Below are positions 1-64,000 of a stretch of DNA of 64,000 nt, piece by piece. Both the position numbers and the translations under genes were made by a program. The DNA comes from Stegostoma tigrinum (lineage: Eukaryota), in the NCBI RefSeq assembly GCF_030684315.1, contig NC_081361.1, forward strand, positions 15,427,861 through 15,491,860. The letters are read 5' to 3'. How positions within the stretch are numbered: position 1 is the stretch's first letter; every line of letters starts with the position of its first letter. Under the pieces are notes generated by a model. The model was not told where the DNA came from. It saw only the letters and a program-made list of their open reading frames with translations, and did not search any database.

Positions 1-74
1 CATTTCTTAGGGAACACAGCAAAAAATATTTGTGAAAACTGGGCCCAGCAGTGGCCCATGACCATGCCATCTTG

Positions 75-880
75 AAAAGGCTAGGAGGGTGGGCAAAGAG
101 ATGGCAGAAGGAATACAATGTGGGAAAGTATGAAGTTATGCACTTTGCTATGAAGAATAGAAGTGATAGACTATTTTCCACATGCAGAAAGGCTTCAGAA
201 ATGTGAAGCACAAAGGGACTTCGGAGTTTCAGTTCAGAATTCTCTTAAGGTTAACCTGCAGGTTCAGTTGGCAGTTAGGAAAGCAAATGCAATGTTAGCA
301 ATTATTTCAAGAGGTTTAGAATACAGAAGCAGAGATGTACTGCTGAGGCTGTATGAGGTTCTGGTCAGTCTGCTTTTGGAATGCTGTGAGCTGATTTTGG
401 GCTTGTATCTAAAGAAGGATGTCCTGGCATTGGAGGGGGTCCGGGGAGGTTTATGAGAATGATCCTGGTGATGAACGGCTTGTCATATGAGGCCCAGTTG
501 AGGACTGTGGGTATATACCCGATCGAGATTAGATTGATGAGGGTGAAACTAACAGAATGCTGGAGGCTGCATAGAGTGGACATGGAGAAGATGTTTCCAC
601 TAGTAGGAGAGACTAGGATCTGAGGGCACAGCCTCAGAATGGAAGGGATGACCCTTTAGGACAGAGATAAGGAGGGATTTCTTCCGCCAGTGGGTAGTTA
701 AATCTGTAGAACTCATTGGCACAGAAGGCTATGGAGGTCAAGTCATTGAGTGTGTTTAAGCTAAAGATAAGTAGGTTCTTGATTAGTAAGGGGGATCAAG
801 GGTGATGGGAAGAAGGCGTTGAGAAACAACAGCCTGATGGCCCAAATGGCCTTATCCTGCTCCTATGACTTATGGTCTAT
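75..880 (+). mobile_element. CR1-type LINE, 5'-truncated 3' fragment (RT C-terminus and 3' UTR), decayed
   Basis: Translates to RLGGWAKRWQKEYNVGKYEVMHF and QVQLAVRKANAMLAIISRGLEYRSRDVLLRLY, typical of the CR1 ORF2 C-terminus; ends in CCTGCTCCTATGACTTATGGTCT tail. Confidence 0.9.
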
Positions 881-1822
881 TTGGACATACTTTGTGTGGT
901 TAAAACTGAACTGAATTGTACAAGTTGCCAAGGTCATAAGTTCAATGAATACTAATTCAAAATGGTGGCATATCTAGGTCATAAAAATATGTACAAAGCT
1001 GCAGTGCCCAAATCTATGGCTTCCTTGAGTGGTGCATTTTTAAATAGGCAAGTTGGTGCATGGCGCCATGTCAATGTCTCTACACATTAGAATCTACCTG
1101 GCAACCTATCAGTATTTACCTCCCAGACATATTAATATTGCTTTTCCTTTACCTTGGTATTCTTTTGATTCGTTCAAATGAGAGCAAAGCAAAAAGCTTC
1201 GGAAAAAAATGTCTTTTTTTTCATAAGGTTCGGTGTCCCCAAAGGAACATGCTCATAATTCTTGCATTCTGGAAGTTGGAGTGGAAATTTTATTTTCCTC
1301 CCAGTTCTGCAGGTTGGGTAATTGAAGTCTCGTTGTGAGCAAGAGCTACCAGCTTGAAAGGCCTTGGGTACAGTGTACCAGCTACCAGTGTGGATTCACG
1401 GTTGAAGAGTTAATTAATGTGTTATTTCCACTTTTGCTGGATTATCATTGTCATCAGTCAGAAAGTGTAACACCATCCTGAGAGGGAAGGGGAATTTTTC
1501 TTTATGATCTTCATCTATTGATGTTCTTGGTGTCTTAAAAAAATCTTCACATCATGATGGCAAGCACGTTGTTGGATTTCTTGTGTTATCTCTTCCCATC
1601 GGACATCCCTTATTGCCCAGGTCTGGCATTGAGATTCAGCCTTGAATTGTTTGTTTGCTGCCTTCTTGACTTGCGACCTTGGGTTGCACTGCCAGGCAAT
1701 CATGGCTACTTGTTTTGTTGCTAGAGGTCATATATTTCAATATTGCTTTTGTTGAGTACTGATGCTCAAACAAAATGGTGTACATGTGTGCCTGTGTGAA
1801 GAATTCCAGATCCTTCATGGAC

Positions 1823-2120
1823 TTAGAATCATGAATCCCTGCAGATGGAGGTCATTCAGTCCATCGAGTCTGTACTGACCTCCGAAAAGCATCCCACTCA
1901 GACTCACCCTATCCTTATCACCAGGTTTTCCCATGGGTAACCCACCTAACCTGCACATCCCTGGACACTATGCGACAATGTAACATGGCCAATCCACCTC
2001 AGCTGCACGTGTGGGAAGAAACACACACAGACATGGGGAGAAAGTGCAAACTCCACAGAAACAGTCACCCAAGGCTGGAATCGAACCCAGGTCCCTGAAG
2101 CAGCAGTGCTAATTGCTGAG
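1823..2120 (-). mobile_element. HE1-like V-SINE (tRNA-derived)
   Basis: Minus-strand B-box GGTTCGATTCC, core GTGGAGTTTGCAC..TCTCCCCATGTCTG, GATTC-type tail; matches five other copies in the window. Confidence 0.8.
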
Positions 2121-2199
2121 TCTCTAGGCAACCCCCCCAAAGTTTTTTTTCCCCCAAGAACAAGGAATGATTGCACCACTTCAGAGTCCTCTTCTACTG

Positions 2200-2540
2200 T
2201 TGGCTCTTGCAACGTCTTGATGCTACATGATTGCTTGTCACTGGACAAACAAAATCGGTGATTTGTTCAGTGGACATTAGTCCTCCCCATGGATAGAGGT
2301 GCCCAAGGACACCTCTCTTCAACATTAGTTTCAAATGACCTGCATGCCCATTTTGTCTGAGTGCAGAATCTATGCTAGGGCACACTGGTTCACAGAATTG
2401 TCCTCACCACCAATCCAGCAAAGTCGTAGGACATGGCTGTGTACCACGGTAGATGCCTGCACATGCGCATAGATAGGAATCTCTGCGTACTGTTATTGTC
2501 CACACGATCCTCACGTCTTGGTGACACATTGAACACTATG
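2200..2540 (-). mobile_element. Possible very old RTE-type LINE C-terminal remnant
   Basis: A minus frame gives ..RLCWIG..*ILHSD, weakly resembling the RTE motif RLRWLGH..PKQILYGE; heavily decayed. Confidence 0.25.
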
Positions 2541-4133
2541 ACTGGGGCAAATTTGCCTCTCCTTTAACACAATGGTAGGAGATCTTTAGGAAGAGCACAA
2601 ACTAGAAACTTCCCTTAAACCCACACTTCTCCTTATGCTGCAATGAAATATGCGATATCAACCATCAGGCATCATCCTAATTTGGTCGACAAATATGTTA
2701 GAAAAAATGGACTTCAATCTCTGCATGAAGCACGGTCCCAAATGTGTGCAGGACTCTTTCATGCTCCTTGAAATTAAACACAGAGCTGGTGAAACAAAAC
2801 AATAAAATAAATCAGAAATGATTCAATCAATCTTACAGTATCTGTGAAGGTAAAACAGAGTTAGCATTTGAAATGACTGGGCTTGATGGGGGTGTGGTGA
2901 ATTATGGTAGAATACAATATTTGAACATAATTAATTGGGCTCAATGCCCGCCATTGAGCTCCATATTTATCTGCTTCCAGTGCTTTTTCACCATATCTAT
3001 ATAGAGCCTATTGATTACCTGGAAATGCAGGCCCATTGTTCTTCCTTGCTTTTTATCATGATCCACAGGAGGACAGCATAAGAAAACCTGGTTACTCACT
3101 GTCTCTCATATCTAGCCCTTCTTCTGACTTTCCCATGAATGTTTTGCAAAAGATCTCAGGTTGGTAAAGTTGTTGTCTTTAAGATGCCGCGTGCGTGTTG
3201 CCAGCCAGAAATAAATCAAAACATTCAGGCAACTAATCATACACCAAAAGCAATTGAAAAGAACAATGCAAAGGACTCCCACAATCCAAATTCATTTCGG
3301 GGATACATGCCAAATTTTAAATGGTGCTCACAATGTGTGATTTTGAGACTTTGCTGTTTGTTTAATCAAACAATATTGTACTTAGAGCCAGCTGCTTGTC
3401 AAAAGCATACAAATGTATAAGCAAAGCAAAGGTGCTATGTTGCCTGTAGGACATCTAACAAGCACAGTCATTCATGCAGTGTGTGCCCAGTGTTTGTTTA
3501 TGAGGGTGATCTAATTTAATTGCAACAATATCATCATTGTGAAGACATTCCATTCTTCCATTCTAACACCTGATAAATTAATAAGCATAAACAAGTCACA
3601 TCACAATTTTGGTCATATATTCAAAAAAAATTCAAATTTATGTTCGAGAATAGAATCTGTACAACTGAGGCTCTGAATGCAATAATGCAATACTGCTGTC
3701 TACTGCAGGAGTTCTATTTGGCAAAAGATAATGTTCTGCATTTGTTGCTTAAACTTTCATTGTCATTCCAATAGTTAGTAAAAAAGAAACTGAGAACTTT
3801 ATCCTTCCAAATGTAATGGCTGAAAATACATTGCACTGGCTTTCCAATTAATACAGTTCTAACAGCAGTCAGTCCAATGTTTGAGACAGAATGCCTGTGA
3901 ATCATACATATTTAAGACTTCGCACTTCGCTTTGATAATAGCTTTTGCTTTCTTATAGCTCTGCTTATATTGGTACTCTTCAAGATAATGTACTGCCAGT
4001 AGCAAAAGAGGGTCTGCTGTTTCTGAGGGACACCGATTACCCAACAATCTAACAAAACACGAGGGCTTTTTCAGCGGAATCTGCTGTCAGCTCTGCTTGA
4101 AAACAAAATGCTAAGCATAATGGTAGGGTCGCT

Positions 4134-4332
4134 TGTAGCGATTGTAATGTGGGCCTTATAGAATATGTGTTCATTGGGGCTGTTAATCTGGCCCAATCAG
4201 GGAGCCCTGATTGACAGATAAAAACAGGCGTGTTGGACATCCAGTTCACTCTGTGAACAGTGTCAAAGGCTTTCCATGTGCAATTAAAGGATGACTTGGT
4301 GACAGGATACTAGCCTCTGTGAAGTTATTTCA
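4134..4332 (+). mobile_element. Putative 5' LTR of a Gypsy element
   Basis: TG start and TTATTTCA end, CCAAT, GATAAAAA and AATTAAA signals, followed directly by a decayed PBS-like GTGG and a gag remnant. Confidence 0.6.
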
Positions 4333-4417
4333 GTGGGAATGAGAGCATAGCACAGAAGAAATAGAAGAAATTTGCCAGCAACAATCATCTTTGAATTGGG
4401 GTAAGCATTTCTGGTAT

Positions 4418-5030
4418 CATACAGTTACTTGAGAAGCTTGACTCATTCAATTCTGCTGTGGAAGACTGGGACTGATACATGGAAATAATACTTTTTCTCT
4501 CCAGGTAAGTGATATTGGGGCAGATGAAAAGCAGTGAGTAATTGTCCTAGCAGCTTGTCGATCTGCAGATTTTTCGGTTATTATGAGCCTGACATTTCCT
4601 GAGCCACCAGATACTGAAACCTTTCAAGAATTAAGTTAAGGAATATTATGAGACCAAGCCTCCTCCAATTTTGAGACATTGTCAGTTTTACTTGACAGTT
4701 TGAGAACCAGGGATTCCCTGTTGGGGTACTTGACTAGGTTAAGATGACTGGCAGAGACAAGTTACTTTGGTTTAACCCTTAATGAGATGCTGACAAATTG
4801 CACAGTATTTAGGAATAATGATGCAACCATGCAGGAGAACCTAGTAGCTGAAGCCCAACTGGACTTTAAACAGTCACTACAACTGGCTTTATCATTGGAA
4901 AATGCTGCAAGTGGAGCATATGAGTTACAGGGTGTTCTGATGGAAACAACACCCTCACCTGGCCGAATGAGCTTGGGGGTCACCACTTAAGTGAAGGCAA
5001 TTGCGTAGCCACACTCAGAACAATTCCAAA
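4418..5030 (+). pseudogene. Decayed Gypsy/Ty3 gag
   Basis: Broken frames give KLDSFNSAVEDW, IMSLTFPEPPDTETFQEL, FGLTLNEML and NDATMQENLVAEAQLDFKQSLQLALSLENA, resembling gag of vertebrate Gypsy elements; has stops and frameshifts, no pol. Confidence 0.75.
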
Positions 5031-5957
5031 AACAATTTGAGGGACTTGCCAATATATGTGGCTAAGTACACCTCAAACACATCCTAATGCCCGGAGAAAG
5101 GAGGCAGAAGTCCAGCTTCTAGCCTAATAGTGAATCTAGAGGACATGGCCTACCACTGGATTCTCATGGGCAATTAAGGATCCAGTGACTTTTTTTTACC
5201 CACAATTAAGTGCAAATAAATTCTCGTTACATATTGCTTTTCATAATTGACACGCATTGCTATTTCTAAAACATTTATATGTTACAAGCTTTGACACAAC
5301 CTTATGGTTGCCTTTTGACAAAAGGCATAGAAAGATAAGGAAATAGCACCTGACTGTTTATGTGATCCTCTCTGCCTGTTGCTTTCCAATCTCTTCTCCC
5401 ATATTATTCATTTTAAAAAAATAGAGACCAGGTCTATTATCTGGATATTCTCCAAATCTCAATGTTTTCATGTCTCTACAATTTCTGAACTGTATCCCAG
5501 AGGAATATTGCTCTCTATTCAGATGTGAGCTCAGTGAGTTTAATGTCAGTGATGAGTATCAGTGTATCTTACCTATGGACTTGAAAGATGATTCCTTGTG
5601 CTTGAATATTTCGGATTGGAGGTTCTTGCAGCATTTTTGCTGTGTACATGGTGAGCGCCAGCAGGTAAATACGGTGCATTGGAGTCATTTGCTTGAATGT
5701 GTTCTTAAGTAGTCAATTAGTTATTTTACTGCAAATGCACAAATTAAACAAACCTTCCCAAAGGTAACACATTTTTTTCAGCTTGGAGCTAGAGTCAAAG
5801 TTTAAAGAAAGGAATATAGTTTAAACAATCCAATTTGTAGAAGTAAATATTTCTTTGACTCTTGATGGGCATTTTAGGCAGTTAATATGTGCATTTTGAT
5901 ATTAAGGCCTGGATAACCCATCATTTCCTAAGCTTAGTATCAGAAACAAATGCATGA

Positions 5958-6340
5958 TCCAAGATGATGGCAGGGTAAGGTTCCTAAGGTGGAGCTCATC
6001 TGCCTTATCCATTTTGTTTCTTCTATTATTTCCTTTTTATTATGCTTTTTCTTTCTTCTTTCTTTGCATTCTTACTACTTACCTCCAAGCCTCAGATGGA
6101 CTCAATGGACACCCAAGCCTCAAGGTGAAGCCCAGTGTGGAGTCCCTGCTTTAAACTCTAGGATTGTAATGCTGAACTTTTGACTTTATTCCTTCCCTTT
6201 TCTCATTTATACTTAAGATTTTGTACCAAGAGCTCCTTGTTCCTTAAATGGTGCTGGAAATTTTTTTGTACACTTTTCACGGTACTCATGTATCCCTGCA
6301 CTTGAGTACATGTGGCAACAAACCAAATTCTAATTCCTAA
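5958..6340 (+). mobile_element. Unclassified short non-autonomous retroelement
   Basis: Starts CCAAGATGATGGC and ends GTACATGTGGCAACAAACCAAATTCTAATTC, similar to the Rex1-type tail; resembles the reverse complement of 61310-61760. Confidence 0.35.
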
Positions 6341-8028
6341 ATCCAAGGGCATTTCCTTCTTTTCTCATCCACAACCACAAGACTGCATGTCTAGCTCCAA
6401 GAAAATATTTTGACCCGTACCCAATGACTACCTCCTTTTCCACGTCTTTCTTTCAACCAAGACCATTTGTTTACAACTCTTCTACATTTCGGTTCTGATT
6501 TATTGCCCACTGTTGCCAAAACTGAAAAAAAGTAATATTATCATTTCAAGACTTGATGGATAAAATACTTCCCAGTATTCCAAGATGATATAAACTACGG
6601 AGTATTCACTTCAATTTCTGTTGACTGATTTAACAGCTGGGACTTTTGCCAACCAAATGGTTTTAACAAAGGTTATTGACTTAAAATGGCTGCAGCCATC
6701 AGCTGACCCATCCAAGCTGCCCACATTTAATTAAGCCAATGAGAACGCAGCCTGAGCTGAAATTAACCACTTATGCAAAGCCAATGAGAGCAGTCAGTCA
6801 TTTCCTGGGATGTGTTTAAAAACCTTTAATCTCTGAATCGTTTGATACCTTGCTGAGAATCTTGACATGTTCGGGTTGAAATCGTTGCCTATAATTATGA
6901 AATCTGAACACAATTAAGTCAGTAGATAGAATGTAGAAATAAGCTATAATTACAGAAGTTGTCTCTGTGGAAAAGCAGAGATTTCTTTTTGATTGCAGGG
7001 CTGAAAAGGATGGGGAAGACTTTTTTTCTCTGCCTCTCAAGGAAAAAAAAATCTCAGTGACAACACTGACTAGAAAGAAACATCAAGAATGACAGTATTT
7101 GCTGCATAACTTAACCCACCACGTTTTCAGGTGAAACATTTGGACACTAAAATTACTCTAAACTGCATACTGTTTTATTACAACTCTGATGGGAAGAGTG
7201 CACTGAAAATCAAATGTCACGTCTTCACTAGTCAGATCAGAAGTGTAAATATCACATTTTCTCACTCAAATGGTCATTTCTTTTCTCCTTTACTTCTGTT
7301 AAGTAGAACAAAAAAGATGTAATTGTGTTCAATCAACTCCCAAATAATATGTTTATAACAGGAAGAAAAAACATTCTTCAAACAGATGGCAACTACTTAT
7401 TAACTCAGATTTTATACAAATTAAACAAAACCTTCTCCTTCTTTGCAATCACACACATTTTTTAATAAATAGACAAGAAAAAGACATGCATGAATCTACG
7501 TAGCTATCATGGCAGAAAAAGAAACGCACAATGTAAATTAGAAAAAGAACACAGCACTCTTGCAGATCAAGCATGAATTCAGATGACTAAAGTGATTGAC
7601 TTGTCACAGTTCCTTTGATTTCCTGATGTGGAGATCTAATTGCTGACAGTCGCACACTAATGGCAATTCTATAGAAGAGATTTTACATTCAGCCGAGCCA
7701 CTGATTGGCACACTGATGTATGAAACTTTGTGATTTTTTTTCAAATTACTGCATTGAGAGGTATAAAGTGTGCTGCTTTCCCTAAAATGTCTTGACTCCT
7801 ACTGACAGAGAGAAAGGCAGAAACAAAGAGAGAGAGAGAGACAAGACTGTCCTTGCAAATGTCTGCAGCAACTGCAAACCCTACTCCTCGCTTCTTGGCA
7901 TGTGCCTGCCTGAAAAAATACACTCAGACCTCATTCCAGAAGCTGTTGCTAGGCGATGGCGCCATAGACCCATTAAGGATTTTCACAATTGTTTGTTCAA
8001 CATCTGAAGCAATACAACGCTAACCCAT

Positions 8029-8145
8029 TCAGAGATAGTAAGAACTGCCAATGCTGGAGCCAGAGATAACAGTGTGGAGCTGGAGGAACACAGCAGGTCA
8101 GGCAGTGTCAGAGGAGCAGGAAAGCTGCCATTTTGGGTCGAGATG
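8029..8145 (-). mobile_element. Miniature PLE terminal fragment (family A-related), single arm
   Basis: CAGAGATAGTAAGAACTGCCAATGCTGGAG..GAACACAGCAGG matches the end of the 19558 element; the hammerhead core is truncated. Confidence 0.75.
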
Positions 8146-11100
8146 AAGGATCCGCACTGTTATCTCAGCTCTAGCCCATTCTTGTTTATAAAATTATTGG
8201 TGGACACTGCATTCAAAAATCACTGTTTTGTGAATAACAAACAGACCATAATCCCTGTTAACCTTTGACATTCAGTTCCGAGAAATCACATGATAAATCC
8301 ATTGAGACCTGTAATGTCCAAACATGCCTATTTTCCAATTCTCTTAATCAATCATTATATGCATTCTCAACACTTTTATCTTCCTTTTGCACTGCACACT
8401 CCCCCTTTTAAAATTGTATGTCTGTATTATTGCCCAAAGGTTATTTTTATTCAGTTTCTTAATGCTTGCTTTTTATTCATGTAAGAAAATCTTATGATGT
8501 ATCCTTACAGCTGCATTAAAAAAAACAGAATTTTAAGCAGAGGAAGGAATTTCTACATGTTAGAAAGGCCAATGAGCAAGGGTGAAAAGAGAAGAGTTAA
8601 TTCACCACCTTTTCCCTAATCTTATTGGTCCCATTTCTTCCATTGATAACATCTTGCGTGGAATTTCCCAACCCAATATGTGGCACAAAGAGGAATTGAT
8701 TGGTCAAATTGGCCCAAGGGAGACACTTCCACCTGTCTCTCTCCCTTTCCAGTGATGTGCCAAGTGGGAAGATTCTATGGTGGCTTTTGTGACACAGCTC
8801 ACTTACATTAAGCTGGCAACTTTCCCATGCAGTCAGTGGGTGGGAAAGGAGAGAAGGGTAAGGGGTGAGAGTAGGGAGAGTTACGGTACTGAAATACTAG
8901 CTATGAAGGCCTGCAGTTGAGTTTTTAAGTGCGTTGTCATGGCTTAACTAGGAGCAGTAAACAGTTAATCATTCCACACTGTCCAACAAATCATTACAAA
9001 AATGTGTGTCGACCAATTTGATAACTGAGATGATCAATTTGCCTGATTGACTGACCGCTATTCAGGACAAAAACAATTCACATTATTTTTATTAGAGTCT
9101 TTCAGAGGGTTCCAGGAAAAGAGAAACTGCCAGGTATAATCTTCAACTTCCCAGACAATTCCTTCAGAATCTGCTGCAATGGGGATTTTACAGGAGCCTG
9201 ATAAGGAACAGTTATCTGCAACAGTATGGCCAGCAGAAACTAACAATATTATTGAGATAAAATGGAATGGTGAGTTTGAGTCCTTCTCTATGTTTTTCCC
9301 TTTTTTGCATAGGGCAAAATGGATCATGAGTTTTTGTTTCCTCTCCCTTCTTTAACAAACATTTGATTTTTTGTGTTAAAATTATACTGGCAGCCTCCTA
9401 TGAATGTGTTTAATAACTGACTTTCATTGTTTAAAAAACAGCTGGATCTAACAAGGTTTAATTTTGGTGTCTTTGTTGTTCAGTTCTAATGTCAGCCAAG
9501 ATTGTAACAAAAATCAGAAACAAGTCTTTACCATTGCCTTACGTTGCAAAGGATCTGAAAAAGTACCCCTTCCTAGATTAATTTCCCATTGGAATCTTTC
9601 TCTTGGTGGTGTCAGAAAATAAAAAAAAATGCCACAGATATTTTGAGGATATACTTGCCATCCTATTCGAAGCTTGTCCATATATAAAATTCAAAACATC
9701 GGGAATATCTTCAGACACTAACATTCTCTCGAGCATCAGCAAATTCTGCCTACAGGCATTTAACACTTGTTCATGTCACTTGGCTGTAAGCATTAATTAA
9801 CAGAATCAGCTACTTCCACAACAAAGCCAGCAGCTTTCCAAATATCAGAGTGACCCAAATGATTTGTCCATGGTCTATTAGTACACAAAATCCACTGGGT
9901 AGCATCTCATTGGTTTGTCTCCAGGAATGAATATAAGGCTGAAGCAAAATCACGTTTGTAAGTTGGGTTAGTTCCCAACTGAAACTGTTTTAGAACCATA
10001 AATAGCAGAAAGCAAGTAGGGAGGAAGAATGCATGATGGGTAACATAATTATCATTTTTGTGGAATTTACACAATACATGACAAAGGAAGATGGCCAACA
10101 CCAAACATCAGCACAAAAGACAATGCTGATACCCTAGTGAGGGAATGTTGATCTCTTTTTTGGGTGTCACATTAAACTGGGACCTCATCTGCAATGCCAA
10201 GTGAATCCTGCAGAGATATGGATTAAAACGTGCGTTTATGAGACTATGAAATAATGGTACTGTTAGCATGGTATCAGACAGAAGGACAATCAAATAAATG
10301 GAGTAGGCATGATGTTTACCACGACACCTTTGTTGTAAAGGAAGAGTTTATAGAAAATCTTACCGCAAACTATGTCCAAGCCATTCGTGTAGGAAGAGAA
10401 ATCTCATTCAGCTGTGAAACACATTAAGCATGAGGAAAATGATCTCAGAACCCGGCAGCAGGTTAGACCAGCTGATGCAGAAAGAATTGAAGCTCAACAG
10501 GTAAAGAAAAATAACTCAGAACATTGATTGAGGAAGTGAATGTTCAACTTTCCAAAGAAGATGGAAAAACAAAACAAGCACAATGAGAGGCAGTGCTATT
10601 TTCTACGCTGACTCAATAACCACTTCTGCTTCCCCAGTCATTTAGAAACTTTGATGGTCCACAGCAAGGGAATTGGCCAGAGCCTCTGGAATCATCATTT
10701 CAAAAGGTACTGAACAGACAAGACAAAACTGTTCTATACTTGCCCACATGCTATTGGGATTTTAGCAGATAATGCCCTGGCAAGACTAGGAGTTGAGCAC
10801 AGCATCCTACAATGAGGTTCCGGGTTGGCGTCCTACGTATTTCAATCCAAAAATTATATCTGAACTGTAAGTATTCACCAACATGCTCTTACGTAGAATT
10901 AAACTTTCTTGGATAAAGGGGAAGTGTTGAAAAGAATACAGCACTTACAATCACCTACTGTCTCCTTGTGACATTACTGGCTCAGCAGTGGAAAGCCATT
11001 GCCAGAACAGGCACTCCTCTCTGCAGCCACTCAGTCATTGATGTAGTGATATTCCACGGCCCTTCTTTTCAGAGGTCTTCATGTGGTACTGTACAGAGAA

Positions 11101-11389
11101 TAACATTAAACCATCATTTGAGAGTGATGGCATGGCTCACATTAATGAGGACCTGCTCTGATTCTTATGTTCTCCACCCAGATTCACAGCAAATGATGGA
11201 ATCAGCCACAGCTGGGTTAGCCTCTCTGTTGCTGTAAAGCAACCAAGGACAGAGAAACAGAGGGGAACGAAATGTATCAGCGAGCCCAAGACAGCAGTAA
11301 TCTCCAGATGTTAAACAGCCTGTACATGAAGAGGCTGCAGTTGCTCAAGGTGTACAAGAGGTATAGGAAACAAAGTCTTTCATCCTTAA

Positions 11390-11985
11390 TGCCAGTTCCT
11401 TCAGATGACTGAGATGCATTGTTGGGGTAGACTGAGAATTCCCCAGGACATGGTCACAGAACTATGCCAATGGCTGGACTGGGATCTTTGAGGCATAGGG
11501 ACAGGTGACTATCTTATCCCAGGGACGCCAATGCGATAGTGCCTGAGCTATTGAGGATTTGTGTGGAATCTATCCATTCTTGATCCACAGTCTGTTTCTG
11601 ATTGCAATTTGTGCCAGACCACATCGCTTCACCTGTCTTCCTTTGCTGAGTCAGTGCTGTAGCCCTGAGCTGTAGACTTTGTCAACAGAGCTAACTTTCC
11701 CCAGGTGCAGAGCACAATACATTGTATTCACATTGCCTTGTTAGCCCCATGTCATAACACAGGCTGACTGTATCACTGGAAAAGACTTCCATTCCATCAA
11801 TGTATAACTCTCTGTGATCATCAGTACAACATTGTAGGAGTCTATGCCAGGTACCCTGAAAGCTGCCATGATTCCTATAACCTTGAACTGTATTTTCCTG
11901 GTTTGGTTCAAGAGCCTGATGCCTTACTGAGGGAATGTTTACTAAGGGGCAAAGGCTATCCTTTGCAGCCATAGCTGATGATTAG
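11390..11985 (+). pseudogene. Decayed PIF/Harbinger DDE transposase (HARBI1-like)
   Basis: Motifs in the expected order: FPQVQSTIHCIHIA, DFHSINV*L, CDHQYNIVGVYARYPESCHDSY, LLRGKGYPLQP*LM (consensus FPxVxGAIDCTH, GFHSINVQ, ARYPGSxHDS, LLGDxGYPLxPWLM). Confidence 0.8.
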
Positions 11986-12910
11986 ACAATTGAAGCTCTC
12001 CAAAAACTGACACTTGGGTGATTTTAGCTAAGGTTCAGCCCTATATGTTTACATCTATAATCTTGTGTCTATAAATAGTTTGTATCATCGATAAACTTCA
12101 AGACTTGTAGAATCATATGACCGAAGGTGCTCTTCAGCCCATTGAACCTGTACCACAAAAAAAATACCATCCCACTTTCCCAGAGTGCGCTCATAGCCTT
12201 GAAAGTTATAACATTTGCTCATGCAAGTTACATGGACTAACATATAAAAAAGGCACAAAGTATATTAGGTTCAAGCACAGAAGGCAGGAGCACAAGCCAG
12301 ACCAATGATTAATTAGCAGAAGGTTTATACTGATTAGTAAATCATTTACTTTAACCAAGGCTTAAAACAATTTTGTTTTTGATAGCATACTGTTAGGATG
12401 ATAGCATACTGTTGGGATGCTCAACAAGCTATCATCGGATGCTTTGTTCACAAATTGAAGATTTTGTATGATGGACTCATGAACCAGGCAGAGCAGTAGA
12501 AGCAGAATTGAGGTGCACTCTGGGGAGACTGCAAGGCTCCAGATCTATGATGTAGGCTGAGAGGTCGAGAACCACAGAGAAAAGTCCACTAAAATCACAG
12601 AAAGAGAAGGAAGCACCATTTCAGCCATTTTGAAATGCTCCCTTTGTGGCCAAAGATATTCATTAGAGAAAAAATACCCAACACTGGGACTCAAATGGTT
12701 TCTCTGTGGCAAGACAGGTAACTTTTTAGATCCCAACATCCATTGAAAGGAGGAGGCTGGAGCAATTTTACAACAGTTACAGAATACAGGAAATTGAAAA
12801 TGAAGAAACTGAAGCTGAAGTTTTCCAAGGCAATATAAAAAGACCCTGATAAGGGTGTCTGTTTGATAAGACTGGAAGTCAAACAATTTTGGACAGAAGG
12901 GCTGGAGTCA

Positions 12911-13008
12911 AAGATAACAAAGTGTGGAGCTGGATGAACACAGCAGGCCAAGCAGCATCTTAGGAGCACAAAAGCTGACGTTTCGGGCCTAGAGCCTTCA
13001 TCAGTAAA
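12911..13008 (-). mobile_element. Miniature PLE insertion (family A), single arm, 14-bp TSD
   Basis: TSD AAGGGCTGGAGTCA at 12897-12910 and 13009-13022; body nearly identical to 19593-19686. Confidence 0.9.
12977..13004 (-). ncRNA. Minimal hammerhead ribozyme motif
   Basis: Minus strand CTGATGA-A-GGCTCTAGGCCC-GAAA-CG-TC; core intact, stem II has one mismatch relative to other copies. Confidence 0.55.
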
Positions 13009-13183
13009 AAGGGCTGGAGTCACTGTCTTAGCAGATGACTTGGAAGGGCTTAAAGAATTTGAAAATCAGCAGTTTAAATTAAAACTACAAGGACCAGGAG
13101 GGAAAGTCCTTGAAGTGAATGACTCGAATACTACAATACTTAAAAATTCAAACAAAGAAATCAATGAAGCTCTTGTAGACTCT

Positions 13184-13635
13184 TAGAATACGTTACAGAG
13201 GTATTCTTCAGCCCATTGAGTCTGAGCCACCAAAAATATACTATTACCTACATGAGTCTCCTTTCCCACAGTGCTTTCCTTGCCTTGAAAGTTATGACAT
13301 TTGAAGTGCTCATGCAAGTATTTCTTACAAGGATATGAGATATCCCACCTTAACTACCCTCCCTGGCAGTACGTTCCAGAACAACACCATCTGCTGGGTG
13401 AAAATGTTTTTCCTCAAATCCTGCTTAAACCTCCTGCCTTTCACTTCAAAAGTATCTTTGACTTCTTGTTTTGACTCTTCGACTAAGAGGAGCAGAAACT
13501 TTCTGTCCGCTCGATCTTGCAGGCCTCTATAAGGCTCCCCCTTCGACCTCTCTGCTCTAAAGTAACCATTCCTGAATTTATCTGGCCTCTTTTCACAGCT
13601 AAAAATGCCCCACCCTAAGGCAACAACCCACCTGG
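13184..13635 (-). mobile_element. CR1 LINE 3' fragment
   Basis: ORF text EVKGRRFKQDLRKNIFTQQMVLFWNVLPGRVV is the CR1 ORF2 end motif. Confidence 0.85.
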
Positions 13636-14916
13636 GAGAATACAATTAATTAAAATGGCGTTTGTGTTCTTTCTTAAGCTGGTTCCAGCATCCTAGACTG
13701 TTGTTTAACTGAATATCAATCAATTGGAGTCAGACGAACTTGACTGGACCAGATGGAATTAATGTCTCCTGATGATCCATCTTTCCAATTGATTTATTTT
13801 TAATTGCATCAGATATCTGGAGAACCTTTTCTTTTCATCTATATTTAATGAGTGATGACAGATGGATAAATTATTTAAGACAGAGACATGCAAGACTAAT
13901 AAAATCTCCTTCCTCTCTTGTCTATTTCTACTTCAGAACAGGCAAGAGTGAACCTGAAGCTTACCCCATTCATAAAATTGGTCTTCTGGCAATGCCATCC
14001 AACCAATTAAATGCATAGTAGAGCTGTATTCAGTTTGGCCCGACAGAGAAAATATTTGACCCTTCACTTCCAGTTTAATGGCCTTTTCCTACAGCTTGTT
14101 GCAATCTCTTTTATTTTGAAATAGAGTTGATTGTTACTGCTGTGGTATTTTCCAAGAAGACCACTGCTAGCTCTTTGTGATATTCGTCACCTCTGCTAGC
14201 ATGTGCTACTTTGTAGGGGTAGTGTGAAGTAAATCTCTTCCACTAATTTGCCTTTGCTTTGTCTTGGGCCAAGCCATTAATCAATCTTTGAAGATACGCC
14301 ACTACCATAGAGTATCTACATAAAATGAACTTAATAGCACTATTTACAGCAACATTTGGTCAGGTATAATGACCGGGTCCCTAAGGAGATGGTTTGCTTC
14401 CTCAGAAAGTTAGAGTAGCACTCTTTTTATTGCAAATTCTATTTCATAGAATCCATGCTGTTTTGGAACAACCCAGACATTGACATATAGCTCACAGCAG
14501 CCGCGAAATAATTTGGAGTGCATTACTTTCTTCAACGAAATAAGGATGCATTTTTCCGCACAGTTTAGAGTGAAAATTATTTTGCACATTTTATGGGTCA
14601 CAGGACTGACAGAGCTCTTGGAAATTATTGCCTTTCATTCACTTTTGTGCTAATTAAGCTGATGGATTTTAGCACAAAGTGTGCATTTCTCTGCTCTTGA
14701 ATGTAATATTCGTGGGTCAAAAATTCCCTGATTAAACATTGTGCCAATTAGCTACAAGGTTAGTGCTCTGGTTTTATTTCTTAGAAGGCATTTGGGGTGA
14801 AATTAGTTTACATTAGCAGTATAAAACTGCCAAACAATAAATTCCCACCTTGTTTTCTAACTTAGCGTGCTTTCTTTTCAATTAAAGTCAATCAAAATAT
14901 GGTGATTTGTAAAGTT

Positions 14917-15263
14917 GGGGGAGGCAATGGCCTAGTGGTATTATCGCTGGTCTGCTAATCCAGAGACCCAGATAAAATTCTGGAGAGTTGGGTTCAAATC
15001 CCACCACAACAGATGGTGGACTTTGAATTCAATAAATATCTGGAATTAAGAATCTAATGATGACCATGAATCCATTGTCAGAAAAACCCATCTGATTCAC
15101 TAGTGTCCTTTAGGGGAGGAAGCTACCGTCCTTGCCTGGTCTGGCCTACATGTGATGCTAGACTCACAGCAATGTGGTTGACTCTGAACTGCCCGCTTTT
15201 CAATTATGGATGAGCAATAAATGCTGCCAAGCCTGTGACGCTCACATCCCATTAATGAATAAA
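14917..15263 (+). mobile_element. tRNA-derived SINE with LINE-derived tail
   Basis: A-box TGGCCTAGTGG, B-box GGTTCAAATCC; 3' GCAATAAATGCTG..CACATCCC..AATGAATAAA resembles the end of the LINE at 54000-57150. Confidence 0.8.
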
Positions 15264-15700
15264 TGGGGAAAAATTCCAATTGTTACAGGTTCCAAACACT
15301 TGTACAGAGGTGTAGAAGGAAGTTGTGTGCTTTCTGTTCTTCATACAGACAAATGTAGGCCAATATGTCAAATATGAGATTGTTTTCCAGGTTTCTGATC
15401 AACACTCAAAATGCAAACATAAAACTAGAAATGATCACTTGGGTTGGGTAAGAGTATCATTTAGTGAATGTGCAAACTTTTAATTTCCCAGTTCAGTTAA
15501 GAAAGGTGCGGGATCAAGTGTCAGTGTTGCTGTGGGTGAAATTAAGCGTGTGCGAGGCAATGCTAAGAACTGTGTAGAAGATTTGGCTTTATGGGCCATT
15601 CAGTTCCTTGGATAAATAATCCTTTGCTCTCATGAAGAAAACAGGGAGGAAAGAGTCAGTTCTCTTTTAGTTTAGGAGAAAACAAAACAGAATTGGAAGC

Positions 15701-15924
15701 GGAGATAGTAGGAGCTGCAGATGCTGGAGAATCTGAGGTAACAAGGTATAAATCTGGATGAACACAGCAGGCCAAGCAGCATCAGAGGAGCAGGAAGGCT
15801 GATGTCTTGGGCCTAGACCCTTCTTCCGAAAGAAGAAGGGTCTTGGCCTAAAACGTCAGCCTTCCTGATCCTCTGATGCTGCTTGGCCTGTTGGGTTCAT
15901 CCAGCTCTATACATTGCTATCTCT
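15701..15924. mobile_element. Miniature palindromic PLE derivative (family A-related)
   Basis: Two inverted arms meeting near 15825; TSD GAATTG(G/A)AAGC at 15690-15700 and 15925-15935. Confidence 0.85.
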
Positions 15925-16141
15925 GAATTGAAAGCATTCAACTTCTGTGGGGTATTTATAAAATGAGAGCACAACTAAGTTGAAAGAAACCTAATGGCAA
16001 TTTTTCTTTTCTAGTGCAAGGTATTGTATGATGTTATTTCCCTCTTCATCACTAATCAGTGTACAACTTGTATCCTTGTGAAAATATATTGTTCAAAATA
16101 ATTGGAATAAATTCTTCACAATCATACACATTTGCCTATGT

Positions 16142-16412
16142 TCATAGAATCCCTACAGTGTAGAAGCAGGCCATTCGGCCCACTGAGTCCGCACTAACTG
16201 TTTCATCCAAGGACCACCCTCTACTCTATCCCTGCACTTCCCACCCTCGACACCATGGGGCAATTTAATGTGGCCAGTCCACCTAATCTGCACATCCTTG
16301 GACTGTGGGAGGAAACCCAGAAAACCCGGAGGAAAGCTTTGCAGACACGGGTAGAATGTGCAAGCTCCACACAACCAGCCGCCTGAGGCTAGAATCGAAC
16401 CTGTGCCCCTGG
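16142..16412 (-). mobile_element. HE1-like V-SINE
   Basis: Minus-strand GGTTCGATTCTAGCCTCAGG and GTGTGGAGCTTGCAC core, GGGATTCTATG tail. Confidence 0.8.
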
Positions 16413-17279
16413 CCAAGTCTGAGTCTTTGTAACAGTTTAAGTGTCTTAGCAAGAGGTATGACTGCAACATAAGGAAGTACATGTTTAGGTGAGTGAGCAG
16501 AAATGATCTGCAGTTGGCTGCTCGCCAGAGCGGTGAACATGTCATAACCCACCCCCAAGGCAGGCGGGGCCTCAACCTATCCCAGAGGTAGGGACACTAG
16601 CACTGCACCACATGAATGGTGCAAGCAATGACGATCATGGCTTCAAAAGGAAATTAGAATGGATACATATAGAAATAAAACTACAGGGCCACATGGATAG
16701 AGTACATGGAATGGAATTGGCTGGATTGTTCCATGAATAGCTGCCATACATTCAACAGACTGCACAGCTTTCCAGAACACACAAAATGTGATAGCCTGGG
16801 AGCTTGTGAAACCAGCTACCTTGCTGCTGCACAGGTTACATGCATGCGCTACCAATGTCCCTTTCGACTCTTTTCAATGGCCAAAACAAATTAACTATTG
16901 AACTCAGTTAAAAAGTGATATCTCCCTTAAAAGGGGGCCTGTAACAAAACTCAAATGGTTGTAGAAAACGTAAAGTTAAATTTAACATGTAATTGTGATG
17001 AGACGTAACACATCCCAGCCTTTGCACGGCCCACTGTTGTCAAAGGCACCATGCTCTCTTTTTTGTAACACTGAGCATGGATGTGTGCAGGGGAGTGAGG
17101 AAGGCACTGCAATTACAGGACGCCTGACATCGAAACAGTGGTCACTGCAGAGCTAAATCATTGGCATTCCTCAAAACTCCGTGTCGCATCTGGCATCTCC
17201 TTCTACCGTATAAAAGGGAGCACCTCTTACTTTCCTCTTCTGCTTCCCGAAATCGCAACCATATCCTTGGGCCTTTTTC

Positions 17280-18050
17280 TCTTGACACCCTCAGGCGACC
17301 AGTTCAGACAGTGAGCAAACACACTATGAAGAGATGAATGATGAAGATGTGGCAGTAACACTGGATTTCCCATACTCAGCCCCCAGCTCAGATATTAAGA
17401 ATGTATGCATCTGACAGAAAAGGTGGGACAAAGGTGGCAAGAGTCTGATAGATTGCAGGCAAGACAGTGGGTACATATGGCATGGATGCTTCTTTCTCAG
17501 AGTGGCCTTACACCAGGGTTCCACCATAGAGGTTTCAGATGAAGATTTCAGTGGGGCGGCCTGCAGAGAAACACTGATGTATGTCGGCAATGGAATACTT
17601 GCTGCATTAGAAGCCTGCCAGAAAAGATGCAGTCAAGGTGACGGAAGTGGAAGCCATCCAACACCAGCTTGGTACATGGCTAAGAACAGAGAAAAAAGGC
17701 TTGCAGTGTATCACAGCAGTCTAGTAGTCCGTCCTACATTAGATTACTAGCATAGTTTAGGAACTTTTCTAGTCAATTGACAGTGATTTCGTGGATCTCA
17801 AACGCGCTGTTCTCTCTCAAAAACTCAATATTCATCCACCTACATCCATCCCTCTGCCAGGGCTCTCTGTTGGCTAGCTCAAGCTGCTGCTGCCCATGCT
17901 GAGATAAACACAGCCAGGCCTTCAATGCCAAGAAATGCTTGGGATTTGCGGCCTTTTCTACTGCAAGTCAATTGACTTCACTCATCCAAGCAACAGCCGA
18001 AGTCTGAGGCAGACTTAATGAAAACATGCATTAAAGGAATGTTGAAGAAT
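17280..18050 (+). mobile_element. Probable second (accessory) ORF region of a decayed Harbinger element
   Basis: Broken acidic/Ser-rich reading (EVSDEDFSGAACRETLMYVGNGILAALEA) lying tail-to-tail with the transposase remnant at 18380-18870; assignment is by position and recollection of similar shark repeats. Confidence 0.4.
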
Positions 18051-18379
18051 AATGATAATATATAACGCACTCATTTATAAAATTGGATTGGAATGTTCAT
18101 TTTATAGCAGATTTTGTTTTTACCTTGTGGCTAAGCAGTCACTGTGATCAACAATGACAGAGGGGAAATTGAGTTTGTGCTTATCAGTATCACTTACAGA
18201 TAGACAGCCAGGCAGAAATTGCCTAACTTGCCTCTTTCCTCTCTCTTCCAATTCCGTTTGTTGTCTGCTACACAACTGGGTGACAAACCTAGGACCCTCC
18301 AACAAAGCTGTTGTTTGTTTTGCAACATGAAACTGACCACTATAATTCCTGATACCTGCTCTGCAGAATGAGTCATGTC

Positions 18380-18870
18380 AATGTGGTCAACGTGTCTTCA
18401 GCATCACAAAACCTGCAATCCAACCAAATTCAAATGCTACCTTCACTTGCTTCTCTCTGGCAAAAGAAACTTAAATGTAGGCTGATAAGAGTGGCCTGAG
18501 TGACAATCCTTGCACAAGAGCAAATTACACATTGTATTAAACCCAACATCAACCTGCAGGGAACCAGGCTTTTGAATGTTTATTATCACAGAGTCACCTT
18601 CATTTCCACTGGTGGTGCTATCTTTACCTTGAGGCTGAAGTCATGGATGCATCAAATAGATTTCAGCGAGGATGTTTTTAGTGGAGAATGCAAGTCTCTC
18701 ACATTGAATCTCAAGGACATTCAGGCAGAAGAATTGTTCTCTGACAACCATGAGTGGATAAGATGTGCTGACCTCCCTTCTCCCCTCCTCCTGCAGCATG
18801 TTCTGGTCTGTAAAACCTCCTTTTCTTCTATCTTTGCTTTCTCTCAATGGGAATACCCACAAAGACACCC
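18380..18870 (-). pseudogene. Decayed PIF/Harbinger transposase, N-terminal half
   Basis: Minus-strand pieces in order: YPLMVVREQFFCLNVLEIQCERL, TKNILAEI, PVEMKVT, PGSLQ, AREKQVKVAFEFGWIAGF; these match HARBI1-like N-terminal motifs. Confidence 0.65.
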
Positions 18871-19658
18871 ATGGTTATGAATGACTCTTTCACTGAAGTC
18901 TTGAAGTCAACAAAAATCTTATCACCTGCCACACCACTCTTTTTTTGCAAAATAAAAGAAAACACCTAACAATTATACAATTGAGGGGGGAAATAAACAA
19001 ACAATGGCTAATCTGGAACTGGCCAATTGACCACTTAAGTAGTATTATGGGGGATATTCCTGTGACTTTACAAGCTGTCAGCTACGTGGTTTACAATAGG
19101 AGGAGACAGGAGCATCAAGATCCAAAATGGTATTGCTGACATCAAAAGAACATGCAATGCCCTGAACTGACTGCTCTATAAACTTCTATCAGATCTTTAC
19201 TGCCGATATGCAAACATCTGTACCAATATTAGCTGTGTTGCAATTTGTGCTGAATATCTGTTGTATGCCATGGATGCCATTTTAGAATTCCGCATTGAAT
19301 CACAACAACCAAAAAAAGAAGCGCTCATGAGTTCAATTTCTCACACAATTAGCATGAGAATTAGGAGTATTGGACATTAGTGCACAAGGACTTCAATCAT
19401 TGGACGATCGAGAAATGTGGAATAGATTCTAGGGATTTGAATTTGTTACTGTGGATGTAAAGAAAGAAAGAATCTGACAAACAGTTCATCATTTAACTTC
19501 CTTATGCCTCACCAGCTCTGCCAACAGCATCACAAAACAACAGGCTAATGGATGTTGCAGAGATAATGGGAACTGCAGATGCTGGAGATTCCAAGATAAT
19601 AAAATGTGAGGCTGGATGAACACAGCAGGCCAAGCAGCATCTCAGGAGCACAAAAGCT

Positions 19659-19686
19659 GACGTTTCGGGCCTAGACCCTTCATCAG
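19659..19686 (-). ncRNA. Minimal hammerhead ribozyme motif (left arm)
   Basis: Minus strand CTGATGA-A-GGGT CTAG GCCC-GAAA-CG-TC; ACGT palindrome in place of stem III; GUC triplet. Stem I is short. Confidence 0.7.
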
Positions 19687-19910
19687 AGAGGGGGATGGGG
19701 GGAGGGAACTGGAATAAATAGGGAGAGAGGGGGAGGCGGACCGAAGATGGAGAGTAAAGAAGATAGGTGGAGAGGGTGTAGGTGGGGAGGTAGGGAGGGG
19801 ATAGGTCAGTCCAGGGAAGACGGACAGGTCAAGGAGGTGGGATGAGGTTAGTAGGTAGCTGGGGGTGCGGCTTGGGGTGGGAGGAAGGGATGGGTGAGAG
19901 GAAGAACCGG

Positions 19911-20549
19911 TTAGGGAGGCAGAGACAGGTTGGACTGGTTTTGGGATGCAGTGGGTGGGGGGGAAGAGCTGGGCTGGTTGTGTGGTGCAGTGGGGGGAGG
20001 GGATGAACTGGGCTGGTTTAGGGATGCAGTAGGGGAAGGGGAGATTTTGAAACTGGTGAAGTCCACATTGATACCATATGGCTGCAGGGTTCCCAGGCGG
20101 AATATGAGTTGCTGTTCCTGCAACCTTCGGGTGGCATCATTGTGGCAGTGCAGGAGGCCCATGATGGACATGTCATCAAGAGAATGGGAGGGGGAGTGGA
20201 AATGGTTTGCGACTGGGAGGTGCAGTTGTTTGTTGCGAACTGAGCGGAGGTGTTCTGCAAAGCGGTCCCCAAGCCTCCGCTTGGTTTCCCCAATGTAGAG
20301 GAAGCCGCACCGGGTACAGTGGATGCAGTATACCACATTGGCAGATGTGCAGGTGAACCTCTGCTTAATGTGGAATATCATCTTGGGGCCTGGGATGGGG
20401 GTGAGGGAGGAGGGTGTGGGGACAAGTGTAGCATTTCCTGCGGTTGCAGGGGAAGGTGCCGGGTGTGGTGGGGTTGGAGGGCAGTGTGGAGCGAACAAGG
20501 GAGTCACGGAGAGAGTGGTCTCTCCGGAAAGCAGACAGGGGAGGGGATG
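19911..20549 (-). pseudogene. PLE ORF C-terminus (Cys linker plus GIY-YIG endonuclease), left arm
   Basis: VVYCIHCTRCGFLYIGETKRRLGDRFAEHLRSV..RLQEQQLIFRLGTLQPYGIN; 1-nt frameshift near 20410 separates it from PCNRRKCYTCPH. Confidence 0.9.
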
Positions 20550-20550
20550 C

Positions 20551-21357
20551 GTCTCCCGCATTTCCCGCGACACATCCCTCACACCCCGCCCCCGCCACAA
20601 CCGCCCCAAGAGGATCCCCCTCGTTCTCACACACCACCCTACCAACCTCCGGATAAAACGCATTATCCTCCGACACTTCCGCCATTTACAATCCGACCCC
20701 ACCACCCAAGACATTTTTCCATCCCCTCCCCTGTCTGCTTTCCGGAGAGACCACTCTCTCCGTGACTCCCTTGTTCGCTCCACACTGCCCTCCAACCCCA
20801 CCACACCCGGCACCTTCCCCTGCAACCGCAGGAAATGCTACACTTGTCCCCACACCTCCCCCCTCACCCCCATCCCAGGCCCCAAGATGACATTCCACAT
20901 TAAGCAGAGGTTCACCTGCACATCTGCCAATGTGGTATACTGCATCCACTGTACCCGGTGCGGCTTCCTCTACATTGGGGAAACCAAGCAGAGGCTTGGG
21001 GACCGCTTTGCAGAACACCTCCGCTCAGTTCGCAACAAACAACTGCACCTCCCAGTCGCAAACCATTTCCACTCCCCCTCCCATTCTCTTGATGACATGT
21101 CCATCATGGGCCTCCTGCACTGCCACAATGATGCCACCTGAAGGTTGCAGGAACAGCAACTCATATTCCGCCTGGGAACCCTGCAGCCATATGGTATCAA
21201 TGTGGACTTCACCAGTTTCAAAATCTCCCCTTCCCCTACTGCATCCCTAAACCAGCCCAGTTCATCCCCTCCCCCCACTGCACCACACAACCAGCCCAGC
21301 TCTTCCCCCCCACCCACTGCATCCCAAAACCAGTCCAACCTGTCTCTGCCTCCCTAA
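20551..21357 (+). pseudogene. PLE ORF C-terminus (end of RT region, Cys linker, GIY-YIG), right arm
   Basis: RIPLVLTHHP..AFRRDHSLRDSLVRS..PCNRRKCYTC..VVYCIHCTRCGFLYIGETKQRLGDRFAEH; premature TGA at 21139-21141 where the left arm has CGA. Confidence 0.9.
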
Positions 21358-21581
21358 CCGGTTCTTCCTCTCACCCATCCCTTCCTCCCACCCCAAGCCG
21401 CACCCCCAGCTACCTACTAACCTCATCCCACCTCCTTGACCTGTCCGTCTTCCCTGGACTAACCTATCCCCTCCCTACCTCCCCACCTACACCCTCTCCA
21501 CCTATCTTCTTTACTCTCCATCTTCGGTCCGCCTCCCCCTCTCTCCCTATTTATTCCAGTTCCCTCCCCCCATCCCCCTCT

Positions 21582-21609
21582 CTGATGAAGGGTGTAGGCC
21601 CGAAACGTC
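21582..21609 (+). ncRNA. Minimal hammerhead ribozyme motif (right arm)
   Basis: CTGATGA-A-GGGT GTAG GCCC-GAAA-CG-TC. Confidence 0.7.
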
Positions 21610-22869
21610 AGCTTTTGTGCTCCTGAGATGCTGCTTGGCCTGCTGTGTTCATCCAGCCTCACATTTTATTATCCAGGCTAATGGATGTTGTTTGTTTACT
21701 TGATGCAATGTTTCTCAATTGTCATCAGCAGTACTCACAGAAATTGTAATAAGTGAATGTGAAGTGTGTTAACACGATGTGCAAAACTAATAACTTTAAC
21801 CTCAGATTTTGAGAGTCAAGACACCTTGGCACAAATCACTTCACACTGACTCCCTATTATCAACTGATTGAATATTGTCCAAATTACAGAATTCAAGGGA
21901 GAAGTAGCATTTCACAATTATCTCCTATTTCTCAATTAGCACTGGTAAATGAGAGTGCAACAGTGTTACAAGACTGCAAAAGTGGGAGAGATTGTTACGT
22001 GTGGAATTTGACTAAGTTCATCAGTAAGTGGGACAGTTTCAGTGATAGGGACCATCAGTGGAAAGTGCTGAACGAGTTAAAGAGGTGCAGGGCAGCCGAT
22101 TGGATTTGTAGCAGAAGAAAACTCTATGATCAGAACCTAAATACGACAATAACATTGATATTATAAGAGGATGGAATTTGGAGCAACTCTGAACAGGCGA
22201 TAAATGAGAATGAAAAAAGAATGAGAAGTCAATCCATAAGTGGGGTTTTGTTTCAGTGTTCAGAAATCAATTCCCACCTAAAGCTTATTAAAACTGGAAG
22301 AATGTAATGTCTTTGACAACTGACCTTACACTTCATTTCAATCTCTGAAAACACCCTCTACCAGTAGGTGGAACTGTCCTCATTACCACAGACTATGGTC
22401 TTCACAGCGAGGAGGGAGGATGACTTTTCTTCCAGTTTTTAATTTTTCTCCTTCCTCCTACTCAGGAAATAATAATGACCCAAATCTATTCAACCAGTGC
22501 ACATTCAGTAGGTATGTTGAATATTTCAGAAGTTGATGTTGTTTGTAAGTCACCAATGGAACGTGCTAACCTTGCCATTGCTTCAAGATCTGTAACTGAT
22601 CTATTATGAACTTCAGTGTCAAAAAGTGTTGCCTGTTCATTTGTTTATTGCTTTAGGAAAATAATTAGCTACTACAGCAGTAATATATATGTTCAATGCA
22701 ACACAATCTGTTGCTTAAGATGGTGGATCTGAAAGAGTTTGTTTAATTTGAGTTATATTTCCCTCAATATGATGATTTCTTCGGGTAGAGAATATGTCAG
22801 TTGAGTATGTGGTCCCAACTGAGACCAATTGACATTTCTGGCTTCCTATGGTATTATGTAATTACCCAT

Positions 22870-23283
22870 AACACAACCCAGTCCATCATGCAAGCTAATT
22901 TTCCATCAAGACTCCATTTATACTTCTCGCTGCCTCAGGAAGGCAGTCAACACCATCAAAGACCCCTCCCAACTCGTTTATAATCTCTTCTAACCTCCAC
23001 TTCTGTCAAGCATAAGATACAAAAGTTTAAACACATGTACCAACCCATTCGAGAGTACCTTCTTATGCGCTGTTGCTAAACTTTGGAATTGACATCTCAA
23101 ATTTCAAACCTAATGTTGATCTTGCTTTTTGTGCATTTTTTTTGCAGTTGTAACTTTGTATTCCTCGCTCTGTTCAATCAACCTATGATCTTTGCATGGT
23201 ATGATCTGCCTGCACTGCACACAAAACAAAATGTTTCACTGTACCTAGGTACATGAGACAATAATAACAAATCAAATCAAATT
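22870..23283 (+). mobile_element. Rex1/Babar LINE 3' end
   Basis: RCLRKAVNTIKDPSQ..RYKSLNTCTNPFESTF matches the Rex1 C-terminal motif; (CAAAT)n tail. Confidence 0.8.
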
Positions 23284-23351
23284 ACTGATCAATGTAATTT
23301 TTAACCTATGGTGATCACGCAGTAAACTGCCTTCTATTAATCCTCCCTAGG

Positions 23352-23533
23352 GTAAGTAAGGACTGCAGATGCTGAAAAACAGAGTCAATAAACATGAAGC
23401 TTGGCAAACGCTACGGGTCAGACGGCATCAGTGGAGCAGAAAAGTCAATGTTTTGGACTGAAATCTGACAAAAGGTTTCTTTCCTACTCCTCTAATGTTG
23501 TCTGACCTACTGTGTTTGTCCAGTTCCACTTTG
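23352..23533. mobile_element. Older miniature palindromic PLE derivative
   Basis: GGACTGCAGATGCTG tail, then GGTCAGACGGCATCAGTGGAGCAGAAAAG mirrored by CTTTCCTACTCCTCTAATGTTGTCTGACC. Confidence 0.6.
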
Positions 23534-23771
23534 GTTGGAGGTGTTGATGAGCAGCTCAACACAAGGTGCCTGTGGAGACAGATGTGTCCTCTCTGGTTCC
23601 TGACAGTCTTCACTAATTATTCCTAACAGTCAAATGTAACCTGTAAGTATTTCTATCATGCAATAAATTCTCTCTCATTAGCAAAGACAAGTGTCTTTTG
23701 TAGTAAAGACTTACTGGGAGTAAATCGTTCCACCACAATATATCCTCAGCCTAAGCCTAAAAAGAAAGAAT

Positions 23772-23887
23772 TTACGGGCTATCATATAGTATACCTGTCT
23801 CTGAATCAGGAAGCATGGGTTTAAGTCCCACTTGCTTCAAAGGTATGTAATAATGGCTCTGAATAAATTGATTAGAAATATCTAAAA
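23772..23887 (+). mobile_element. Short tRNA-derived SINE monomer
   Basis: GGGTTTAAGTCCCACTTGCT..GGTATGTAATAA..CTCTGAA..TTGATTAGAAA matches the units at 30817-31091. Confidence 0.6.
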
Positions 23888-26354
23888 AGGAGGATTGGTG
23901 TCAACACTATGACCCAAGCAAGTGTTGCTTGTAGTTGATAAGGCAGAGCCCAATTTGAAAATCCTCACAAAGTTTAAATAAGTTCTTTGATGTGCAGGGG
24001 ATTCCCAGGCTCCAATAAATGAAAGTTGAGTTCGATGTTACTTATCTATATGACATTTCTTCTATTTCTCCCCCACATATTTAAAGGTTTTTCTTTCTCA
24101 ATCCCATACCTGCAGGGACATTTGACAAATTTGACCAAGCCTTGAAAAATTAAGAAGCTCCTGTTCCCATCATTCTCATGTATTTGAATTACCTCCACCT
24201 GGTAGTCAGCAGCTGGTTAGAATTGATCATTGCCAATCGTAAGCTCATCTTTACCTACCTCTATCACAAGAATGTCATGCCTGCATCGTCAATCAGTCTG
24301 TACTAATTACATCATTTAATGTCGCAATTGATGTAGAAATTTTTGCAAATGCAGTTGAGAGGTAGTTATTCTTTAGAGAGAATAAGTCTAAATATGAAAA
24401 TTGGAATAAATAAGGCACGTCTTTAAGCTCAGGCCTTGTTAAAAGCAGTTTCTAAACATGAACCTTCTCAAGCTCGAGTGATGAGGATTCTTCAACCAAC
24501 TCATCCATAATAGGAAGCTGAGGGAATGTGTCAAACAGTGACTGTGAGATTTTGACTCAGGATTACAGTTCATGGATTATTCAGCCAATGGGACATCTGT
24601 TTAATGCTGACAATGAACACTGATTTCAGTGGGGCAACTTTGCTAATAGTAGCAGCAAGCAGTCTTTTGATCGCTATGAACATAGCTCATAGATATCTAT
24701 TGTCACAAACAATTTGGAATAATATCAAGTCAGTCCTCAGGACCAAGTTAAATTCTTCATAAGGCCTGCATTCTCTGGGCCATGTTTTCCAAAAATGCAA
24801 CGTGGGTGACTTATAGTGACCAAAAAGGCCACCTGATTCTGGCCAAATGTAGCAGTGCACTCAAAGGCAAAACTTCTGAGTTCATTAGCACTCATCATTC
24901 AGAGGCAGTTTAGTTGACATGTCTGTTGGGTGGAATCAGTCTAATTCTCAAAGTATCTGCTTCTGAGGCATAGGGCTCTTCAGCTCTCTGCAAGGGTACT
25001 CCATTTGAAAACACCCCATCTGAAATGGACTTTTTGCTCCTTGCCCACTAATGTGTACAGAACTGTTTAAATGGTTTATCTGCATTACATTATAAAGGTA
25101 TATTAACAAGAGATGACATAAAGTATAACTGAAGAACAGGAGAGGAAAGTTGGATCAAAACAATTTCAATGATTCTCTTGAAAAGTAAACTATAAAGCTT
25201 TGTTTTTACTTCTGTATTCAAGAAAAATTCAATAACTTTAACAGTGAATAATGTCCCCAAAATACCTGAAAGGCTTATAACAGATTTTTATTACCAAGTT
25301 AAAGATCACTTAGGCTGAAAATACATGGTAATATCTTCTAAATTGAAAGTCTATAAATTTTGAAATCTATAAGCCAGATAGAAAAAAAAACCTTGGAGGA
25401 AAATTGCAGTTGTGTAATGATTTTCATTAAATCTTGCCTGGTTTCCAACCATATTACACCAGTCATCCACATCTTTCAATTTTCTGTTTTATTTCCTTTC
25501 CGCTTTAGTGATATCTCTTTCCCAATTCCATTGTTCTTACCTTTTGCCAAAGTATGTGACTGAATTGATTGCCAATCACTTTTGCTAATCATGAAACGCT
25601 GAAAAAATTAACTGTCCACAGGACAATTGATTCAGATGAGACACACTACGGAATCAGTATAGAAAAACGCAAATGAATAAATGCACTCTGATTAATATCC
25701 GTAAGAGCTCTCTGAATGCAATAACTACACCCAGGGGCTGACATACAGCAAAATCCAAAAATAGAGAAAAGAGATGAATGAAAGGTTTGGGTGCAGAATG
25801 ATCATGGAAAGATGTTTCATTAAGAGAGTGCCAACATCAGGAATTTTGTGCCAGTGGGTACTCGAGGCAGATAAGTGATGCATTTGCATGTTTCATCTTT
25901 AATGGCAGGTGTGATTTCAGCTGGGAGACTTGCTACTGCTGTATTTTATGAAAATAGTAAATTAAACTAAATAAGCCAATTATATCATTAAAAAATTACA
26001 TTAAAAATAGTTAATTAACTAAACATACACATAAATATTTAAATTGTAGGACAGGTGATGTGTCAGAAATGGAGAAGGAAACATAAAAATTAATCTCTCA
26101 GCACCAACAAGCCATGCTAGCTCACTTCAAACACGATGAGATCCAAAATAGAGAATGATCTAAAATGTCCATCAGCATGGACTCAACAGAAAAAGAGCAC
26201 GCCATTTTGGACAATAATTTTTTGTTCTAACTCAGTACATCAGCTGTTTTCTATGACTCGAGTGAGAATCTGTCTCATTGAAGCTCAACGGCCTGTTAGT
26301 CAAAGAATCAATTGTTTGAATAGGCTAATTCAAAGAACATCCTTGGATATTTTT

Positions 26355-26453
26355 TTGAAGAAGGGTCTCAGCCCGAAATGTCAGCCTCACTGCTCCTCTG
26401 ATGCTGTTTGGCCTGCTGCGTTCATCGAGCTCTACACCTTGTCATCTTAGAAT
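26355..26453 (+). mobile_element. Miniature PLE terminal fragment, single arm
   Basis: TGAAGAAGGGTCTCAGCCCGAAATGTCAGC..GATGCTGTTTGGCCTGCTGCGTTCATC; decayed hammerhead core. Confidence 0.75.
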
Positions 26454-28549
26454 CTTTTGTTTGGTCAAGCAACCACGGATACAAAATTGGACATTCTAAC
26501 TTCACTCACAACATGAGAAATCACCTGCAACTAAAAAACTGGCCAAAATTGCTACAGAGATCAACAGAAACAAAAGGTTACAAAGATTCAAAGGGATGCA
26601 GTTACAATCAGCCCAAGAGTTATTTTTTGCAAAGTGTTGATCAGACATTCAGGCATTTTGACTGCCTGAGTACATGCACTTTATACTGCCCAAAATGGCA
26701 ATTGTGAAGGCACAACCCCATTGGATGACTAAAACCCAGCTAATGACCCCATTGGCCAAAGGCCACAAAACATTGTGGAGGATGAGGAGACATAAGAATG
26801 ATGCCTCGAGAAGTCACTTTCTCAGTGAAGACTCACAAGGATGAATTGTGGCAGAAGGTCATGTAGTGACCCAAGAAGACACAGGAGAAGATTTGCCCTG
26901 ACCTGTGAGACCCACCTCTGTAGATAAAAGCCAACCATATATCGGACAGGAAGGAAATTCAACGGTCCAACTCAAGCATTTAGATTATTCCACATAATAT
27001 CCTTTCACAGACAGATTGAACGAGATAGAGAGTAAATATTGTGGGAATTTGAGAAATGCTTGTACAGTGTATTAATAAGGAATGTTTTATTAATAAAATC
27101 AGCTTGCACCACGGACTGAATTCTGTGTCCCTTTGTCCTCCTCGCTAACAAGAATACTTGGGTAAAGTGTTGTTAACCAATGGATGACCAAAATACAGAC
27201 ATCTAAGCAGTAACTGCCAACTTTGTACAAACTTACCATTTCAAATGATCTGAAGTTTTACTTCAATTAAACACTTTCTGACTGGATTCTCACCTGATAG
27301 TTGCATTAACTGAAAATTAACTTATCTGTTGAGAGATATGCATTTTACTGTAGACCAAAATAATACATATTTTTAAAGAATCTAAAAAATGATAACCATT
27401 TTAGATGCAAAAATATTAGATTATCTTGAACATTTGTGTCTGCAGCACCATTAACCTAGCTTCTGATTTAAGATGTAAACAAATTATTTTACAAAACTAT
27501 GCCTCAGTAATTGAAACATTTTGTTGTCTTGCAGTATTGTAGCTCTGGAGTAAGTTGGTGTCATACTGATTAACTCCTCTCAAAAAGTAAATTAGAGATG
27601 GTTTTACATTTAGATGCAAACAGAATTGAAGGTTTTAAAAAGGTGCTATGGATTTAGAATTCAATTGTCTACCTAATACAATGATTGTATCAGGTTTTGA
27701 AAATATCATCTGGAATGCAACCGCTGTAATGGAATCAGAAAATTAGATATGGCCATGTGAGCAAACATATTTACCATACCTTTGTATTTTTGCTGTGTTT
27801 GATGAACTATGTTCCTACATTACAATTAAGTTCATAGTCAGTTAGATGGCATTTCAACCCCTTTGAAACTGAACTCCCTCTGGCAATCTTTTTAAGACTC
27901 TTGATGTCACATTATTCCAATGGATGTCTGCATTTCCTGTATCAGGTAGCAGTTTTGCTAACAGGAGCTGTATTCATGGTGAAAGTCAAAACTTTGTTCT
28001 AATTGTTCTGACAATTGTTGCAAAAATGGCCGAATATTCAATTACACTTGCAGTCACTACCACAAAGGGATAGCCCAATCCAAAAATGTATATTGGATTG
28101 GTCTGTTGTAACCAAAATGGCTTTATGCTTCATTATTGATTCTGAGAAAACATTGCTGAAGTGAATCACTCAGTCTCTGCACACCATGTTTTTATGTTTT
28201 CCTACCATAGTTACAAATTAAAGTAGACTTTGTTTGCAAGAAATTGACCATTTGGCTTAATTTTTTTTAAGCCTTTATTTGTCCTAATTCCATGCCCTTG
28301 TCTCGTTCCCATATCTCCTTATTCCTCTCTCATTCAAACACTAATCTCACCTAATCCTTAAATATTAATGTTCTTTTCAAACAAAGCTTTCTCTCTACCG
28401 TACCTTGGACCTACGCAATGTCATTCTAGGCTCCTTAATCACTGGGAAGAAGAATGATTTAAATGACATTTTACTAATGCCTCTTTAAACATCTATTAAA
28501 TTATCATTTAACCTACACTGCACTAATTAAATCACGACCAATTTCTCAA

Positions 28550-28674
28550 ACAGCAAGTATTGGAGGAACATAATAGGTCTGGCAGCATCTGCTGAGGGAG
28601 AAACAGAGTTGATGTTTTGACTGCAATATGACTCTTCTTCAGAAGATCTCCAGTATCCGCAATACTTTGCTTTA
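28550..28674. mobile_element. Old miniature PLE derivative (family B-related)
   Basis: GGTCTGGCAGCATCTG..GAGAAACAGAGTTGATGTTTTGA..CTTCTTCAG resembles 57216-57278; followed by the CAGTATCCGCA tail in the opposite sense. Confidence 0.55.
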
Positions 28675-29199
28675 ATGAACTTTTCAACTTGTATTTCACA
28701 TTTTTCATTTCCTCTTATCAGGCAGAATCCTTCCTGGCTCAGAACAGTACTGCTATTCCTTCAGTAGTTTGCGTCAAACAGGAACTCACTTCCCAACAGC
28801 ACTGAGGGTTTCACCTACACCATAAAGACTGCTGCAGTTCAAGAAGGCCGTCACCCCAACCTTCTCCAGGGCAATCAAGAAAAGCAATTATTCCTTTCCT
28901 AGCAACATCCTTTGTGTTGTTTTTATTCTAACCAAGTTGCAATTAATGTAATTTAATGAGATGCCATAAAAACAAAAATTGTACACCTATTCTTCTGTGT
29001 ATGTTTCCTCTTCTATTTCCCTCCCAAGCACTGGGGAGTGTGGAATGCAATTCTACTAATGCGACAACTATAGTTTTAACTTTCAGTTTGTCCAAACTCC
29101 TCTCCTGCACACTGAAATACTTCCTCCAACACGTATTTCCTTCATTGATATCGCTTGTCCTCTCCTTTCTCACTTACACTGTCCTGTTCTTTCTAAAAT

Positions 29200-29692
29200 T
29201 ATAGAACATCAAACAGTACAGCACAGGAACAGGTCCTTTGGCCCATGATGTCATGTGGAATATGACACCAAATTACACGAATCCCTTTTAGCTGTATGTG
29301 TCCATATTCTTCCATTCCTTGCTTGTTCATGTACTTATCTAAAAGCCCCTTAAATATCCCTATCGTATCTGCCTCCACCACTACCCTGGGCAATGCGTTC
29401 CAGGCACCTACCACTATCTATGTAAAAATACTTTTTTGTCCCTCACATCGCTTTCGAACTTTCCCCTCTGACCTTAAATGTATGCTCTCTATGACTAGAC
29501 ATTTTAACTCTGGGTACAAGATTCAGTCAACCTTGCCTACGCCTGTCATAATTTTGTAAACTTCTATTAGGTCTCCCTTATCTTCCACTGCCCCAGTGAA
29601 CACAACCCTAGCTTGTCCAGCCTTTCCTTGTAACTCATATCCTCTAATCCACGCAGCATTATCATAAGACTCTTCTGCACCCTCTCCAAAGA
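29200..29692 (-). mobile_element. CR1 LINE 3' fragment
   Basis: VGAWNALPRVVVEADTIGIFKGLLDKYM end motif. Confidence 0.9.
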
Positions 29693-30521
29693 TTTAACAA
29701 TTGAAGGGTTTAGCTTTACGCCTGTTCGGTCTTCATGCAGTTCTTTCCATTGACCAATGACACGCTTACCTTCTTCCCTTTACATAATCCTGTCCAGTCT
29801 TCCAAAAACTTAACATACCAAGGCAGTAATGCATCTGGTACTCTCAGTCTGCGTGCAAAAGTCAGGGTGTTAGAGTATTGCATCTGAGCAGCAGATTCAT
29901 TCAGTTGTGGAGCTCTAAATAGTAGGTATGTATCCATACTATGTGGAGTGGAGTGGAGTGGACTGAACTGGTTTAAGCATTGCATGGATTCAGCAAGGCT
30001 GAAGCAAGATCAAAGAACAGGGAACTTCTCTTTATGCACATTTTGATGATAAAATCAGCAAAAAGAGTAATAATTCTATGAAAGATAGCAATGGGTAAAT
30101 GATTTCATTAGCACTGAAGTAGTAGCCAGTGAAATCCATTCATGGTTAAGCAAATCTTTAATGAGAAAAGCCCAATGACATTATACGGGGAGCATGGAAT
30201 GAGGTGAAATCAGGCTGTGATTGACAAAATGCTCCAAAACATATCAGCTGGCCAACAAAATTTTAAAAGTTAGAGGTATTTTCTTAAAGCATACAGACAG
30301 GTTCATGTGGGAATGGTTTGCGGCTTTGAAAAATTACTGATAGCTAAAAGGATAAAGAGTTCAAAAGTGGAAATCAGACTTGGTGAGTTTATAAATAAAT
30401 AAGGTTGGACATTAAACTAAATTAAGAATAAGGATGAATCAACACTCCAACCATGGAGAATGTTAACAGAATCCTCATCAAACGGGTCAGAGCCTCACAG
30501 AAGGAAGACTTGACAAAGAAA

Positions 30522-30705
30522 TAACAAGGTGTAGACCTGGATGAACGCTGCAGGCCAAGCAGCAGAGGAGTAGGAAGGCTGATGTTTTGGGCCTAGGTCC
30601 AAAACGTCAGCCTTCCTGCTCCTCTGATGCTCCTTGGCCTGCTGTGTTCATCCAGCTCTACACCTTGTCATCTCAGATTCTCCAGCGTCTGCAGTTCTTA
30701 CTATC
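30522..30705. mobile_element. Miniature palindromic PLE derivative
   Basis: Arms meet at GGCCTAGGTCC (~30595); TSD ACTTG(A/T)CAA(A/T)GAAA at 30508-30521 and 30706-30719; tail on the right arm only. Confidence 0.85.
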
Positions 30706-30816
30706 ACTTGTCAATGAAAAACCAGTTGAGAAGCTTAATGGGCAATCAAACTGTTTATGGACGTAAACTAGTCCAGACGTGTGCTATGATCTATTAGAAT
30801 AAAACACTCCAGTGAA

Positions 30817-31091
30817 GGTCCTCTTAGGGCAAAGTGGTAATGTCCCTACACCTGAAATGTGAGGAGTGGGTTCAAGTCCCATCTGCTCTAGAGGTGTGTA
30901 ACATCTCTGAACAGGTTGACCAGAAAAATAGGTTAAACTAAAAAAGAACCCTGCTGATGGTCCTCTTATGGCCCAGTGATGATGTCCCTACCCCTGGACC
31001 ATGGCACCAGACTCAAGTCCCACCTGCTCCAGGGGTGTGTAATAACATCCCTGAACAGGTTGATAAGAAAAATTTTATTGAATTTAAAATA
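30817..31091 (+). mobile_element. Dimeric tRNA-derived SINE (two tandem units)
   Basis: Units start GGTCCTCTTA at 30817 and 30959, each with TCAAGTCCCA B-box; flanked by AAAACACTC(C/T)A(G/C)TGAA at 30801-30816 and 31092-31107. Confidence 0.7.
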
Positions 31092-31744
31092 AAAACACTC
31101 TACTGAAATATGTGACTATTGGCGAAGTGCTAAGAACAAATAGCATATTGAATAAATTAAGTTTAGAGCAGTCTGCACTCAGATTCCCATGCCAAAAGGA
31201 ATGTAATTAGTCATTTTTAGTGGCAAGTGCAGCCAGATTCTTTGCCTGTTTCGTTGGAAGAAATGGAAAAGACTGTACTTTAGGAATGGGAGTTGAAACA
31301 AATAAAGAATAGATAAAAGAGCCTTAGCTCTGGAAATACTTGAACTGACACAAGGGATGGATATGGCAAAGTGTTTCGTGAGAACTTTAAAGAAAATTCT
31401 AGATGAGGGTCAGTCATGAAGGAGATGAGTCTATTGCATGTTACATTGATAGGTTTCTTCTTGCGCCCACACTTACCTGACAAACAGCATTGCAGAAGAG
31501 CTTGAACCTTGATACTGCAAGTTTAAATGTGATATTAGATTATAAAAATAAACTACTGAAGTAAAATGGGTGGATGCGAGTCAACAGTTCAACGGATTGC
31601 TTTACAACAAGAAGTGCTTGTCCATAGAAATTGAAGAGCGATACTTCAGGAGTTATTAAAACAAGGCAAGATTCATGTTGTAATCACATTGAAAATTATT
31701 TTGGTTTTCCAGGATGGGGGAGGTATGAAGTATGTTAACAAGGA

Positions 31745-32290
31745 GCATACAACAGCACAGCACAGGCCTCCAAGTCCATGCCGATCACTATACCATTCTA
31801 CACTAATCCTAATACAGTCCGTATCTGTCTTTTCCCTGCCTGGTCATGTGTCTGTCCAAAACCAGCTTAAATGTTGCTACTATATCTGCTTCTACCACCT
31901 TCCATGTCAGCGCATTCCAGGCACTTACCACCCTCTGCTTAAAAATCTAGACATGCATGTTTCCTTTCAACTTAACTTTCTCACCTTAAACCAATCCCCC
32001 GCACCCCCCATATCTGACATTTTCAACCTGGGAAAAATACACTGATTGCACACCCTGTCATAATTTTATAGATCTCTATTCGATCACCCCTCAGCCTCCA
32101 ATGTTCTAGCAAAAACAATTCAAGTTTGTCTAGCCTTTCCTTACAGCTAATACACTCCAATTCGGGCAGCATCCTGGTAAACCTCTTTTGCACTCTCCCT
32201 AAACCCTCTACATCCTTTCCTATTGTATGGCGACCAGAACTTCACACAATACTTTAAATGTGGCCTAACTAAAGTTTCATGCAACTGCAG
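31745..32290 (-). mobile_element. CR1 LINE 3' fragment
   Basis: Same motifs as 29200-29692 (GCATTCCAGGCAC.TACCAC; ATCCTGGTAAACCTCTTTTGCAC). Confidence 0.85.
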
Positions 32291-33257
32291 TTATACAGTT
32301 CAAATCTGATCGTATGTCTGTAATATGTAGCACTATCATGTTAAATCTTATGAATACCATTTTCAAATCAACCTGTCTGAATGTGTTATAATATACCTTC
32401 ATGGTAATTGTATCCTTAAGAGGGACTTGGACTTATTGGACCAGGGGAGGAACATTGTCATTGCGTCACAGAAACCTCTGATTTTGGTTTGGCTTGCTTA
32501 TCAGTATAGCTTTGAGCAAGTAAAAAGGAAGAATCTATTGGTATTTAATAGTTCCCATCAATACATATTAAATATTTAGTAGTTGAAGGTAATAAGATAA
32601 ACAGATGTTTGCATGAGAGGGTTTCTGAAAGACATAGACAGTGATTTTCCTACATTTTGTCTTTAGTATCTTTCTTGCTATTATCAAATACTAAAATTGC
32701 TCTTTTTTTTAAAACTTGGCTCCGCACTGCAATAAGAATAACAGTTACTTACATTTTAATTGGCAAAACCACATTGCAATGTGTTAAGAAGCGAACTTAG
32801 ACTTTTGTTATGACTAATTGAGAATGCTGAAAAGAGGTTAATTCATTATAAATCATTAAAATCATCAGTAATAAGTGACAATCATTAAAGCATGTGTAAG
32901 ATGATGCTCAGAAAACAGCAAATGATACTTCTTTTCTCCCAAGTAGCAACACATTCCCTTAAAATTCTTCTCACTTAAAGAAACCAACAACGCAGAAGGT
33001 AATTTTCTCGTGATGAAGGTTCTAAATTAATTTTAAAATAATAATATTAAATAAGTAAAACATTAAAAGAAACCACATCAAAAAGCTAACTATGCTTATC
33101 TGTATGGCATTTCTTACGTTAGCCAAAAGCAAAAATCACTTAATAATACTAATGCTGACATGTTTTATTTCTCTCTTCACAACAGTAACATATTCATTTA
33201 TTTAACCAATAGCTTAAAAGCAACTTCTTAATCACCAAATTAGCCTAGCAGCTTCTC

Positions 33258-33508
33258 TCAGCTGTGGCTTGATTGTAGCATACATGCCTCTGAATCTAAA
33301 GGTTCAAGTCCCAGTCCAGGATTTGAACATTCAAAATCAGCACCGATTTCAGGAGTGATTTTAAGCTGTGGTCCCATTGTCTGCTTAGGTGGATATAAAA
33401 GATTCCAATGCACAATATCAAAGAAGAAATTTGCCTCTCGTTTCCTGAACAATATTCGTCTCTTAACCAGCTTCATAAAATGAGTTATCTGGTCACTTTC
33501 ACATTGTG
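33258..33508 (+). mobile_element. SacSINE1-like DeuSINE, decayed
   Basis: tRNA head GGTTCAAGTCCCA.TCCAG; AGGTGGATATAAAAGATTCCAATGCAC; TTATCTGGTCA. Confidence 0.65.
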
Positions 33509-33764
33509 AATTTTTTTTTAAAAAAACAAAATCTTTTGCTCAACTGAGAAAGAAGGAAGACAGTTTGTTGTCACAGGATTTAGAATGCTCAGAAATTGGA
33601 ACGTTCCTTAAAGAGTTTGGGAGGCAGTGACTGTTGTGGAATGATCTGAAAGTGTTACTCAATGGTGAACCAACTGAGGATCTTGAAGGAAGAGGATGTA
33701 ACATCCAGATTTCCCTCAAAGAATTGCTGTAACAATGTCCATCAGATCAATTAACCTCTGGTTT

Positions 33765-34068
33765 AGATTCATAGAATCCCAACAGTGCAGATAGAGTCCA
33801 TGCAGCTCATCAAACCTGTGCCAATCCTACCCAGACCCACATCCTACTCTACATCCGATCCCTGTAATCCTTATTTCCCATTGCCAATCCACCTAGCCTG
33901 CACATCTTTGGGCTGTGGGAGGAAACCAGAGAACCCAATGGAAACCCATTAAGACACAGGGCGAACGTGCAAAATCCATGCAGACCAGATAGTCATGCAA
34001 AGCTGGAGTTAAACCAGGCTCCATGGTTCTGTGAAGGCAGTAGTGCTAACCATTGAGCCACCGTGCCA
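33765..34068 (-). mobile_element. HE1-like V-SINE
   Basis: Minus-strand start GGCACGGTGGCTCAATGGTTAGCACTACTGCC; shared core and tail. Confidence 0.85.
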
Positions 34069-35561
34069 TCAACTACTTCTTGCTTAATATGTGAGCATGT
34101 TTTTCTTTACAAGACCAAACAGCCCTGTAGGTAACAAAATACCAAGAGGATAGTAGCAGCAAACTTGCCACACGATGAGTTGCACACACGTGGCAGGCGG
34201 CTGAGCAGCATGACAGATTTCACCCAAAATACAACTGTGTCATGAATATTTTGAAAGTGTGTCAATGGTTATCCTGCGCTGAGGCAGAAGGGTAGAGTTG
34301 ACCTCACAATCAGATCAGCTATGATCTCATTGAATAGCATAGCAGGCTAGAGATATTGAATAGCCTGCTCTTGTTCTTGATTTGTACACACGTATGCTAT
34401 TTGTCGGGGTCTATTGAGCGCAAATTTCTTACTAGATTTTCTTCATTACAACAAAGGCTACAACTCAAAAAGCATATCTATGCCCTATCAAACATTTAAG
34501 ACATCTAGTGGTTGTGAAAATTGTTGGTTTAATTCTCTCTCTTTCTTTACTGCTTGCAGGTTATAACCTGTTTCTCTAACAATGTTAGCACACAGGCAGT
34601 GAAGAAATTACATTTAATATAAAATAGAATGGTGGTGTATTCAAGATACTGATGTGTTTGAAATGTTATAATTAATTTTCTTTCAGTCTGACACAGAGAT
34701 TATATGACGATTATCTTAATTAGAAGTGAAAGTAAATAAGGCTATTTTTTTCAGCTAAAAATGTTTATTTCGCACAAAATGTTTTGGCAATAATTAATGG
34801 TTTCCCTTAACTAATACCATTTTCTTTTTTTGTCTTAGAAAGAAGTATTTAATGCAGTTTTCTTTGACTCAAAGATAGCAGTGTTTCACCTGTTTGACTT
34901 CATATTTGCATGGCATTACAATATCTCTATCGACTCAGTCACTACCCTTTCCTGCTTTGTGCCATTACTGCAGGAGTATTGTGTAGTGACACATTAATCA
35001 TTAGTTACTACCTAAAATCAGGAAAAAGTATAATACAGCAGTTACAAATGTTTTATTCATCCAAAAGTTCTCATTTGAAGAGATTTTCTTTGGGGAATTC
35101 CAGCTTCTGCAGATTTCCAAATAAAAGACTGAATAATCAGTCAGAGAGATATTAACATGTCTCATTTCTTTTCCCCCCTCATAAGTTACAGCCTCAAGCC
35201 ACATGTTAAATAAATTCAAGGAAACTATATTCAGCTAAGGCTGATTGGAAAGGTAAGTCAGTCACCATGTGAAAAGAGCTCAATTCAATTAAGGACATCT
35301 TTTTTCAGGCTAAATGAGTAAATCCACTCATTGGCGTAGTAATGAGCTATCCAGGACAGTAGAATTGCTGCGCCAATATACAGCCTGCTGACTGCAACCA
35401 AAAACAAAAGCAGTGTTGTTAATGCTTGCATATAAAGGAGGAAAACTTGGTAATTCAAAGATTCTGTTTTTTGTTTTCCATGCAGGTATCCCTGGCAGGG
35501 GCAACATTGATCGCCCATCTGGCATTACTATTGAAATTCAGGTGGTGATTCATTGCCCAAA

Positions 35562-36460
35562 TGGCAGCTGAGCATCAGTTGGGAGCACCCTTGCCTTTAA
35601 GTCACAAGATCCTATGTTCGAGTCCCAATCCAAAGATTTCAGCACAAACATCAATGTTGACATTCCAGTATGCCACTCTGTCAGAAATGCTGCCTTTTGA
35701 ATGGTGGATGCAGAAAGATACCATGGCGCTATTTCGCACACACACAAAAAAGAGTGATCCCTGGCTTTGATTGGATTTGATTTATTATTGTCACATGCCC
35801 CTAAGTTTCATTTTGCATGCTGTAAAGGCAGATCATAACATACAAAGATCGTAGGGTGACTGAACAGAATGAGGAGTGCGAAGTTATAGCTGCAAAGAAG
35901 GTGCACAAGAAGCAAGATCTACTTTCAATTTCAAATTTGGGAGGCCCATTCAGAAGTCTACTAACAGCAGGGAGTACGCTGTTCTTGCATCTGTTGGTAT
36001 GTATGTTTAAGCTTTTGTACCTTCTGCATGATGGAAGAGGTTGGAAGGGATTACAACTGGGGTGGGTCTTTGTCGATGTTGGCTACCTTTCTGAGGCATT
36101 GAGAGGTCCAGTTGGAGTTAATGGATGGAAGGTTGGCTTGTGTGATGGTCCGGGCTATATTCGCCATTTTCTGTACTTTGTTACAGTCCTGGGCAGAGCA
36201 GTTTTCATACCTGACCATGCTGCACCCAGATAAAATGCTTTCTATGGTGCATCTGTAAAAGCTGTCTTGGCTAATAGTTCTCTCTCAATCAGCATCACAA
36301 TTAGTCATTCTTACATTCACGTTTCTGGGAGTTTGCTATGTGCAAATTAACCTCCGTGTTTCCAAAGTACAATAACACATACAATTTGTTAGTCCTTAAT
36401 TGGTCTTAAGGCAGTTTGGGACATCTGGTGGCCAATAAAGTGCTATTTAAATCCAAGTCT
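35562..36460 (+). mobile_element. SacSINE1-like DeuSINE split by a Rex1/Babar insertion
   Basis: 5' half at 35562-35765 (GTTCGAGTCCCA, AAAGATACCATGGCGCTATTT); 3' half at 36263-36460 (GGGAGTTTGCTATGTGCAAATT..GTGCTATTTAAAT). Confidence 0.7.
35766..36262 (-). mobile_element. Rex1/Babar LINE 3' end
   Basis: TTTGATTGGATTTGATTTATTATTGTCACATG tail; reverse-complement homologue of 22870-23283. Confidence 0.8.
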
Positions 36461-37450
36461 CCCTGAATTTACTTCTAGATGCTTGAGCGGCTCTGTACAT
36501 CATTTCAGGCGGCATTTTAGTTTGAAATATTGCAGTGAGTCTATGAATTCACTGACCAGGTGAGGATTGCAGATTTCCTGGAATTATGTGAATGAACCAT
36601 ATGATTTTCTACAATGATCTTACAAGAAAGGATCACAGTTATTGATACCAAAAGCATTAGACAAAATCTTCGCAGCCCCTGAACAGTGAGATCCAATGAG
36701 AAAATCAGTGAGATGTCCAGCAGGCTCTTCTTGATGTTGGGATCGAAAAGACTCAGTTTGCAACCAAGTGTTGGATCGTAAGATGGATTCTTACGAGATG
36801 GCAGCAAGAGGCCTATTTTTATATGATCATACTCATTACTACCTCTTCTCTCATACTGCTAGATACTGAGAATTCCCAACATGAAACACACAGCAGTACC
36901 CTTGTTACTCCAGCTTACTGTTTGTGTCTCCAGATTTTCATCTTAGACCTCTGGTGTCAACATTGCAGGGTAGTCTCTGTACACATATTGCTGCATTTTA
37001 ATTTCTATAGTGGTTAACAGTGAAGCCTTTGCAAGGATGATGGGGAAGATGTTGCCAACATCAAAGGAAAATAGCTTACTGTGCAAGACAGAACCAGGCA
37101 CTATTCATTAAGCAGGAATCTGGTGATAAAGGTTGCTCAACCTTTGTGACTATCAAGGCAGAAAAGAAGACAATTAAACAGATGTAACTTGTCTCAACAG
37201 CCCTTGGATGGAAGATCTTAGGGTTACAAGGGTCCTGGACAAGTGTTTCTGGAATATTCATGAGAAAATATCTGAAAATAAGTGTTTAAAAGCATTTAGT
37301 AGTGTAGCCTAGGAGCAACCATCATAAAAGCTCAGAGTTCAGTGAGGAAGGACAGACTCAGCTGAGAGACTGAAGCCTGGCCAGCTGACCCTCTGTGCGG
37401 GTAATACATAAGTCTCAGCCGTGAGTCTGAGGCAGCTTTATTTTTAAACT

Positions 37451-37644
37451 CAGAGATAATGGGAACTGCAGATGCTGGAGAATCCAAGATAACAAAGTAT
37501 GAAGCTGGATGAACACAGCAGGTCAAGCAGCATCTCAGGAGCACAAAAGCAGACGTTTCGGCCCTAGACCCTTCGAACGTCAGCTTTTGTGCTCCCGAGA
37601 TGCTGCTTGGCCTGCTGTGTTCATCTAGCTCCACACTTTGTAAT
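37451..37644. mobile_element. Miniature palindromic PLE derivative (family A), young
   Basis: Left arm close to 19558-19681, right arm inverted; TSD CTTT(A/G)TTTTTAAACT at 37436-37450 and 37645-37659. Confidence 0.9.
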
Positions 37645-38189
37645 CTTTGTTTTTAAACTGATGTGTTTGATGCTGTAGCATTAAGCCAACTAGGAAATAA
37701 ATAAAGAAGTAGACTGCAATAACAGCACAGGCTGTAATCATTGTGTTCACTGGTATTGACTCAGACAGGGTAATGGACAACAACTGCCTGTGCAGTAACC
37801 ATTCCACTCCATTTCCATGGATCTTGGCATCCAACATGTACCAGTCTCACTGCTTAATCATGGCACATCTCCGATCCACGTAAGGAACATTTCTACACTT
37901 TAATGCTGCACTTTGGAAAACATTGGCACCTTTCATTGAAATTATTCTGATCTAAGTTGGCTGTGCAGAAGCCCTGGTTCATCCTGAACATGATTATCAA
38001 GGACCATTGTTGCAGAGGTAGTTCAGAAACTGCCTTTTGTTGAACGGAGTTTGTCAAAAGAATTTTGTTAGTGACTTCCCATTCTTCATATCACTTGATC
38101 CAGGGGATAATGACAGGTGGATGATATTCAGGAAGGTTGATCCCCAAGGGATGACAAAATTGAAAGGAGGTAGTAGGGGGATTGAACAT

Positions 38190-40163
38190 TATAGACGATA
38201 GACAATAGGTGCAGGAGTAGGCCATTCAGCCCTTCAAGCCGGCACCACCATTCATTATGATCATGGCTGATCATCCACAATCAATATCCTGTTCCTGCGT
38301 TAACTCCAGAACCCTTGATTCCACTATCCGTAAGAGATCTATCCATCTCTTTCTTGAAAGTATCCAGAGACTTGGCCTCCACTGCCTTCTGGGGCAGAGT
38401 ATTCCATATATCCACCACTCTCTGGGTGAAGACGTTTTTCCTCAACTCTGTTCTAAATGGCCTACCCCTTATTTTTAAAACTGTGTCCTCTGGTTCTGGA
38501 CTCCCCCATCAGCGGAAACATGTTTCCTGCCTCCAGAGTGTCCAATCCCTTAATAATCTTATACATCTCAATCAGATCCCCTCTCATCCTTCTAAACTCA
38601 AGTGTATACAAGCCCAGTCACTCCAATCTTTCAACATATGATAGTCCCGCCATTCTGGGAATTGACCTCGTGAGCCTACGCTGCACTCCCTCACTAGCAA
38701 GAATGTCCTTCCTCAAATGTGGAGACCAAAACAGCACATAATACGCCAGGTGCAGTCTCACCAGGGCCCTGTACAGCTGCAGAAGGACCTCTTTGCTCCT
38801 ATACTCAATTCCTCTTGTTATGAAAGCCAGCATGCCATTAGCTTTCTTCACTGCCTGCTGTACCTGCATGCTTGCTTTCATTGACTGATGTACAAGAACA
38901 CCTAGATCTCGTTGTACTTCCCCTTTATCTAACTTGACTCCATTTAGATAGTAATCTGCCTTCATTTTCGTGCCACCAAAGTGGATAACCATATATTTAT
39001 CCACATTAAACTGCATCTGCCATGCATCTGTCCACTCACCTAGCCTGTCCAAGTCACTCTGTATTCTCATAACATCCTCCTCACATTTCATACTGCCACC
39101 CAGCTTTGCTTCACCAGCAAATTTGCTAATATTACTTTTAATACCTTCATCTATATCATTAATGTATATTGTAAACAGCTGCGGTCCCAGTACCTAACCT
39201 TGTGGTACCCCACCGGTCACTGCCTCCCTTTCCAAAAATGACCCATTTATCACTACTCTTTGCTTCCTGTCAACCAGCCAATTTTCAATCCAAGTCAGTA
39301 TTTTGCCCCCAGTACCATGTGCCCTAATTTTGCCCACCAATCTCCTATGTGGGACTTTATCAAAGGCTTTCTGAAAGTCCAGGTACACTACATTCACTGG
39401 TTCTCCCTTGTCCATCTTCAAAGTTACATCCTCAAAAAATTCCAGAAGGTTAGTCAAGCATGATTTCCCCTTCGTAAATCCATGCTGACTCTGACCTATC
39501 CTATTATTGCTGCCCAAATGAGTCATAATTTCATCTTTTATAATTGACTCCAGCATCTTTCCAACCACTGACGTCAGGCTAACTAATCTGTAATTCCCTG
39601 TTTTCACTTTCCTTCCTTTCTTGAAAAGTGGGACAACATCCACCAACCTCCATCCACAGGAAATGATCCTGAATCTGCAGAACATTCGAAAATGATTCCC
39701 AATGTATCCACGATTTTTAGAGCCACCTCCTTAAGTACCCTGGGATGCAGACCATCAGGTCCCAGAGACTTATCAGCCTTCAGACCTAACAGTCTATCCA
39801 ACACCATTTCCTGCCTAATATAAATACCCTTCAGTTCATCCATTACCCTTGGTCCTTCAACCACTATTACATCTGGGAGATTGCTTGCGTCTTCCCTAGT
39901 GAAGATCGATCCAAAGTACCTATTCAACTTTTCTGCCATTTCCTTGTTCCCCATAATAAATTCACTCATTTCTGTCTTCAACGGTCCGATTTTAGTCTGA
40001 ATCATTTTTTTTTCTTTTCACATACCTAAAAAAGCTTTTACTATCCTCCTTTATATTTTTGGCCAGTATTCCTTTGTACCTCATTTTTTCTCTGCGTATT
40101 GCCTTTTTAGATATCTTCTGTTGCTCTTTAAAAGCTGCCCAGTCCTCCGGCTTCCCGGTCATC
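38190..40163 (-). mobile_element. CR1 LINE, ~2 kb, reverse transcriptase domain, internally disrupted
   Basis: NYRLVSLTSVVGKMLE, QHGFTKGKSCLTNL, YLDFQKAFDKVPH, GVPQG, LDRLGEWTDAWQMQFNVDK. Confidence 0.95.
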
Positions 40164-40203
40164 AACGTGTCATAATGGAATGCAGCTTTCGCATTTAGTT
40201 AAT

Positions 40204-40374
40204 ACTGTGTGAAGCAGGCCAAGCAGCATTAGAGGAGCAGGAAAGTTGATGTTTCAGGTCAAGACCCTTCTTCTCGACCCAAAACATCAACTTTCCTGCT
40301 CGGTCTGCTGTGTTCATCCAGCTTCACATAGCGTTATCTCAGATTATCCAGCATTGGCAGTTCCTACTATCTCT
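40204..40374. mobile_element. Miniature palindromic PLE derivative
   Basis: GAGCAGGAAAGTTGATGTTT mirrored by AAACATCAACTTTCCTGCTC; direct repeat GCATTTAGTT at 40191-40200 and 40375-40384. Confidence 0.8.
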
Positions 40375-40700
40375 GCATTTAGTTCATCTGCAGCTGTATG
40401 AGGAAATGATGTTTGTGAGGACAGAAAGTGGGATTTGGGTGCAGAGTTCCAGTTATTTTCCATATTATCACATTCAGTTGAAGTGTCAACAAAATAGACG
40501 TAAGATGCTCCAATAAGATAAACACTGAGCTCTCATTCCCATCACTTCCTGTTCATTACCTAGTCGCCTATGATCAAAGACATGTGCATGAAATGAATTG
40601 AGCTTAGCCTAATGATAAAGTAACTTGGCAAGGTTAAGGTTCACTGTTAAGGAGTATCTATTCAGCTGAAACACAGGAAAGCTGACACAGATTAAACCAA

Positions 40701-40861
40701 AACTGAAATTACTGGAAAAGAAGGGCTGAGAGAGGGTCACTCAAAGCGAAATTTTAAATTTGATTTCTCTCCATGGATGCTGCCAGGCCTGCTGAGTTTT
40801 ACAACCAATTTCTGTTTTTGTTTCTGATTTACAGCATCCACATTTCTTTCATTTTGTTTTT
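40701..40861 (+). mobile_element. Miniature PLE derivative (family B-related) with a short inverted arm
   Basis: Body resembles 58169-58299; TSD ACAGA(T/C)TAAACCAA at 40687-40700 and 40862-40875. Confidence 0.75.
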
Positions 40862-41409
40862 ACAGACTAAACCAATACCTTCATTCATGAGGAATTTGAT
40901 AGACCTTTAGTTCATGTCAATGTTGCATCAAGCGTGTGATTGTTCATCAAGAGGCAGACAATTCTGAGGGCATGTTTGAACCACGAGATTTTCATTCCAA
41001 AAGTGATCATGACTGTCTTAAATCAAAAACTTGCAATGCCATTCATTGGTAGACTTCTAACACTTCAATTTACTTCATTAAAGCAAAAGTCAGCTTTGAA
41101 TGACAGCATCTTCGGTGGTTGGAATTTCAAGTAGAATGTGAATATAGCAATCAGCTTAAGAAATATATGCCTCTCAGATTTGACTTTTCTCAATTTACAA
41201 ACAATAAACTGGTAGCATGAGCTCTTTATATGTGATGTCAATGTCTTGAGTATTACAATATCATATGACAACAATGTCTAATAGCAGTTCAAAAAACAAT
41301 TCCATTCTTTCCTATACCACTTCTGACCTTTCTTGCACACTGCATATCAATCTATCATTCCTTTTATTTCCAAGTTGATATTGTCTTCTAACTTCACCTA
41401 ACGAGCACG

Positions 41410-41412
<3 letters not shown>

Positions 41413-41488
<76 letters not shown>
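41413..41488. repeat. (AC)n microsatellite, about 38 units
   Basis: Uninterrupted AC run. Confidence 0.99.
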
Positions 41489-41490
<2 letters not shown>

Positions 41491-43533
41491 CTCTAAATTA
41501 CCAGAGTCGCTGTTGCAATTTTCACCTTTGTCTGGACAGTAATGTGACAGAGTATATTGCTGCTCTGACAGAACTTGTTCAGCCTTCACCCTATTAAAAT
41601 CAATGGATGAGCTCACTGAGTGTAATCTTCACTGCCGAATTAATTCCGAGTGGCGAAAGTAAAATAACCACCATCACTTCCAGAATGTGTGTGAACATAA
41701 TTTAATACTGTCACACATTATGTTCTGCTTTTCAACACAGCAGCATTGTAATGATTTTTGCCAGATCCTCGAGACTTCTTCAAAATGTGTCTAGGTGAGA
41801 TATTCCTCCTGTGGGCTAATTAAGATCAAATGTTAACTTAAAGTATCTTTTGCAAGCTTTTACGAATACTCCGTAGTCTTGTCCAAATATTTCCTGGTAT
41901 CTTTTTGGAAATAAGCAATGAATTTACTCATTGTGAATGAATGTGGTTTTATAAACTCAGTTGGAAAGTAAATAGTTCTTACTTGCTAAATCAGGGTCTT
42001 TCTGGAGCCAACAGTTTCTTTATAAGGGGAGGCTAGACAAGCATGTACCTGTAACTAGGCAAAAAAACAGCCCTCGTCTTCAGCAAAATAGGCTCAAAGC
42101 AATCCTCAATTTAACTTTCACCTCAATATCAGAACATTTTGTTTCCATTTAAGGCATTAACATTAATTCAGGTTGAGGACTTACAGCAGATAAACTGGCA
42201 AAGCAGCAAATGCAAGAGCACCTAACTATTTTAAATTTAATAATAGTTCAGAATAGTTCATGAAAAAAAGTTTCACATGTCGCAGAAAAATAAAGTTATA
42301 AAGTAAAATTTTAAAAAAACCTGTCGTTCCACTGGGATTTGAAAATGTACAGGCCTCAACTCCAAAGCAATGCTCTTCCATAAGATTTACCTCTGGGATT
42401 TTATGGCAAACTTAATTGTATTATTCAAAGTTGCAACATTTCTGCCGACAAATTTACAGTCAGTCATAGTTTTACATCAAAAATGCAATTGTGTTTTCTG
42501 TTGTTCACTATTCTTAAGGTGATAGAGAAGTTTAAAAAGAAAAAAAAGAGGCATTAACTGCTCAAGCAAATTCCCTTAACCCATCCAAGACAAACTTGCT
42601 AGCAGAATCTGAATTCAATCTGTGCCAAATCTTAACGTATTTGGTTTAGGTATTCACACCACAGTCAGTTCAATGAGAGATACATGCAAAGGCTATATTA
42701 TCACTGCTCTTGTATAAGATTGATAAATTCAAACACTGTGCCAATCTAAAGTTTTAATAAGCATCAGGTCACATGTCTATCATTTATCAATTTTTTCAGT
42801 TGCTACAGTTATGTAAATAATTATGATTTTCACTTAGCAGTTACGCAAACATTTGTTAAATGTAAGTACTTGACTGGCCATCATTCAGACCAGGGAATAC
42901 AATTGCTCCAGATTAAAAAAATGGGGAATACAGTCCCCAATAGATTGTCCATACTGATGTTTGATTAGCAAAAATTGGGGTGATCCATTACCCTTTTCCA
43001 GAAAGGTCAGAACATCTGTTCTTTTGACAGAACTTGATGTCTTTTCCATATCAATCAGTATCATGAAAGAACGCTTAATGGAAGTATTTAAAGATCTACC
43101 CCCATATATGTGAGGACATAGTTCAGCACATCAACAGAGATGACTCAGTACTTTCCGTTGTTAAAAGGACAAGAACACATTGATAATTATACAATCACTG
43201 ATTAGTAGAAGGTTTTCAGTAACACTAGATGCTTAAGTTTAACCTCTCAGTTCTACCCTTTATCTATATCTCTTTAAACCGTAAAGACTTCCAGAGCTGC
43301 CAAATTTCAGGTAGTTTGTATGAATTAAGTACGTGACCATCGATAACCCTTGCAACATGATTTATCCAAACATCATCCTTGCAATACCAAGACGATTATG
43401 AAAACACATCTCACAGTGCAAACAACATTCGCCTCAGCTTAATATCACATGAATGTAAATTGTTAAGTGTTACTTATTGTTTTAAAAGGGTGGGGTGAAA
43501 ATGATTTAGAATAGTTAAAAGAGTGGAACTGAC

Positions 43534-43721
43534 CATCACAGAAATATGGAGGATTCGGAGTTCTTCCTCAGCAGAATCTGTTTGAGAATAGATGGTTGGG
43601 ATGAGCCCTGGTAAACGGTGGGCAATATTCTGGTGGTGAACATGAAAAAGCAAGGTTCCATTTTCTAGCCACTGCTGCCTCCAGCGAACAAGGGGAATCT
43701 CTTCTGAAGAGCCAGATATTT
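43534..43721 (-). CDS. ASTN1: Astrotactin-1 internal coding exon (probably exon 2), 188 nt, phase 1 to phase 0
   Basis: (E)[62 protein letters not shown]; acceptor TTTGTTTTTCACAG and donor [25 protein letters not shown] and [14 protein letters not shown] fit ASTN1 better than ASTN2. Confidence 0.93.
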
Positions 43722-44696
43722 CTGTGAAAAACAAATGTATTGATTTAGAATTTCATTGAAGAAATTGAAAATCTCAAAAGCGTGCTGAAAGTAATTTCAA
43801 ATTTAATAATATATCAACACTGCAGCTAATACAATAATGTATAATCTGTCTCCTGTACGAGTGGTAACTTATTTATTGATTCGTACAAAAGGGAAACTGG
43901 AAGCATCCCTGAACTTAAATTAAAGTTCAATCATAAAGAAGTAAGGGATATTGAACTTTCAGATTACAGACTAGATGAGCTTGGAAATAATGGTAGCTCA
44001 TACACTTCATTCAACTCTTTGTCAAAGCTAAACCAGGAAATCAAAGTCTGGTTCAATTACCATGAATAATACCTTTCTAATCACAACAAATCATGACAAA
44101 TTGTTTCATTGTCGTAAATAAAAGATTATCCATGCATCCAAATCTATCAAACGAATGGTGGCTAAAAGGCATATCGCTGGGGTGCAGGATAACTTACTAA
44201 TATTAATTCTCCACGTTAAAAGAAACTTCCCTCTACATTGAGAACATAATGAGCAGGATGGAAGTGCAAGTTGAGATCATTTCTCAGTCCTGAATCCACA
44301 AGGATCAGGGGTGAGTCAGGAAAGAAAATCCTGCAGGAGGCAGCCAAATTCATTACCATCTTTATAATTGAGCAAGTCATTAGATCCCAGCAATTTTGTG
44401 CTTGTGGTACCCCAGGCCATGTAACGTGGGAAGAAAGTGTTGGCAGTACAGCCACCTGTAGGAGAGGTTAGATGTCAGTGTGACAGTGAAAGTGTGAAGT
44501 GTTCTTTTGTGTGATGTCCAACTCAGCTGCTAATGTTTGCATGATCAATCAGTCATGAAAATGGTCTCATCCAAATTACAGGGGAAAAAAAAGAGACAGC
44601 ACATTGCCTGGGAGCAAGGGCCAAGCAAAGGTAGAATAGCCCACATTTCTGTCCTGATGCAATGGAAGATGATGACAGTGTAGAACTCCAAAAGGA

Positions 44697-45184
44697 GATA
44701 GAGTTATACAGCAGAGAAACAGACCCTTTGGTCCAACCACTCCATGGCGACTGTAATCCCAAATTAAACCAGTCCCACCTATCTGCGCTTGTTCAATATC
44801 CCTCCAAACATTTCTTATTCTTGTATTTATTTAAATGTGTTTAAAGCATTATAACCGTATCCACATCCACCACTTCCTCTGAAAGTTCATTCCACAGACG
44901 AACCACCCTCTGTCTAAAAAAGATTGCCCCTACTGTCTTTTTAAAATCTTTCTCCTTTCACTTTAAAAATATGCCCTCTACTCTTGAAATCCCCCACCCT
45001 AGGAAAAAGACCATTGCTTTTGACCTTATCTGTACCCCTCATGATTTTATAATCGTCTAAAAGGTCACTCCTCCACCTCCTACAGTCCAGTGAAAAAGTC
45101 CTAACCCTACCCAGCCTCTCCCCATAACTCAAACCTTCCATTCCTGGCAACACCCTCATAAATCTCTTCTGAATCGTCTCCAAG
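44697..45184 (-). mobile_element. CR1 LINE 3' fragment
   Basis: LETIQKRFMRVLPGMEGLSYGERLGR..KSRGHIFKVKGERF. Confidence 0.9.
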
Positions 45185-45185
45185 A

Positions 45186-46008
45186 TAGTGAATTTGTTCG
45201 GGTGGGCAGGCAGGAGGAGATGAAGTTCTGTGAAAACTGCGAATTCATTTGTATTGTTGGGAACAACATGGGCAGACAGAACAAAATAAGGGACACAAAC
45301 CTTAAGGGAACGCAGGAGCAATGGCATCTGGATGTATATGTGCATAGATCATTGAAGGTGGCAGGGCAGGTAGAAAGTGGCAGGACAGGTCAAGAGAGCA
45401 GATAATGTAATATCTTGCATGCTGAAGTTTATTAATAAAGGTATAAAGTACAAAAGCTGTACTCACACAGACATATTAGTCTTCAGCTGGAGTATTCTGT
45501 GTAGTACTAGGCACTACACTATAGGTAGGATATGAATGCATTTGAGAAAATGCAGAATAGATTTACAAGCATGGTTCTGGGATGAGAAACTTCAGTTGTG
45601 AGGATAGGCAGGCAGCCTTAGTACTGTTCTTATTGGAGAGAATGCAGCTAATAGGAGATCTGACAGAAGATTTCAAAATCATGCAAGCTCTGGCTAGAGT
45701 TGATAGGGAGTAAATGTTCCCGCTTGAAAACAAAGATCGAGAGTAGGAGGAGGCACATTTAAATGCAATTTTCAAATTCAGCAAATGTGATGTGAGAATT
45801 TTGTTTTGAGTCTGGAACACACTGCCCAGAAGTAAGGAGGAGGCAGCCTCGACTGAGGCATTCAAGAGTGATTTAGGAGATTATTTAAACCAGAAACAAT
45901 GTGGAAAAGACTGGAGGTTAGCATAAGGTCATAATGTTCATTTGGAGAGTTGCTTCAGATATTCTGGGCCCAATGGCCTCCAGCTCTACTATAACAGTTC
46001 TGTGATTC
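45186..46008 (+). mobile_element. Older CR1 LINE 3' fragment
   Basis: LDVYVHRSLKVAGQVE; GCAGAATAGATTTACAAGCATGGTTC; TGGAACACACTGCC; TGTGATTCTG tail. Confidence 0.8.
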
Positions 46009-46139
46009 TGAGATGCTGGTGAAGCGCTTAATATTTAAGAGGACATGCCCTGGAAAAGGAATAATATGAACATTCATCTGACAGGAGGTGCAATTTTAAG
46101 GAATGGCATACTTGTGGAATTGATACAGCAAACATCGAG

Positions 46140-46310
46140 TAAACTGGAAGTGGTACCAAACACCCCAACAAATTGAGGCATATAATTAATGACTGGGACT
46201 GAACACCAACACTTCACCATTGAAGGTAAAGCCTGACGATGTTATGTAGCAGGGTGACAAAACATTTGTAACCAAACACATCGGCTCGATGAGCAAGTCT
46301 ACAACCTCAC
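46140..46310 (+). mobile_element. PLE-like terminal fragment (third family) with decayed hammerhead
   Basis: CTGACGA-TGTTA..GTGAC-AAAACAT at 46233-46265 is consistent with CpG decay of CTGAxGA..GACGAAACGT. Confidence 0.45.
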
Positions 46311-47125
46311 CACTATAGCATATTTAATGTTATTTGTAGGTTTTGGCAATTAAACAATTGCAGAGCTGTGAAGTGAAAAGGAACCAGGGGCGTCACATTC
46401 AAGAGCAATTGTTCTCCTGACACCAAGAGACCAATGCTAGAGGAACAGCAGGAGGAACAGATGAGCAAATATACTGCTCAGAGGATGACAGACATTTGCA
46501 GGATGTAGTATCAAACAACACAGGTGAACCATTCACCAGGGCAGAGCCCACAACTCAAGGCTAAAGGATCTCATACATAACAAATGTCACAGGCTGAGGA
46601 GCACAGCAAATTTGAGCAGGTCACTAAAAACATTGAGATTAATGTCAGTCCTTGACAGAGGATGGACAATAACAGTGATCATGGTCAGGTCACCATAGCT
46701 GAGCCATGGGGGTTATTCATAAACAGTGTCACTAATGGCCAAAGTTGATTGTTCGATTCATTGGCTGTTAACTGCACTGATGCTTTCTTAGAATGAATAA
46801 TCTGTTACTTCCAAGCTGATGGTATACGTTTCCCTCCCAGACTCACATGCATAGTTTGTTCATGAGTGTCCGAGATGCCACAGCAGATAGAAATGTGATA
46901 TAGATAAGCATACGTTGTGGGTGTGTGATTGGGGAAGACAATGAGTTTGGAAGCACTGAGCTAAGCAATCATTTTTTGTTAGAGCAAGCATTAGCCAATA
47001 GTTGAATCAAGATTGGTGGACAGTAGTGGGATGTTGTCTCAAACCACTATCTGAAACTTAAGACCATCTTTAAAAAAAGACATGGTGTCCTTGCAGTTTA
47101 GTATAGAGATCTGTCTGCTGACAAC

Positions 47126-47465
47126 TCATAGAATCATAAAACCTCACATTATGGAAATGAGCCATTCAGCCCAATAAGTCCACTCTGAGGAGCATCCCAC
47201 CCAGACCAGTCTCCCTAAACCTGCATTTCCCATGGCTAATGCACCCAATCTACATATCGCTGAACACTATGGGCAATTTAGCATGATCAATCCACCCAGC
47301 CTTCACATCTTTGGACTGTGGGAGGAAACAGAGCACTAGACAGAAACACACTGAGATATGGGGAAAATGTGCAAACTTCACGCAGATAGTTGACCGAGGC
47401 TGGAATTGAACTCAGGTCCCTGGAGCTGTGGGGCAGCAGTGCTAGCCACTGAACCACCGGGCCAC
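47126..47465 (-). mobile_element. HE1-like V-SINE
   Basis: Minus-strand GGTGGTTCAGTGGCTAGCACTGCTGCC, GAGTTCAATTCC, shared core. Confidence 0.85.
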
Positions 47466-48477
47466 CTGCATAAACAAGAAACATAAACCAAAACTCAAAA
47501 GAATCCTCCATAGGGGTCATACAGCTTTGATTGAGAAAGTTTATGAATGTCCCCAGTTAATGCCAAACTGAGCCAATAGCATAGACTGTCGCCTTTTACA
47601 GCCCTGAGAACTGGGTGACCATCTACACACTGTGGCCGGAGTTCATTATCGAGATGTTGGTAAGTAACTGTAACTAGAGGAGCAACCTTTTAAGGCACTG
47701 TTGATCTGTAAAGTTTAGGAAACAGAAGCAGTATCTACATTTACACTGCTCACCTACCCCCACAACCCCCGCACCATCCTGCTCCTCGCACCCCCACCCT
47801 TGCCTCCTTTACAGAAAGTTTCATCTTCTATGTTCTGTTGTAACTGTAAACTATCTGCAATGCTTCACCACAAGAGTCTGGATCTTCTTTTCGGTCTGCT
47901 TTTCTCCCATAGTCAAGCCAATTAATGTGCAAATGGACCTCATTGAAAGGTCCACTTGTCGCTTCTGTGACGTGGACAGCCCTAGACCGGAACACGCCAA
48001 CCTTAAGTCACAGACCACTATTTGCTGAGGCAAAGCTCTCTACTTCAATCCATGCATCCAACCACGTAAGAGCTCATTCTTACTGCTGACCCTTTTTGTA
48101 CCCATTTCAGCATTAGGCTTACATTGAGCAAGCTCCTACAGCGCAGATTCTTCAGTGAGCTGCTGTAGCGTTGACGTAGCATACTATCTCTACCAAAATA
48201 GCCAATAATTAATGCTGCCTCATTAGCCTCTGGTTGACAATTGGTGATAACCTGCATCCTTCAAGATTGCCCAGAGATTGGAATGCACGAGTGCTAACAT
48301 ACGAAAATTACATCCCAGTACAACCCTCAAGTCTGCCGCCACAGATGTGGAAAAATGTTACTATATAGTTTCTGTCCAACTTATATCCAAAAGGGGTCAT
48401 TCTTTTTCGTAAAACTAACCATATATTCCCACTTAATAATCAAACTAACTAACAGTTCTCTTCAATACATAAATGTG

Positions 48478-49630
48478 AAAATGTTGACATCTGAGGGACT
48501 TTAGCAAGGCCTTTGACAAGATTCCATGTGGTAGATTGGTCAGTAAAGTTAGACCCAGGGATAGCTTGCCAATTGGATACAAAATTGACATGATGTTAGG
48601 AGACGGAGAGTGGAAGTAGAGAGTTATTTCTCAGAGTGGAGGTCTGTGACCAGTGATGTTTCATTGGGATTGGTACTGGGTCCAACAATTTAGATAACAA
48701 TATAGGAAGCATGGTTAGAAAGTTTGTAGATGACACTAAGATTGGTGGTGTAGTGGACAGTGAGGAAGGTTATTTAAGAGTATAACGGGATCTTGATTAA
48801 CTGGGCCAGTGGATCGAGGAGTGCAAAATGGAGTTTAATTTAGATAAATTCAAGGTGTTGTATTTTGGTAAGACAGACAAGAACAGGACTTATACATATA
48901 AAATGGTAGGGCCCTAGGTAGAGTTGTTGAGCAGAGAGACCAAGCCATTGAGGTATATTCATTCTTGAAAGTGGCATCATAAATCGATAGAGTGGTGAAG
49001 AAAGCTTTTGGCATGCTTGCCTTCACTACCCAGACCACTGAGTACTGAAGTTGGGAAGTCATGTTGCATTTGTACAGGATGTTGGTGAAGCCACTTTTGG
49101 GGTGTTGGGTACAGTTCTGGCTGTCCTGCTGTAGGAAGGATATTATTAAATTGGACAGGGTGCAGAAAAGACTTACAAGGATGTTCATGGCACTGGAAGG
49201 TTTGAGTTATAAGGAGAGGCTGGATAGGCTGGGATGTTTTTCACTGAAGCGTAGGAGGGTGAGGGGTGACCTCATAAAAGGTTTATGAAATCATGAAGGG
49301 GATAACTAAGGTGAATAGGAAAGGTCTTTTCCAGAGAGTAAAGAGTTGAAACTAGAAAGCATAATTTTATGGGGAAAGGAGAAAAGATTTAAAAGGGACC
49401 TGAGGACCATCTTTTTCACACAGAGGATGGCTCATATGGGGTATGAAGTGGTGGGTGTAGGTACAGCTACAATATTTAAAAGACATTTGGACAGATACAC
49501 GAGTAGAAAATGTTTAGAGGGATATGGGCCAAGCACAGGCAAATGGGAATAGTTTACTTTGGGAAATTTGGTCAGCATGGATGAGTAGGACTAAATGGTC
49601 TCTTTCTGTGCTGTATGGCTCTATGACTAT
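48478..49630 (+). mobile_element. CR1 LINE RT and 3' end
   Basis: DFSKAFDKIP, KFVDDTKIGGVVDSEEG, RKDIIKLDRVQKRLTRM; CTATGACTATG tail. Confidence 0.9.
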
Positions 49631-50399
49631 GTTTCACGTAACAAAGTGAATCTGGACATGTCAGCTGGTCACTGAGGTCCCTGCAATAAAAAGTGCTTGC
49701 TCGTTTCAGTTATGTCTCACAAAAGATTCACTTATCATTCCTGTCCTGTTTCGCACATTCCATTTCTCATATTATTGTAAGCCTAAATGGATGATGCACA
49801 ATGCTCTGGGGAACAGACATGATTGTTCAAAACTACCACAAACATACTAAAGGGCAGCAACAAGAACGTCCAAAATACTCCATGATGCCAGATCAAACAC
49901 AAAAAGGTGTACAATAACGATACCATTTCCCCTCATGCCCATGTAGTTAGTCTTCTAAGATTATTTTGGATTTATCCCTCAAAGAACTTTTAAGTCAGAA
50001 AAAGAACATTTGGTAACCTGAATGAGACAGATAGCATGGACCCTCCATAAAAATTTTAAAAAGTGCTGATAGTTGACTGGTATCAGCAGCAAAACCTATG
50101 TTAAAAATGAGCTCAAGGAAATGTATAATATTTGTGATATAGGGTAAATGTGTGAGGCAGACATAAAAATAAACAAAATAAAATTAGAAAATTCTTCTGT
50201 AGGGATTTAGAATGATTAGGCAGAAGTCCAATGACCCAAAATGCATCTCTCCTGAGAACTGCAACTGATTTATGGCACCACAAAATTGCTTTATTTGATA
50301 ATGAATTAGGAAGGCATTGTTAGGATTTAAAAGCTCATCTAGAAATAAGAAATCATCTTGGCAATATTGCATTGCTGAGCATCTGAAACCCTAAAAGGC

Positions 50400-51600
50400 C
50401 AGAAGATGAGGAAAGGGTAGAAAATTGGTAAGCGATAATGACAATCACTTACAAAGAGGTAAGACCAATAAAACGGAATTTTGGGAAATCCTCGCAACAA
50501 CAAGGTCATGGAGCTGAAGGTAAATTAACCTGGTTAGGAGTTTGGCTGGACGGAGGAAACAGAAATTAGGGATTTTTGGGAGGCAATTTAATTGGCAGGA
50601 TGTAACCAATGGTTTCCTCTAAAGGATTATGTATCAGGATTCACTGTATTTCAGTTTTCACTGTATTTCTGAACAACTGTGAAGATGGAATAGAAAGTGA
50701 GTTATAGTTGTCGTGGATAGAAAGAGACATACAGCACTGTAAGCAAAGTAGATGGCAGCTTAAAATAATAAAATGATATTGGCAGCTTAAGTGAATAGAT
50801 AAGATTGTAGCAAATGGATTTCGTTGTAAGGTTATGAAATCAGACTTTAACAAAGTTCAGGAGCAGATACTTTCCAAATTATAGTGGGGAGGCAGCAAAG
50901 AAAGAGGCCAAGAAGTTGTTTTTTTTTTCCTATGTCCGGTGAGTTTTTGCTGGATGTTCCAGTTTCTTCCTAACAGCCCAAAGATATGCCACTTAGGAAT
51001 ATTGCCATGCTAAAAATTGTCCCATATCATCTAGGGATGTGTAGGCTAAAAGGGTTAGCCATGGTAAATGTGGGGTTGTGGGGATAATGTAGGGGGCGAG
51101 GTCTAGATGGGATGTTCTTAGGAGAATCAGTACAGATGTAATGTGCCAAATGGCTTCTTTCCACATTGTAGGGATTCTATGATTCTCAGTCCATCATGTA
51201 CATGCCTCCTTGCCATTTTCATGGCTCATGAACACACTGCTGCAGGCCTGTCTGCTCCTATAACTGTTTGATAACTATCCCCTTTATTTTTTGTTATCCC
51301 TTTTCATTCTTCCGAACAACATGCTTGAGGAGTCTAGGATCAGGGAGCATTTTCTAAAAAAATAGTGACAGACCATTCAGAAACGAAATCAAAGTAACAT
51401 CATCATACACAAAGTGTGATACAAGTTTAAATCTCTCTCCTGCAGGTAGTAACGCAAACAATTTTAAATCTGGTAGGTTATTGTGAACTTGTGTTATTCA
51501 TAATTTGAAAATAAGCCTTTAAGGTTATGTCATAGATTTGGCTTGGTTTTATTGAATGCCAACAGAATGCGCTAAGGGGGCTGAATGGACTATTTCTGTT
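50400..51600 (+). mobile_element. Very old CR1 fragments interrupted by a SINE
   Basis: TGGCAGGATGTAACCAATGGTTTCCTCTAAAGG (decayed W.DVTNGVPQG); 3' GGGGGCTGAATGGACTATTTCTGTT tail. Confidence 0.5.
50935..51186 (+). mobile_element. HE1-like V-SINE, 5'-truncated
   Basis: CCAAAGATATGC..GCCATGCTAAAAATTG..GTAGGGATTCTATGATTCT. Confidence 0.75.
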
Positions 51601-53999
51601 TTTGTCTTGTCACTTCAAGAATTTGGATCAAATTCATTTAGCCTAGAGAGATGGAATCAACGTTTACTCAGTAAGTGGCCAAAATGCATTCAGACATTGG
51701 GTAAGGTTGAAATGCACTTGACAGCGTTACCCACTAAAGTTGAATTGGTTTCTGACGCTCACTGTCTGGGGTTGTACATCAATGTTAGTCACTTGAATGA
51801 AGTGGACAGGCTATCAGCCTCTGCGAATCTGTTAATACTTACAGGAGAGGAATGAAGAAAAGTTGAATAGAAACGTAGATGTCTGTCATGGACAACTCAG
51901 AGGGATTAATATAATAGTATCTGTCTCAACATAAGCCTCAATTGCATGATAGGAAATTCAGTCATTTGGCCTGTCACAAGGTAAAAGCAGATAACTTCAC
52001 TCTGACTTCTTTTCTGTTGTTTGGCAATATCTTGAATATGGCTTCCATTCTTGATTTTAAACAATAATCATGTTTTTCTTGACAAAATAGACATGATTAT
52101 TCATAGTGATAATAGCAATAAAAGATTAAGTATATTATTGGTGAACATTATATCTCCGAGGTAGCCAGGTGACATCTAATATGTTGAAGAAAAGTACTAA
52201 AATCGAGTTAAGCAGGTCATTAACAAAAAGCATTCTGAAACAATTACCAAGCTGTTATTTAAACTTCAGCATTCCAACATCTGCTCTCATCTACTTAAAA
52301 TAAATCCAAATGGAATTAAAAGATCACAGTAGTTCCAATATGCCTTGCAGTCTATAGTATTCATACATGTACAGTGCAATGTGATGAATAACATTCATCC
52401 CAAAATAAAACTTAACAGAAAATATGATGTTTTATGTTTTCATGGATGGCTGCCTTCAGTGTGTATGGCACTTTATCGAGTTCGGAAAAAGTGTCATTAG
52501 CCCATAATCTGTCATAATCAGAAAAGAGGCCTTGATCTCATCTAGATGAAGGTCAAATGTGACAGTGGATTTGACAGAGGCAGGATGAATGTAATTCACC
52601 AGAATTTGGCAAGCCCAGAATGAATGAAACTCTTTCAATCACTAGTACTACAGAGTGCAAACCAACACAGATGATTAAATTTCCAACTGCAAGCAAAATG
52701 AAGTGGCATTTAGGCATAAGGCTCATAAAACTCAATGCATCTACAAGCAGATAGAAATGATAGTGTAAGGATCTTAGTGAAGCAGTGGTTTGAACATTGA
52801 CCCATCACATCGACAGCCTAGATTCAAATCTCCATGGTGATGAGATAAAAATCTCTCCCTTAAAGGATAACACAAGAAACAAATTTGACACATAATGTTG
52901 CCACAAGATTATTGACTAGGGCAGCATTTTGCTCCGAGACTGATTACATTAATTCTGTCTCTGGTTAAAATGAATCCATAATCAAGTATTGAACCAAATT
53001 TCAAGCTCAGTATAGGCAAATTCAGGTTGATTTAATATTGCCTCAGGGATACTACTTAGATAATCTTACACAGAAACTTTTCCAAAACTGCTCTGCCTGC
53101 ATTCATGTAATCCTTTATACATCAATAATTCATTGAAAGAACAAGTTGGCTGCTTTTGAACTCATTATCTCATACATTCAAACTAAGAAAATCATTAAAT
53201 TCAATATTTACGGATACTCTCCTGGCTTCACAGTTGAAAGAACATTCAAAGAATGTTGTAATAATAAAAACCATTTGTGGAAATATTGTTTTACATTTCC
53301 TACTGTAGAATAGCTCAAGAACATAAAAACCTTAAATTATTTTCAGCCTATGATATAATAATCATTTCTTATCAGGAAGATTGCATGTTAAAAAATCACT
53401 GACTTTCTAGATGTTATTTAAATATATATTGCGAATTAAAACAGTGATGTGGTTAAAAAAATGTTGCTTCAGTAAAATTATAGTGAAGAAAAGAGAATAT
53501 TCGCTACATTACAATTATGATGTTTATGGATTATGATGTTTTATGATTGTATCTTTTGGTTAATTGGATTGTCATAATTCAGGACTGTATCTTTAAATCT
53601 AAATGAAATGGGTTATGTAACATGTGCTGGAGCTTGGCTGACAGGAATGGATGAAGTTTTGCTTGTTAAAGGCCAAAGAATGAAACTCAGATTGTTTTAT
53701 TGAAACAGCGTATATTTACGCTTGAAGGCATTAACAGCAGTCTCCATCCGTAATCTACAATCAGTAAACACCAAGCCTCCCAAAGTGCTAGAAAAGTTTT
53801 AACAATATAATGTTGTACATAGCTGTTCTCCAAGTGATCTTGGGATCAAAGACTTGTGTTTAGATATTTTGGGAAGACAGTAAAAGAAGTTACTTTCTGA
53901 TCTGCTGACAGTCTTCCCACTGTCCAGTGGGAAGTCCTGCAAACTTCACAGAGCAACAGCAAATGCAATTTGTCTTATGAGGACTTTGCTCAATTGTGA

Positions 54000-56900
54000 G
54001 GTACAGAGTGAGAGATACGAATGCCCAGGACTGAACTTGAAGCAGACAAAATGCTGACTCGGTCTTTCAGCGTGCCAAGCATGTGTCAGACGTCATATGT
54101 ATATTGAGCATGGAGTTTATGAAGGGCTTTAGTGCTGTGCAGTTAGGGCAGAGTAGCTGTGGACATCTGCAACACTGACATCAGACCCTATTAAGTCTCA
54201 TGGCATGAGGTAAAACATGGACAGGAAAACCTCCAGCTGATTGCCACTTTCTGCTTCTTTAGCTGGTAAATTAGACCTGGATAGACATCACTTGGAAAAA
54301 GCACAAAGGGTGGCAAATGCACAGAATGTACTCTGGGTAGGACACTTCAATGTCCATCATCAACAGTGGCTTGGCGTCACCACTGCTTGCTGAACTGGCT
54401 GGGCCCTGAATGACATAGCTGCTAGACTGGGTCTCTGGCAGTTGGTGAGGAAACCATTAAAAAGGACAAATATAGTTGATATCGTCCTCAATCTACCTGT
54501 TGCAGATGCATTTATCTGTGACAGTGTTACTAAGAGTGATCACCACATTGCCCTTTTAGAGAGGATTCCTATTTCCACATTGAGTGTACCTACCATAACG
54601 TTGATTGTTAGTACAAACATGGTGGGATAGATTTTGAACAGTTCTAACAACTCACAACTAAGCACCCATGTGGCACTGTGAGCCATCAGTGGCAGCAGAA
54701 TTGTATCCAACCACAAACTGTAACCTCATGGCCTGCCCTATCTTTTATTCTACCATTACCATCAAGCTGGGGTTCCAACTCTGCTTCAATGAAGAGTGCA
54801 AGAGTTCATACCAGGAGCAGCACATCTAAAAATGACATGAAAGCCTTGTGTAGCTAAAAGATAGGACTACTTGCTGAGTTGACTGCATTTCTTGTTGGAA
54901 TGCAGAGAGATGCCAACAGAATGAGTTCTATTGCCACACTGGCTGCAATAACCATGTCCTTCTCAAGCTTTCTCCTCACCTGAGCTATGGTGACCCTCAG
55001 GTTACAACACCACTCTTTCCCTGCAAGGAGATGGCAGCCCTGTGGTCTGATAAAACTACAGTGAATTTATCTTGACTTGCAGCGGAAATAGCAGGGTAGA
55101 CGAGGCTATGCAATCTCACAACCAAGATATCAAATCAGAGCTCTGCAACCCTGCATCCAATTGAGAATGGTGGGAAGGCAATTAAACAACTCACTAGAGG
55201 AAGAGGATCTACAACTATCCCCATACTCAATGATAAGGGAACCCTGTGTACAGTGCAGAATACAAGGCTGGAGAATTGCATCTATCATCAACCAAATAGA
55301 ACATAGAAGAACACAACGCAGAACAGGCCCTTCGGCCCCTGATGTTGCGCTGGCCTGTGAACTAATCTAAGCCTATCCCCCTACACTATCCCATCTTCAT
55401 CCATATGCAGAACTCCATAAATCATCTACCATATCCACCTGTGGTCCCCAGCATTGTAAATGCCAGACTTCAACCAATTTAACACATTCTCCATGATATC
55501 AAGAAACAAGATACCTGCTCTGACATCCAGGGAGTTCTAGATTTGTTGGCCCTCCTTCCTCATTTGAGAATATATACCTTCACTGATCCAAACAATCTCC
55601 TCTTTGAAGATAACCCAAACTTCAAGTACAACTGTCCCTGTCAACCTTTCAATTTTGTCAATGCAGCTCAGTTCTGTTCTTGCCCCATTAGAAGACATTG
55701 GATTATTGCTTGTCATTCTCCAGAAGCATCCTGAATCTTACATTTAAATGGGGGCTGGATTTCTAATATGTTACCCCAAATAAGTTGGAAAATTGCCCAA
55801 GTATGGATTATGTATACAGAGCCAAGCAAATCCAATCTGGCCTATTATTGCCCACTAACTGTATCCTCAATCATCAGCAAAATGTTCAGAGGGATCTTGG
55901 ATAGTGCAATCAAGCTGAACCTGACTAGTAATAATCTGCTCTCTGATGCTGAGTGTGGATTCTGCCAGGGCCACTCAGCTCCTTACCTCAGTGTAGCCTT
56001 GATCCAAACATGTTTAAACATCTGATCTCCAGACATGAGGGGAGAGTGACTGCCTTTGATGCTAAGGTCACAGGTAACCAATCATGGCATCAAGGAGTCA
56101 AACAAAACTGAAGTCAATGAGACTCAAGGAGAAATTCTCCACTGGTTGGCATCAAACCACGCATAAAGGAAGATGGCTGTGATAATTGGAGGTCTGCCAT
56201 CTCAATCCCAGGTCATTGCTCAGGAGTTCTGCAGGTAAGTTGCCTAGTCCTAACCAACAATTACTGCTGCATCAAAGAATTTTATACCACCATAACATCA
56301 GAAGTGGCGATGATTCGTGATGACGGACCTCTCAGAAAATAAGCAGTCCCACTTAAATGAATGCGCAGCATTACCAAGACTTGTGATATCAATGACAAGT
56401 TGCATCTATGCCACACGAGTAACTAGAACCGGGCTATGCGATCTCAAACAAAAGGACAATGTGACCATCTCTTCTTGACGTTCAAATGTCATTAAAATTG
56501 CTGAATTCTCCACTACGAACATCTTGATCAAAACTTAGTTGCGCCATTTTTAAATACTGCGGGTTGGCACAGCAATCAAATGTTAGAAATCATGGGATTT
56601 TAAGTCATCACCTGCCTCTCTAAGACCCGTCTACTGTCTGAAAGGTACAAGTCAGAAGCACACTGGAACATCCACCACTTGTTTTTATGAGTACAGCTCA
56701 AACAACATTCAAGAAGCTCATCACTATACAGGGTAAAGCAGGCTATTTGACTGGCATGCCATCCAACAGTTTCATCACTTATGTCCGTCACCATTGGTGC
56801 AGAGTGGCAGCAGTATGTGCATCACTTGTAGACTGATGTATTCTACCAACCAACTCACCAAAACCTCTTTGGCAGCACTTTGAAATCCATGAGCTTAACT

Positions 56901-57150
56901 ACTGAGATGGACAAAGGCTCCAGATACGTGGGCACATCACACCTGAAAGTTTCCATTCAAACCATACACTGTCCTGATTTGGAACTGTATTCCATTCCTT
57001 CATTGAGTTTCTAGGACTCCCTTTCCAAAAGCACTGTGTATGTATCTACACCTGATAGACTGCCCCAGTTCGTAGAGTCAGTTTAGTCCTACTTACTCAA
57101 GGGCATTTAAAAAAAAAATGGCCTAGCCAGTGATACCTACACCTGATGAA
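54000..57150 (+). mobile_element. Long decayed APE-RT LINE (CR1/L2 group) with nested inserts
   Basis: Endonuclease motif VLWVGHFNVHHQQWLG; RT motifs SNLAYYCPLTVSSIISKMF and LLSDAECGFCQGHSAP; 3' end with A-rich tail near 57150. Confidence 0.75.
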
Positions 57151-57395
57151 GGAACAAAAAAAAAGAAAATAACCATTCAAGGTATAAAAACAAAGTTGCT
57201 GGAAAAGCTCAGCAGATCTGGCAACATCTGTGGAGGAGAAAACAGAGTTAACGATTGGGTCCGGCGACCCTTCCTCAGAACTGATGGTGGCTAGGAAAAT
57301 GTCAGTTTATCCACAGAAAATAGGGAGGTGGGTGGGGTAGGGAGTAAACAATAGGATAGAGCCTGAAGAGAGAGCAAGACAGTTGGACAGACAAA

Positions 57396-57796
57396 AGATA
57401 ATAAAATGTGAGGCTGGATGAACACAGCAGGCCCAGCAGCATCTCAGGAGCACAAAAGCTGATGTTTCGAGCCTAGACCCTTCATCAGAGAGGGGGATGG
57501 GGTGAGGGTTCTGGAATAAATAGGGAGAGGGGGGAGGCGGACCGAAGATGGAGAGAAAAGAAGATAGGTGGAGAGGAGAGTATAGGTGGGGAGGTAGGGA
57601 GGGGTTAGATCAGTCCAGGGAAGACGGACAGGTCAAGGAGGTGGGATAAGGTTAGTAGGTGGGAGATGGAGGTGCGGCTTGGAGTGGGAGGAAGGGATGG
57701 GTGAGAGGGAGAACAGGTTAGGGAGGCAGAGACAGGTTGGGCTGGTTTTGGGATGCAGTGGGTGGAGGGGAAGAGCTGGGCTGGTTGTGTGGTGCA
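57396..57796 (-). mobile_element. Family A PLE 3' fragment nested in the family B left arm
   Basis: Close match to 19594-19989; hammerhead motif at 57461-57488 (minus strand CTGATGAAGGGTCTAGGCTCGAAACATC). Confidence 0.9.
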
Positions 57797-58045
57797 AGAG
57801 TTGCTAACAACCAGGCTGGGAGGGTAAATAGCTGCTCATGGGGACTGTTAGTGACTAACAACAGGGAGAACTCAGAACTGAGTTCAATAATTTTAGGGCC
57901 TAAACTCTCCCATGTACCAGCCCCCCACCCCACAGACCAGGCCTTGTTACCACATAGCCTGCCACTACACATCCCCTGTTGTTAGCCACTAACAGTCCCC
58001 ATTAACAACTATTCACCCTCACAGCCTGATCGTTAGCAACTCCTT

Positions 58046-58082
<37 letters not shown>

Positions 58083-58168
58083 AGGCTCTATCTTATCATT
58101 TACTCCCTACCCCACCCACCTCCCTATTTTCTGCATATAAACTGACATTTTCCCAGCCACCATCAGTT

Positions 58169-58198
58169 CTGAGGAAGGGTCACTGGACCCGAAACGTT
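58169..58198 (+). ncRNA. Minimal hammerhead ribozyme motif (family B)
   Basis: AGTT-CTGAGGA-A-GGGTC ACTG GACCC-GAAA-CG-TT-AACT: 5-bp stem II, 4-bp stem I, AACGTT palindrome. Confidence 0.75.
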
Positions 58199-59929
58199 AA
58201 CTCTATTTTCTCCTCCAAAGATGCTGCCAGACCTGCTGAGCTTTTCCAGCAACTTTGTTTTTGTTCCTGATTTACAGCATCTGCAGTTCTTTTGGTTTTC
58301 ATTCAAGGTATAAGTTGCCTATAAAACAAAAATGGTTTTTAGTTAATATCGTTATTTTGTCAATTGATGTATAAATGATTTAAAATTTAACTTGTTGATG
58401 TGTCCTTCTTACAGCTCTTTGGAAGTTACAGATATCAAAAAAGGTGACAATGGAGAGACTTATAATTTTTCCACTTCAGGTGATCAGGTGTCAGTGCTTA
58501 CATGAAAGTTTCTTTTCGCTGACATATATATAGCATCAGGCTTGATTTTAAAACTGTGTGTTTTGTTTAGTGATTTAGTAAGTCCTCAGACAGCTGTCAT
58601 TTGTTTGGACAAGTTTAAACCCACAGCAGAATCAGTGGTTTTGAGATTAAATGATGGAAAATTTTGTGGTAAACCAGGAAACACTATTGAGTTTAAGTCT
58701 AGTGAAGATATAAAGATGTATCAGATTCACTTTGCAGTCTTAAAAATGTGGGGATATTGACCATAAACCTGAAAATAGCAAAACAATCCTTTCTATATCA
58801 CAACTAACACAACAAATGAAAGGGATGGGCAAATATTGTAGCTTCCAGAAATATGGGAGACATAAACTTCACAGATTTACATGCGTTCGGAACAAATTGC
58901 TCAACATGGATTGTGAAATAGTACTTTACTTCTTGAGCTAGACAGTAAAGGTGTCTGCTATGTCATGTCAACTCACTGGAGATCTCCCTTGAATTGTGAA
59001 CTTGACAGAATCTGGCCTGTAGTTAAGTGAATGAATTTCAATATTAAGCTCCTCTTGAGACCGACAATCCTGTGATTTTAACCATACTAACTGTGTTGCC
59101 ACTGAAAGTAGGTTTACTCTATTAAGTTGCACGCTATGGTTATTGCATGGCATTGCTTATGTGAAATTATCACCAACATTTAAATTCAAAGCAGAATTAG
59201 GCTAATTGACCCCTTCAGCCTGCTACACAGTTCAATAAGATCAAAGCAGGCGTGATTACTCTACTCTCCCGCACATTCCTGATAACCTTGCACCTTGCTG
59301 CTTCTCAAGATTTTATTGAAATCTACCTTTAAAAAATTCAAAGACTCTTTCCATTGTCTTTTGAGGAACTGCCTTCCAAGACTTCCTGTGCGATATTGTT
59401 GCATTAGCATTTTCAAACCAATAACAGGGTCATTCGAACCACATCATCAATACCGCCTTGTTGAAATATTTGACATATATTGAAATGGATATGGGGGAAA
59501 AGTGCCAAGAAGAAAGCAAACATAAATGTGAATACAGAAAAGAAGAAAAAGAGAGGGGAGGAATCAAAAGGCAAAGAGAGGGAGATAAAGGAGATCAATT
59601 TTTAATGTTACTGGCTAAGGGCTGAAACTGTCCAACATGTCAATTCTGTGAATTATTAATTTCATACATTTAGGTTATGAGTAATTCTACTCAGTGAACA
59701 ATTGCATTTCAATAACCAATGCAGAATGGAATAACTTCAAAAATGCTGAGTTTCCTAGCCAGCTAATTTAAAGTCACTTTTACGCCTCTTATGATCAAAC
59801 GGGAAAGATCTTCACATCGATATTGTGAAAGTTGACAAAGGAAGTTGTCCTTACTTGCATCATATGGAACCTGCTTTTAGCTCTGGGCTCCTGTATCTAC
59901 TGGTATACCTAAATTATTTCAATCATTGT

Positions 59930-60225
59930 GGGGGACACTTGCAAGCTTAGAATTTTTTGCCCAAAAGGACAGCTCAGAGTCAGCAGGCACACTTAGGCCA
60001 GGGCAGGTAAGGATGGCATATTTTCTTCATTAGAGATGATATTAGAGAACAATATGGTGTTTTTTTACTGCAAATTATCAGGAATTAAATGTTTGCCAAT
60101 GGTTTAAATTTTAATTCCAAATTTTATTTGCTTAATTCAAATTTTGCCATTTATCATGATGGGATTTGAACCCAAATATTGGCCCAGATTATTAGTCCAA
60201 CGATATTATCACTATGCCATGCCAA
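59930..60225 (-). mobile_element. tRNA-derived SINE, same family as 14917-15263
   Basis: GGGATTTGAACCC (B-box reverse complement); GGCCAGGGCAGGTAAGGATGGCA. Confidence 0.65.
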
Positions 60226-60239
60226 TCTCCTCACCAATC

Positions 60240-61300
60240 CTCCAACCTTAACTAATGTCCTCTTAAACTCCAATCACGAACATGGAGATGCAGCATTAAA
60301 CAGGCTGATTTGGAAGAGTGCTAATTATACTGAGGAGATTGACAAATTTGGTTTTGGGAAATAAGTGTGTTAAATCTTTCAATTGATAGCACAGGCACAT
60401 TCAGGATCAGTTATTTTTGTATCATAAACCTTGAATTAGTCACGATAAAATATAAGGAACAAATGAGAATACAAAAACCTTAACTGGAAGAGAAACTATT
60501 CCAGTGCTGTGAGAACAGATCTGGCCCAGGTAAAGATTAAAGATCGGCAGACAGACTGAATTGCAGCAGTGAATGTCTTTAAAGTAAAGATATTGCAGAT
60601 AAAGTTAAAGTGTCTTCCAATGAGAGGGAAGGCTTGGGCAAGCAAATCTAATGCTACTGGCTTGCTAAAAGAGCTAAAAAAGAAATAAAGCAGAAAAAAA
60701 AGTGTCTGACAGATTTCCAATTATCATACAACAGAGAATATGACCGATTCTTGAAAAGGCAGACAGAAAGTGAGAAAGAAAAGAGGAGAGGCAAAGAAAG
60801 TGTGTGAGAAGAAACTGGCAGCTAACATAAAAGGAAGTCAAAAGTCATATATCTACATATATATAGTAAAAAGGTAGTAAATGGAGGAGTCAAGTTTAAT
60901 AGAGGCCAAAAACGGGATGTACATAAGAAGACAAAAGGACATGCCTAAGTCAGGAGATTGTAATAAGTGAATGTTTTGTATCTGTCTTTACTAAGGAAGA
61001 ATGTGTTGACAGAATCATAGAAAGATTAAGTGGTTAAGACACTAGGTAAGCTAAAACAAACTGGCAACTGATTGGTAATAGGGATGTTGGCTATACACAA
61101 ATTTGACAAATCACCAAGACTAGATAAGATGCATCTGAAGGTACTGAAGTACTTAAGGTTGAAGGTTGCAGGTGAAGGGATTATAAATATCCAATCTTCC
61201 ATAGATGCAGTGACATCATCAGCAGATTGGAGAACTGCAAGACTTTTTATCTTCATTGCAAAAGAAGTGTCAGTAGAAGCCTAGCTACTAGAGATCAATC
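60240..61300 (+). mobile_element. Old CR1 ORF2 fragment (endonuclease-RT linker)
   Basis: DKSPRLDKMHLKVLK and SADWRTA match KSPGPDG.HP.VLK and PEDWR.A. Confidence 0.7.
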
Positions 61301-61309
61301 AATTTGAAT

Positions 61310-61760
61310 GAATGAGCAAACAAACAAATGAATTAGCTTTATGGGCACATATACTTGAAAGTATTCAGTGAAAAGTTTGTAAGTCACCACATACAGCACC
61401 ATCTTAGTCACAAAGAGTAACTAGGTACAGCTTCTTCAGTTACAAGATTAGTTACAGTGTAACAATGTCACCAACACATGGCGCCATCTTAGGTACAGAG
61501 TACCTAGGTACAATCCTTTATTACAGAATAAAGAAGTGAAGGGAAATAAAGAAGTTACACTACAACAGTACACAGTATGCCCATAGGTCTGAAAAACAAG
61601 CAAAGTTTAAAAAGACAAACATCACAATTTCGCTTCAAGGAGTCTCCATGACAAACCAGCACAGAGGGACTCCATGCAGTCCGACATTGGCTGCTGCCAT
61701 GCTCTATACTGGGCTGCTGCTGCCATGTTCCACCTTGGGCCGCTGGCATCGCCATTTTGG
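61310..61760 (-). mobile_element. Unclassified short retroelement with internal tandem duplication
   Basis: GTCACCA..GC(A/G)CCATCTTAG..GAGTA.CTAGGTACA occurs twice (about 61383 and 61467); resembles 5958-6340. Confidence 0.4.
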
Positions 61761-62869
61761 GCTGCTGGTCAGAATTTAGAAATGATCATTCAGGCCAAAA
61801 CTGGCAGGCACTTAATACTCTCCGACACCTGCTGCATGTCCTAATTTTAAATCCGCATTTCCCCGTTGATTTCCAATAGGTTACAGCAGCAGAAAAGAAA
61901 TATGATTAGCACAAGCATATTAAAACTTGTATGTGTGTTTTGCCTGTCAAAATGCGCATTATGATTTGATATTGTGAAAATACATTTGCTGTTGGAATTC
62001 ACTGTGCAATCTGTGAAAACCCTCAATGATCTAGTTGCCATGCCATTTTTTGAGTTTCATTTGCCGTTCAGCATCTTAGAGTTTCCTATTAGTTCAGGGG
62101 AGATCAAAACTGACTGACACATGAGTGAATGAAGACCAAAGAAGTGGCAGTGATAGTTCTTTTTTGCTTGCACATTGCACTGTTGTATTTTGTCTGACCT
62201 GGTTCTAAATATTTTTCCCTCCATGTGATTTTAAAATGAGGTATTTGAAGAAAACACACTCATGACCAGCACAGCAATACCAGAGCAACTGAAGAAAGAT
62301 CGAACCTTCTTGATATTGTTTCCAAAAATGCTCTTTCCCCATGAGAATAATCCTGCCACTCTCTTTGATAACAGTTAACATTGCTGAAATGATGTAAATC
62401 TGTTTGATATCCTGAATAAGTTGCAATTACCAAAGCAAATGTTATAACGAATGTTAAAATTCTCTCTAGCAAATAAAATCCAATCTGAAAATAAAACTAG
62501 ATATGACTATTTGATGAGGAGCATTTTCAGACAGTTTCAAATGCTAATGGTTTAGGGAAAATATCCTGTTGGTCTTCCATTCCAATGGAGGAATTAATAT
62601 TAGAGTCCAAACCGTTAGATCTCAAGGATTCTTCTACCATGTGACAGATCCTGAAATTTAGGAATGCAGATTATGAGGCACATGGAGCAAAAAAAAGTCT
62701 TTTAAGAGTAACATGTAAAATGTACAGGCCATAATTTGCTCTCATCTGTATATTGCTGCCATAAGAGGTGGTTGATTGCTTGCCATGTGTCTAAATGCAA
62801 ACTGTGCAGGAAAGCTGAGTATCAAGAATAGGCTTTCAGTTTGAAGATCTGGGTGCAATGATTATTTAC

Positions 62870-63127
62870 CTTAGAATTCCTACGGCATGTAAGCAGGCCA
62901 TTTGGCCCATTGAGTTCCACTCTAATTCTCCGAAGAGATTCCCACCCAGACCAAATCCCTACCATAGACACGGTAGGCAGTACATTTAACCTACACATCT
63001 TTAGACTGTGGAAGGAAACCAGAGCACCTAGAGTAAACCCATGCAGGCACTGTAAGAACATGCAATTGAACCCAGGGCCCGAGCGCTCTGAGTCAGCAGT
63101 GCTAACCACTGAGCCACCGTGCCACCC
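62870..63127 (-). mobile_element. HE1-like V-SINE
   Basis: Minus-strand GGGTGGCACGGTGGCTCAGTGGTTAGCACTGCTG and GGGTTCAATTG. Confidence 0.85.
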
Positions 63128-63182
63128 TATTGTCTCCCTGTTGTCATGAAGATCTCAATTAAAGATAACTAGAAAGAGCCCT

Positions 63183-63630
63183 AGAGTCATAGAGTAATAA
63201 AACATGGAAACAGACCCTTCGGTCCAACTTGCCGACCAGATATGCTAAATTAATCTAGTCACATTTGCCAGCATTTGACCCATATCTTTCTAAACCTTTC
63301 CTGCTCATGTACCCATCAAGATGCCTTTTAAATGTTGTATTTGTGCCAGCTTCCACCACTTCCTCTGGCAGCTCTTTCAATACACACACCAGCCTTTGCG
63401 TGAAAAAGTTGCCCCTTAGGTCCCTTTGAAATCATTTCCCTCTCACTTTAAACCTGTGCCCTCTAGACTTGGACTCCCCTGCCCTAAGGAAAGACCATGG
63501 CTATTCACTCTATCCATGTCCCTCATGACTTTATAAATTTCAATAAGGTCACCCTCCAGCCTCTGGCATTCCAGGGAAAATAGCTCCAGTCTATTCAGCC
63601 TCACCTTATAGCTCAAACCCTCCAACCTTG
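63183..63630 (-). mobile_element. CR1 LINE 3' fragment
   Basis: EGLSYKVRLNRLELFSLECQRLEGDLIEIYKVMR. Confidence 0.9.
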
Positions 63631-64000
63631 CTGGAAATGTTGGGCTGTGTCCTAAGAATGTATGTTCATAAGTTAGACAGTTTTTATACCCAGATAACTC
63701 ATCAGTAATGGCTTATGTACAGCACTGTAAGCAATTTCAAATTTTCTGCATGGAATCCCAGATTGATGCATTGAAGAGATTTCAGAAATACAAGGAAGAC
63801 GTGACTCCAGGACTTCAGTTAGAAAGATAGATTCAAAACTGCCTAGTTTCCGTTGGTGATAATAAAAAAAAGTGAGATAGGCTACTCTTCAGATCTTTAA
63901 ACTGCTGACAAGCATCTTAACATAAGTTCAAATTTAAATTGATGTGTAATTGCATAAGAAGATGACAGCTAGAAAATCAGCACACTTTAAAAACAAAAAG

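Follow-up and report, generated by a model that had tools for sequence, protein, structure and literature searches.

Penelope/Poseidon PLEs are described, in the accessible text of PMC8557442 and PMC3846280, as having inverted pseudo-LTRs (pLTRs), a 30-40-nt tail at one end, a reverse transcriptase (RT) followed by a GIY-YIG domain, and a hammerhead in the pLTR. The same sources report a putative TATA plus Inr in the A. vaga pLTR and attribute palindromic junctions to self-priming on an antisense template. How the tandem and inverted ends of PLEs are built is presented as an open question (PMC2377424; PMC8557442, in its accessible part), and pseudo-LTR regeneration has been called unexplained (PMC2377424). 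For the anole Poseidon (PAc), the available portion of PMC11167929 reports that in vitro the protein cuts and extends both strands, that hammerhead cleavage is unnecessary, and that two internal RT start sites bracket the tail. Minimal hammerheads of truncated PLEs, solo or on opposite strands, are many and dispersed, some opposite-strand pairs lying 100-700 bp apart; the part of PMC4209133 available to us gives neither a breakpoint map nor a mechanism for them.

We analyzed a window of 64,000 nucleotides from Stegostoma tigrinum (contig NC_081361.1). Its miniature elements (minis) are the 3' ends of a Penelope/Poseidon-type PLE that is very abundant in the genome, and they share with the described elements the head-to-head arms, the tail on one arm and the target-site duplication (TSD); RT followed by GIY-YIG and the hammerhead in the pLTR recur as well. 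Unlike the PLE insertions known from these accounts, both arms of the minis are only 95-135 nt long and end at a single-base wall. A long insertion in the window has the same architecture:

19558-21673: long head-to-head PLE insertion, tail arm on the minus strand and tail-less arm on the plus strand, architecture as in the minis
20569-21141, plus strand: C-terminal GIY-YIG endonuclease fragment of the parent ORF (E 0.0005; 20.8 bits, short of the curated cut-off of 22.6)
19655-19686, minus strand: predicted minimal type I hammerhead, with CUGAUGA at +5, stem II, GAAA and palindromic ACGU
19558-19595, minus strand: tail of ~37 nt, separating the 3' end cluster at +94 to +100 from that at +129 to +138
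19690, minus strand: the wall (+1), first base of the stretch where mini arms end; mirrored at 21578 on the plus strand
19713-19720, minus strand: TATTTATT, starting at -30 from the wall; mirrored at 21548-21555 on the plus strand

This palindrome is flanked by an exact 17-bp TSD, with copies at 19541 and 21674. The full parent unit of 3,528 bp was found outside the window, elsewhere in the genome; in one copy (L112) it carries an upstream pLTR and an inverted arm, a partial tandem/inverted pLTR arrangement. The single ORF with RT and C-terminal GIY-YIG that defines EN+ PLEs was found in L119, whose 894-aa frame matches RVT_1 (residues 289-430, E 5e-5) and, further along, GIY-YIG (residues 664-703, E 0.0035), with scores under the curated cut-offs in each case; the window holds only a fragment. 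The Poseidon clade name is a putative assignment from domain order and architecture.

The stretch from +5 to +33, compared by hand with the minimal hammerhead (HHR) described in the accessible part of PMC4209133, fits it in CUGANGA, the extra base before stem II, G10.1-C11.1, GAAA, the palindromic 15.2-16.2 positions and NUH. These sequence features predict a self-cleaving minimal type I hammerhead of PLEs, with cleavage between 19659 and 19658, while stem I, read from the sequence, is limited to 2 bp. An Rfam search returned no hammerhead match at the gathering score, the fold of +1 to +138 was no more stable than shuffles (z 0.75), and neither the predicted monomer fold nor the predicted dimer fold was the active form.

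The initial annotation had reported ten mini loci, all of which are present where it placed them. They are listed here with strand where one was assigned and with arm ends counted from the wall base as +1:

8031-8170, minus strand: mini with a tail arm ending at +16, then short second-arm remnants; TSD 11 bp with 1 mismatch
12911-13008, minus strand: tail-less mini monomer, about +98 to +5, with 4-nt filler; exact TSD of 14 bp
15701-15924: mini palindrome with arm ends at +1 (tail) and +7 (tail-less); TSD 11 bp with 1 mismatch
23352-23535: old, diverged palindromic mini; no TSD found
26352-26447, plus strand: tail-less mini monomer, +2 to +97; no TSD found
28550-28655: mini of an apparently diverged sister family; no TSD found
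30520-30706: mini palindrome whose arms overlap in stem II (+17/+13), the right one bearing the tail; TSD 14 bp with 2 mismatches
37451-37645: mini palindrome with arm ends at +10 (tail) and +27 (tail-less); TSD 15 bp with 1 mismatch
40204-40375: mini palindrome (+7/+21), partly deleted; TSD 13 bp with 1 mismatch
40701-40861: mini of an apparently diverged sister family, degenerate hammerhead; TSD 17 bp with 2 mismatches

At 28550 and 40701 the match to the references covers just 43 and 23 bases, and these two appear to belong to a diverged sister family. The TSDs originally noted at 12911, 15701, 30522, 37451, 40204 and 40701 held up: window scores were 8-17, the weakest (score 8) being 8029, 15701 and 30522, and among 400 random flank pairs searched identically 2 reached score 8 and none exceeded it. 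Of the four loci first described as lacking a clear TSD, 8029 has one and the other three do not. Most minis are palindromic as described, while 12911 and 26355 are single arms, and the derivation from a PLE rather than a MITE was supported. Both quoted centres, GGCCTAGGTCC (~30595) and GACCCTTC joined to GAACGTC (~37570), are present; the claim that the palindromes fold back in or next to stem II was not supported as the main pattern, and among window loci with mapped ends only 30522 folds at the stem II loop.

Pairing of the arms was observed directly in 116 young mini-palindromes, our locus samples coming mostly from one contig and being partly selected on the 3' body. One tail arm and one tail-less arm were present in 114/116, and a TSD in 102/116, 69 of them of 14-16 bp within a range of 7-22 bp. 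The 3' ends of the arms form two clusters about 36 nt apart, and both this and the pairing fit the two in vitro RT start sites of anole Poseidon reported in the accessible part of PMC11167929; the tail would be bracketed by two such sites. At the other end, among 106 palindromes the longer 5' reach belonged to the tail-less arm in 38 and to the tail arm in 28, and the two were equal in 40. Since both arm types can reach further, we rejected snap-back of a single cDNA. At 6 diagnostic sites, the two arms disagree in 4 cases for L082 and in 5 for L176, and these discordant haplotypes, together with the longer tail-less arms, favor priming on both strands over self-priming. Arms were identical over 62 nt in 34/98 mini-palindromes, which must therefore be very young.

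The wall, also observed directly, lies 4 nt 5' of the hammerhead core. Among 193 young arms, 64 end no more than 10 nt from it (+7 to -3), compared with 4 of the 88 survivors over the next 25 nt (odds ratio 24); in unselected DNA the corresponding counts are 13/35 and 1. Exact ends at +1 account for just 13 of the 64 near-wall arms and the others scatter within +7 to -2, so that a run-off origin would need trimming or microhomology. Pile-ups at 132 (38 arms), a reference indel, and at 116 (22 arms), assumed to be the same kind of artefact, were counted as read-through. Genome-wide, 10,679 matches end exactly at +1, although among 100 listed 3 prove to be read-through copies with a point mutation, and about 89,000 read through. 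The 46 chained long arms have scattered ends, from 186 to 3,588 (chaining covered arms scoring at least 120 and excluded 46 satellite hits, in L128 and L264). Single arms stop at the same position as palindrome arms. In older subfamilies, 17/22 arms stop at or before the wall (by eye; the script filter gave 20), and 5/22 read through versus 88/193 young arms, which allows for some loss of long palindromes with age. Breakpoints are thus not smoothly spread, as anticipated, but their peak is 5' of the whole ribozyme core rather than at the ribozyme. A splice acceptor at the wall, an idea taken from the D. virilis intron end (PMC4209133, accessible part), was rejected, with no AG before +1 and no common exon after it.

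The very high copy number proposed originally was borne out: a young-subfamily 52-mer occurs exactly 89,947 times in 3.2 Gb, and 424 kb of unselected DNA holds 77 arms. About 25,000 young mini-palindromes match strict patterns, and the genome probably holds several hundred thousand arms in total; the genome-wide figures are counts of sequence-pattern matches. By central gap, 2,016 palindromes fall at 0-30 nt, 14,800 at 31-60, 7,021 at 61-90 (mostly 61-66 among the 100 matches listed) and 521 at 91-120. These counts, with 88 strand hits for the exact stem-II-centred junction, contradict stem II as the main fold-back point. The predicted cleavage site is the exact fold point at 672 loci. The 116 palindromes show 70 junction types, in frequencies that differ from genome-wide rates because loci picked for given junctions are included (15 stem II, 7 cleavage-site), and an identical junction occurs on several subfamily haplotypes.

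Upstream of the wall, the copies that read through carry what appears from its sequence to be a TATA-like box: TATTTATT begins at about -30 in nearly all those listed, across subfamilies, and +1 to +4 vary. Around +1, older subfamilies have CCA(+1)TTTC, which we take to fit the initiator consensus, and younger ones CCC(+1)TCTCT or CTTTTCT, presumably a TCT-type motif. The base beyond +1, in cDNA sense, is C in 27/52 copies against 25% expected (p 4e-5), from 14/26 non-palindromic copies scored by eye and 13/26 in a second set (8 regex classes corrected by eye). In full-length L1 insertions an extra G marks the cap (PMC11702581, accessible part). Motif spacing and extra base were read directly from the copies, and together with the wall they suggest that +1 is the RNA 5' end, a transcription start site. 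Minis lack the -30 box and have haplotypes in common with long copies.

We hypothesize, with a probability of roughly 0.68, that minis arise when both target strands serve as primers, RT begins at two internal RNA sites and it then runs off the RNA 5' end. The model puts a predicted transcription start at this end, 4 nt 5' of the hammerhead core; a physical RNA end at +1, its being a capped start and the order of events are what we infer. If transcription began in the upstream pseudo-LTR, the RNA would have two sets of RT start sites, one 95-135 nt from the 5' end and the other 3.5 kb further on. Arms begun at the distal set would be long and 5'-truncated, and the proximal set could yield nothing but a stub, comparable to the minus-strand strong-stop DNA of retroviruses. 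Both cDNA ends would next be joined blunt or by 1-6 nt of microhomology, with or without trimming, giving 95-135-nt PLE 3'-end copies, one arm with and one without the tail, inside a 14-16-bp duplication. The minor junction peaks would come from self-complementary sequence, in stem II and in the AGCT of the cleavage site. Against a run-off origin, half of the flank-joined copies have no extra C. RTs can, moreover, add C at any run-off end. The promoter of D. virilis Penelope is internal and TATA-less (PMC2377424), which also counts against it. In another organism, contigs from a run presumed to be RNA include related copies, with no ends among them, and weigh on neither side.

Could RT simply stall at the 3' edge of the C-rich tract upstream of the hammerhead, at a poly(C)-binding protein or a G-rich cDNA structure, while the RNA itself extends further upstream? 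All listed subfamilies have the wall at the point where the C tract begins, and most arms pass it (about 89,000 versus 10,679), as expected of a leaky block. We nevertheless regard a stall as unlikely, since it does not predict the extra C (27/52), the fixed -30 TATTTATT or the initiator-like bases at +1, and a cDNA quadruplex could not form until ~20 nt beyond the wall, in a stretch with few arm ends (4/88). Hairpin-driven deletion, collapsing long palindromes after insertion to leave mini centres, would suit the frequency of long head-to-head copies and the rarer read-through in older arms. However, single arms also end at the wall, 34/98 mini-palindromes are very young, and the extra C and double stops are left unexplained, making such collapse very unlikely.

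The initial annotation had let the hammerhead fold or its cleavage determine where RT stops or switches. The 672 cleavage-site folds do exceed the counts for two other 4-nt self-complementary sites, put at roughly 40-80 and 200 on the basis of match lengths, the cleavage site is the end of 8/193 arms, one template jump (L285) lands on it, and stem II centres recur. Yet such classes make up a few percent of the about 25,000 matched palindromes, 4-nt self-complementary AGCT microhomology confounds the cleavage-site class, just 2 bp of stem I are possible, the main peak requires RT to pass the cleavage site and the entire core, and in vitro insertion was independent of cleavage (PMC11167929, accessible part). 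The palindrome gap counts contradict the hammerhead as main cause, a role to which we give very little credence, and cleavage may explain the minor class of 672 loci. Amplification of a hairpin or circular mini-RNA as a unit, in a MITE-like or retrozyme-like family, strikes us as barely credible. Certain junctions recur, and a separate class of promoter-retaining deletion units has a common junction at L284 and L294; but 70 junction types in 116 loci speak against unit amplification, as do one junction on different haplotypes, the discordant arms of L082 and L176, the missing -30 box and the tail-less arms that extend further 5' (38/106). Of the proposed short hairpin RNA mobilised in trans, what survives is that a short RNA stretch is probably copied in trans, without amplification as a hairpin unit.

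Copies that enter the ORF bear on what would follow run-off. Of 75 starting at +1, 22 return to the wall region within one insertion, several exactly at +1, a double stop read directly from the copies. Where an ORF-continuing insertion carried an upstream hammerhead, it read past the wall (5/5), and the 75 compare with 2,030 tail-ORF junctions (a different pattern, hence no strict ratio); most long copies therefore derive from templates or jumps extending upstream of +1. Tandem hammerhead arrays (L293-L297, L299) have units of 166-362 bp inside one TSD. Under the run-off model, the cDNA end would sometimes re-anneal downstream on the RNA and recopy to +1, generating tandem hammerhead repeats in one insertion. 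RNA 3' ends at +200 to +250 were set aside, as CU-rich microhomology to the cDNA end explains the landing sites equally well. More tentatively, and with the odds somewhat against it, we propose a PLE strong-stop step: RT would start ~95-135 nt from the capped 5' end, run off and jump to the RNA 3' repeat, rebuilding a promoter-bearing pseudo-LTR. Minis would be failed jumps, and mis-registered jumps would give hammerhead arrays (non-LTR retrozymes) in a single insertion event.

If true, this step would supply a mechanism for pseudo-LTR regeneration. Mini ends would form a genome-wide record of PLE copying steps, the 114/116 pairing connects the pair of start sites seen in vitro with the two strands of the target in vivo, and the wall predicts the RNA 5' end to a single base. 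Double stops and arrays within one TSD suggest a route from PLE to retrozyme. In annotation, minis should not go under MITEs, and probably not under SINEs; in place of a uniform TIR unit with a short fixed TSD, they have variable centres, unequal ends and 7-22-bp TSDs. The architecture is already known; what is new is the probable cause of the wall, together with the jump products. A literature search over openly accessible papers and preprint main texts listed none that describes run-off stubs where a PLE transcript starts.

Among known systems, PAc shares the two internal start sites bracketing the tail, and its account, in the accessible part of PMC11167929, contains neither an RNA 5' end map nor run-off stubs; its ORF starts in stem II, whereas the first in-frame Met of the long ORF here is ~170 nt past the wall. 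Non-LTR retrozymes (bioRxiv 10.64898/2026.07.22.740005) are, like minis, PLE pLTR-derived, hammerhead-bearing and non-coding. The arrays L293-L297 and L299 fit their definition (at least 2 consecutive tandem units, complete HHR), and the window minis, inverted or single rather than tandem, fall outside it. That preprint proposes local amplification after insertion; arrays inside one TSD suggest birth during insertion. L1 twin priming (PMC11702581, accessible part) likewise joins two primed ends by microhomology, but here both arms copy one RNA stretch rather than adjacent ones. The proposed step also resembles, and departs from, retroviral replication. In retroviruses, minus-strand strong-stop DNA is a short cDNA that runs off the RNA 5' end and then jumps; in contrast, copying here would be target-primed, with no tRNA primer.

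We found all ten minis, 100-230 bp insertions from the 3' end of a Penelope-like element (PLE), that the initial annotation had placed in the window, and the TSDs it proposed at six of them (12911, 15701, 30522, 37451, 40204 and 40701) all hold. Four others had been described as lacking a clear TSD; comparison of the flanks revealed none at 23352, 26355 and 28550, whereas 8029 has one. When 400 random flank pairs were scored as a control, two equalled the weakest three loci and none scored higher. The minis at 12911 and 26355 are single arms, while 28550 and 40701 give only brief matches to the reference arms and look like a sister family. The very high genome-wide copy number was also borne out: an exact 52-mer occurs 89,947 times in the 3.2-Gb genome, and 77 arms lie in 424 kb of unselected DNA which, if this sample is typical, extrapolates to about 580,000 arms.

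The window also carries a second long PLE insertion (57180-58290), nested with inverted segments, which has a young arm from 57395 and, at 58168-58289, a diverged sister-family end. Decayed LINE ORF2-like fragments were found by translation at 38618-40017 (minus strand) and 44698-45348.

Features of the PLE 3' end, in sense numbering except where window positions are given
Window 19558-21673: long head-to-head PLE insertion, 17-bp TSD, holding a GIY-YIG fragment
+1 (window 19690, minus strand): the wall, where mini arms stop and numbering starts
+5: start of the hammerhead core
After +32: predicted hammerhead cleavage
+94 to +100 and +129 to +138: two clusters of 3' ends
Near +171: first in-frame Met of the long ORF

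Elsewhere in the genome, locus L112 holds a natural full PLE unit, 3,528 bp long, which has a pseudo-LTR upstream as well as an inverted arm, and L119 an 894-aa frame with RT followed by GIY-YIG, both matches falling under the Pfam curated cut-offs. Two loci (L128, 6950-9700; L264, 6550-9960; minus-strand coordinates) carry a long minisatellite whose unit of about 50 bp derives from the PLE 3' body without the hammerhead. On another organism's contigs (run X1) the same PLE end occurs as an older variant, so the family is common to different species.

We sorted young palindromes across the genome by the distance separating their two cleavage-site anchors, and obtained 2,016 at 0-30 nt, 14,800 at 31-60, 7,021 at 61-90 and 521 at 91-120. 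A gap of 64 is expected when both arms stop at +1, and among the 100 matches listed for the 61-90 nt class the majority lie at 61-66. For gaps above 30, the longer arm stops 26-35 nt beyond the cleavage site, with 5 exceptions among 62 palindromes, and junction sequences agree with this gap-based reading of arm ends at the wall. Of 193 young arms, either unselected or picked on the 3' body, 64 stop between +7 and -3; of the 88 surviving arms, 4 stop in the next 25 nt (odds ratio 24). Chaining of 46 long arms gave scattered ends. Across the genome, read-through matches number 89,000 and those stopping exactly at +1 number 10,679. As had been anticipated, breakpoints around the hammerhead thus show a peak, but it is found 5' of the ribozyme core. 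Smaller peaks occur where the sequence is self-complementary, in stem II and at the cleavage site. The proposed folding back in or next to stem II did not stand as the rule: its exact fold gave 88 strand hits genome-wide, and gaps of 0-30 nt are far outnumbered by those of 31-60 nt. The exact cleavage-site fold occurs at 672 loci.

What, then, is the wall? A conserved motif (TATTTATT), which we read as a TATA-like -30 box, starts some 30 nt before +1 in almost every read-through copy among the matches listed, and its position is kept across subfamilies that differ at +1 to +4. At the wall, older subfamilies have CCA(+1)TTTC, which fits the initiator consensus; in younger ones the bases there form a TCT-like pyrimidine run. 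In flank-joined copies, the cDNA carries a C just past +1 in 14 of 26 (by eye, TSDs checked) and in 13 of 26 in a second count with eight classes corrected by eye (both counts together, p 4e-5 against a 25% expectation). For comparison, an extra G at the 5' junctions of full-length L1 insertions reflects the cap (PMC11702581). Moreover, among the 75 copies that begin at +1 and run beyond the tail, 22 return to the wall region, mostly inside TSD-bounded insertions. Among older-subfamily arms, 17 of 22 stop at or before the wall. The extra base and the repeated stops suggest that the RNA physically ends here, and promoter geometry points to a start site. Earlier work locates PLE start sites in the pseudo-LTR (PMC2377424, PMC8557442, PMC3846280).

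At five loci (L204, L205, L208, L222, L298) the cDNA gains an extra C past the wall and then restarts earlier on the same template, and we interpret these as mis-registered template jumps. Some tail arms at many loci, selected as such by the search pattern, reach +147 to +153, past the usual tail end; a third start site there is only a possibility.

Several observations count against the start-site reading: near-wall ends spread across 10 nt, the extra base is absent in half of the flank-joined copies, and the internal promoter of D. virilis Penelope is TATA-less (PMC2377424). The position of the wall would fit equally well with a roadblock at the C-rich tract's edge. In each of the five examined insertions that continue into the ORF and have an upstream hammerhead, the copy reads past +1; long copies therefore require templates that read through, or else a jump landing correctly on the downstream repeat. 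Read-through is rarer in older-subfamily arms than in young ones (5 of 22 versus 88 of 193), so long palindromes may to some extent be lost with age.

Nearly all young mini-palindromes (114 of 116) pair one tail arm with one tail-less arm, and 102 of the 116 have a TSD, mostly of 13-17 bp. One cDNA folding back on itself is excluded as the general route, because among 106 palindromes the tail-less arm reaches farther 5' in 38, the tail arm in 28. Subfamily variants are usually common to both arms (3 discordant versus 42 expected, at one site); the arms of L082 and L176 differ at 4/6 and 5/6 sites, respectively, and therefore two templates are used at least sometimes. The 106 junctions comprise 28 blunt, 35 with 1-6 nt of overlap, 28 with filler and 15 stem-II folds, the last being targeted loci. 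For the anole Poseidon protein, PMC11167929 describes cutting and extension of both strands, with reverse transcription beginning at two internal sites on the RNA, one on either side of the tail, and hammerhead cleavage not needed.

Head-to-tail hammerhead-bearing PLE units of 166-362 bp lie inside single insertions at six loci (L293, L294, L295, L296, L297 and L299).

Examples of tandem arrays
L293, +5 to +173: seven units, TSD seen
L294, -83 to +247: 14-bp TSD
G000:C1:140329000-140330300 and C1:104860600-104863100: genomic coordinates of example arrays

Their location within one TSD suggests that the arrays form during insertion. Most extend at least 56 bases beyond +1 on the upstream side and so keep the -30 box, which L293 lacks. 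L284 and L294 have one junction in common. A deletion unit in which +245/+247 is joined to -83 occurs at L283, L284 and L294, with two junctions identical; it may represent a genuine non-autonomous PLE subfamily that has a promoter of its own.

The six arrays fit the tandem definition of non-LTR retrozymes given in bioRxiv 10.64898/2026.07.22.740005. The minis themselves qualify neither as MITEs nor as retrozymes, and our literature searches found no paper that describes run-off stubs where PLE transcription starts. Tailed inverted arms are already known in PLEs (PMC8557442, PMC3846280), as are solo minimal hammerheads and opposite-strand pairs (PMC4209133); the value of the minis is that their arm ends record a mechanism.

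Follow-up and report, generated by a model that had tools for sequence, protein, structure and literature searches.

Two recurrent end positions, one on each arm, in head-to-head PLE insertions of Stegostoma tigrinum

PLE insertions in the window

The window, a stretch of 64,000 nucleotides of Stegostoma tigrinum DNA (NC_081361.1, 15,427,861 to 15,491,860), contains insertions of two PLE families, A (subfamilies A1 and A2) and B, several of them built of two arms placed head to head (Table 1). A first-pass annotation of this DNA had described a common end geometry for both families, and its coordinates are correct: in family A, the GUC triplet ending at 19659 on the minus strand lies 101 nt from the element end at 19558, the second arm ending at 21673 (+64), and in family B the GUU triplet ends at 58198 and the 14-bp duplication begins at 58300, which again gives 101 nt. 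The unpaired tails were also confirmed (19558-19594, 37 nt, in A; 37-39 nt in B), as was the 15-mer carried by the tails of both families (19570-19584, minus strand; 58275-58289, plus strand), a further copy of which lies at 37463. This 15-mer reflects the common descent of A and B, which are related with 52% protein identity. The recurrent short-arm stops (near 12911, 15926, 30518-30522, 37647 and 57395) are short-site ends; the short arm of the B window copy stops at +62, or at +64 if 2 nt of microhomology are counted. An AGATAA word, placed by the annotation at both end points of family A, marks the short end there; of the long ends, some fall at 97, within a second such word (+93-98), and others at 101, which is 3 nt beyond that word. 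As a marker of both ends in both families this word was discarded, family B having it at neither end.

Table 1. PLE insertions and their features, in positions of the window
Feature	Coordinates	Strand	Basis
Head-to-head insertion, subfamily A1, one long-ended and one short-ended arm	19558..21673	.	self-BLAST, 955 bp at 99.3%; pair table
17-bp target-site duplication of A1 insertion, left copy	19541..19557	+	
17-bp target-site duplication of A1 insertion, right copy	21674..21690	+	
Family A tail, 37 nt, unpaired, between short site +64 and long site +101	19558..19594	-	
Minimal hammerhead core, A1 long arm; predicted cut after 19659; helix I 2 bp in A1	19659..19686	-	pattern scan
Conserved long-range stem, 5' arm AGATGCTG, +17 to +24, family A	19635..19642	-	sequence
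Conserved long-range stem, 3' arm CAGCATCT, within family A tail	19577..19584	-	
3' part of A1 ORF: CxxC-type linker and GIY-YIG endonuclease	20548..21138	+	translation; Pfam; homologs
TATA-like word ~30 nt upstream of the 5'-end pile-up, putative promoter	21548..21554	+	sequence; 5'-end histogram
Hammerhead core, A1 short arm; arm end at 21673, 64 nt on	21582..21609	+	
Head-to-head insertion, family B: short arm left (-), long arm right (+), interrupted by nested A1 copy	57188..58299	.	
14-bp target-site duplication of B insertion, left copy	57174..57187	+	
14-bp target-site duplication of B insertion, right copy	58300..58313	+	
Minimal hammerhead core, family B; predicted cut after 58198	58169..58198	+	pattern scan
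TATAAA upstream of family B hammerhead core	58136-58141	+	
Initiator-like word, doubling as helix I of family B hammerhead	58163-58168	+	
Family B tail, 37-39 nt	58263..58299	+	
Family B stem, 3' arm (within tail)	58275-58282	+	
Family B stem, 5' arm	58219-58226	+	
Single-armed A1 copy, short-site end, nested in B short arm; no duplication detected	57395..57797	-	
Single-armed A1 copy, short-site end; 14-bp duplication 12897-12910 / 13009-13022	12911..13004	-	
Short A2 palindrome: left long end, right short end	15702..15926	.	
Short A2 palindrome: left short end, right long end	30518..30708	.	
Short A1 palindrome: left long end, right short end; 15-bp duplication	37450..37647	.	

The ORF fragment of the A1 window copy matches Pfam GIY-YIG with an E value of 5e-4, below the curated cut-off, and its translation meets a single in-frame stop directly past the tabulated interval. 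Locus L121 carries a single ORF of 1048 aa (RVT_1 E value of 1.8e-5, below the Pfam curated cut-off), and the motifs YIDD and YIGET follow each other in that order. These elements thus present the features of EN+ PLEs: one ORF with an RT and, at its C terminus, a GIY-YIG endonuclease, a tail of 30-40 bp on one end, and the pseudo-LTR layout, found as upstream and downstream copies of the terminus at L121 and L132 and as 120 head-to-head pairs. Few homologs of the ORF N-terminus were found. A zinc-finger-like CX2-5CxxC linker between RT and EN, described as a Neptune feature (PMC8557442), was found in A and, within B, in a decayed copy, and is absent in D; judged from sequence, the Neptune label for A and B is provisional, since Nematis also carries this linker. 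The hammerhead ribozyme of the pseudo-LTR is a prediction, its minimal core boxes and stem II having been found by pattern; an Rfam scan gave no hammerhead model match, its only hits being weak, namely a single tRNA and, across the palindromes, miRNA-like hairpins.

Element ends form two peaks

A histogram of element ends was drawn from a 1.364 Mb sample of the same genome. In families A and B the ends form two peaks, one ~65-68 nt and the other 100-105 nt beyond the hammerhead site, each 5-10 nt wide, with medians of the alignment ends of 65/101 for A1 (n=137), 66/100 for A2 (n=130) and 68/104.5 for B (n=109). Most ends lie inside the two peaks (112/137 for A1, 112/130 for A2 and 88/109 for B) and the core of the interval between them holds only 2, 4 and 4 ends, respectively; this clustering is not due to chance. 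The two sharp peaks ~37 nt apart expected from the first-pass annotation were therefore seen, ~36-37 nt apart in this sample, and ends were not scattered; tail lengths agree, with a median of 36 nt in 52 A pairs and 35-40 nt in 4 B pairs.

The annotation had further supposed that the positions lie at a set distance from the ribozyme, with 101 nt from the cut site to the end in both families. This 101-nt spacing holds for both window copies and fails as a constant, the family medians differing (by ~2-4 nt more in B than in A). Families A, B and C show near-constant distances, and the set distance stands within a clade but not across clades: in the Poseidon-type families D and E the ends lie near +41 and +80, ~20 nt shorter than in A and B (long ends of 81-82 in D are inflated by flank bases in the query, the true end of +80 being given by element continuation), and the start in the anole element lies 82-92 nt past the cut site, as counted from the template printed in PMC11167929. 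A universal 101 nt from the cut site is ruled out by D/E and the anole.

The long end is not the end of the element itself: in 4 of 20 fetched RT-bearing loci of family A, the element continues past it to an ATG 37 nt later. Family D likewise continues at 2 loci of identical sequence, probably one duplicated insertion, and no full-length family B copy was found in the 1.364 Mb sample. A candidate 3' splice site immediately precedes the family A ATG; in contigs of sequencing run X1, which are unable to show RNA ends, no splice joint was seen.

Families of both clades (A, B, D and E) have in common a stem of 7-9 bp with its 3' arm inside the tail, and in all four this arm starts ~10 nt after the short site. 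By its position the stem would be a better anchor for the start sites than the distance from the ribozyme. Folding of single A and B sequences did not show it to be thermodynamically special (z of -1.6 to +1.1), with a pairing probability of 0.0-0.96 depending on the subfamily; the protein could be reading it as an inverted repeat in DNA.

Each pair has one long and one short arm

Both ends could be classed in 100 of the 120 head-to-head pairs, the other 20 having one unclassed end. Ninety-five of the 100 combine a long and a short end, the remainder being 2 long with long and 3 short with short, where independence would give 50% (p 6e-23). The rule also holds when untargeted regions only are considered (79/82 pairs), and in family D, where the partner was short in all 15 cases in which one was found (of the 29 loci, 14 had no partner inside 1.5 kb). 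In a subset of B loci, a short partner was seen 5 times and a long one once, another 4 partners being unclassed.

The pairs are flanked by target duplications of 13-16 bp in 59/73 cases, compared with no duplication of at least 10 bp among 297 random end pairs. Duplications are richer in AT than the genome (66% vs 58%) and their length has no relation with that of the tail (rho 0.10, p 0.49, n=49); no nick-site motif was found beyond this AT-richness and the absence of G at the junction base. Between target ends and the RNA there are on average 1.65 nt of microhomology vs 0.40 nt in shuffles (n=81). Single-armed A1 copies exist in both classes, 7 short-site and 5 long-site copies having duplications among the 52 examined; the other 40, whose 5' ends are poorly mapped, had no visible duplication.

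The two arms of a pair resemble each other beyond their ends. In 12 pairs, 126 non-majority non-CpG bases were common to both arms vs 29.6 expected, 99 of these 126 being found again at other loci. The 5' extents are coupled, an arm starting at the ribozyme edge having a long partner in only 2 of 56 pairs vs 12.6 expected, and the 5'-longer arm was the short-ended one in 13/36 pairs and the long-ended one in 13/36. Such shared variants and matched arm lengths would also result if copying had folded back, if one locus had supplied two RNAs or if the arms had undergone gene conversion with each other.

Proposed mechanism and alternatives

The two peaks, the continuation past the long end, the one-of-each ends and the 13-16 bp duplications make it probable that the end points are two internal RT start sites, and that a two-armed insertion arises when the two nicked strands both prime on one and the same RNA, each at a site of its own. 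Acting probably as a dimer, the protein would nick the two target strands 13-16 nt apart to leave 3' overhangs, each target 3' end pairing with the RNA by 0-6 nt. Relative to the tail stem arm, one would prime ~10 nt to the 5' side and the other 15-22 nt to the 3' side; both cDNAs would then run toward the RNA 5' end and join, producing head-to-head arms with a tail on one only. Priming at one site only would yield a single-armed copy of either class. RT initiation at both sites we infer from ends, duplications and microhomology. The annotation had proposed priming or nicking positions; priming sites on the RNA are the best reading, and nicks in the element terminus do not fit, since the nicks sit in the target 13-16 nt apart and full-length copies run past the long end into the ORF leader. 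The ribozyme would belong to the same RNA cassette but would not be the ruler. That PLE integration proceeds through a programmed twin priming (a dimer, nicks staggered by 13-16 nt, two 3' ends on fixed sites flanking the conserved stem arm of one RNA), common to Neptune-type and Poseidon elements, we regard as an even call; if true, this single step would account for arms lying head to head, for a tail on one side only and for the many palindromes of 200-240 bp, the latter through priming close to the 5' end of an RNA started at the promoter.

An unlikely alternative is that priming occurs once, that the palindrome forms through self-priming or fold-back, and that the endonuclease trims one end by ~36 nt at resolution; antisense-template self-priming was proposed in PMC3846280 and EN-mediated resolution as the tail source in PMC8557442. 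The strict asymmetry, the shared variants and the matched arm lengths are all predicted by it, the inner junctions of most pairs are flush to within a few nt, and the endonuclease of D. virilis requires the tail for recognition (as cited in PMC11167929). However, simple fold-back of the tail-bearing arm needs the tail-less arm to be 5'-shorter, which fails in the 13 of 36 pairs with a 5'-longer short-ended arm, the microhomology of target ends extends to sense RNA past each of the two sites (means of 1.84 and 1.54 nt), tail-less single arms have duplications, and both sites are RT starts in vitro (PMC11167929). An antisense-template version of the fold-back is compatible with the arm lengths.

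Less probable still, two RNAs of one locus, paired for example via their minimal hammerheads, could be copied by an asymmetric complex with one subunit per site. Minimal PLE hammerheads have been proposed to act as dimers (PMC4209133), and such a complex accounts for the one-of-each ends and the shared lineage variants; it nevertheless requires an extra source of asymmetry, and the coupled 5' extents are not required of separate RNAs. Finally, the strong form of the annotation's idea, in which the protein binds the 5' end left by ribozyme cleavage and starts copying at a constant 64 or 101 nt from it, is very improbable: the near-constant distances in A, B and C and a slight excess of 5' ends just past the cut site would suit it, but most copies run 5' through the ribozyme (19/387 start at most 5 nt after the cut), D/E distances are shorter, helix I has only 2 bp in young A1, and ribozyme mutants leave insertion in vitro unaltered (PMC11167929).

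Comparison with known systems

In the twin priming of LINE-1, a single RNA is primed by both target strands, and the cDNAs end up linked head to head; the internal site at which the second primer anneals varies, and there is no overlap between the two segments. The shark PLE sites differ in being fixed, 36 nt apart, and in giving arms that overlap.

For PLEs, the tail has been called optional and the inverted arms were put down to antisense self-priming (PMC3846280) or to endonuclease resolution (PMC8557442), and a repeat of 34-37 bp is described in D. virilis Penelope (PMC2377424). Relative to these accounts, the shark data quantify the one-of-each rule (95/100) and the 13-16 bp duplications. 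Within the literature covered, which leaves subscription papers such as those of 2004-2006 on Penelope outside, no paper gives the long/short pairing rule or twin priming for PLEs, and 13-16 bp duplications, arm-shared variants and 5' extents, and either arm being the longer were not found for them either. The accessible parts of these sources also contained no short above-chance primer-template microhomology and no two-clade stem, and those of PMC9977147 and bioRxiv 10.64898/2026.07.22.740005 added nothing on tails.

The closest system is PAc, a Poseidon element of Anolis carolinensis (Frangieh et al. 2024, PMC11167929), for which two internal RT start sites, one on either side of the tail, were demonstrated in vitro, both strands being nicked and extended and a dimer being predicted. 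The tail and the two start sites were thus already known, and the shark data repeat this result in another clade. The text of that paper, as far as accessible, contains no pairing statistic, duplication length or cross-clade stem (its Fig S1B may draw the anole stem); it reports that top- and bottom-strand products do not differ in start site, the coupling of the two strands lying outside its tests, and describes initiation as non-homologous to the cut DNA. With this in vitro system, the pairing of one long with one short end, the stagger of 13-16 bp and the signal of a shared template are directly testable; these findings also point to a short RNA cassette setting the start position of a telomerase-related RT. 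PAc and the shark families share an RT with a C-terminal GIY-YIG, a minimal hammerhead in the pseudo-LTR, AT-rich targets and two internal start sites, those of the shark being deduced from ends, with a tail of 30-40 nt between them. Family D is similar to PAc in its distances and its ORF also appears to start in hammerhead stem II, whereas A and B carry the CX2-5CxxC linker of Neptune-type elements and have their sites ~20 nt further from the cut site, and the ATG, which in PAc lies in the ribozyme, is found in family A 37 nt after the long site.

Identity of the families

The repeats of the window are EN+ Penelope-like elements (PLEs), and by protein comparison the closest named proteins to their endonuclease fragment come from carpet sharks and rays. 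A first look through the shark genome gave 61,027 candidates for the reverse transcriptase (RT), and one locus, L121, carries a 1048-aa ORF with RT and C-terminal GIY-YIG motifs, flanked by two copies of the terminus. Families A and B are relatives, with 52% protein identity over 320 aa, 67 of 101 nt identical in the terminal cassette and a common CX2-5CxxC linker, and are provisionally classed as Neptune-type. Further families found in the sample were C, which is A/B-like, and D and E, two Poseidon-like families of the same genome; D is devoid of the linker and its RT has 22,053 first-look candidates. Self-comparison of the window also gave other, old repeats with 65-80% identity, and a weak tRNA-family match is perhaps the head of a SINE.

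Features of the window and of loci fetched from the same genome
Feature	Position	Remarks
Old repeats	window 16250-16400, 33883-34068, 47264-47466, 62987-63126	self-comparison of window
Old repeats	window 44698-45183, 49142-49624, 63189-63624	self-comparison of window
Old repeats	window 22877-23281, 35766-36154	self-comparison of window
Old repeats	window 29315-29701, 31832-32203	self-comparison of window
ORFs	window 38618-40017	(-)
tRNA-family match, weak	window 23775-23839	25.4 bits, E 0.58
5'-end pile-up region, hammerhead 5' edge	window 58136-58168 and 21548-21582	TATA-like word ~30 nt before
D/E copies	L012:3112-3260, L006:5363-5510, L181-L240, L274-L275	ends near +41 and +80; AC-rich cassette

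Two end positions

All the coordinates named in the first-pass annotation were borne out on rechecking. Counting in nt 3' of the predicted hammerhead cut, the A insertion at 19558-21673 ends at +101 and +64 with a 17-bp target-site duplication; for the B insertion, at 57188-58299, the corresponding ends are +101 and +62 to +64 and the duplication is 14 bp long. A histogram of ends, built from a 1.364 Mb sample of the shark genome in ten regions, is bimodal in subfamilies A1 and A2 and in B, with medians of 65 and 101 for A1 (112/137 ends inside the peaks), 66 and 100 for A2 (112/130) and 68 and 104.5 for B (88/109), all measured on alignment ends, to which microhomology adds 0-3 nt. Where the duplication defines the end, the positions are 61-66 and 96-103 at most A1 junctions and 63-68 and 102-106 at the few B junctions. 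Family D ends lie at 41-45 and about 80. The tail separating the short from the long site in A has a median length of 36 nt (range 27-52, 52 pairs). Both end sites are thus genuine, with a width of 5-10 nt apiece, and the identical distance of 101 nt put forward for both families is a coincidence between two copies whose ranges overlap.

These ends are internal to the RNA. Family A sequence runs beyond the long end, with an ATG 37 nt further, in 4 of 20 RT-bearing loci. In two family D loci of identical sequence, hammerhead stem II contains an ATG from which, by our reading, the element continues in frame, and for B no copy of full length turned up.

Pairing of the two arms

Head-to-head pairs were picked by a duplication of at least 10 bp or a distance below 400 bp, blind to end class. 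Both ends could be classed in 100 of 120 pairs, comprising 95 long+short, 2 long+long and 3 short+short (50% long+short expected, p = 6e-23); in untargeted regions only, 79 of 82 were long+short. When loci of the other families were selected for a long end and a partner sought within 1.5 kb, D gave 15 short partners out of 15 (14 loci without partner), E gave 8 short and 3 unclassed (18 without) and B gave 5 short, 1 long and 4 unclassed (19 without). Of 73 pairs, 59 had a duplication of 13-16 bp, and none of 297 random end pairs had one of at least 10 bp. Microhomology between the target end and the RNA past the junction averaged 1.65 nt versus 0.40 after shuffling (maximum 0.68 in 2000; n = 81).

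Arms of the same insertion have 126 non-majority non-CpG bases in common versus 29.6 expected (12 pairs), 99 of them also present at other loci. Where one arm starts at the ribozyme edge, its partner is a long one in 2 of 56 pairs versus 12.6 expected. Single-armed A1 copies with a duplication end at the short site in 7 cases and at the long site in 5 (of 52), and two of these five keep a 19-34 nt inverted remnant of the short arm. A simple fold-back stopping short is ruled out, since among 36 A1 pairs the greater 5' extent belongs to the short-ended arm in 13 and to the long-ended arm in 13, the two being equal in 10.

5' ends and stem of the terminal cassette

The 5' ends cluster 21-35 nt upstream of the cut, at a sharp edge ~30 nt downstream of a TATA-like word. 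Sample-wide, 33 of 111 short B copies begin at -35 to -32 and 18 of 134 short A2 copies at -31, with almost none just upstream, and the initiator-like word of B doubles as helix I. This arrangement suggests a likely transcription start at the hammerhead 5' edge, which would explain the many arms of 100-135 nt. Slightly more copies begin in the 5 nt downstream of the predicted cut than in the 5 nt upstream of it (19 versus 6), which would fit cleaved RNA being used on rare occasions. The youngest subfamily, A1, can form 2 bp only of helix I versus 4 bp in B (window 19687-19690, 21578-21581), and the ribozyme may be degenerate in the most active family. A pyrimidine tract running to CAG, 2 nt ahead of the A start codon, resembles a 3' splice site (L121:4056-4096, also L128, L132 and L140), and a leader intron spanning the A priming cassette is possible. 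Penelope of D. virilis has an intron in its 5'-UTR. Contigs of run X1, which cannot show RNA ends, are without a splice joint at the A leader.

A perfect 7-9 bp helix joins +16-28 to a segment within the tail in 13 of 14 subfamily majority sequences (the fourteenth is a truncated cluster), at a shuffle frequency of 0-0.007. In families A, B, D and E its 3' arm begins about 10 nt past the short site, and the helix sequence is entirely different in A/B/C versus D/E. One compensatory change separates D from E, and another lies within an A2 subfamily, at a terminal pair that is mismatched in two other A2 clusters. Speaking against the helix, its pairing probability is low in several A1 and B majorities and folding z-scores fall short of significance, and an inverted repeat acting at the DNA level would give the same picture.

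Mechanism and comparison with known systems

We regard as probable a mechanism in which the protein would nick both target strands with a 13-16 nt stagger, each 3' overhang would prime on one shared RNA, one at each site, and the two cDNAs would then be joined head to head; the nicks, the priming order, a dimer and the joining are the parts that we infer. Two papers describe the tail as sitting on one of the inverted arms and attribute it to resolution by the endonuclease or to antisense self-priming (Craig et al. 2021, PMC8557442; Arkhipova et al. 2013, PMC3846280). A palindromic intermediate that arises by self-priming and is then trimmed by the endonuclease is a rather unlikely alternative here. 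Two RNAs held in an asymmetric complex seem unlikely, and a ribozyme acting as ruler for the end distance is scarcely credible, as no more than 19 of 387 copies have their start in the 5 nt past the cut and the cut-to-end distance differs between clades. With the pairing rule, the 13-16 bp stagger and the cross-clade stem, none of which we found in the open-access papers searched, the way in which the inverted arms of PLEs arise can be put to a direct test.

The purified Poseidon protein of the anole, for which a dimer is predicted, nicks the two target strands, extends each of them and begins reverse transcription at two internal sites (Frangieh et al. 2024, PMC11167929). According to the authors, the stretch separating these start sites makes up the 30-40 bp tail, the genomic ends of the element coincide with the sites, and ribozyme mutants left insertion unchanged (PMC11167929). 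The central proposal of the first-pass annotation, two fixed priming or nicking positions, is therefore correct, though already known since 2024, and the feature is a real trait of ordinary PLE families. The anole template holds, by our count by eye, a 7-nt complementary pair (+21-27 with +65-71), and its start at 111-118 of the printed template corresponds to 82-89 nt past the GUC, or to 85-92 if the other count given in the paper is used, near shark family D and unlike 101 (PMC11167929).

Follow-up and report, generated by a model that had tools for sequence, protein, structure and literature searches.

How does a single integration event leave two opposed copies of the same retrotransposon end? 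The question is raised by positions 19541-21690 of a 64-kb stretch of shark DNA (the window, in whose coordinates all positions are given), which contain the following features:

19541..19557 (+): left TSD copy, 17 bp, an exact match to 21674-21690, with only two copies within the 64 kb
19558..19594 (-): 37-nt element extension (the tail), on the left arm only and missing from the right arm
19595..20549 (-): left arm, a 5'-truncated antisense copy with EN region, 3' UTR and pLTR
19659..19686 (-): left-arm minimal hammerhead core, with an intact helix II and a helix I of 2 bp
20550..20719 (+): supposed spacer, in fact additional 5' sequence of the element, belonging to the right arm as the longer of the two (end of the RT thumb/linker)
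20720..21673 (+): right arm, a 5'-truncated sense copy that ends at the proximal RT start site (0), without tail
20821..20847 (+): zinc-finger-like CX4CxxC linker resembling the Neptune/Nematis type
20932..21357 (+): GIY-YIG endonuclease (EN) region with CCHH motif, up to the natural stop, interrupted by a premature stop
21226..21342 (+): three 39-bp tandem units within the low-complexity C-terminus of the ORF, with a mirror image in the left arm
21582..21609 (+): right-arm minimal hammerhead core, with its cut predicted at 21609/21610
21674..21690 (+): right TSD copy, 17 bp, identical to 19541-19557

The two arms align over 955 columns with 99.27% identity, differing by six substitutions and, near 20414, a 1-nt insertion, in line with the half a dozen differences between ~955-bp arms that an earlier note on this DNA had counted by eye. 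The insertion causes a frameshift in the left arm, while the right arm bears a premature stop at 21139-21141 and a private change from C to G in helix II of its hammerhead (21594). The perfect 17-bp TSD around the whole and the hammerhead core in each arm (the left one running from 19686 to 19659) were recovered as that note had described them, the hammerheads reading outward because the 3' end is contained in each arm. However, the 170 bp between the arms, previously taken for a spacer, are in frame with the right-arm ORF and match a reference copy of the family (L036) from position 2559 onward, and the arms directly abut head-to-head at 20549/20550 with a 1-nt overlap. Nor is the palindrome symmetric, as had been supposed, given the one-sided tail. 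In tandem copies of the family (L036, L102, and L180), the tail sequence forms the beginning of the body of the following unit; the tail marks a distal RT start site (+37). The GIY-YIG region claimed earlier was located along with its CCHH motif, but its Pfam matches in the window are weak (E 0.00097 and 0.00077) and fall under the curated cut-off. No match was found by an Rfam search of 18000-23500 at E<=1, nor in the PDB when 768 aa of the ORF were used as a sequence query at E<=0.01. Both arms are truncated and retain only the EN end of the ORF, with no RT. We are nearly certain that 19541-21690 is a dead, 5'-truncated, two-armed insertion (head-to-head, 3' ends outward) of a very abundant EN+ Penelope-like element (PLE) of the Neptune/Nematis type; as already proposed, both arms were produced during one integration event.

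The window insertion is one among tens of thousands from a common shark retrotransposon, the 3' end of which has ~98,000 exact matches in the genome. It is less remarkable than it had been made out to be, since two-armed copies make up 35 of the 63 complete insertions sampled in position order and the layout has been published. The family is dense in the genome, and nested copies occur. Copies L034, L036, and L102 were mis-split by the automatic caller and were read by hand instead. The Penelope-like identity was upheld by the ORF, the EN and RT motifs, the linker, and the full-length RT+EN copies for which a genome search had been suggested. These copies have open frames of ~1,075-1,110 aa with YIDD and YIGET, in which the RT precedes a C-terminal GIY-YIG EN; their Pfam matches (RVT_1, E 2.9e-5; GIY-YIG, E 0.004) are both below curated cut-offs. 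Across 58 aligned sequences, C968, R986, H990, the D465-K466-G467 of the RT (DKG motif), and the three linker cysteines are invariant, and C971, H1006, H1012, E1035, and N1051 are kept in at least 90%. The hallmarks of EN+ PLEs are a CCHH in the EN, conserved R, H, E, and N, and the DKG motif in the RT, whereas a CX2-5CxxC linker upstream of GIY-YIG is found in Neptune and Nematis and not in Penelope or Poseidon (PMC8557442). The linker had been read as a sign of Neptune; it does exclude Penelope and Poseidon but is also a Nematis feature, and the motif suggests a placement of Neptune/Nematis type. Naiad/Chlamys (N-terminal EN) and Hydra (CCHH absent) were rejected, the EN being C-terminal and the CCHH present here. 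A pLTR formed from partial tandems, an inverted 5' copy, a 30-40-bp tail, and a TSD were all seen in family copies.

Across 143 motif instances, the family hammerhead shows a conserved core, an extra nucleotide before helix II, G10.1-C11.1, and palindromic 15.2-16.2. Helix I is paired at position 1 in 134, at position 2 in 132, and at position 3 in 15 of these instances, which makes it only 2 bp long against the 4-5 bp of PLE minimal hammerheads. Helix II is maintained in 15 aligned copies, with one pair changed on both sides in 2 of them. The 5' ends of copies pile up at the predicted hammerhead cut (16/98 within the 13 nt after it versus 1/98 in the 19 nt before), which may stem from cleavage or from RT stalling; an alternative hairpin ends at almost the same place. 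A stem predicted between the tail and the post-hammerhead region contains no pair with changes on both sides, and its fold is no better than that of shuffles (z 0.48).

The insertion had also been called young, which holds in a relative sense only, arm divergence being ~9% of the flank divergence between the locus and a relative. An absolute age of ~4-5 million generations, based on the rate of 7e-10 per generation given in PMC10587355, was discounted for want of an RT error rate and a generation time. The search for an empty site proposed in the earlier note succeeded in a relative without the insertion, in which contigs follow the left flank to 19557 and then diverge from the stretch. No empty allele was seen at the left junction in two samples of the species, and no second haplotype or empty allele was found in the assembly, where the left flank matches one place only.

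The distribution of the tail follows a simple rule. Exactly one arm was tailed in all 104 two-armed copies inspected, comprising 21/21 long copies read by hand, 35/35 from the position-ordered sample, 40/40 short copies, and 8/8 complete copies picked by their 5' body. Genome-wide, a single size class yielded 6,530 core-core, 6,416 tail-core, and 153 tail-tail matches, and a TSD was present in only two of six tail-tail matches inspected. Among one-armed copies, 15 were tailed and 13 untailed; both ends are used about equally and are therefore both primary starts.

The two arms also tend to share a haplotype. At 42 shared variant sites, 40 of 565 calls (7%) were discordant between arms, versus 39.8 +/- 4.2% in 5,000 partner shuffles, none of which came as low; at one site in short copies, 11/73 calls were discordant against 45.5% expected. 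Copy L064 carries the same internal deletion in both arms. Pointing the other way, one of the six arm substitutions at the window locus falls at a site that segregates in the family. A common haplotype is also expected where one source locus dominates a cell. Discordant pairs are a sizeable minority, which the single-site estimate puts at no more than about one third, and six of them (L050, L052, L053, L109, L117, and L121) are still single-tailed, so crowding on one RNA cannot by itself explain the rule. In discordant pairs, 3/6 tailed arms with the G allele had a tail type usually tied to the other allele, compared with 1/14 typed concordant pairs, a mismatch that hints at template switching in cases too few to count.

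Further regularities concern the ends of the copies. The 5' end class agrees in 28 of 35 pairs (~12 expected), the mixed size bin holds 2,877 copies versus ~7,500-8,400 expected under independence, and among pairs off the hotspot, 4/11 have 5' ends within 12 nt of each other, compared with at most 2 in 20,000 shuffles. Symmetric trimming at the centre of the palindrome could account for part of this equality of 5' ends. TSDs have a median length of 15 in two-armed copies (13-17 nt in 86/93) versus 12 in one-armed copies (n=27, p 4e-12). No strong base preference was seen for a target-site motif among 86 oriented TSDs, the apparent biases beside the TSD being due to how its edge is called. Primer-RNA pairing averaged 1.5-1.6 nt at both ends versus 0.4-0.5 in shuffles, a weak hint since a fair null would be about double this one, which spans only one side of the edge ambiguity.

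On this genomic and correlative basis, we consider, with a probability of roughly 0.65, that two-armed copies arise when an RT-EN protein that is probably dimeric starts cDNA synthesis from both nicked strands, at two RNA sites, and the resulting cDNAs are end-joined. The TSDs suggest that the protein would nick the two target strands ~14-17 nt apart, leaving 3' overhangs. Each target 3' end would then prime its own cDNA, one at the proximal RNA site (end of the core, 0) and the other at the distal site (end of the tail), ~35 nt further 3'. The two roles would be mutually exclusive, which may be the cause of the observed pattern of exactly one tail per two-armed copy. Both cDNAs would come from the same RNA in most events, the distal cDNA displacing the first, and from two RNAs or a template switch in a minority. 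Their 3' ends would stop or be trimmed independently and be joined head-to-head with 0-10 nt of overlap, the second strands being filled in afterwards. At the window locus, the tail-primed cDNA would have ended 171 nt before the other, thereby leaving the supposed spacer. The short palindromes of the family probably used the same start sites where these recur in the 5' pLTR of a full-length RNA, at a distance of 95-130 nt from the 5' end of that RNA; a separate non-autonomous master is possible but unneeded because full-length copies start in the same region. An antiparallel homodimer modelled from N-terminal residues 1-165 scored 0.43 (best of three controls, 0.00), with at least 0% of contacts agreeing, pLDDT of at least 36, and one of three runs scoring 0; the score mark is reached by 17/29 eukaryotic solved pairs and 0/30 single chains, and passing models may owe their score to memorisation by the predictor. 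In vitro, the anole Poseidon nicks and extends both strands from two start sites that bound the tail and has a predicted dimer, but in bulk the two strands did not differ in their start sites (PMC11167929). The very different 5' ends of most long pairs and the non-empty mixed bin (2,877) speak against our reading. The wider proposal that PLEs integrate by obligate asymmetric twin priming (a dimer, two fixed RNA sites ~35 nt apart, usually one RNA), and that the 5'-end edge at the predicted cut is an in vivo footprint of minimal-hammerhead cleavage, stands at even odds. If obligate asymmetric twin priming is true, one step would account for the inverted pLTR, the one-sided tail, the ~15-nt TSD, and the many mini-palindromes.

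The same observations bear on other explanations. Two separate RNAs, one per protomer, could be primed at the two nicks, with the tail asymmetry set by the protein complex alone and the likeness of the arms due to a dominant source locus per cell or to later conversion between arms. The modelled dimer, the clearly different subfamilies joined in several copies that are nonetheless single-tailed, and the independent 5' ends of most long copies all fit this idea. We find it unlikely, however, as 5' end classes match far above chance, the mixed bin reaches only about one third of its expectation, and off-hotspot 5' ends are shared; moreover, private variants mostly lie in one arm (176, versus 29 in both), which implies little conversion. 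Fold-back or self-priming, in which one cDNA (or an antisense RNA, PMC3846280) folds and copies itself and the hairpin is opened, the tail being left at one end by endonuclease resolution (PMC8557442), would account for the shared haplotypes and for the central junctions, 44 of which overlap by 1-10 nt and 21 of which are blunt (n=88), as well as for junctions at small palindromes such as AGCT (7/50). Yet a copied arm holds nothing that is absent from its template, so fold-back would put the tail on the 5'-longer arm. In fact, the 5'-shorter arm bears it in 19 of 35 asymmetric pairs, the window locus among them; a tail found as often on either arm argues against fold-back copying. Arms of different subfamilies and copy L049, the second arm of which consists of the tail only, would need extra steps, and we regard this explanation as distinctly improbable.

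Structural accidents fare worse. In so dense a family, with nested copies among its ~98,000 matches, two insertions at one site or a later rearrangement of a tandem copy into an inverted one might be imagined, but there is a single outer TSD and none inside, and the TSD range is narrower in two-armed than in one-armed copies. Such events would not predict the one-tail rule or the common haplotypes, and the TSD and tail statistics contradict them, making them very improbable. An assembly artefact from a fold-back chimeric long read is scarcely credible: although read support covers only the left of the three junctions, the arms differ at seven positions and in length, the flanks are not mirrored and carry a direct TSD, the left flank is single-copy, contigs of two samples continue past the left flank to cover 20 nt of the tail, and thousands of similar structures exist in the genome.

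By itself, the locus carries little weight, being one dead copy among tens of thousands with a layout known for PLEs. How PLEs form inverted copies and one-sided tails was called open in PMC8557442, and the origin of both is unaddressed in the only full-length in vitro study that we found (PMC11167929). The family offers thousands of near-identical, TSD-bounded integration events for study. Exactly one tail, a shared template, a tail on either the longer or the shorter arm, and a fixed stagger disfavour the published self-priming idea, and these regularities yield sharp predictions for the existing in vitro assay. For annotation, such palindromes risk being taken for MITEs or for errors of assembly.

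In L1 twin priming, a single RNA is primed from both nicked strands and microhomology serves to join the cDNAs, the second primer landing internally to give an inversion without duplication. Our proposed mechanism resembles it in the priming of both strands on one RNA and in microhomology joining, but here both primers would start at fixed 3'-end sites and copy the same region twice. The hammerheads share with the minimal hammerheads of metazoan PLEs the core CUGAnGA/GAAA, the extra nucleotide before helix II, G10.1-C11.1, palindromic 15.2-16.2, and the lack of helix III; such motifs had been described before as pairs on opposite strands, separated by 100-700 bp (PMC4209133). Helix I is 2 bp long, as described for D. 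virilis, rather than the usual 4-5 bp, and the two window motifs lie on opposite strands and cannot form a cis dimer in one transcript. The anole Poseidon PAc is likewise similar in its two neighbouring internal RT start sites, which delimit the tail, the nicking and extension of both strands, a predicted head-to-tail helical dimer, and a hammerhead 60-100 nt upstream of the start sites (PMC11167929). It belongs to another clade without the linker finger, and its ORF starts within the hammerhead, whereas the first Met of the long shark ORF lies 3' of the tail; that study discussed neither inverted copies nor TSDs and detected no RNA ends where the ribozyme would cut. With Neptune and Nematis (PMC8557442), the family shares a single ORF, an RT followed by a C-terminal GIY-YIG with CCHH, and an upstream CX2-5CxxC linker, but no microsatellite targeting was evident among the TSDs inspected. 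Canonical complex insertions of EN+ PLEs combine an inverted 5'-truncated copy with a 30-40-bp tail at one end (PMC3846280; PMC8557442). The shark insertions match them in the head-to-head inverted copy, the single enclosing TSD, the 37-nt tail at one end, and a pLTR built of partial tandems (L102 and L180), while the window copy differs in having both arms truncated and no RT. Finally, two-armed TSDs span a narrow 13-17 nt here versus 8-10 bp in rotifer examples, and where the tail was described as optional or "often" one-sided (PMC3846280; PMC8557442), the shark family follows, by count, a near-strict rule of exactly one.

The locus under study is a 5'-truncated, two-armed Penelope-like element (PLE) insertion, in which two copies lie head to head, 3' ends outward, within one target-site duplication (TSD):

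19541-19557 and 21674-21690: 17-bp TSD, exact, two occurrences in the window
19558-19594: tail of 37 nt, left arm only
19595-20549, minus strand: left arm
20549/20550: arm junction, one base common to both arms
20720-21673, plus strand: right arm

The paired inverted arms described in the earlier note are real, being 99.27% alike over 955 columns and differing, upon alignment of both arms, by six substitutions and one inserted base. The TSD around the whole insertion and an outward-reading hammerhead core in each arm were also recovered. However, the 170 bp taken there for a spacer belong to the element and continue the reading frame of the right arm, and the left arm is 37 nt longer by an extension that the right arm lacks. 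Neither arm can function, because no RT is present, the left arm is frameshifted and the right arm has a stop at 21139. Elsewhere in the window, four older short palindromes of the family (15702-15905, 30537-30705, 37453-37647 and 40213-40373) match the reference copy, L036, at about 80-93%, each tailed on one arm, and one-armed remnants lie near 8032-8143, 12901-13004, 26356-26455, 57395-57796 and 58168-58289. An inverted pair (57180-57382 and 58065-58268; 204 nt, 90%) flanks the copy at 57395-57796, and a different old repeat family has three copies of about 70% (44698-45183, 49151-49624 and 63189-63624).

The left flank of the insertion is single-copy in the assembly, and its junction (18700-19630) was checked in contigs from 4 of 17 listed runs. 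Two same-species samples, both from one study and possibly the assembly's own source, each gave one contig spanning from the flank to 20 nt inside the tail; a common empty allele in a sample would make the contig break at 19557, with the proviso that contigs drop rare variants. In two runs of a related organism, contigs matched the flank up to 19557, the final TSD base, and then diverged to other sequence, which we read as the empty site that the earlier note had proposed to look for. Since the arms differ at 6/954 positions (0.63%) and the flank differs from the relative at 63-64/858 (7.3%), the insertion would have no more than about 9% of the age of the split.

The family is abundant, with 48,742 + 49,187 exact matches of a 27-base arm-end motif in the 3.2-Gb genome (control, 0), and, among named proteins, its best relatives belong to carpet sharks (Chiloscyllium, Rhincodon, Stegostoma). 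Among 16 loci picked by their 5' body, we found the full-length RT+EN copies sought by the earlier note, with open frames of about 1,075-1,110 aa (L180, L181 and L182 with two units each, L183, L190, L191 and L195). Units of about 3.7 kb occur in head-to-tail tandems, where the tail forms the beginning of the following unit. Alignment of one full frame with 57 relatives revealed the motifs DKG and YIDD together with a linker of CX4CxxC type and a GIY-YIG domain carrying CCHH. By the definitions of PLE types in PMC8557442, the family is an EN+ PLE with a C-terminal EN, of either the Neptune or the Nematis type, so that the suggested Neptune affinity holds for this pair of types without Neptune alone being singled out; the same definitions rule out Penelope/Poseidon, Hydra and Naiad. 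L181:1268-9083 and L182:1186-9081 are palindromes of about 7.8 kb in which both arms are full-length and have open ORFs; each has one tail and a TSD of 13-14 bp.

Exactly one tail, extending ~35 nt past the core end (position 0), was found in 21/21 long two-armed copies read by hand, 35/35 position-ordered two-armed copies, 40/40 short copies (one of which extends to +13 by chance) and 8/8 complete two-armed copies among the loci picked by 5' body. The long copies come from the top 40 by score among 1,358 candidates, L062 being dropped as a duplicate of L043; these two (contigs C107 and C178) show one region on two small contigs in opposite orientation, which reflects either a duplication or redundancy in the assembly. 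L102 belongs to the position-ordered as well as the 5'-body set, and tail state played no part in choosing any set. Most tailed ends lay between +33 and +37, and most untailed ends between -4 and +3. Genome-wide, short palindromes of one size class comprised 6,530 core-core, 3,233 + 3,183 tail-core and 153 tail-tail places, the last count also taking in older subfamilies; the first 50 core-core places carried an exact tail motif on one side (44) or both sides (1), or a mutated tail on one side (5). Independent tail choice per arm would predict about 25% tail-tail. One-armed copies were tailed in 15 cases and untailed in 13. Only 2/6 of the rare tail-tail palindromes inspected (L134-L139) have a TSD, so many of them may be nested or aberrant events.

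Arms of one insertion also resembled each other in sequence variants. The 21 long pairs were discordant in 40/565 calls at 42 shared variant sites, compared with 39.8 +/- 4.2% for shuffled partners (0/5,000 shuffles as low), and at a single variant site 11 of 73 other pairs were discordant, against 45.5% expected. Arm-to-arm conversion appears minor, because private variants in the long pairs occurred mostly in one arm (176 versus 29 in both). CpG transitions make up only 19/176 of these one-arm changes, a weak excess to which RT errors or low methylation may contribute. Arm 5' ends were grouped into those immediately upstream of the hammerhead core (A), those past its predicted cut (B) and others, and both arms had a common class in 28/35 pairs, with about 12 expected from class totals; in 4 of 11 pairs outside A and B the ends lay <=12 nt apart (at most 2 in 20,000 shuffles). 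Genome-wide size bins held 6,530 AA, 2,699 BB (10 of the first 50 not pure B) and 2,877 mixed places, the mixed bin being expected at about 7,500-8,400 under independence. Both arms thus appear to come mostly from one template. Against this count haplotype-discordant events, up to about one third by the single-site estimate; in L050, L052, L053, L109, L117 and L121 the two arms differ in haplotype, though each copy still has one tail. In line with a shared template, the two arms at L064:839-1562 have an identical large internal deletion that brings reference ~220 next to 3439 at a short sequence common to both; no splice signals were seen there. In L186:2133-4892 and L192:1941-3446, part of the 5' body precedes a short class-A 3' unit in direct orientation, as though the RT, on reaching the end of a short RNA, had switched to a second one.

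The hammerhead core and helix II match the PLE minimal type, with a helix I of 2 bp; Rfam gave no match at the locus. Among 98 arm 5' ends, 29 fell within reference 3586-3600, a single one within 3601-3619 and 16 within 3620-3632, position 3620 (window 21610) being the first base past the predicted cut. Given this distribution, hammerhead-cleaved RNAs may serve as templates, a reading that we favour narrowly over RT stalling, which would fit a minimum-energy hairpin ending at 3621 and the blurring of ends by two bases through an AGCT palindrome at the cut. Several full-length copies start at 3563-3634 in the upstream pLTR, which suggests that class A marks transcription start and that short palindromes arise from initiation in the 5' pLTR. 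The class-A edge (window 21576-21590) is a pyrimidine run that presumably resembles a TCT-type initiator.

Had the second arm been copied from the first by fold-back, the tail should sit on the 5'-longer arm, because copying can add nothing that is missing from the template arm. Among 96 pairs, a set without L036 and L049, the tailed arm was 5'-longer than its partner by >20 nt in 16 and within 20 nt of it in 61, but 5'-shorter by >20 nt in 19, including the window locus, and we consider fold-back improbable. Templated element pieces (27-90 nt) lie at the centre between arms in L034:5677-5703, L037:5343-5432 and L046:5592-5624, and about 150 bp of unrelated sequence separates arms whose ends differ by <=4 nt in L092:2097-2246. 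A TSD was present in 93/98 two-armed copies (median 15, 86 of 13-17 nt); the median was 12 in the 27/41 one-armed copies used (two spurious calls dropped; three rows were mis-split pieces; p 4e-12). This difference fits direct use of both overhangs as primers in two-armed copies and trimming of one in one-armed copies, and, on geometric grounds, 3' overhangs are needed to place a TSD around 3' ends that face outward.

PMC11167929 shows that the Poseidon element of the anole nicks both strands and extends them, and that synthesis begins at two RNA-internal positions bounding the tail; the protein is predicted to dimerize via a long head-to-tail helix. Inverted copies are not discussed there. 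Residues 1-165 of the family protein were modelled as an antiparallel homodimer via residues 65-106 with a score of 0.43 (0.00 for the best of three controls and 0 for one of the three runs; runs agreed on at least 0% of contacts, and pLDDT was at least 36). The score mark on eukaryotes is reached by 17/29 solved pairs and 0/30 single chains, although a pass may stem from memorized structures. Taken with the Poseidon data and this model, the four observed patterns (one tail, shared template, tail placement and stagger) speak for an asymmetric form of twin priming, carried out by a dimer and in most cases on a single RNA. In the steps we infer, the RT-EN protein would act as a dimer, both target-strand 3' ends would prime in a set order, usually on one RNA, one cDNA would displace the other, and the two cDNAs would be joined by end-joining. 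Twin priming is familiar from L1 elements. At L049:598-2222, the second arm is a tail only, inside a 14-bp TSD, the expected stalled product of twin priming.

Our literature search, sparse in subscription papers, found no twin-priming or both-strand model of PLE inversion and nothing on shark Neptune elements. PMC4209133 has already described paired hammerheads on opposite strands at distances of 100-700 bp. In a position-ordered sample from one contig, 35/63 complete insertions were two-armed and 28/63 one-armed, with 8 further insertions cut by a locus edge. According to PMC3846280, the typical Penelope structure has inverted pLTRs, one of which bears a 31-bp tail, and a TSD; PMC8557442 likewise describes inverted pLTRs, with a tail often at one end only, and PMC8969392 repeats this layout. 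The window insertion, with its inverted copy, TSD and one-sided tail, is an ordinary copy of this known layout, yet its family makes an open mechanistic question directly testable.
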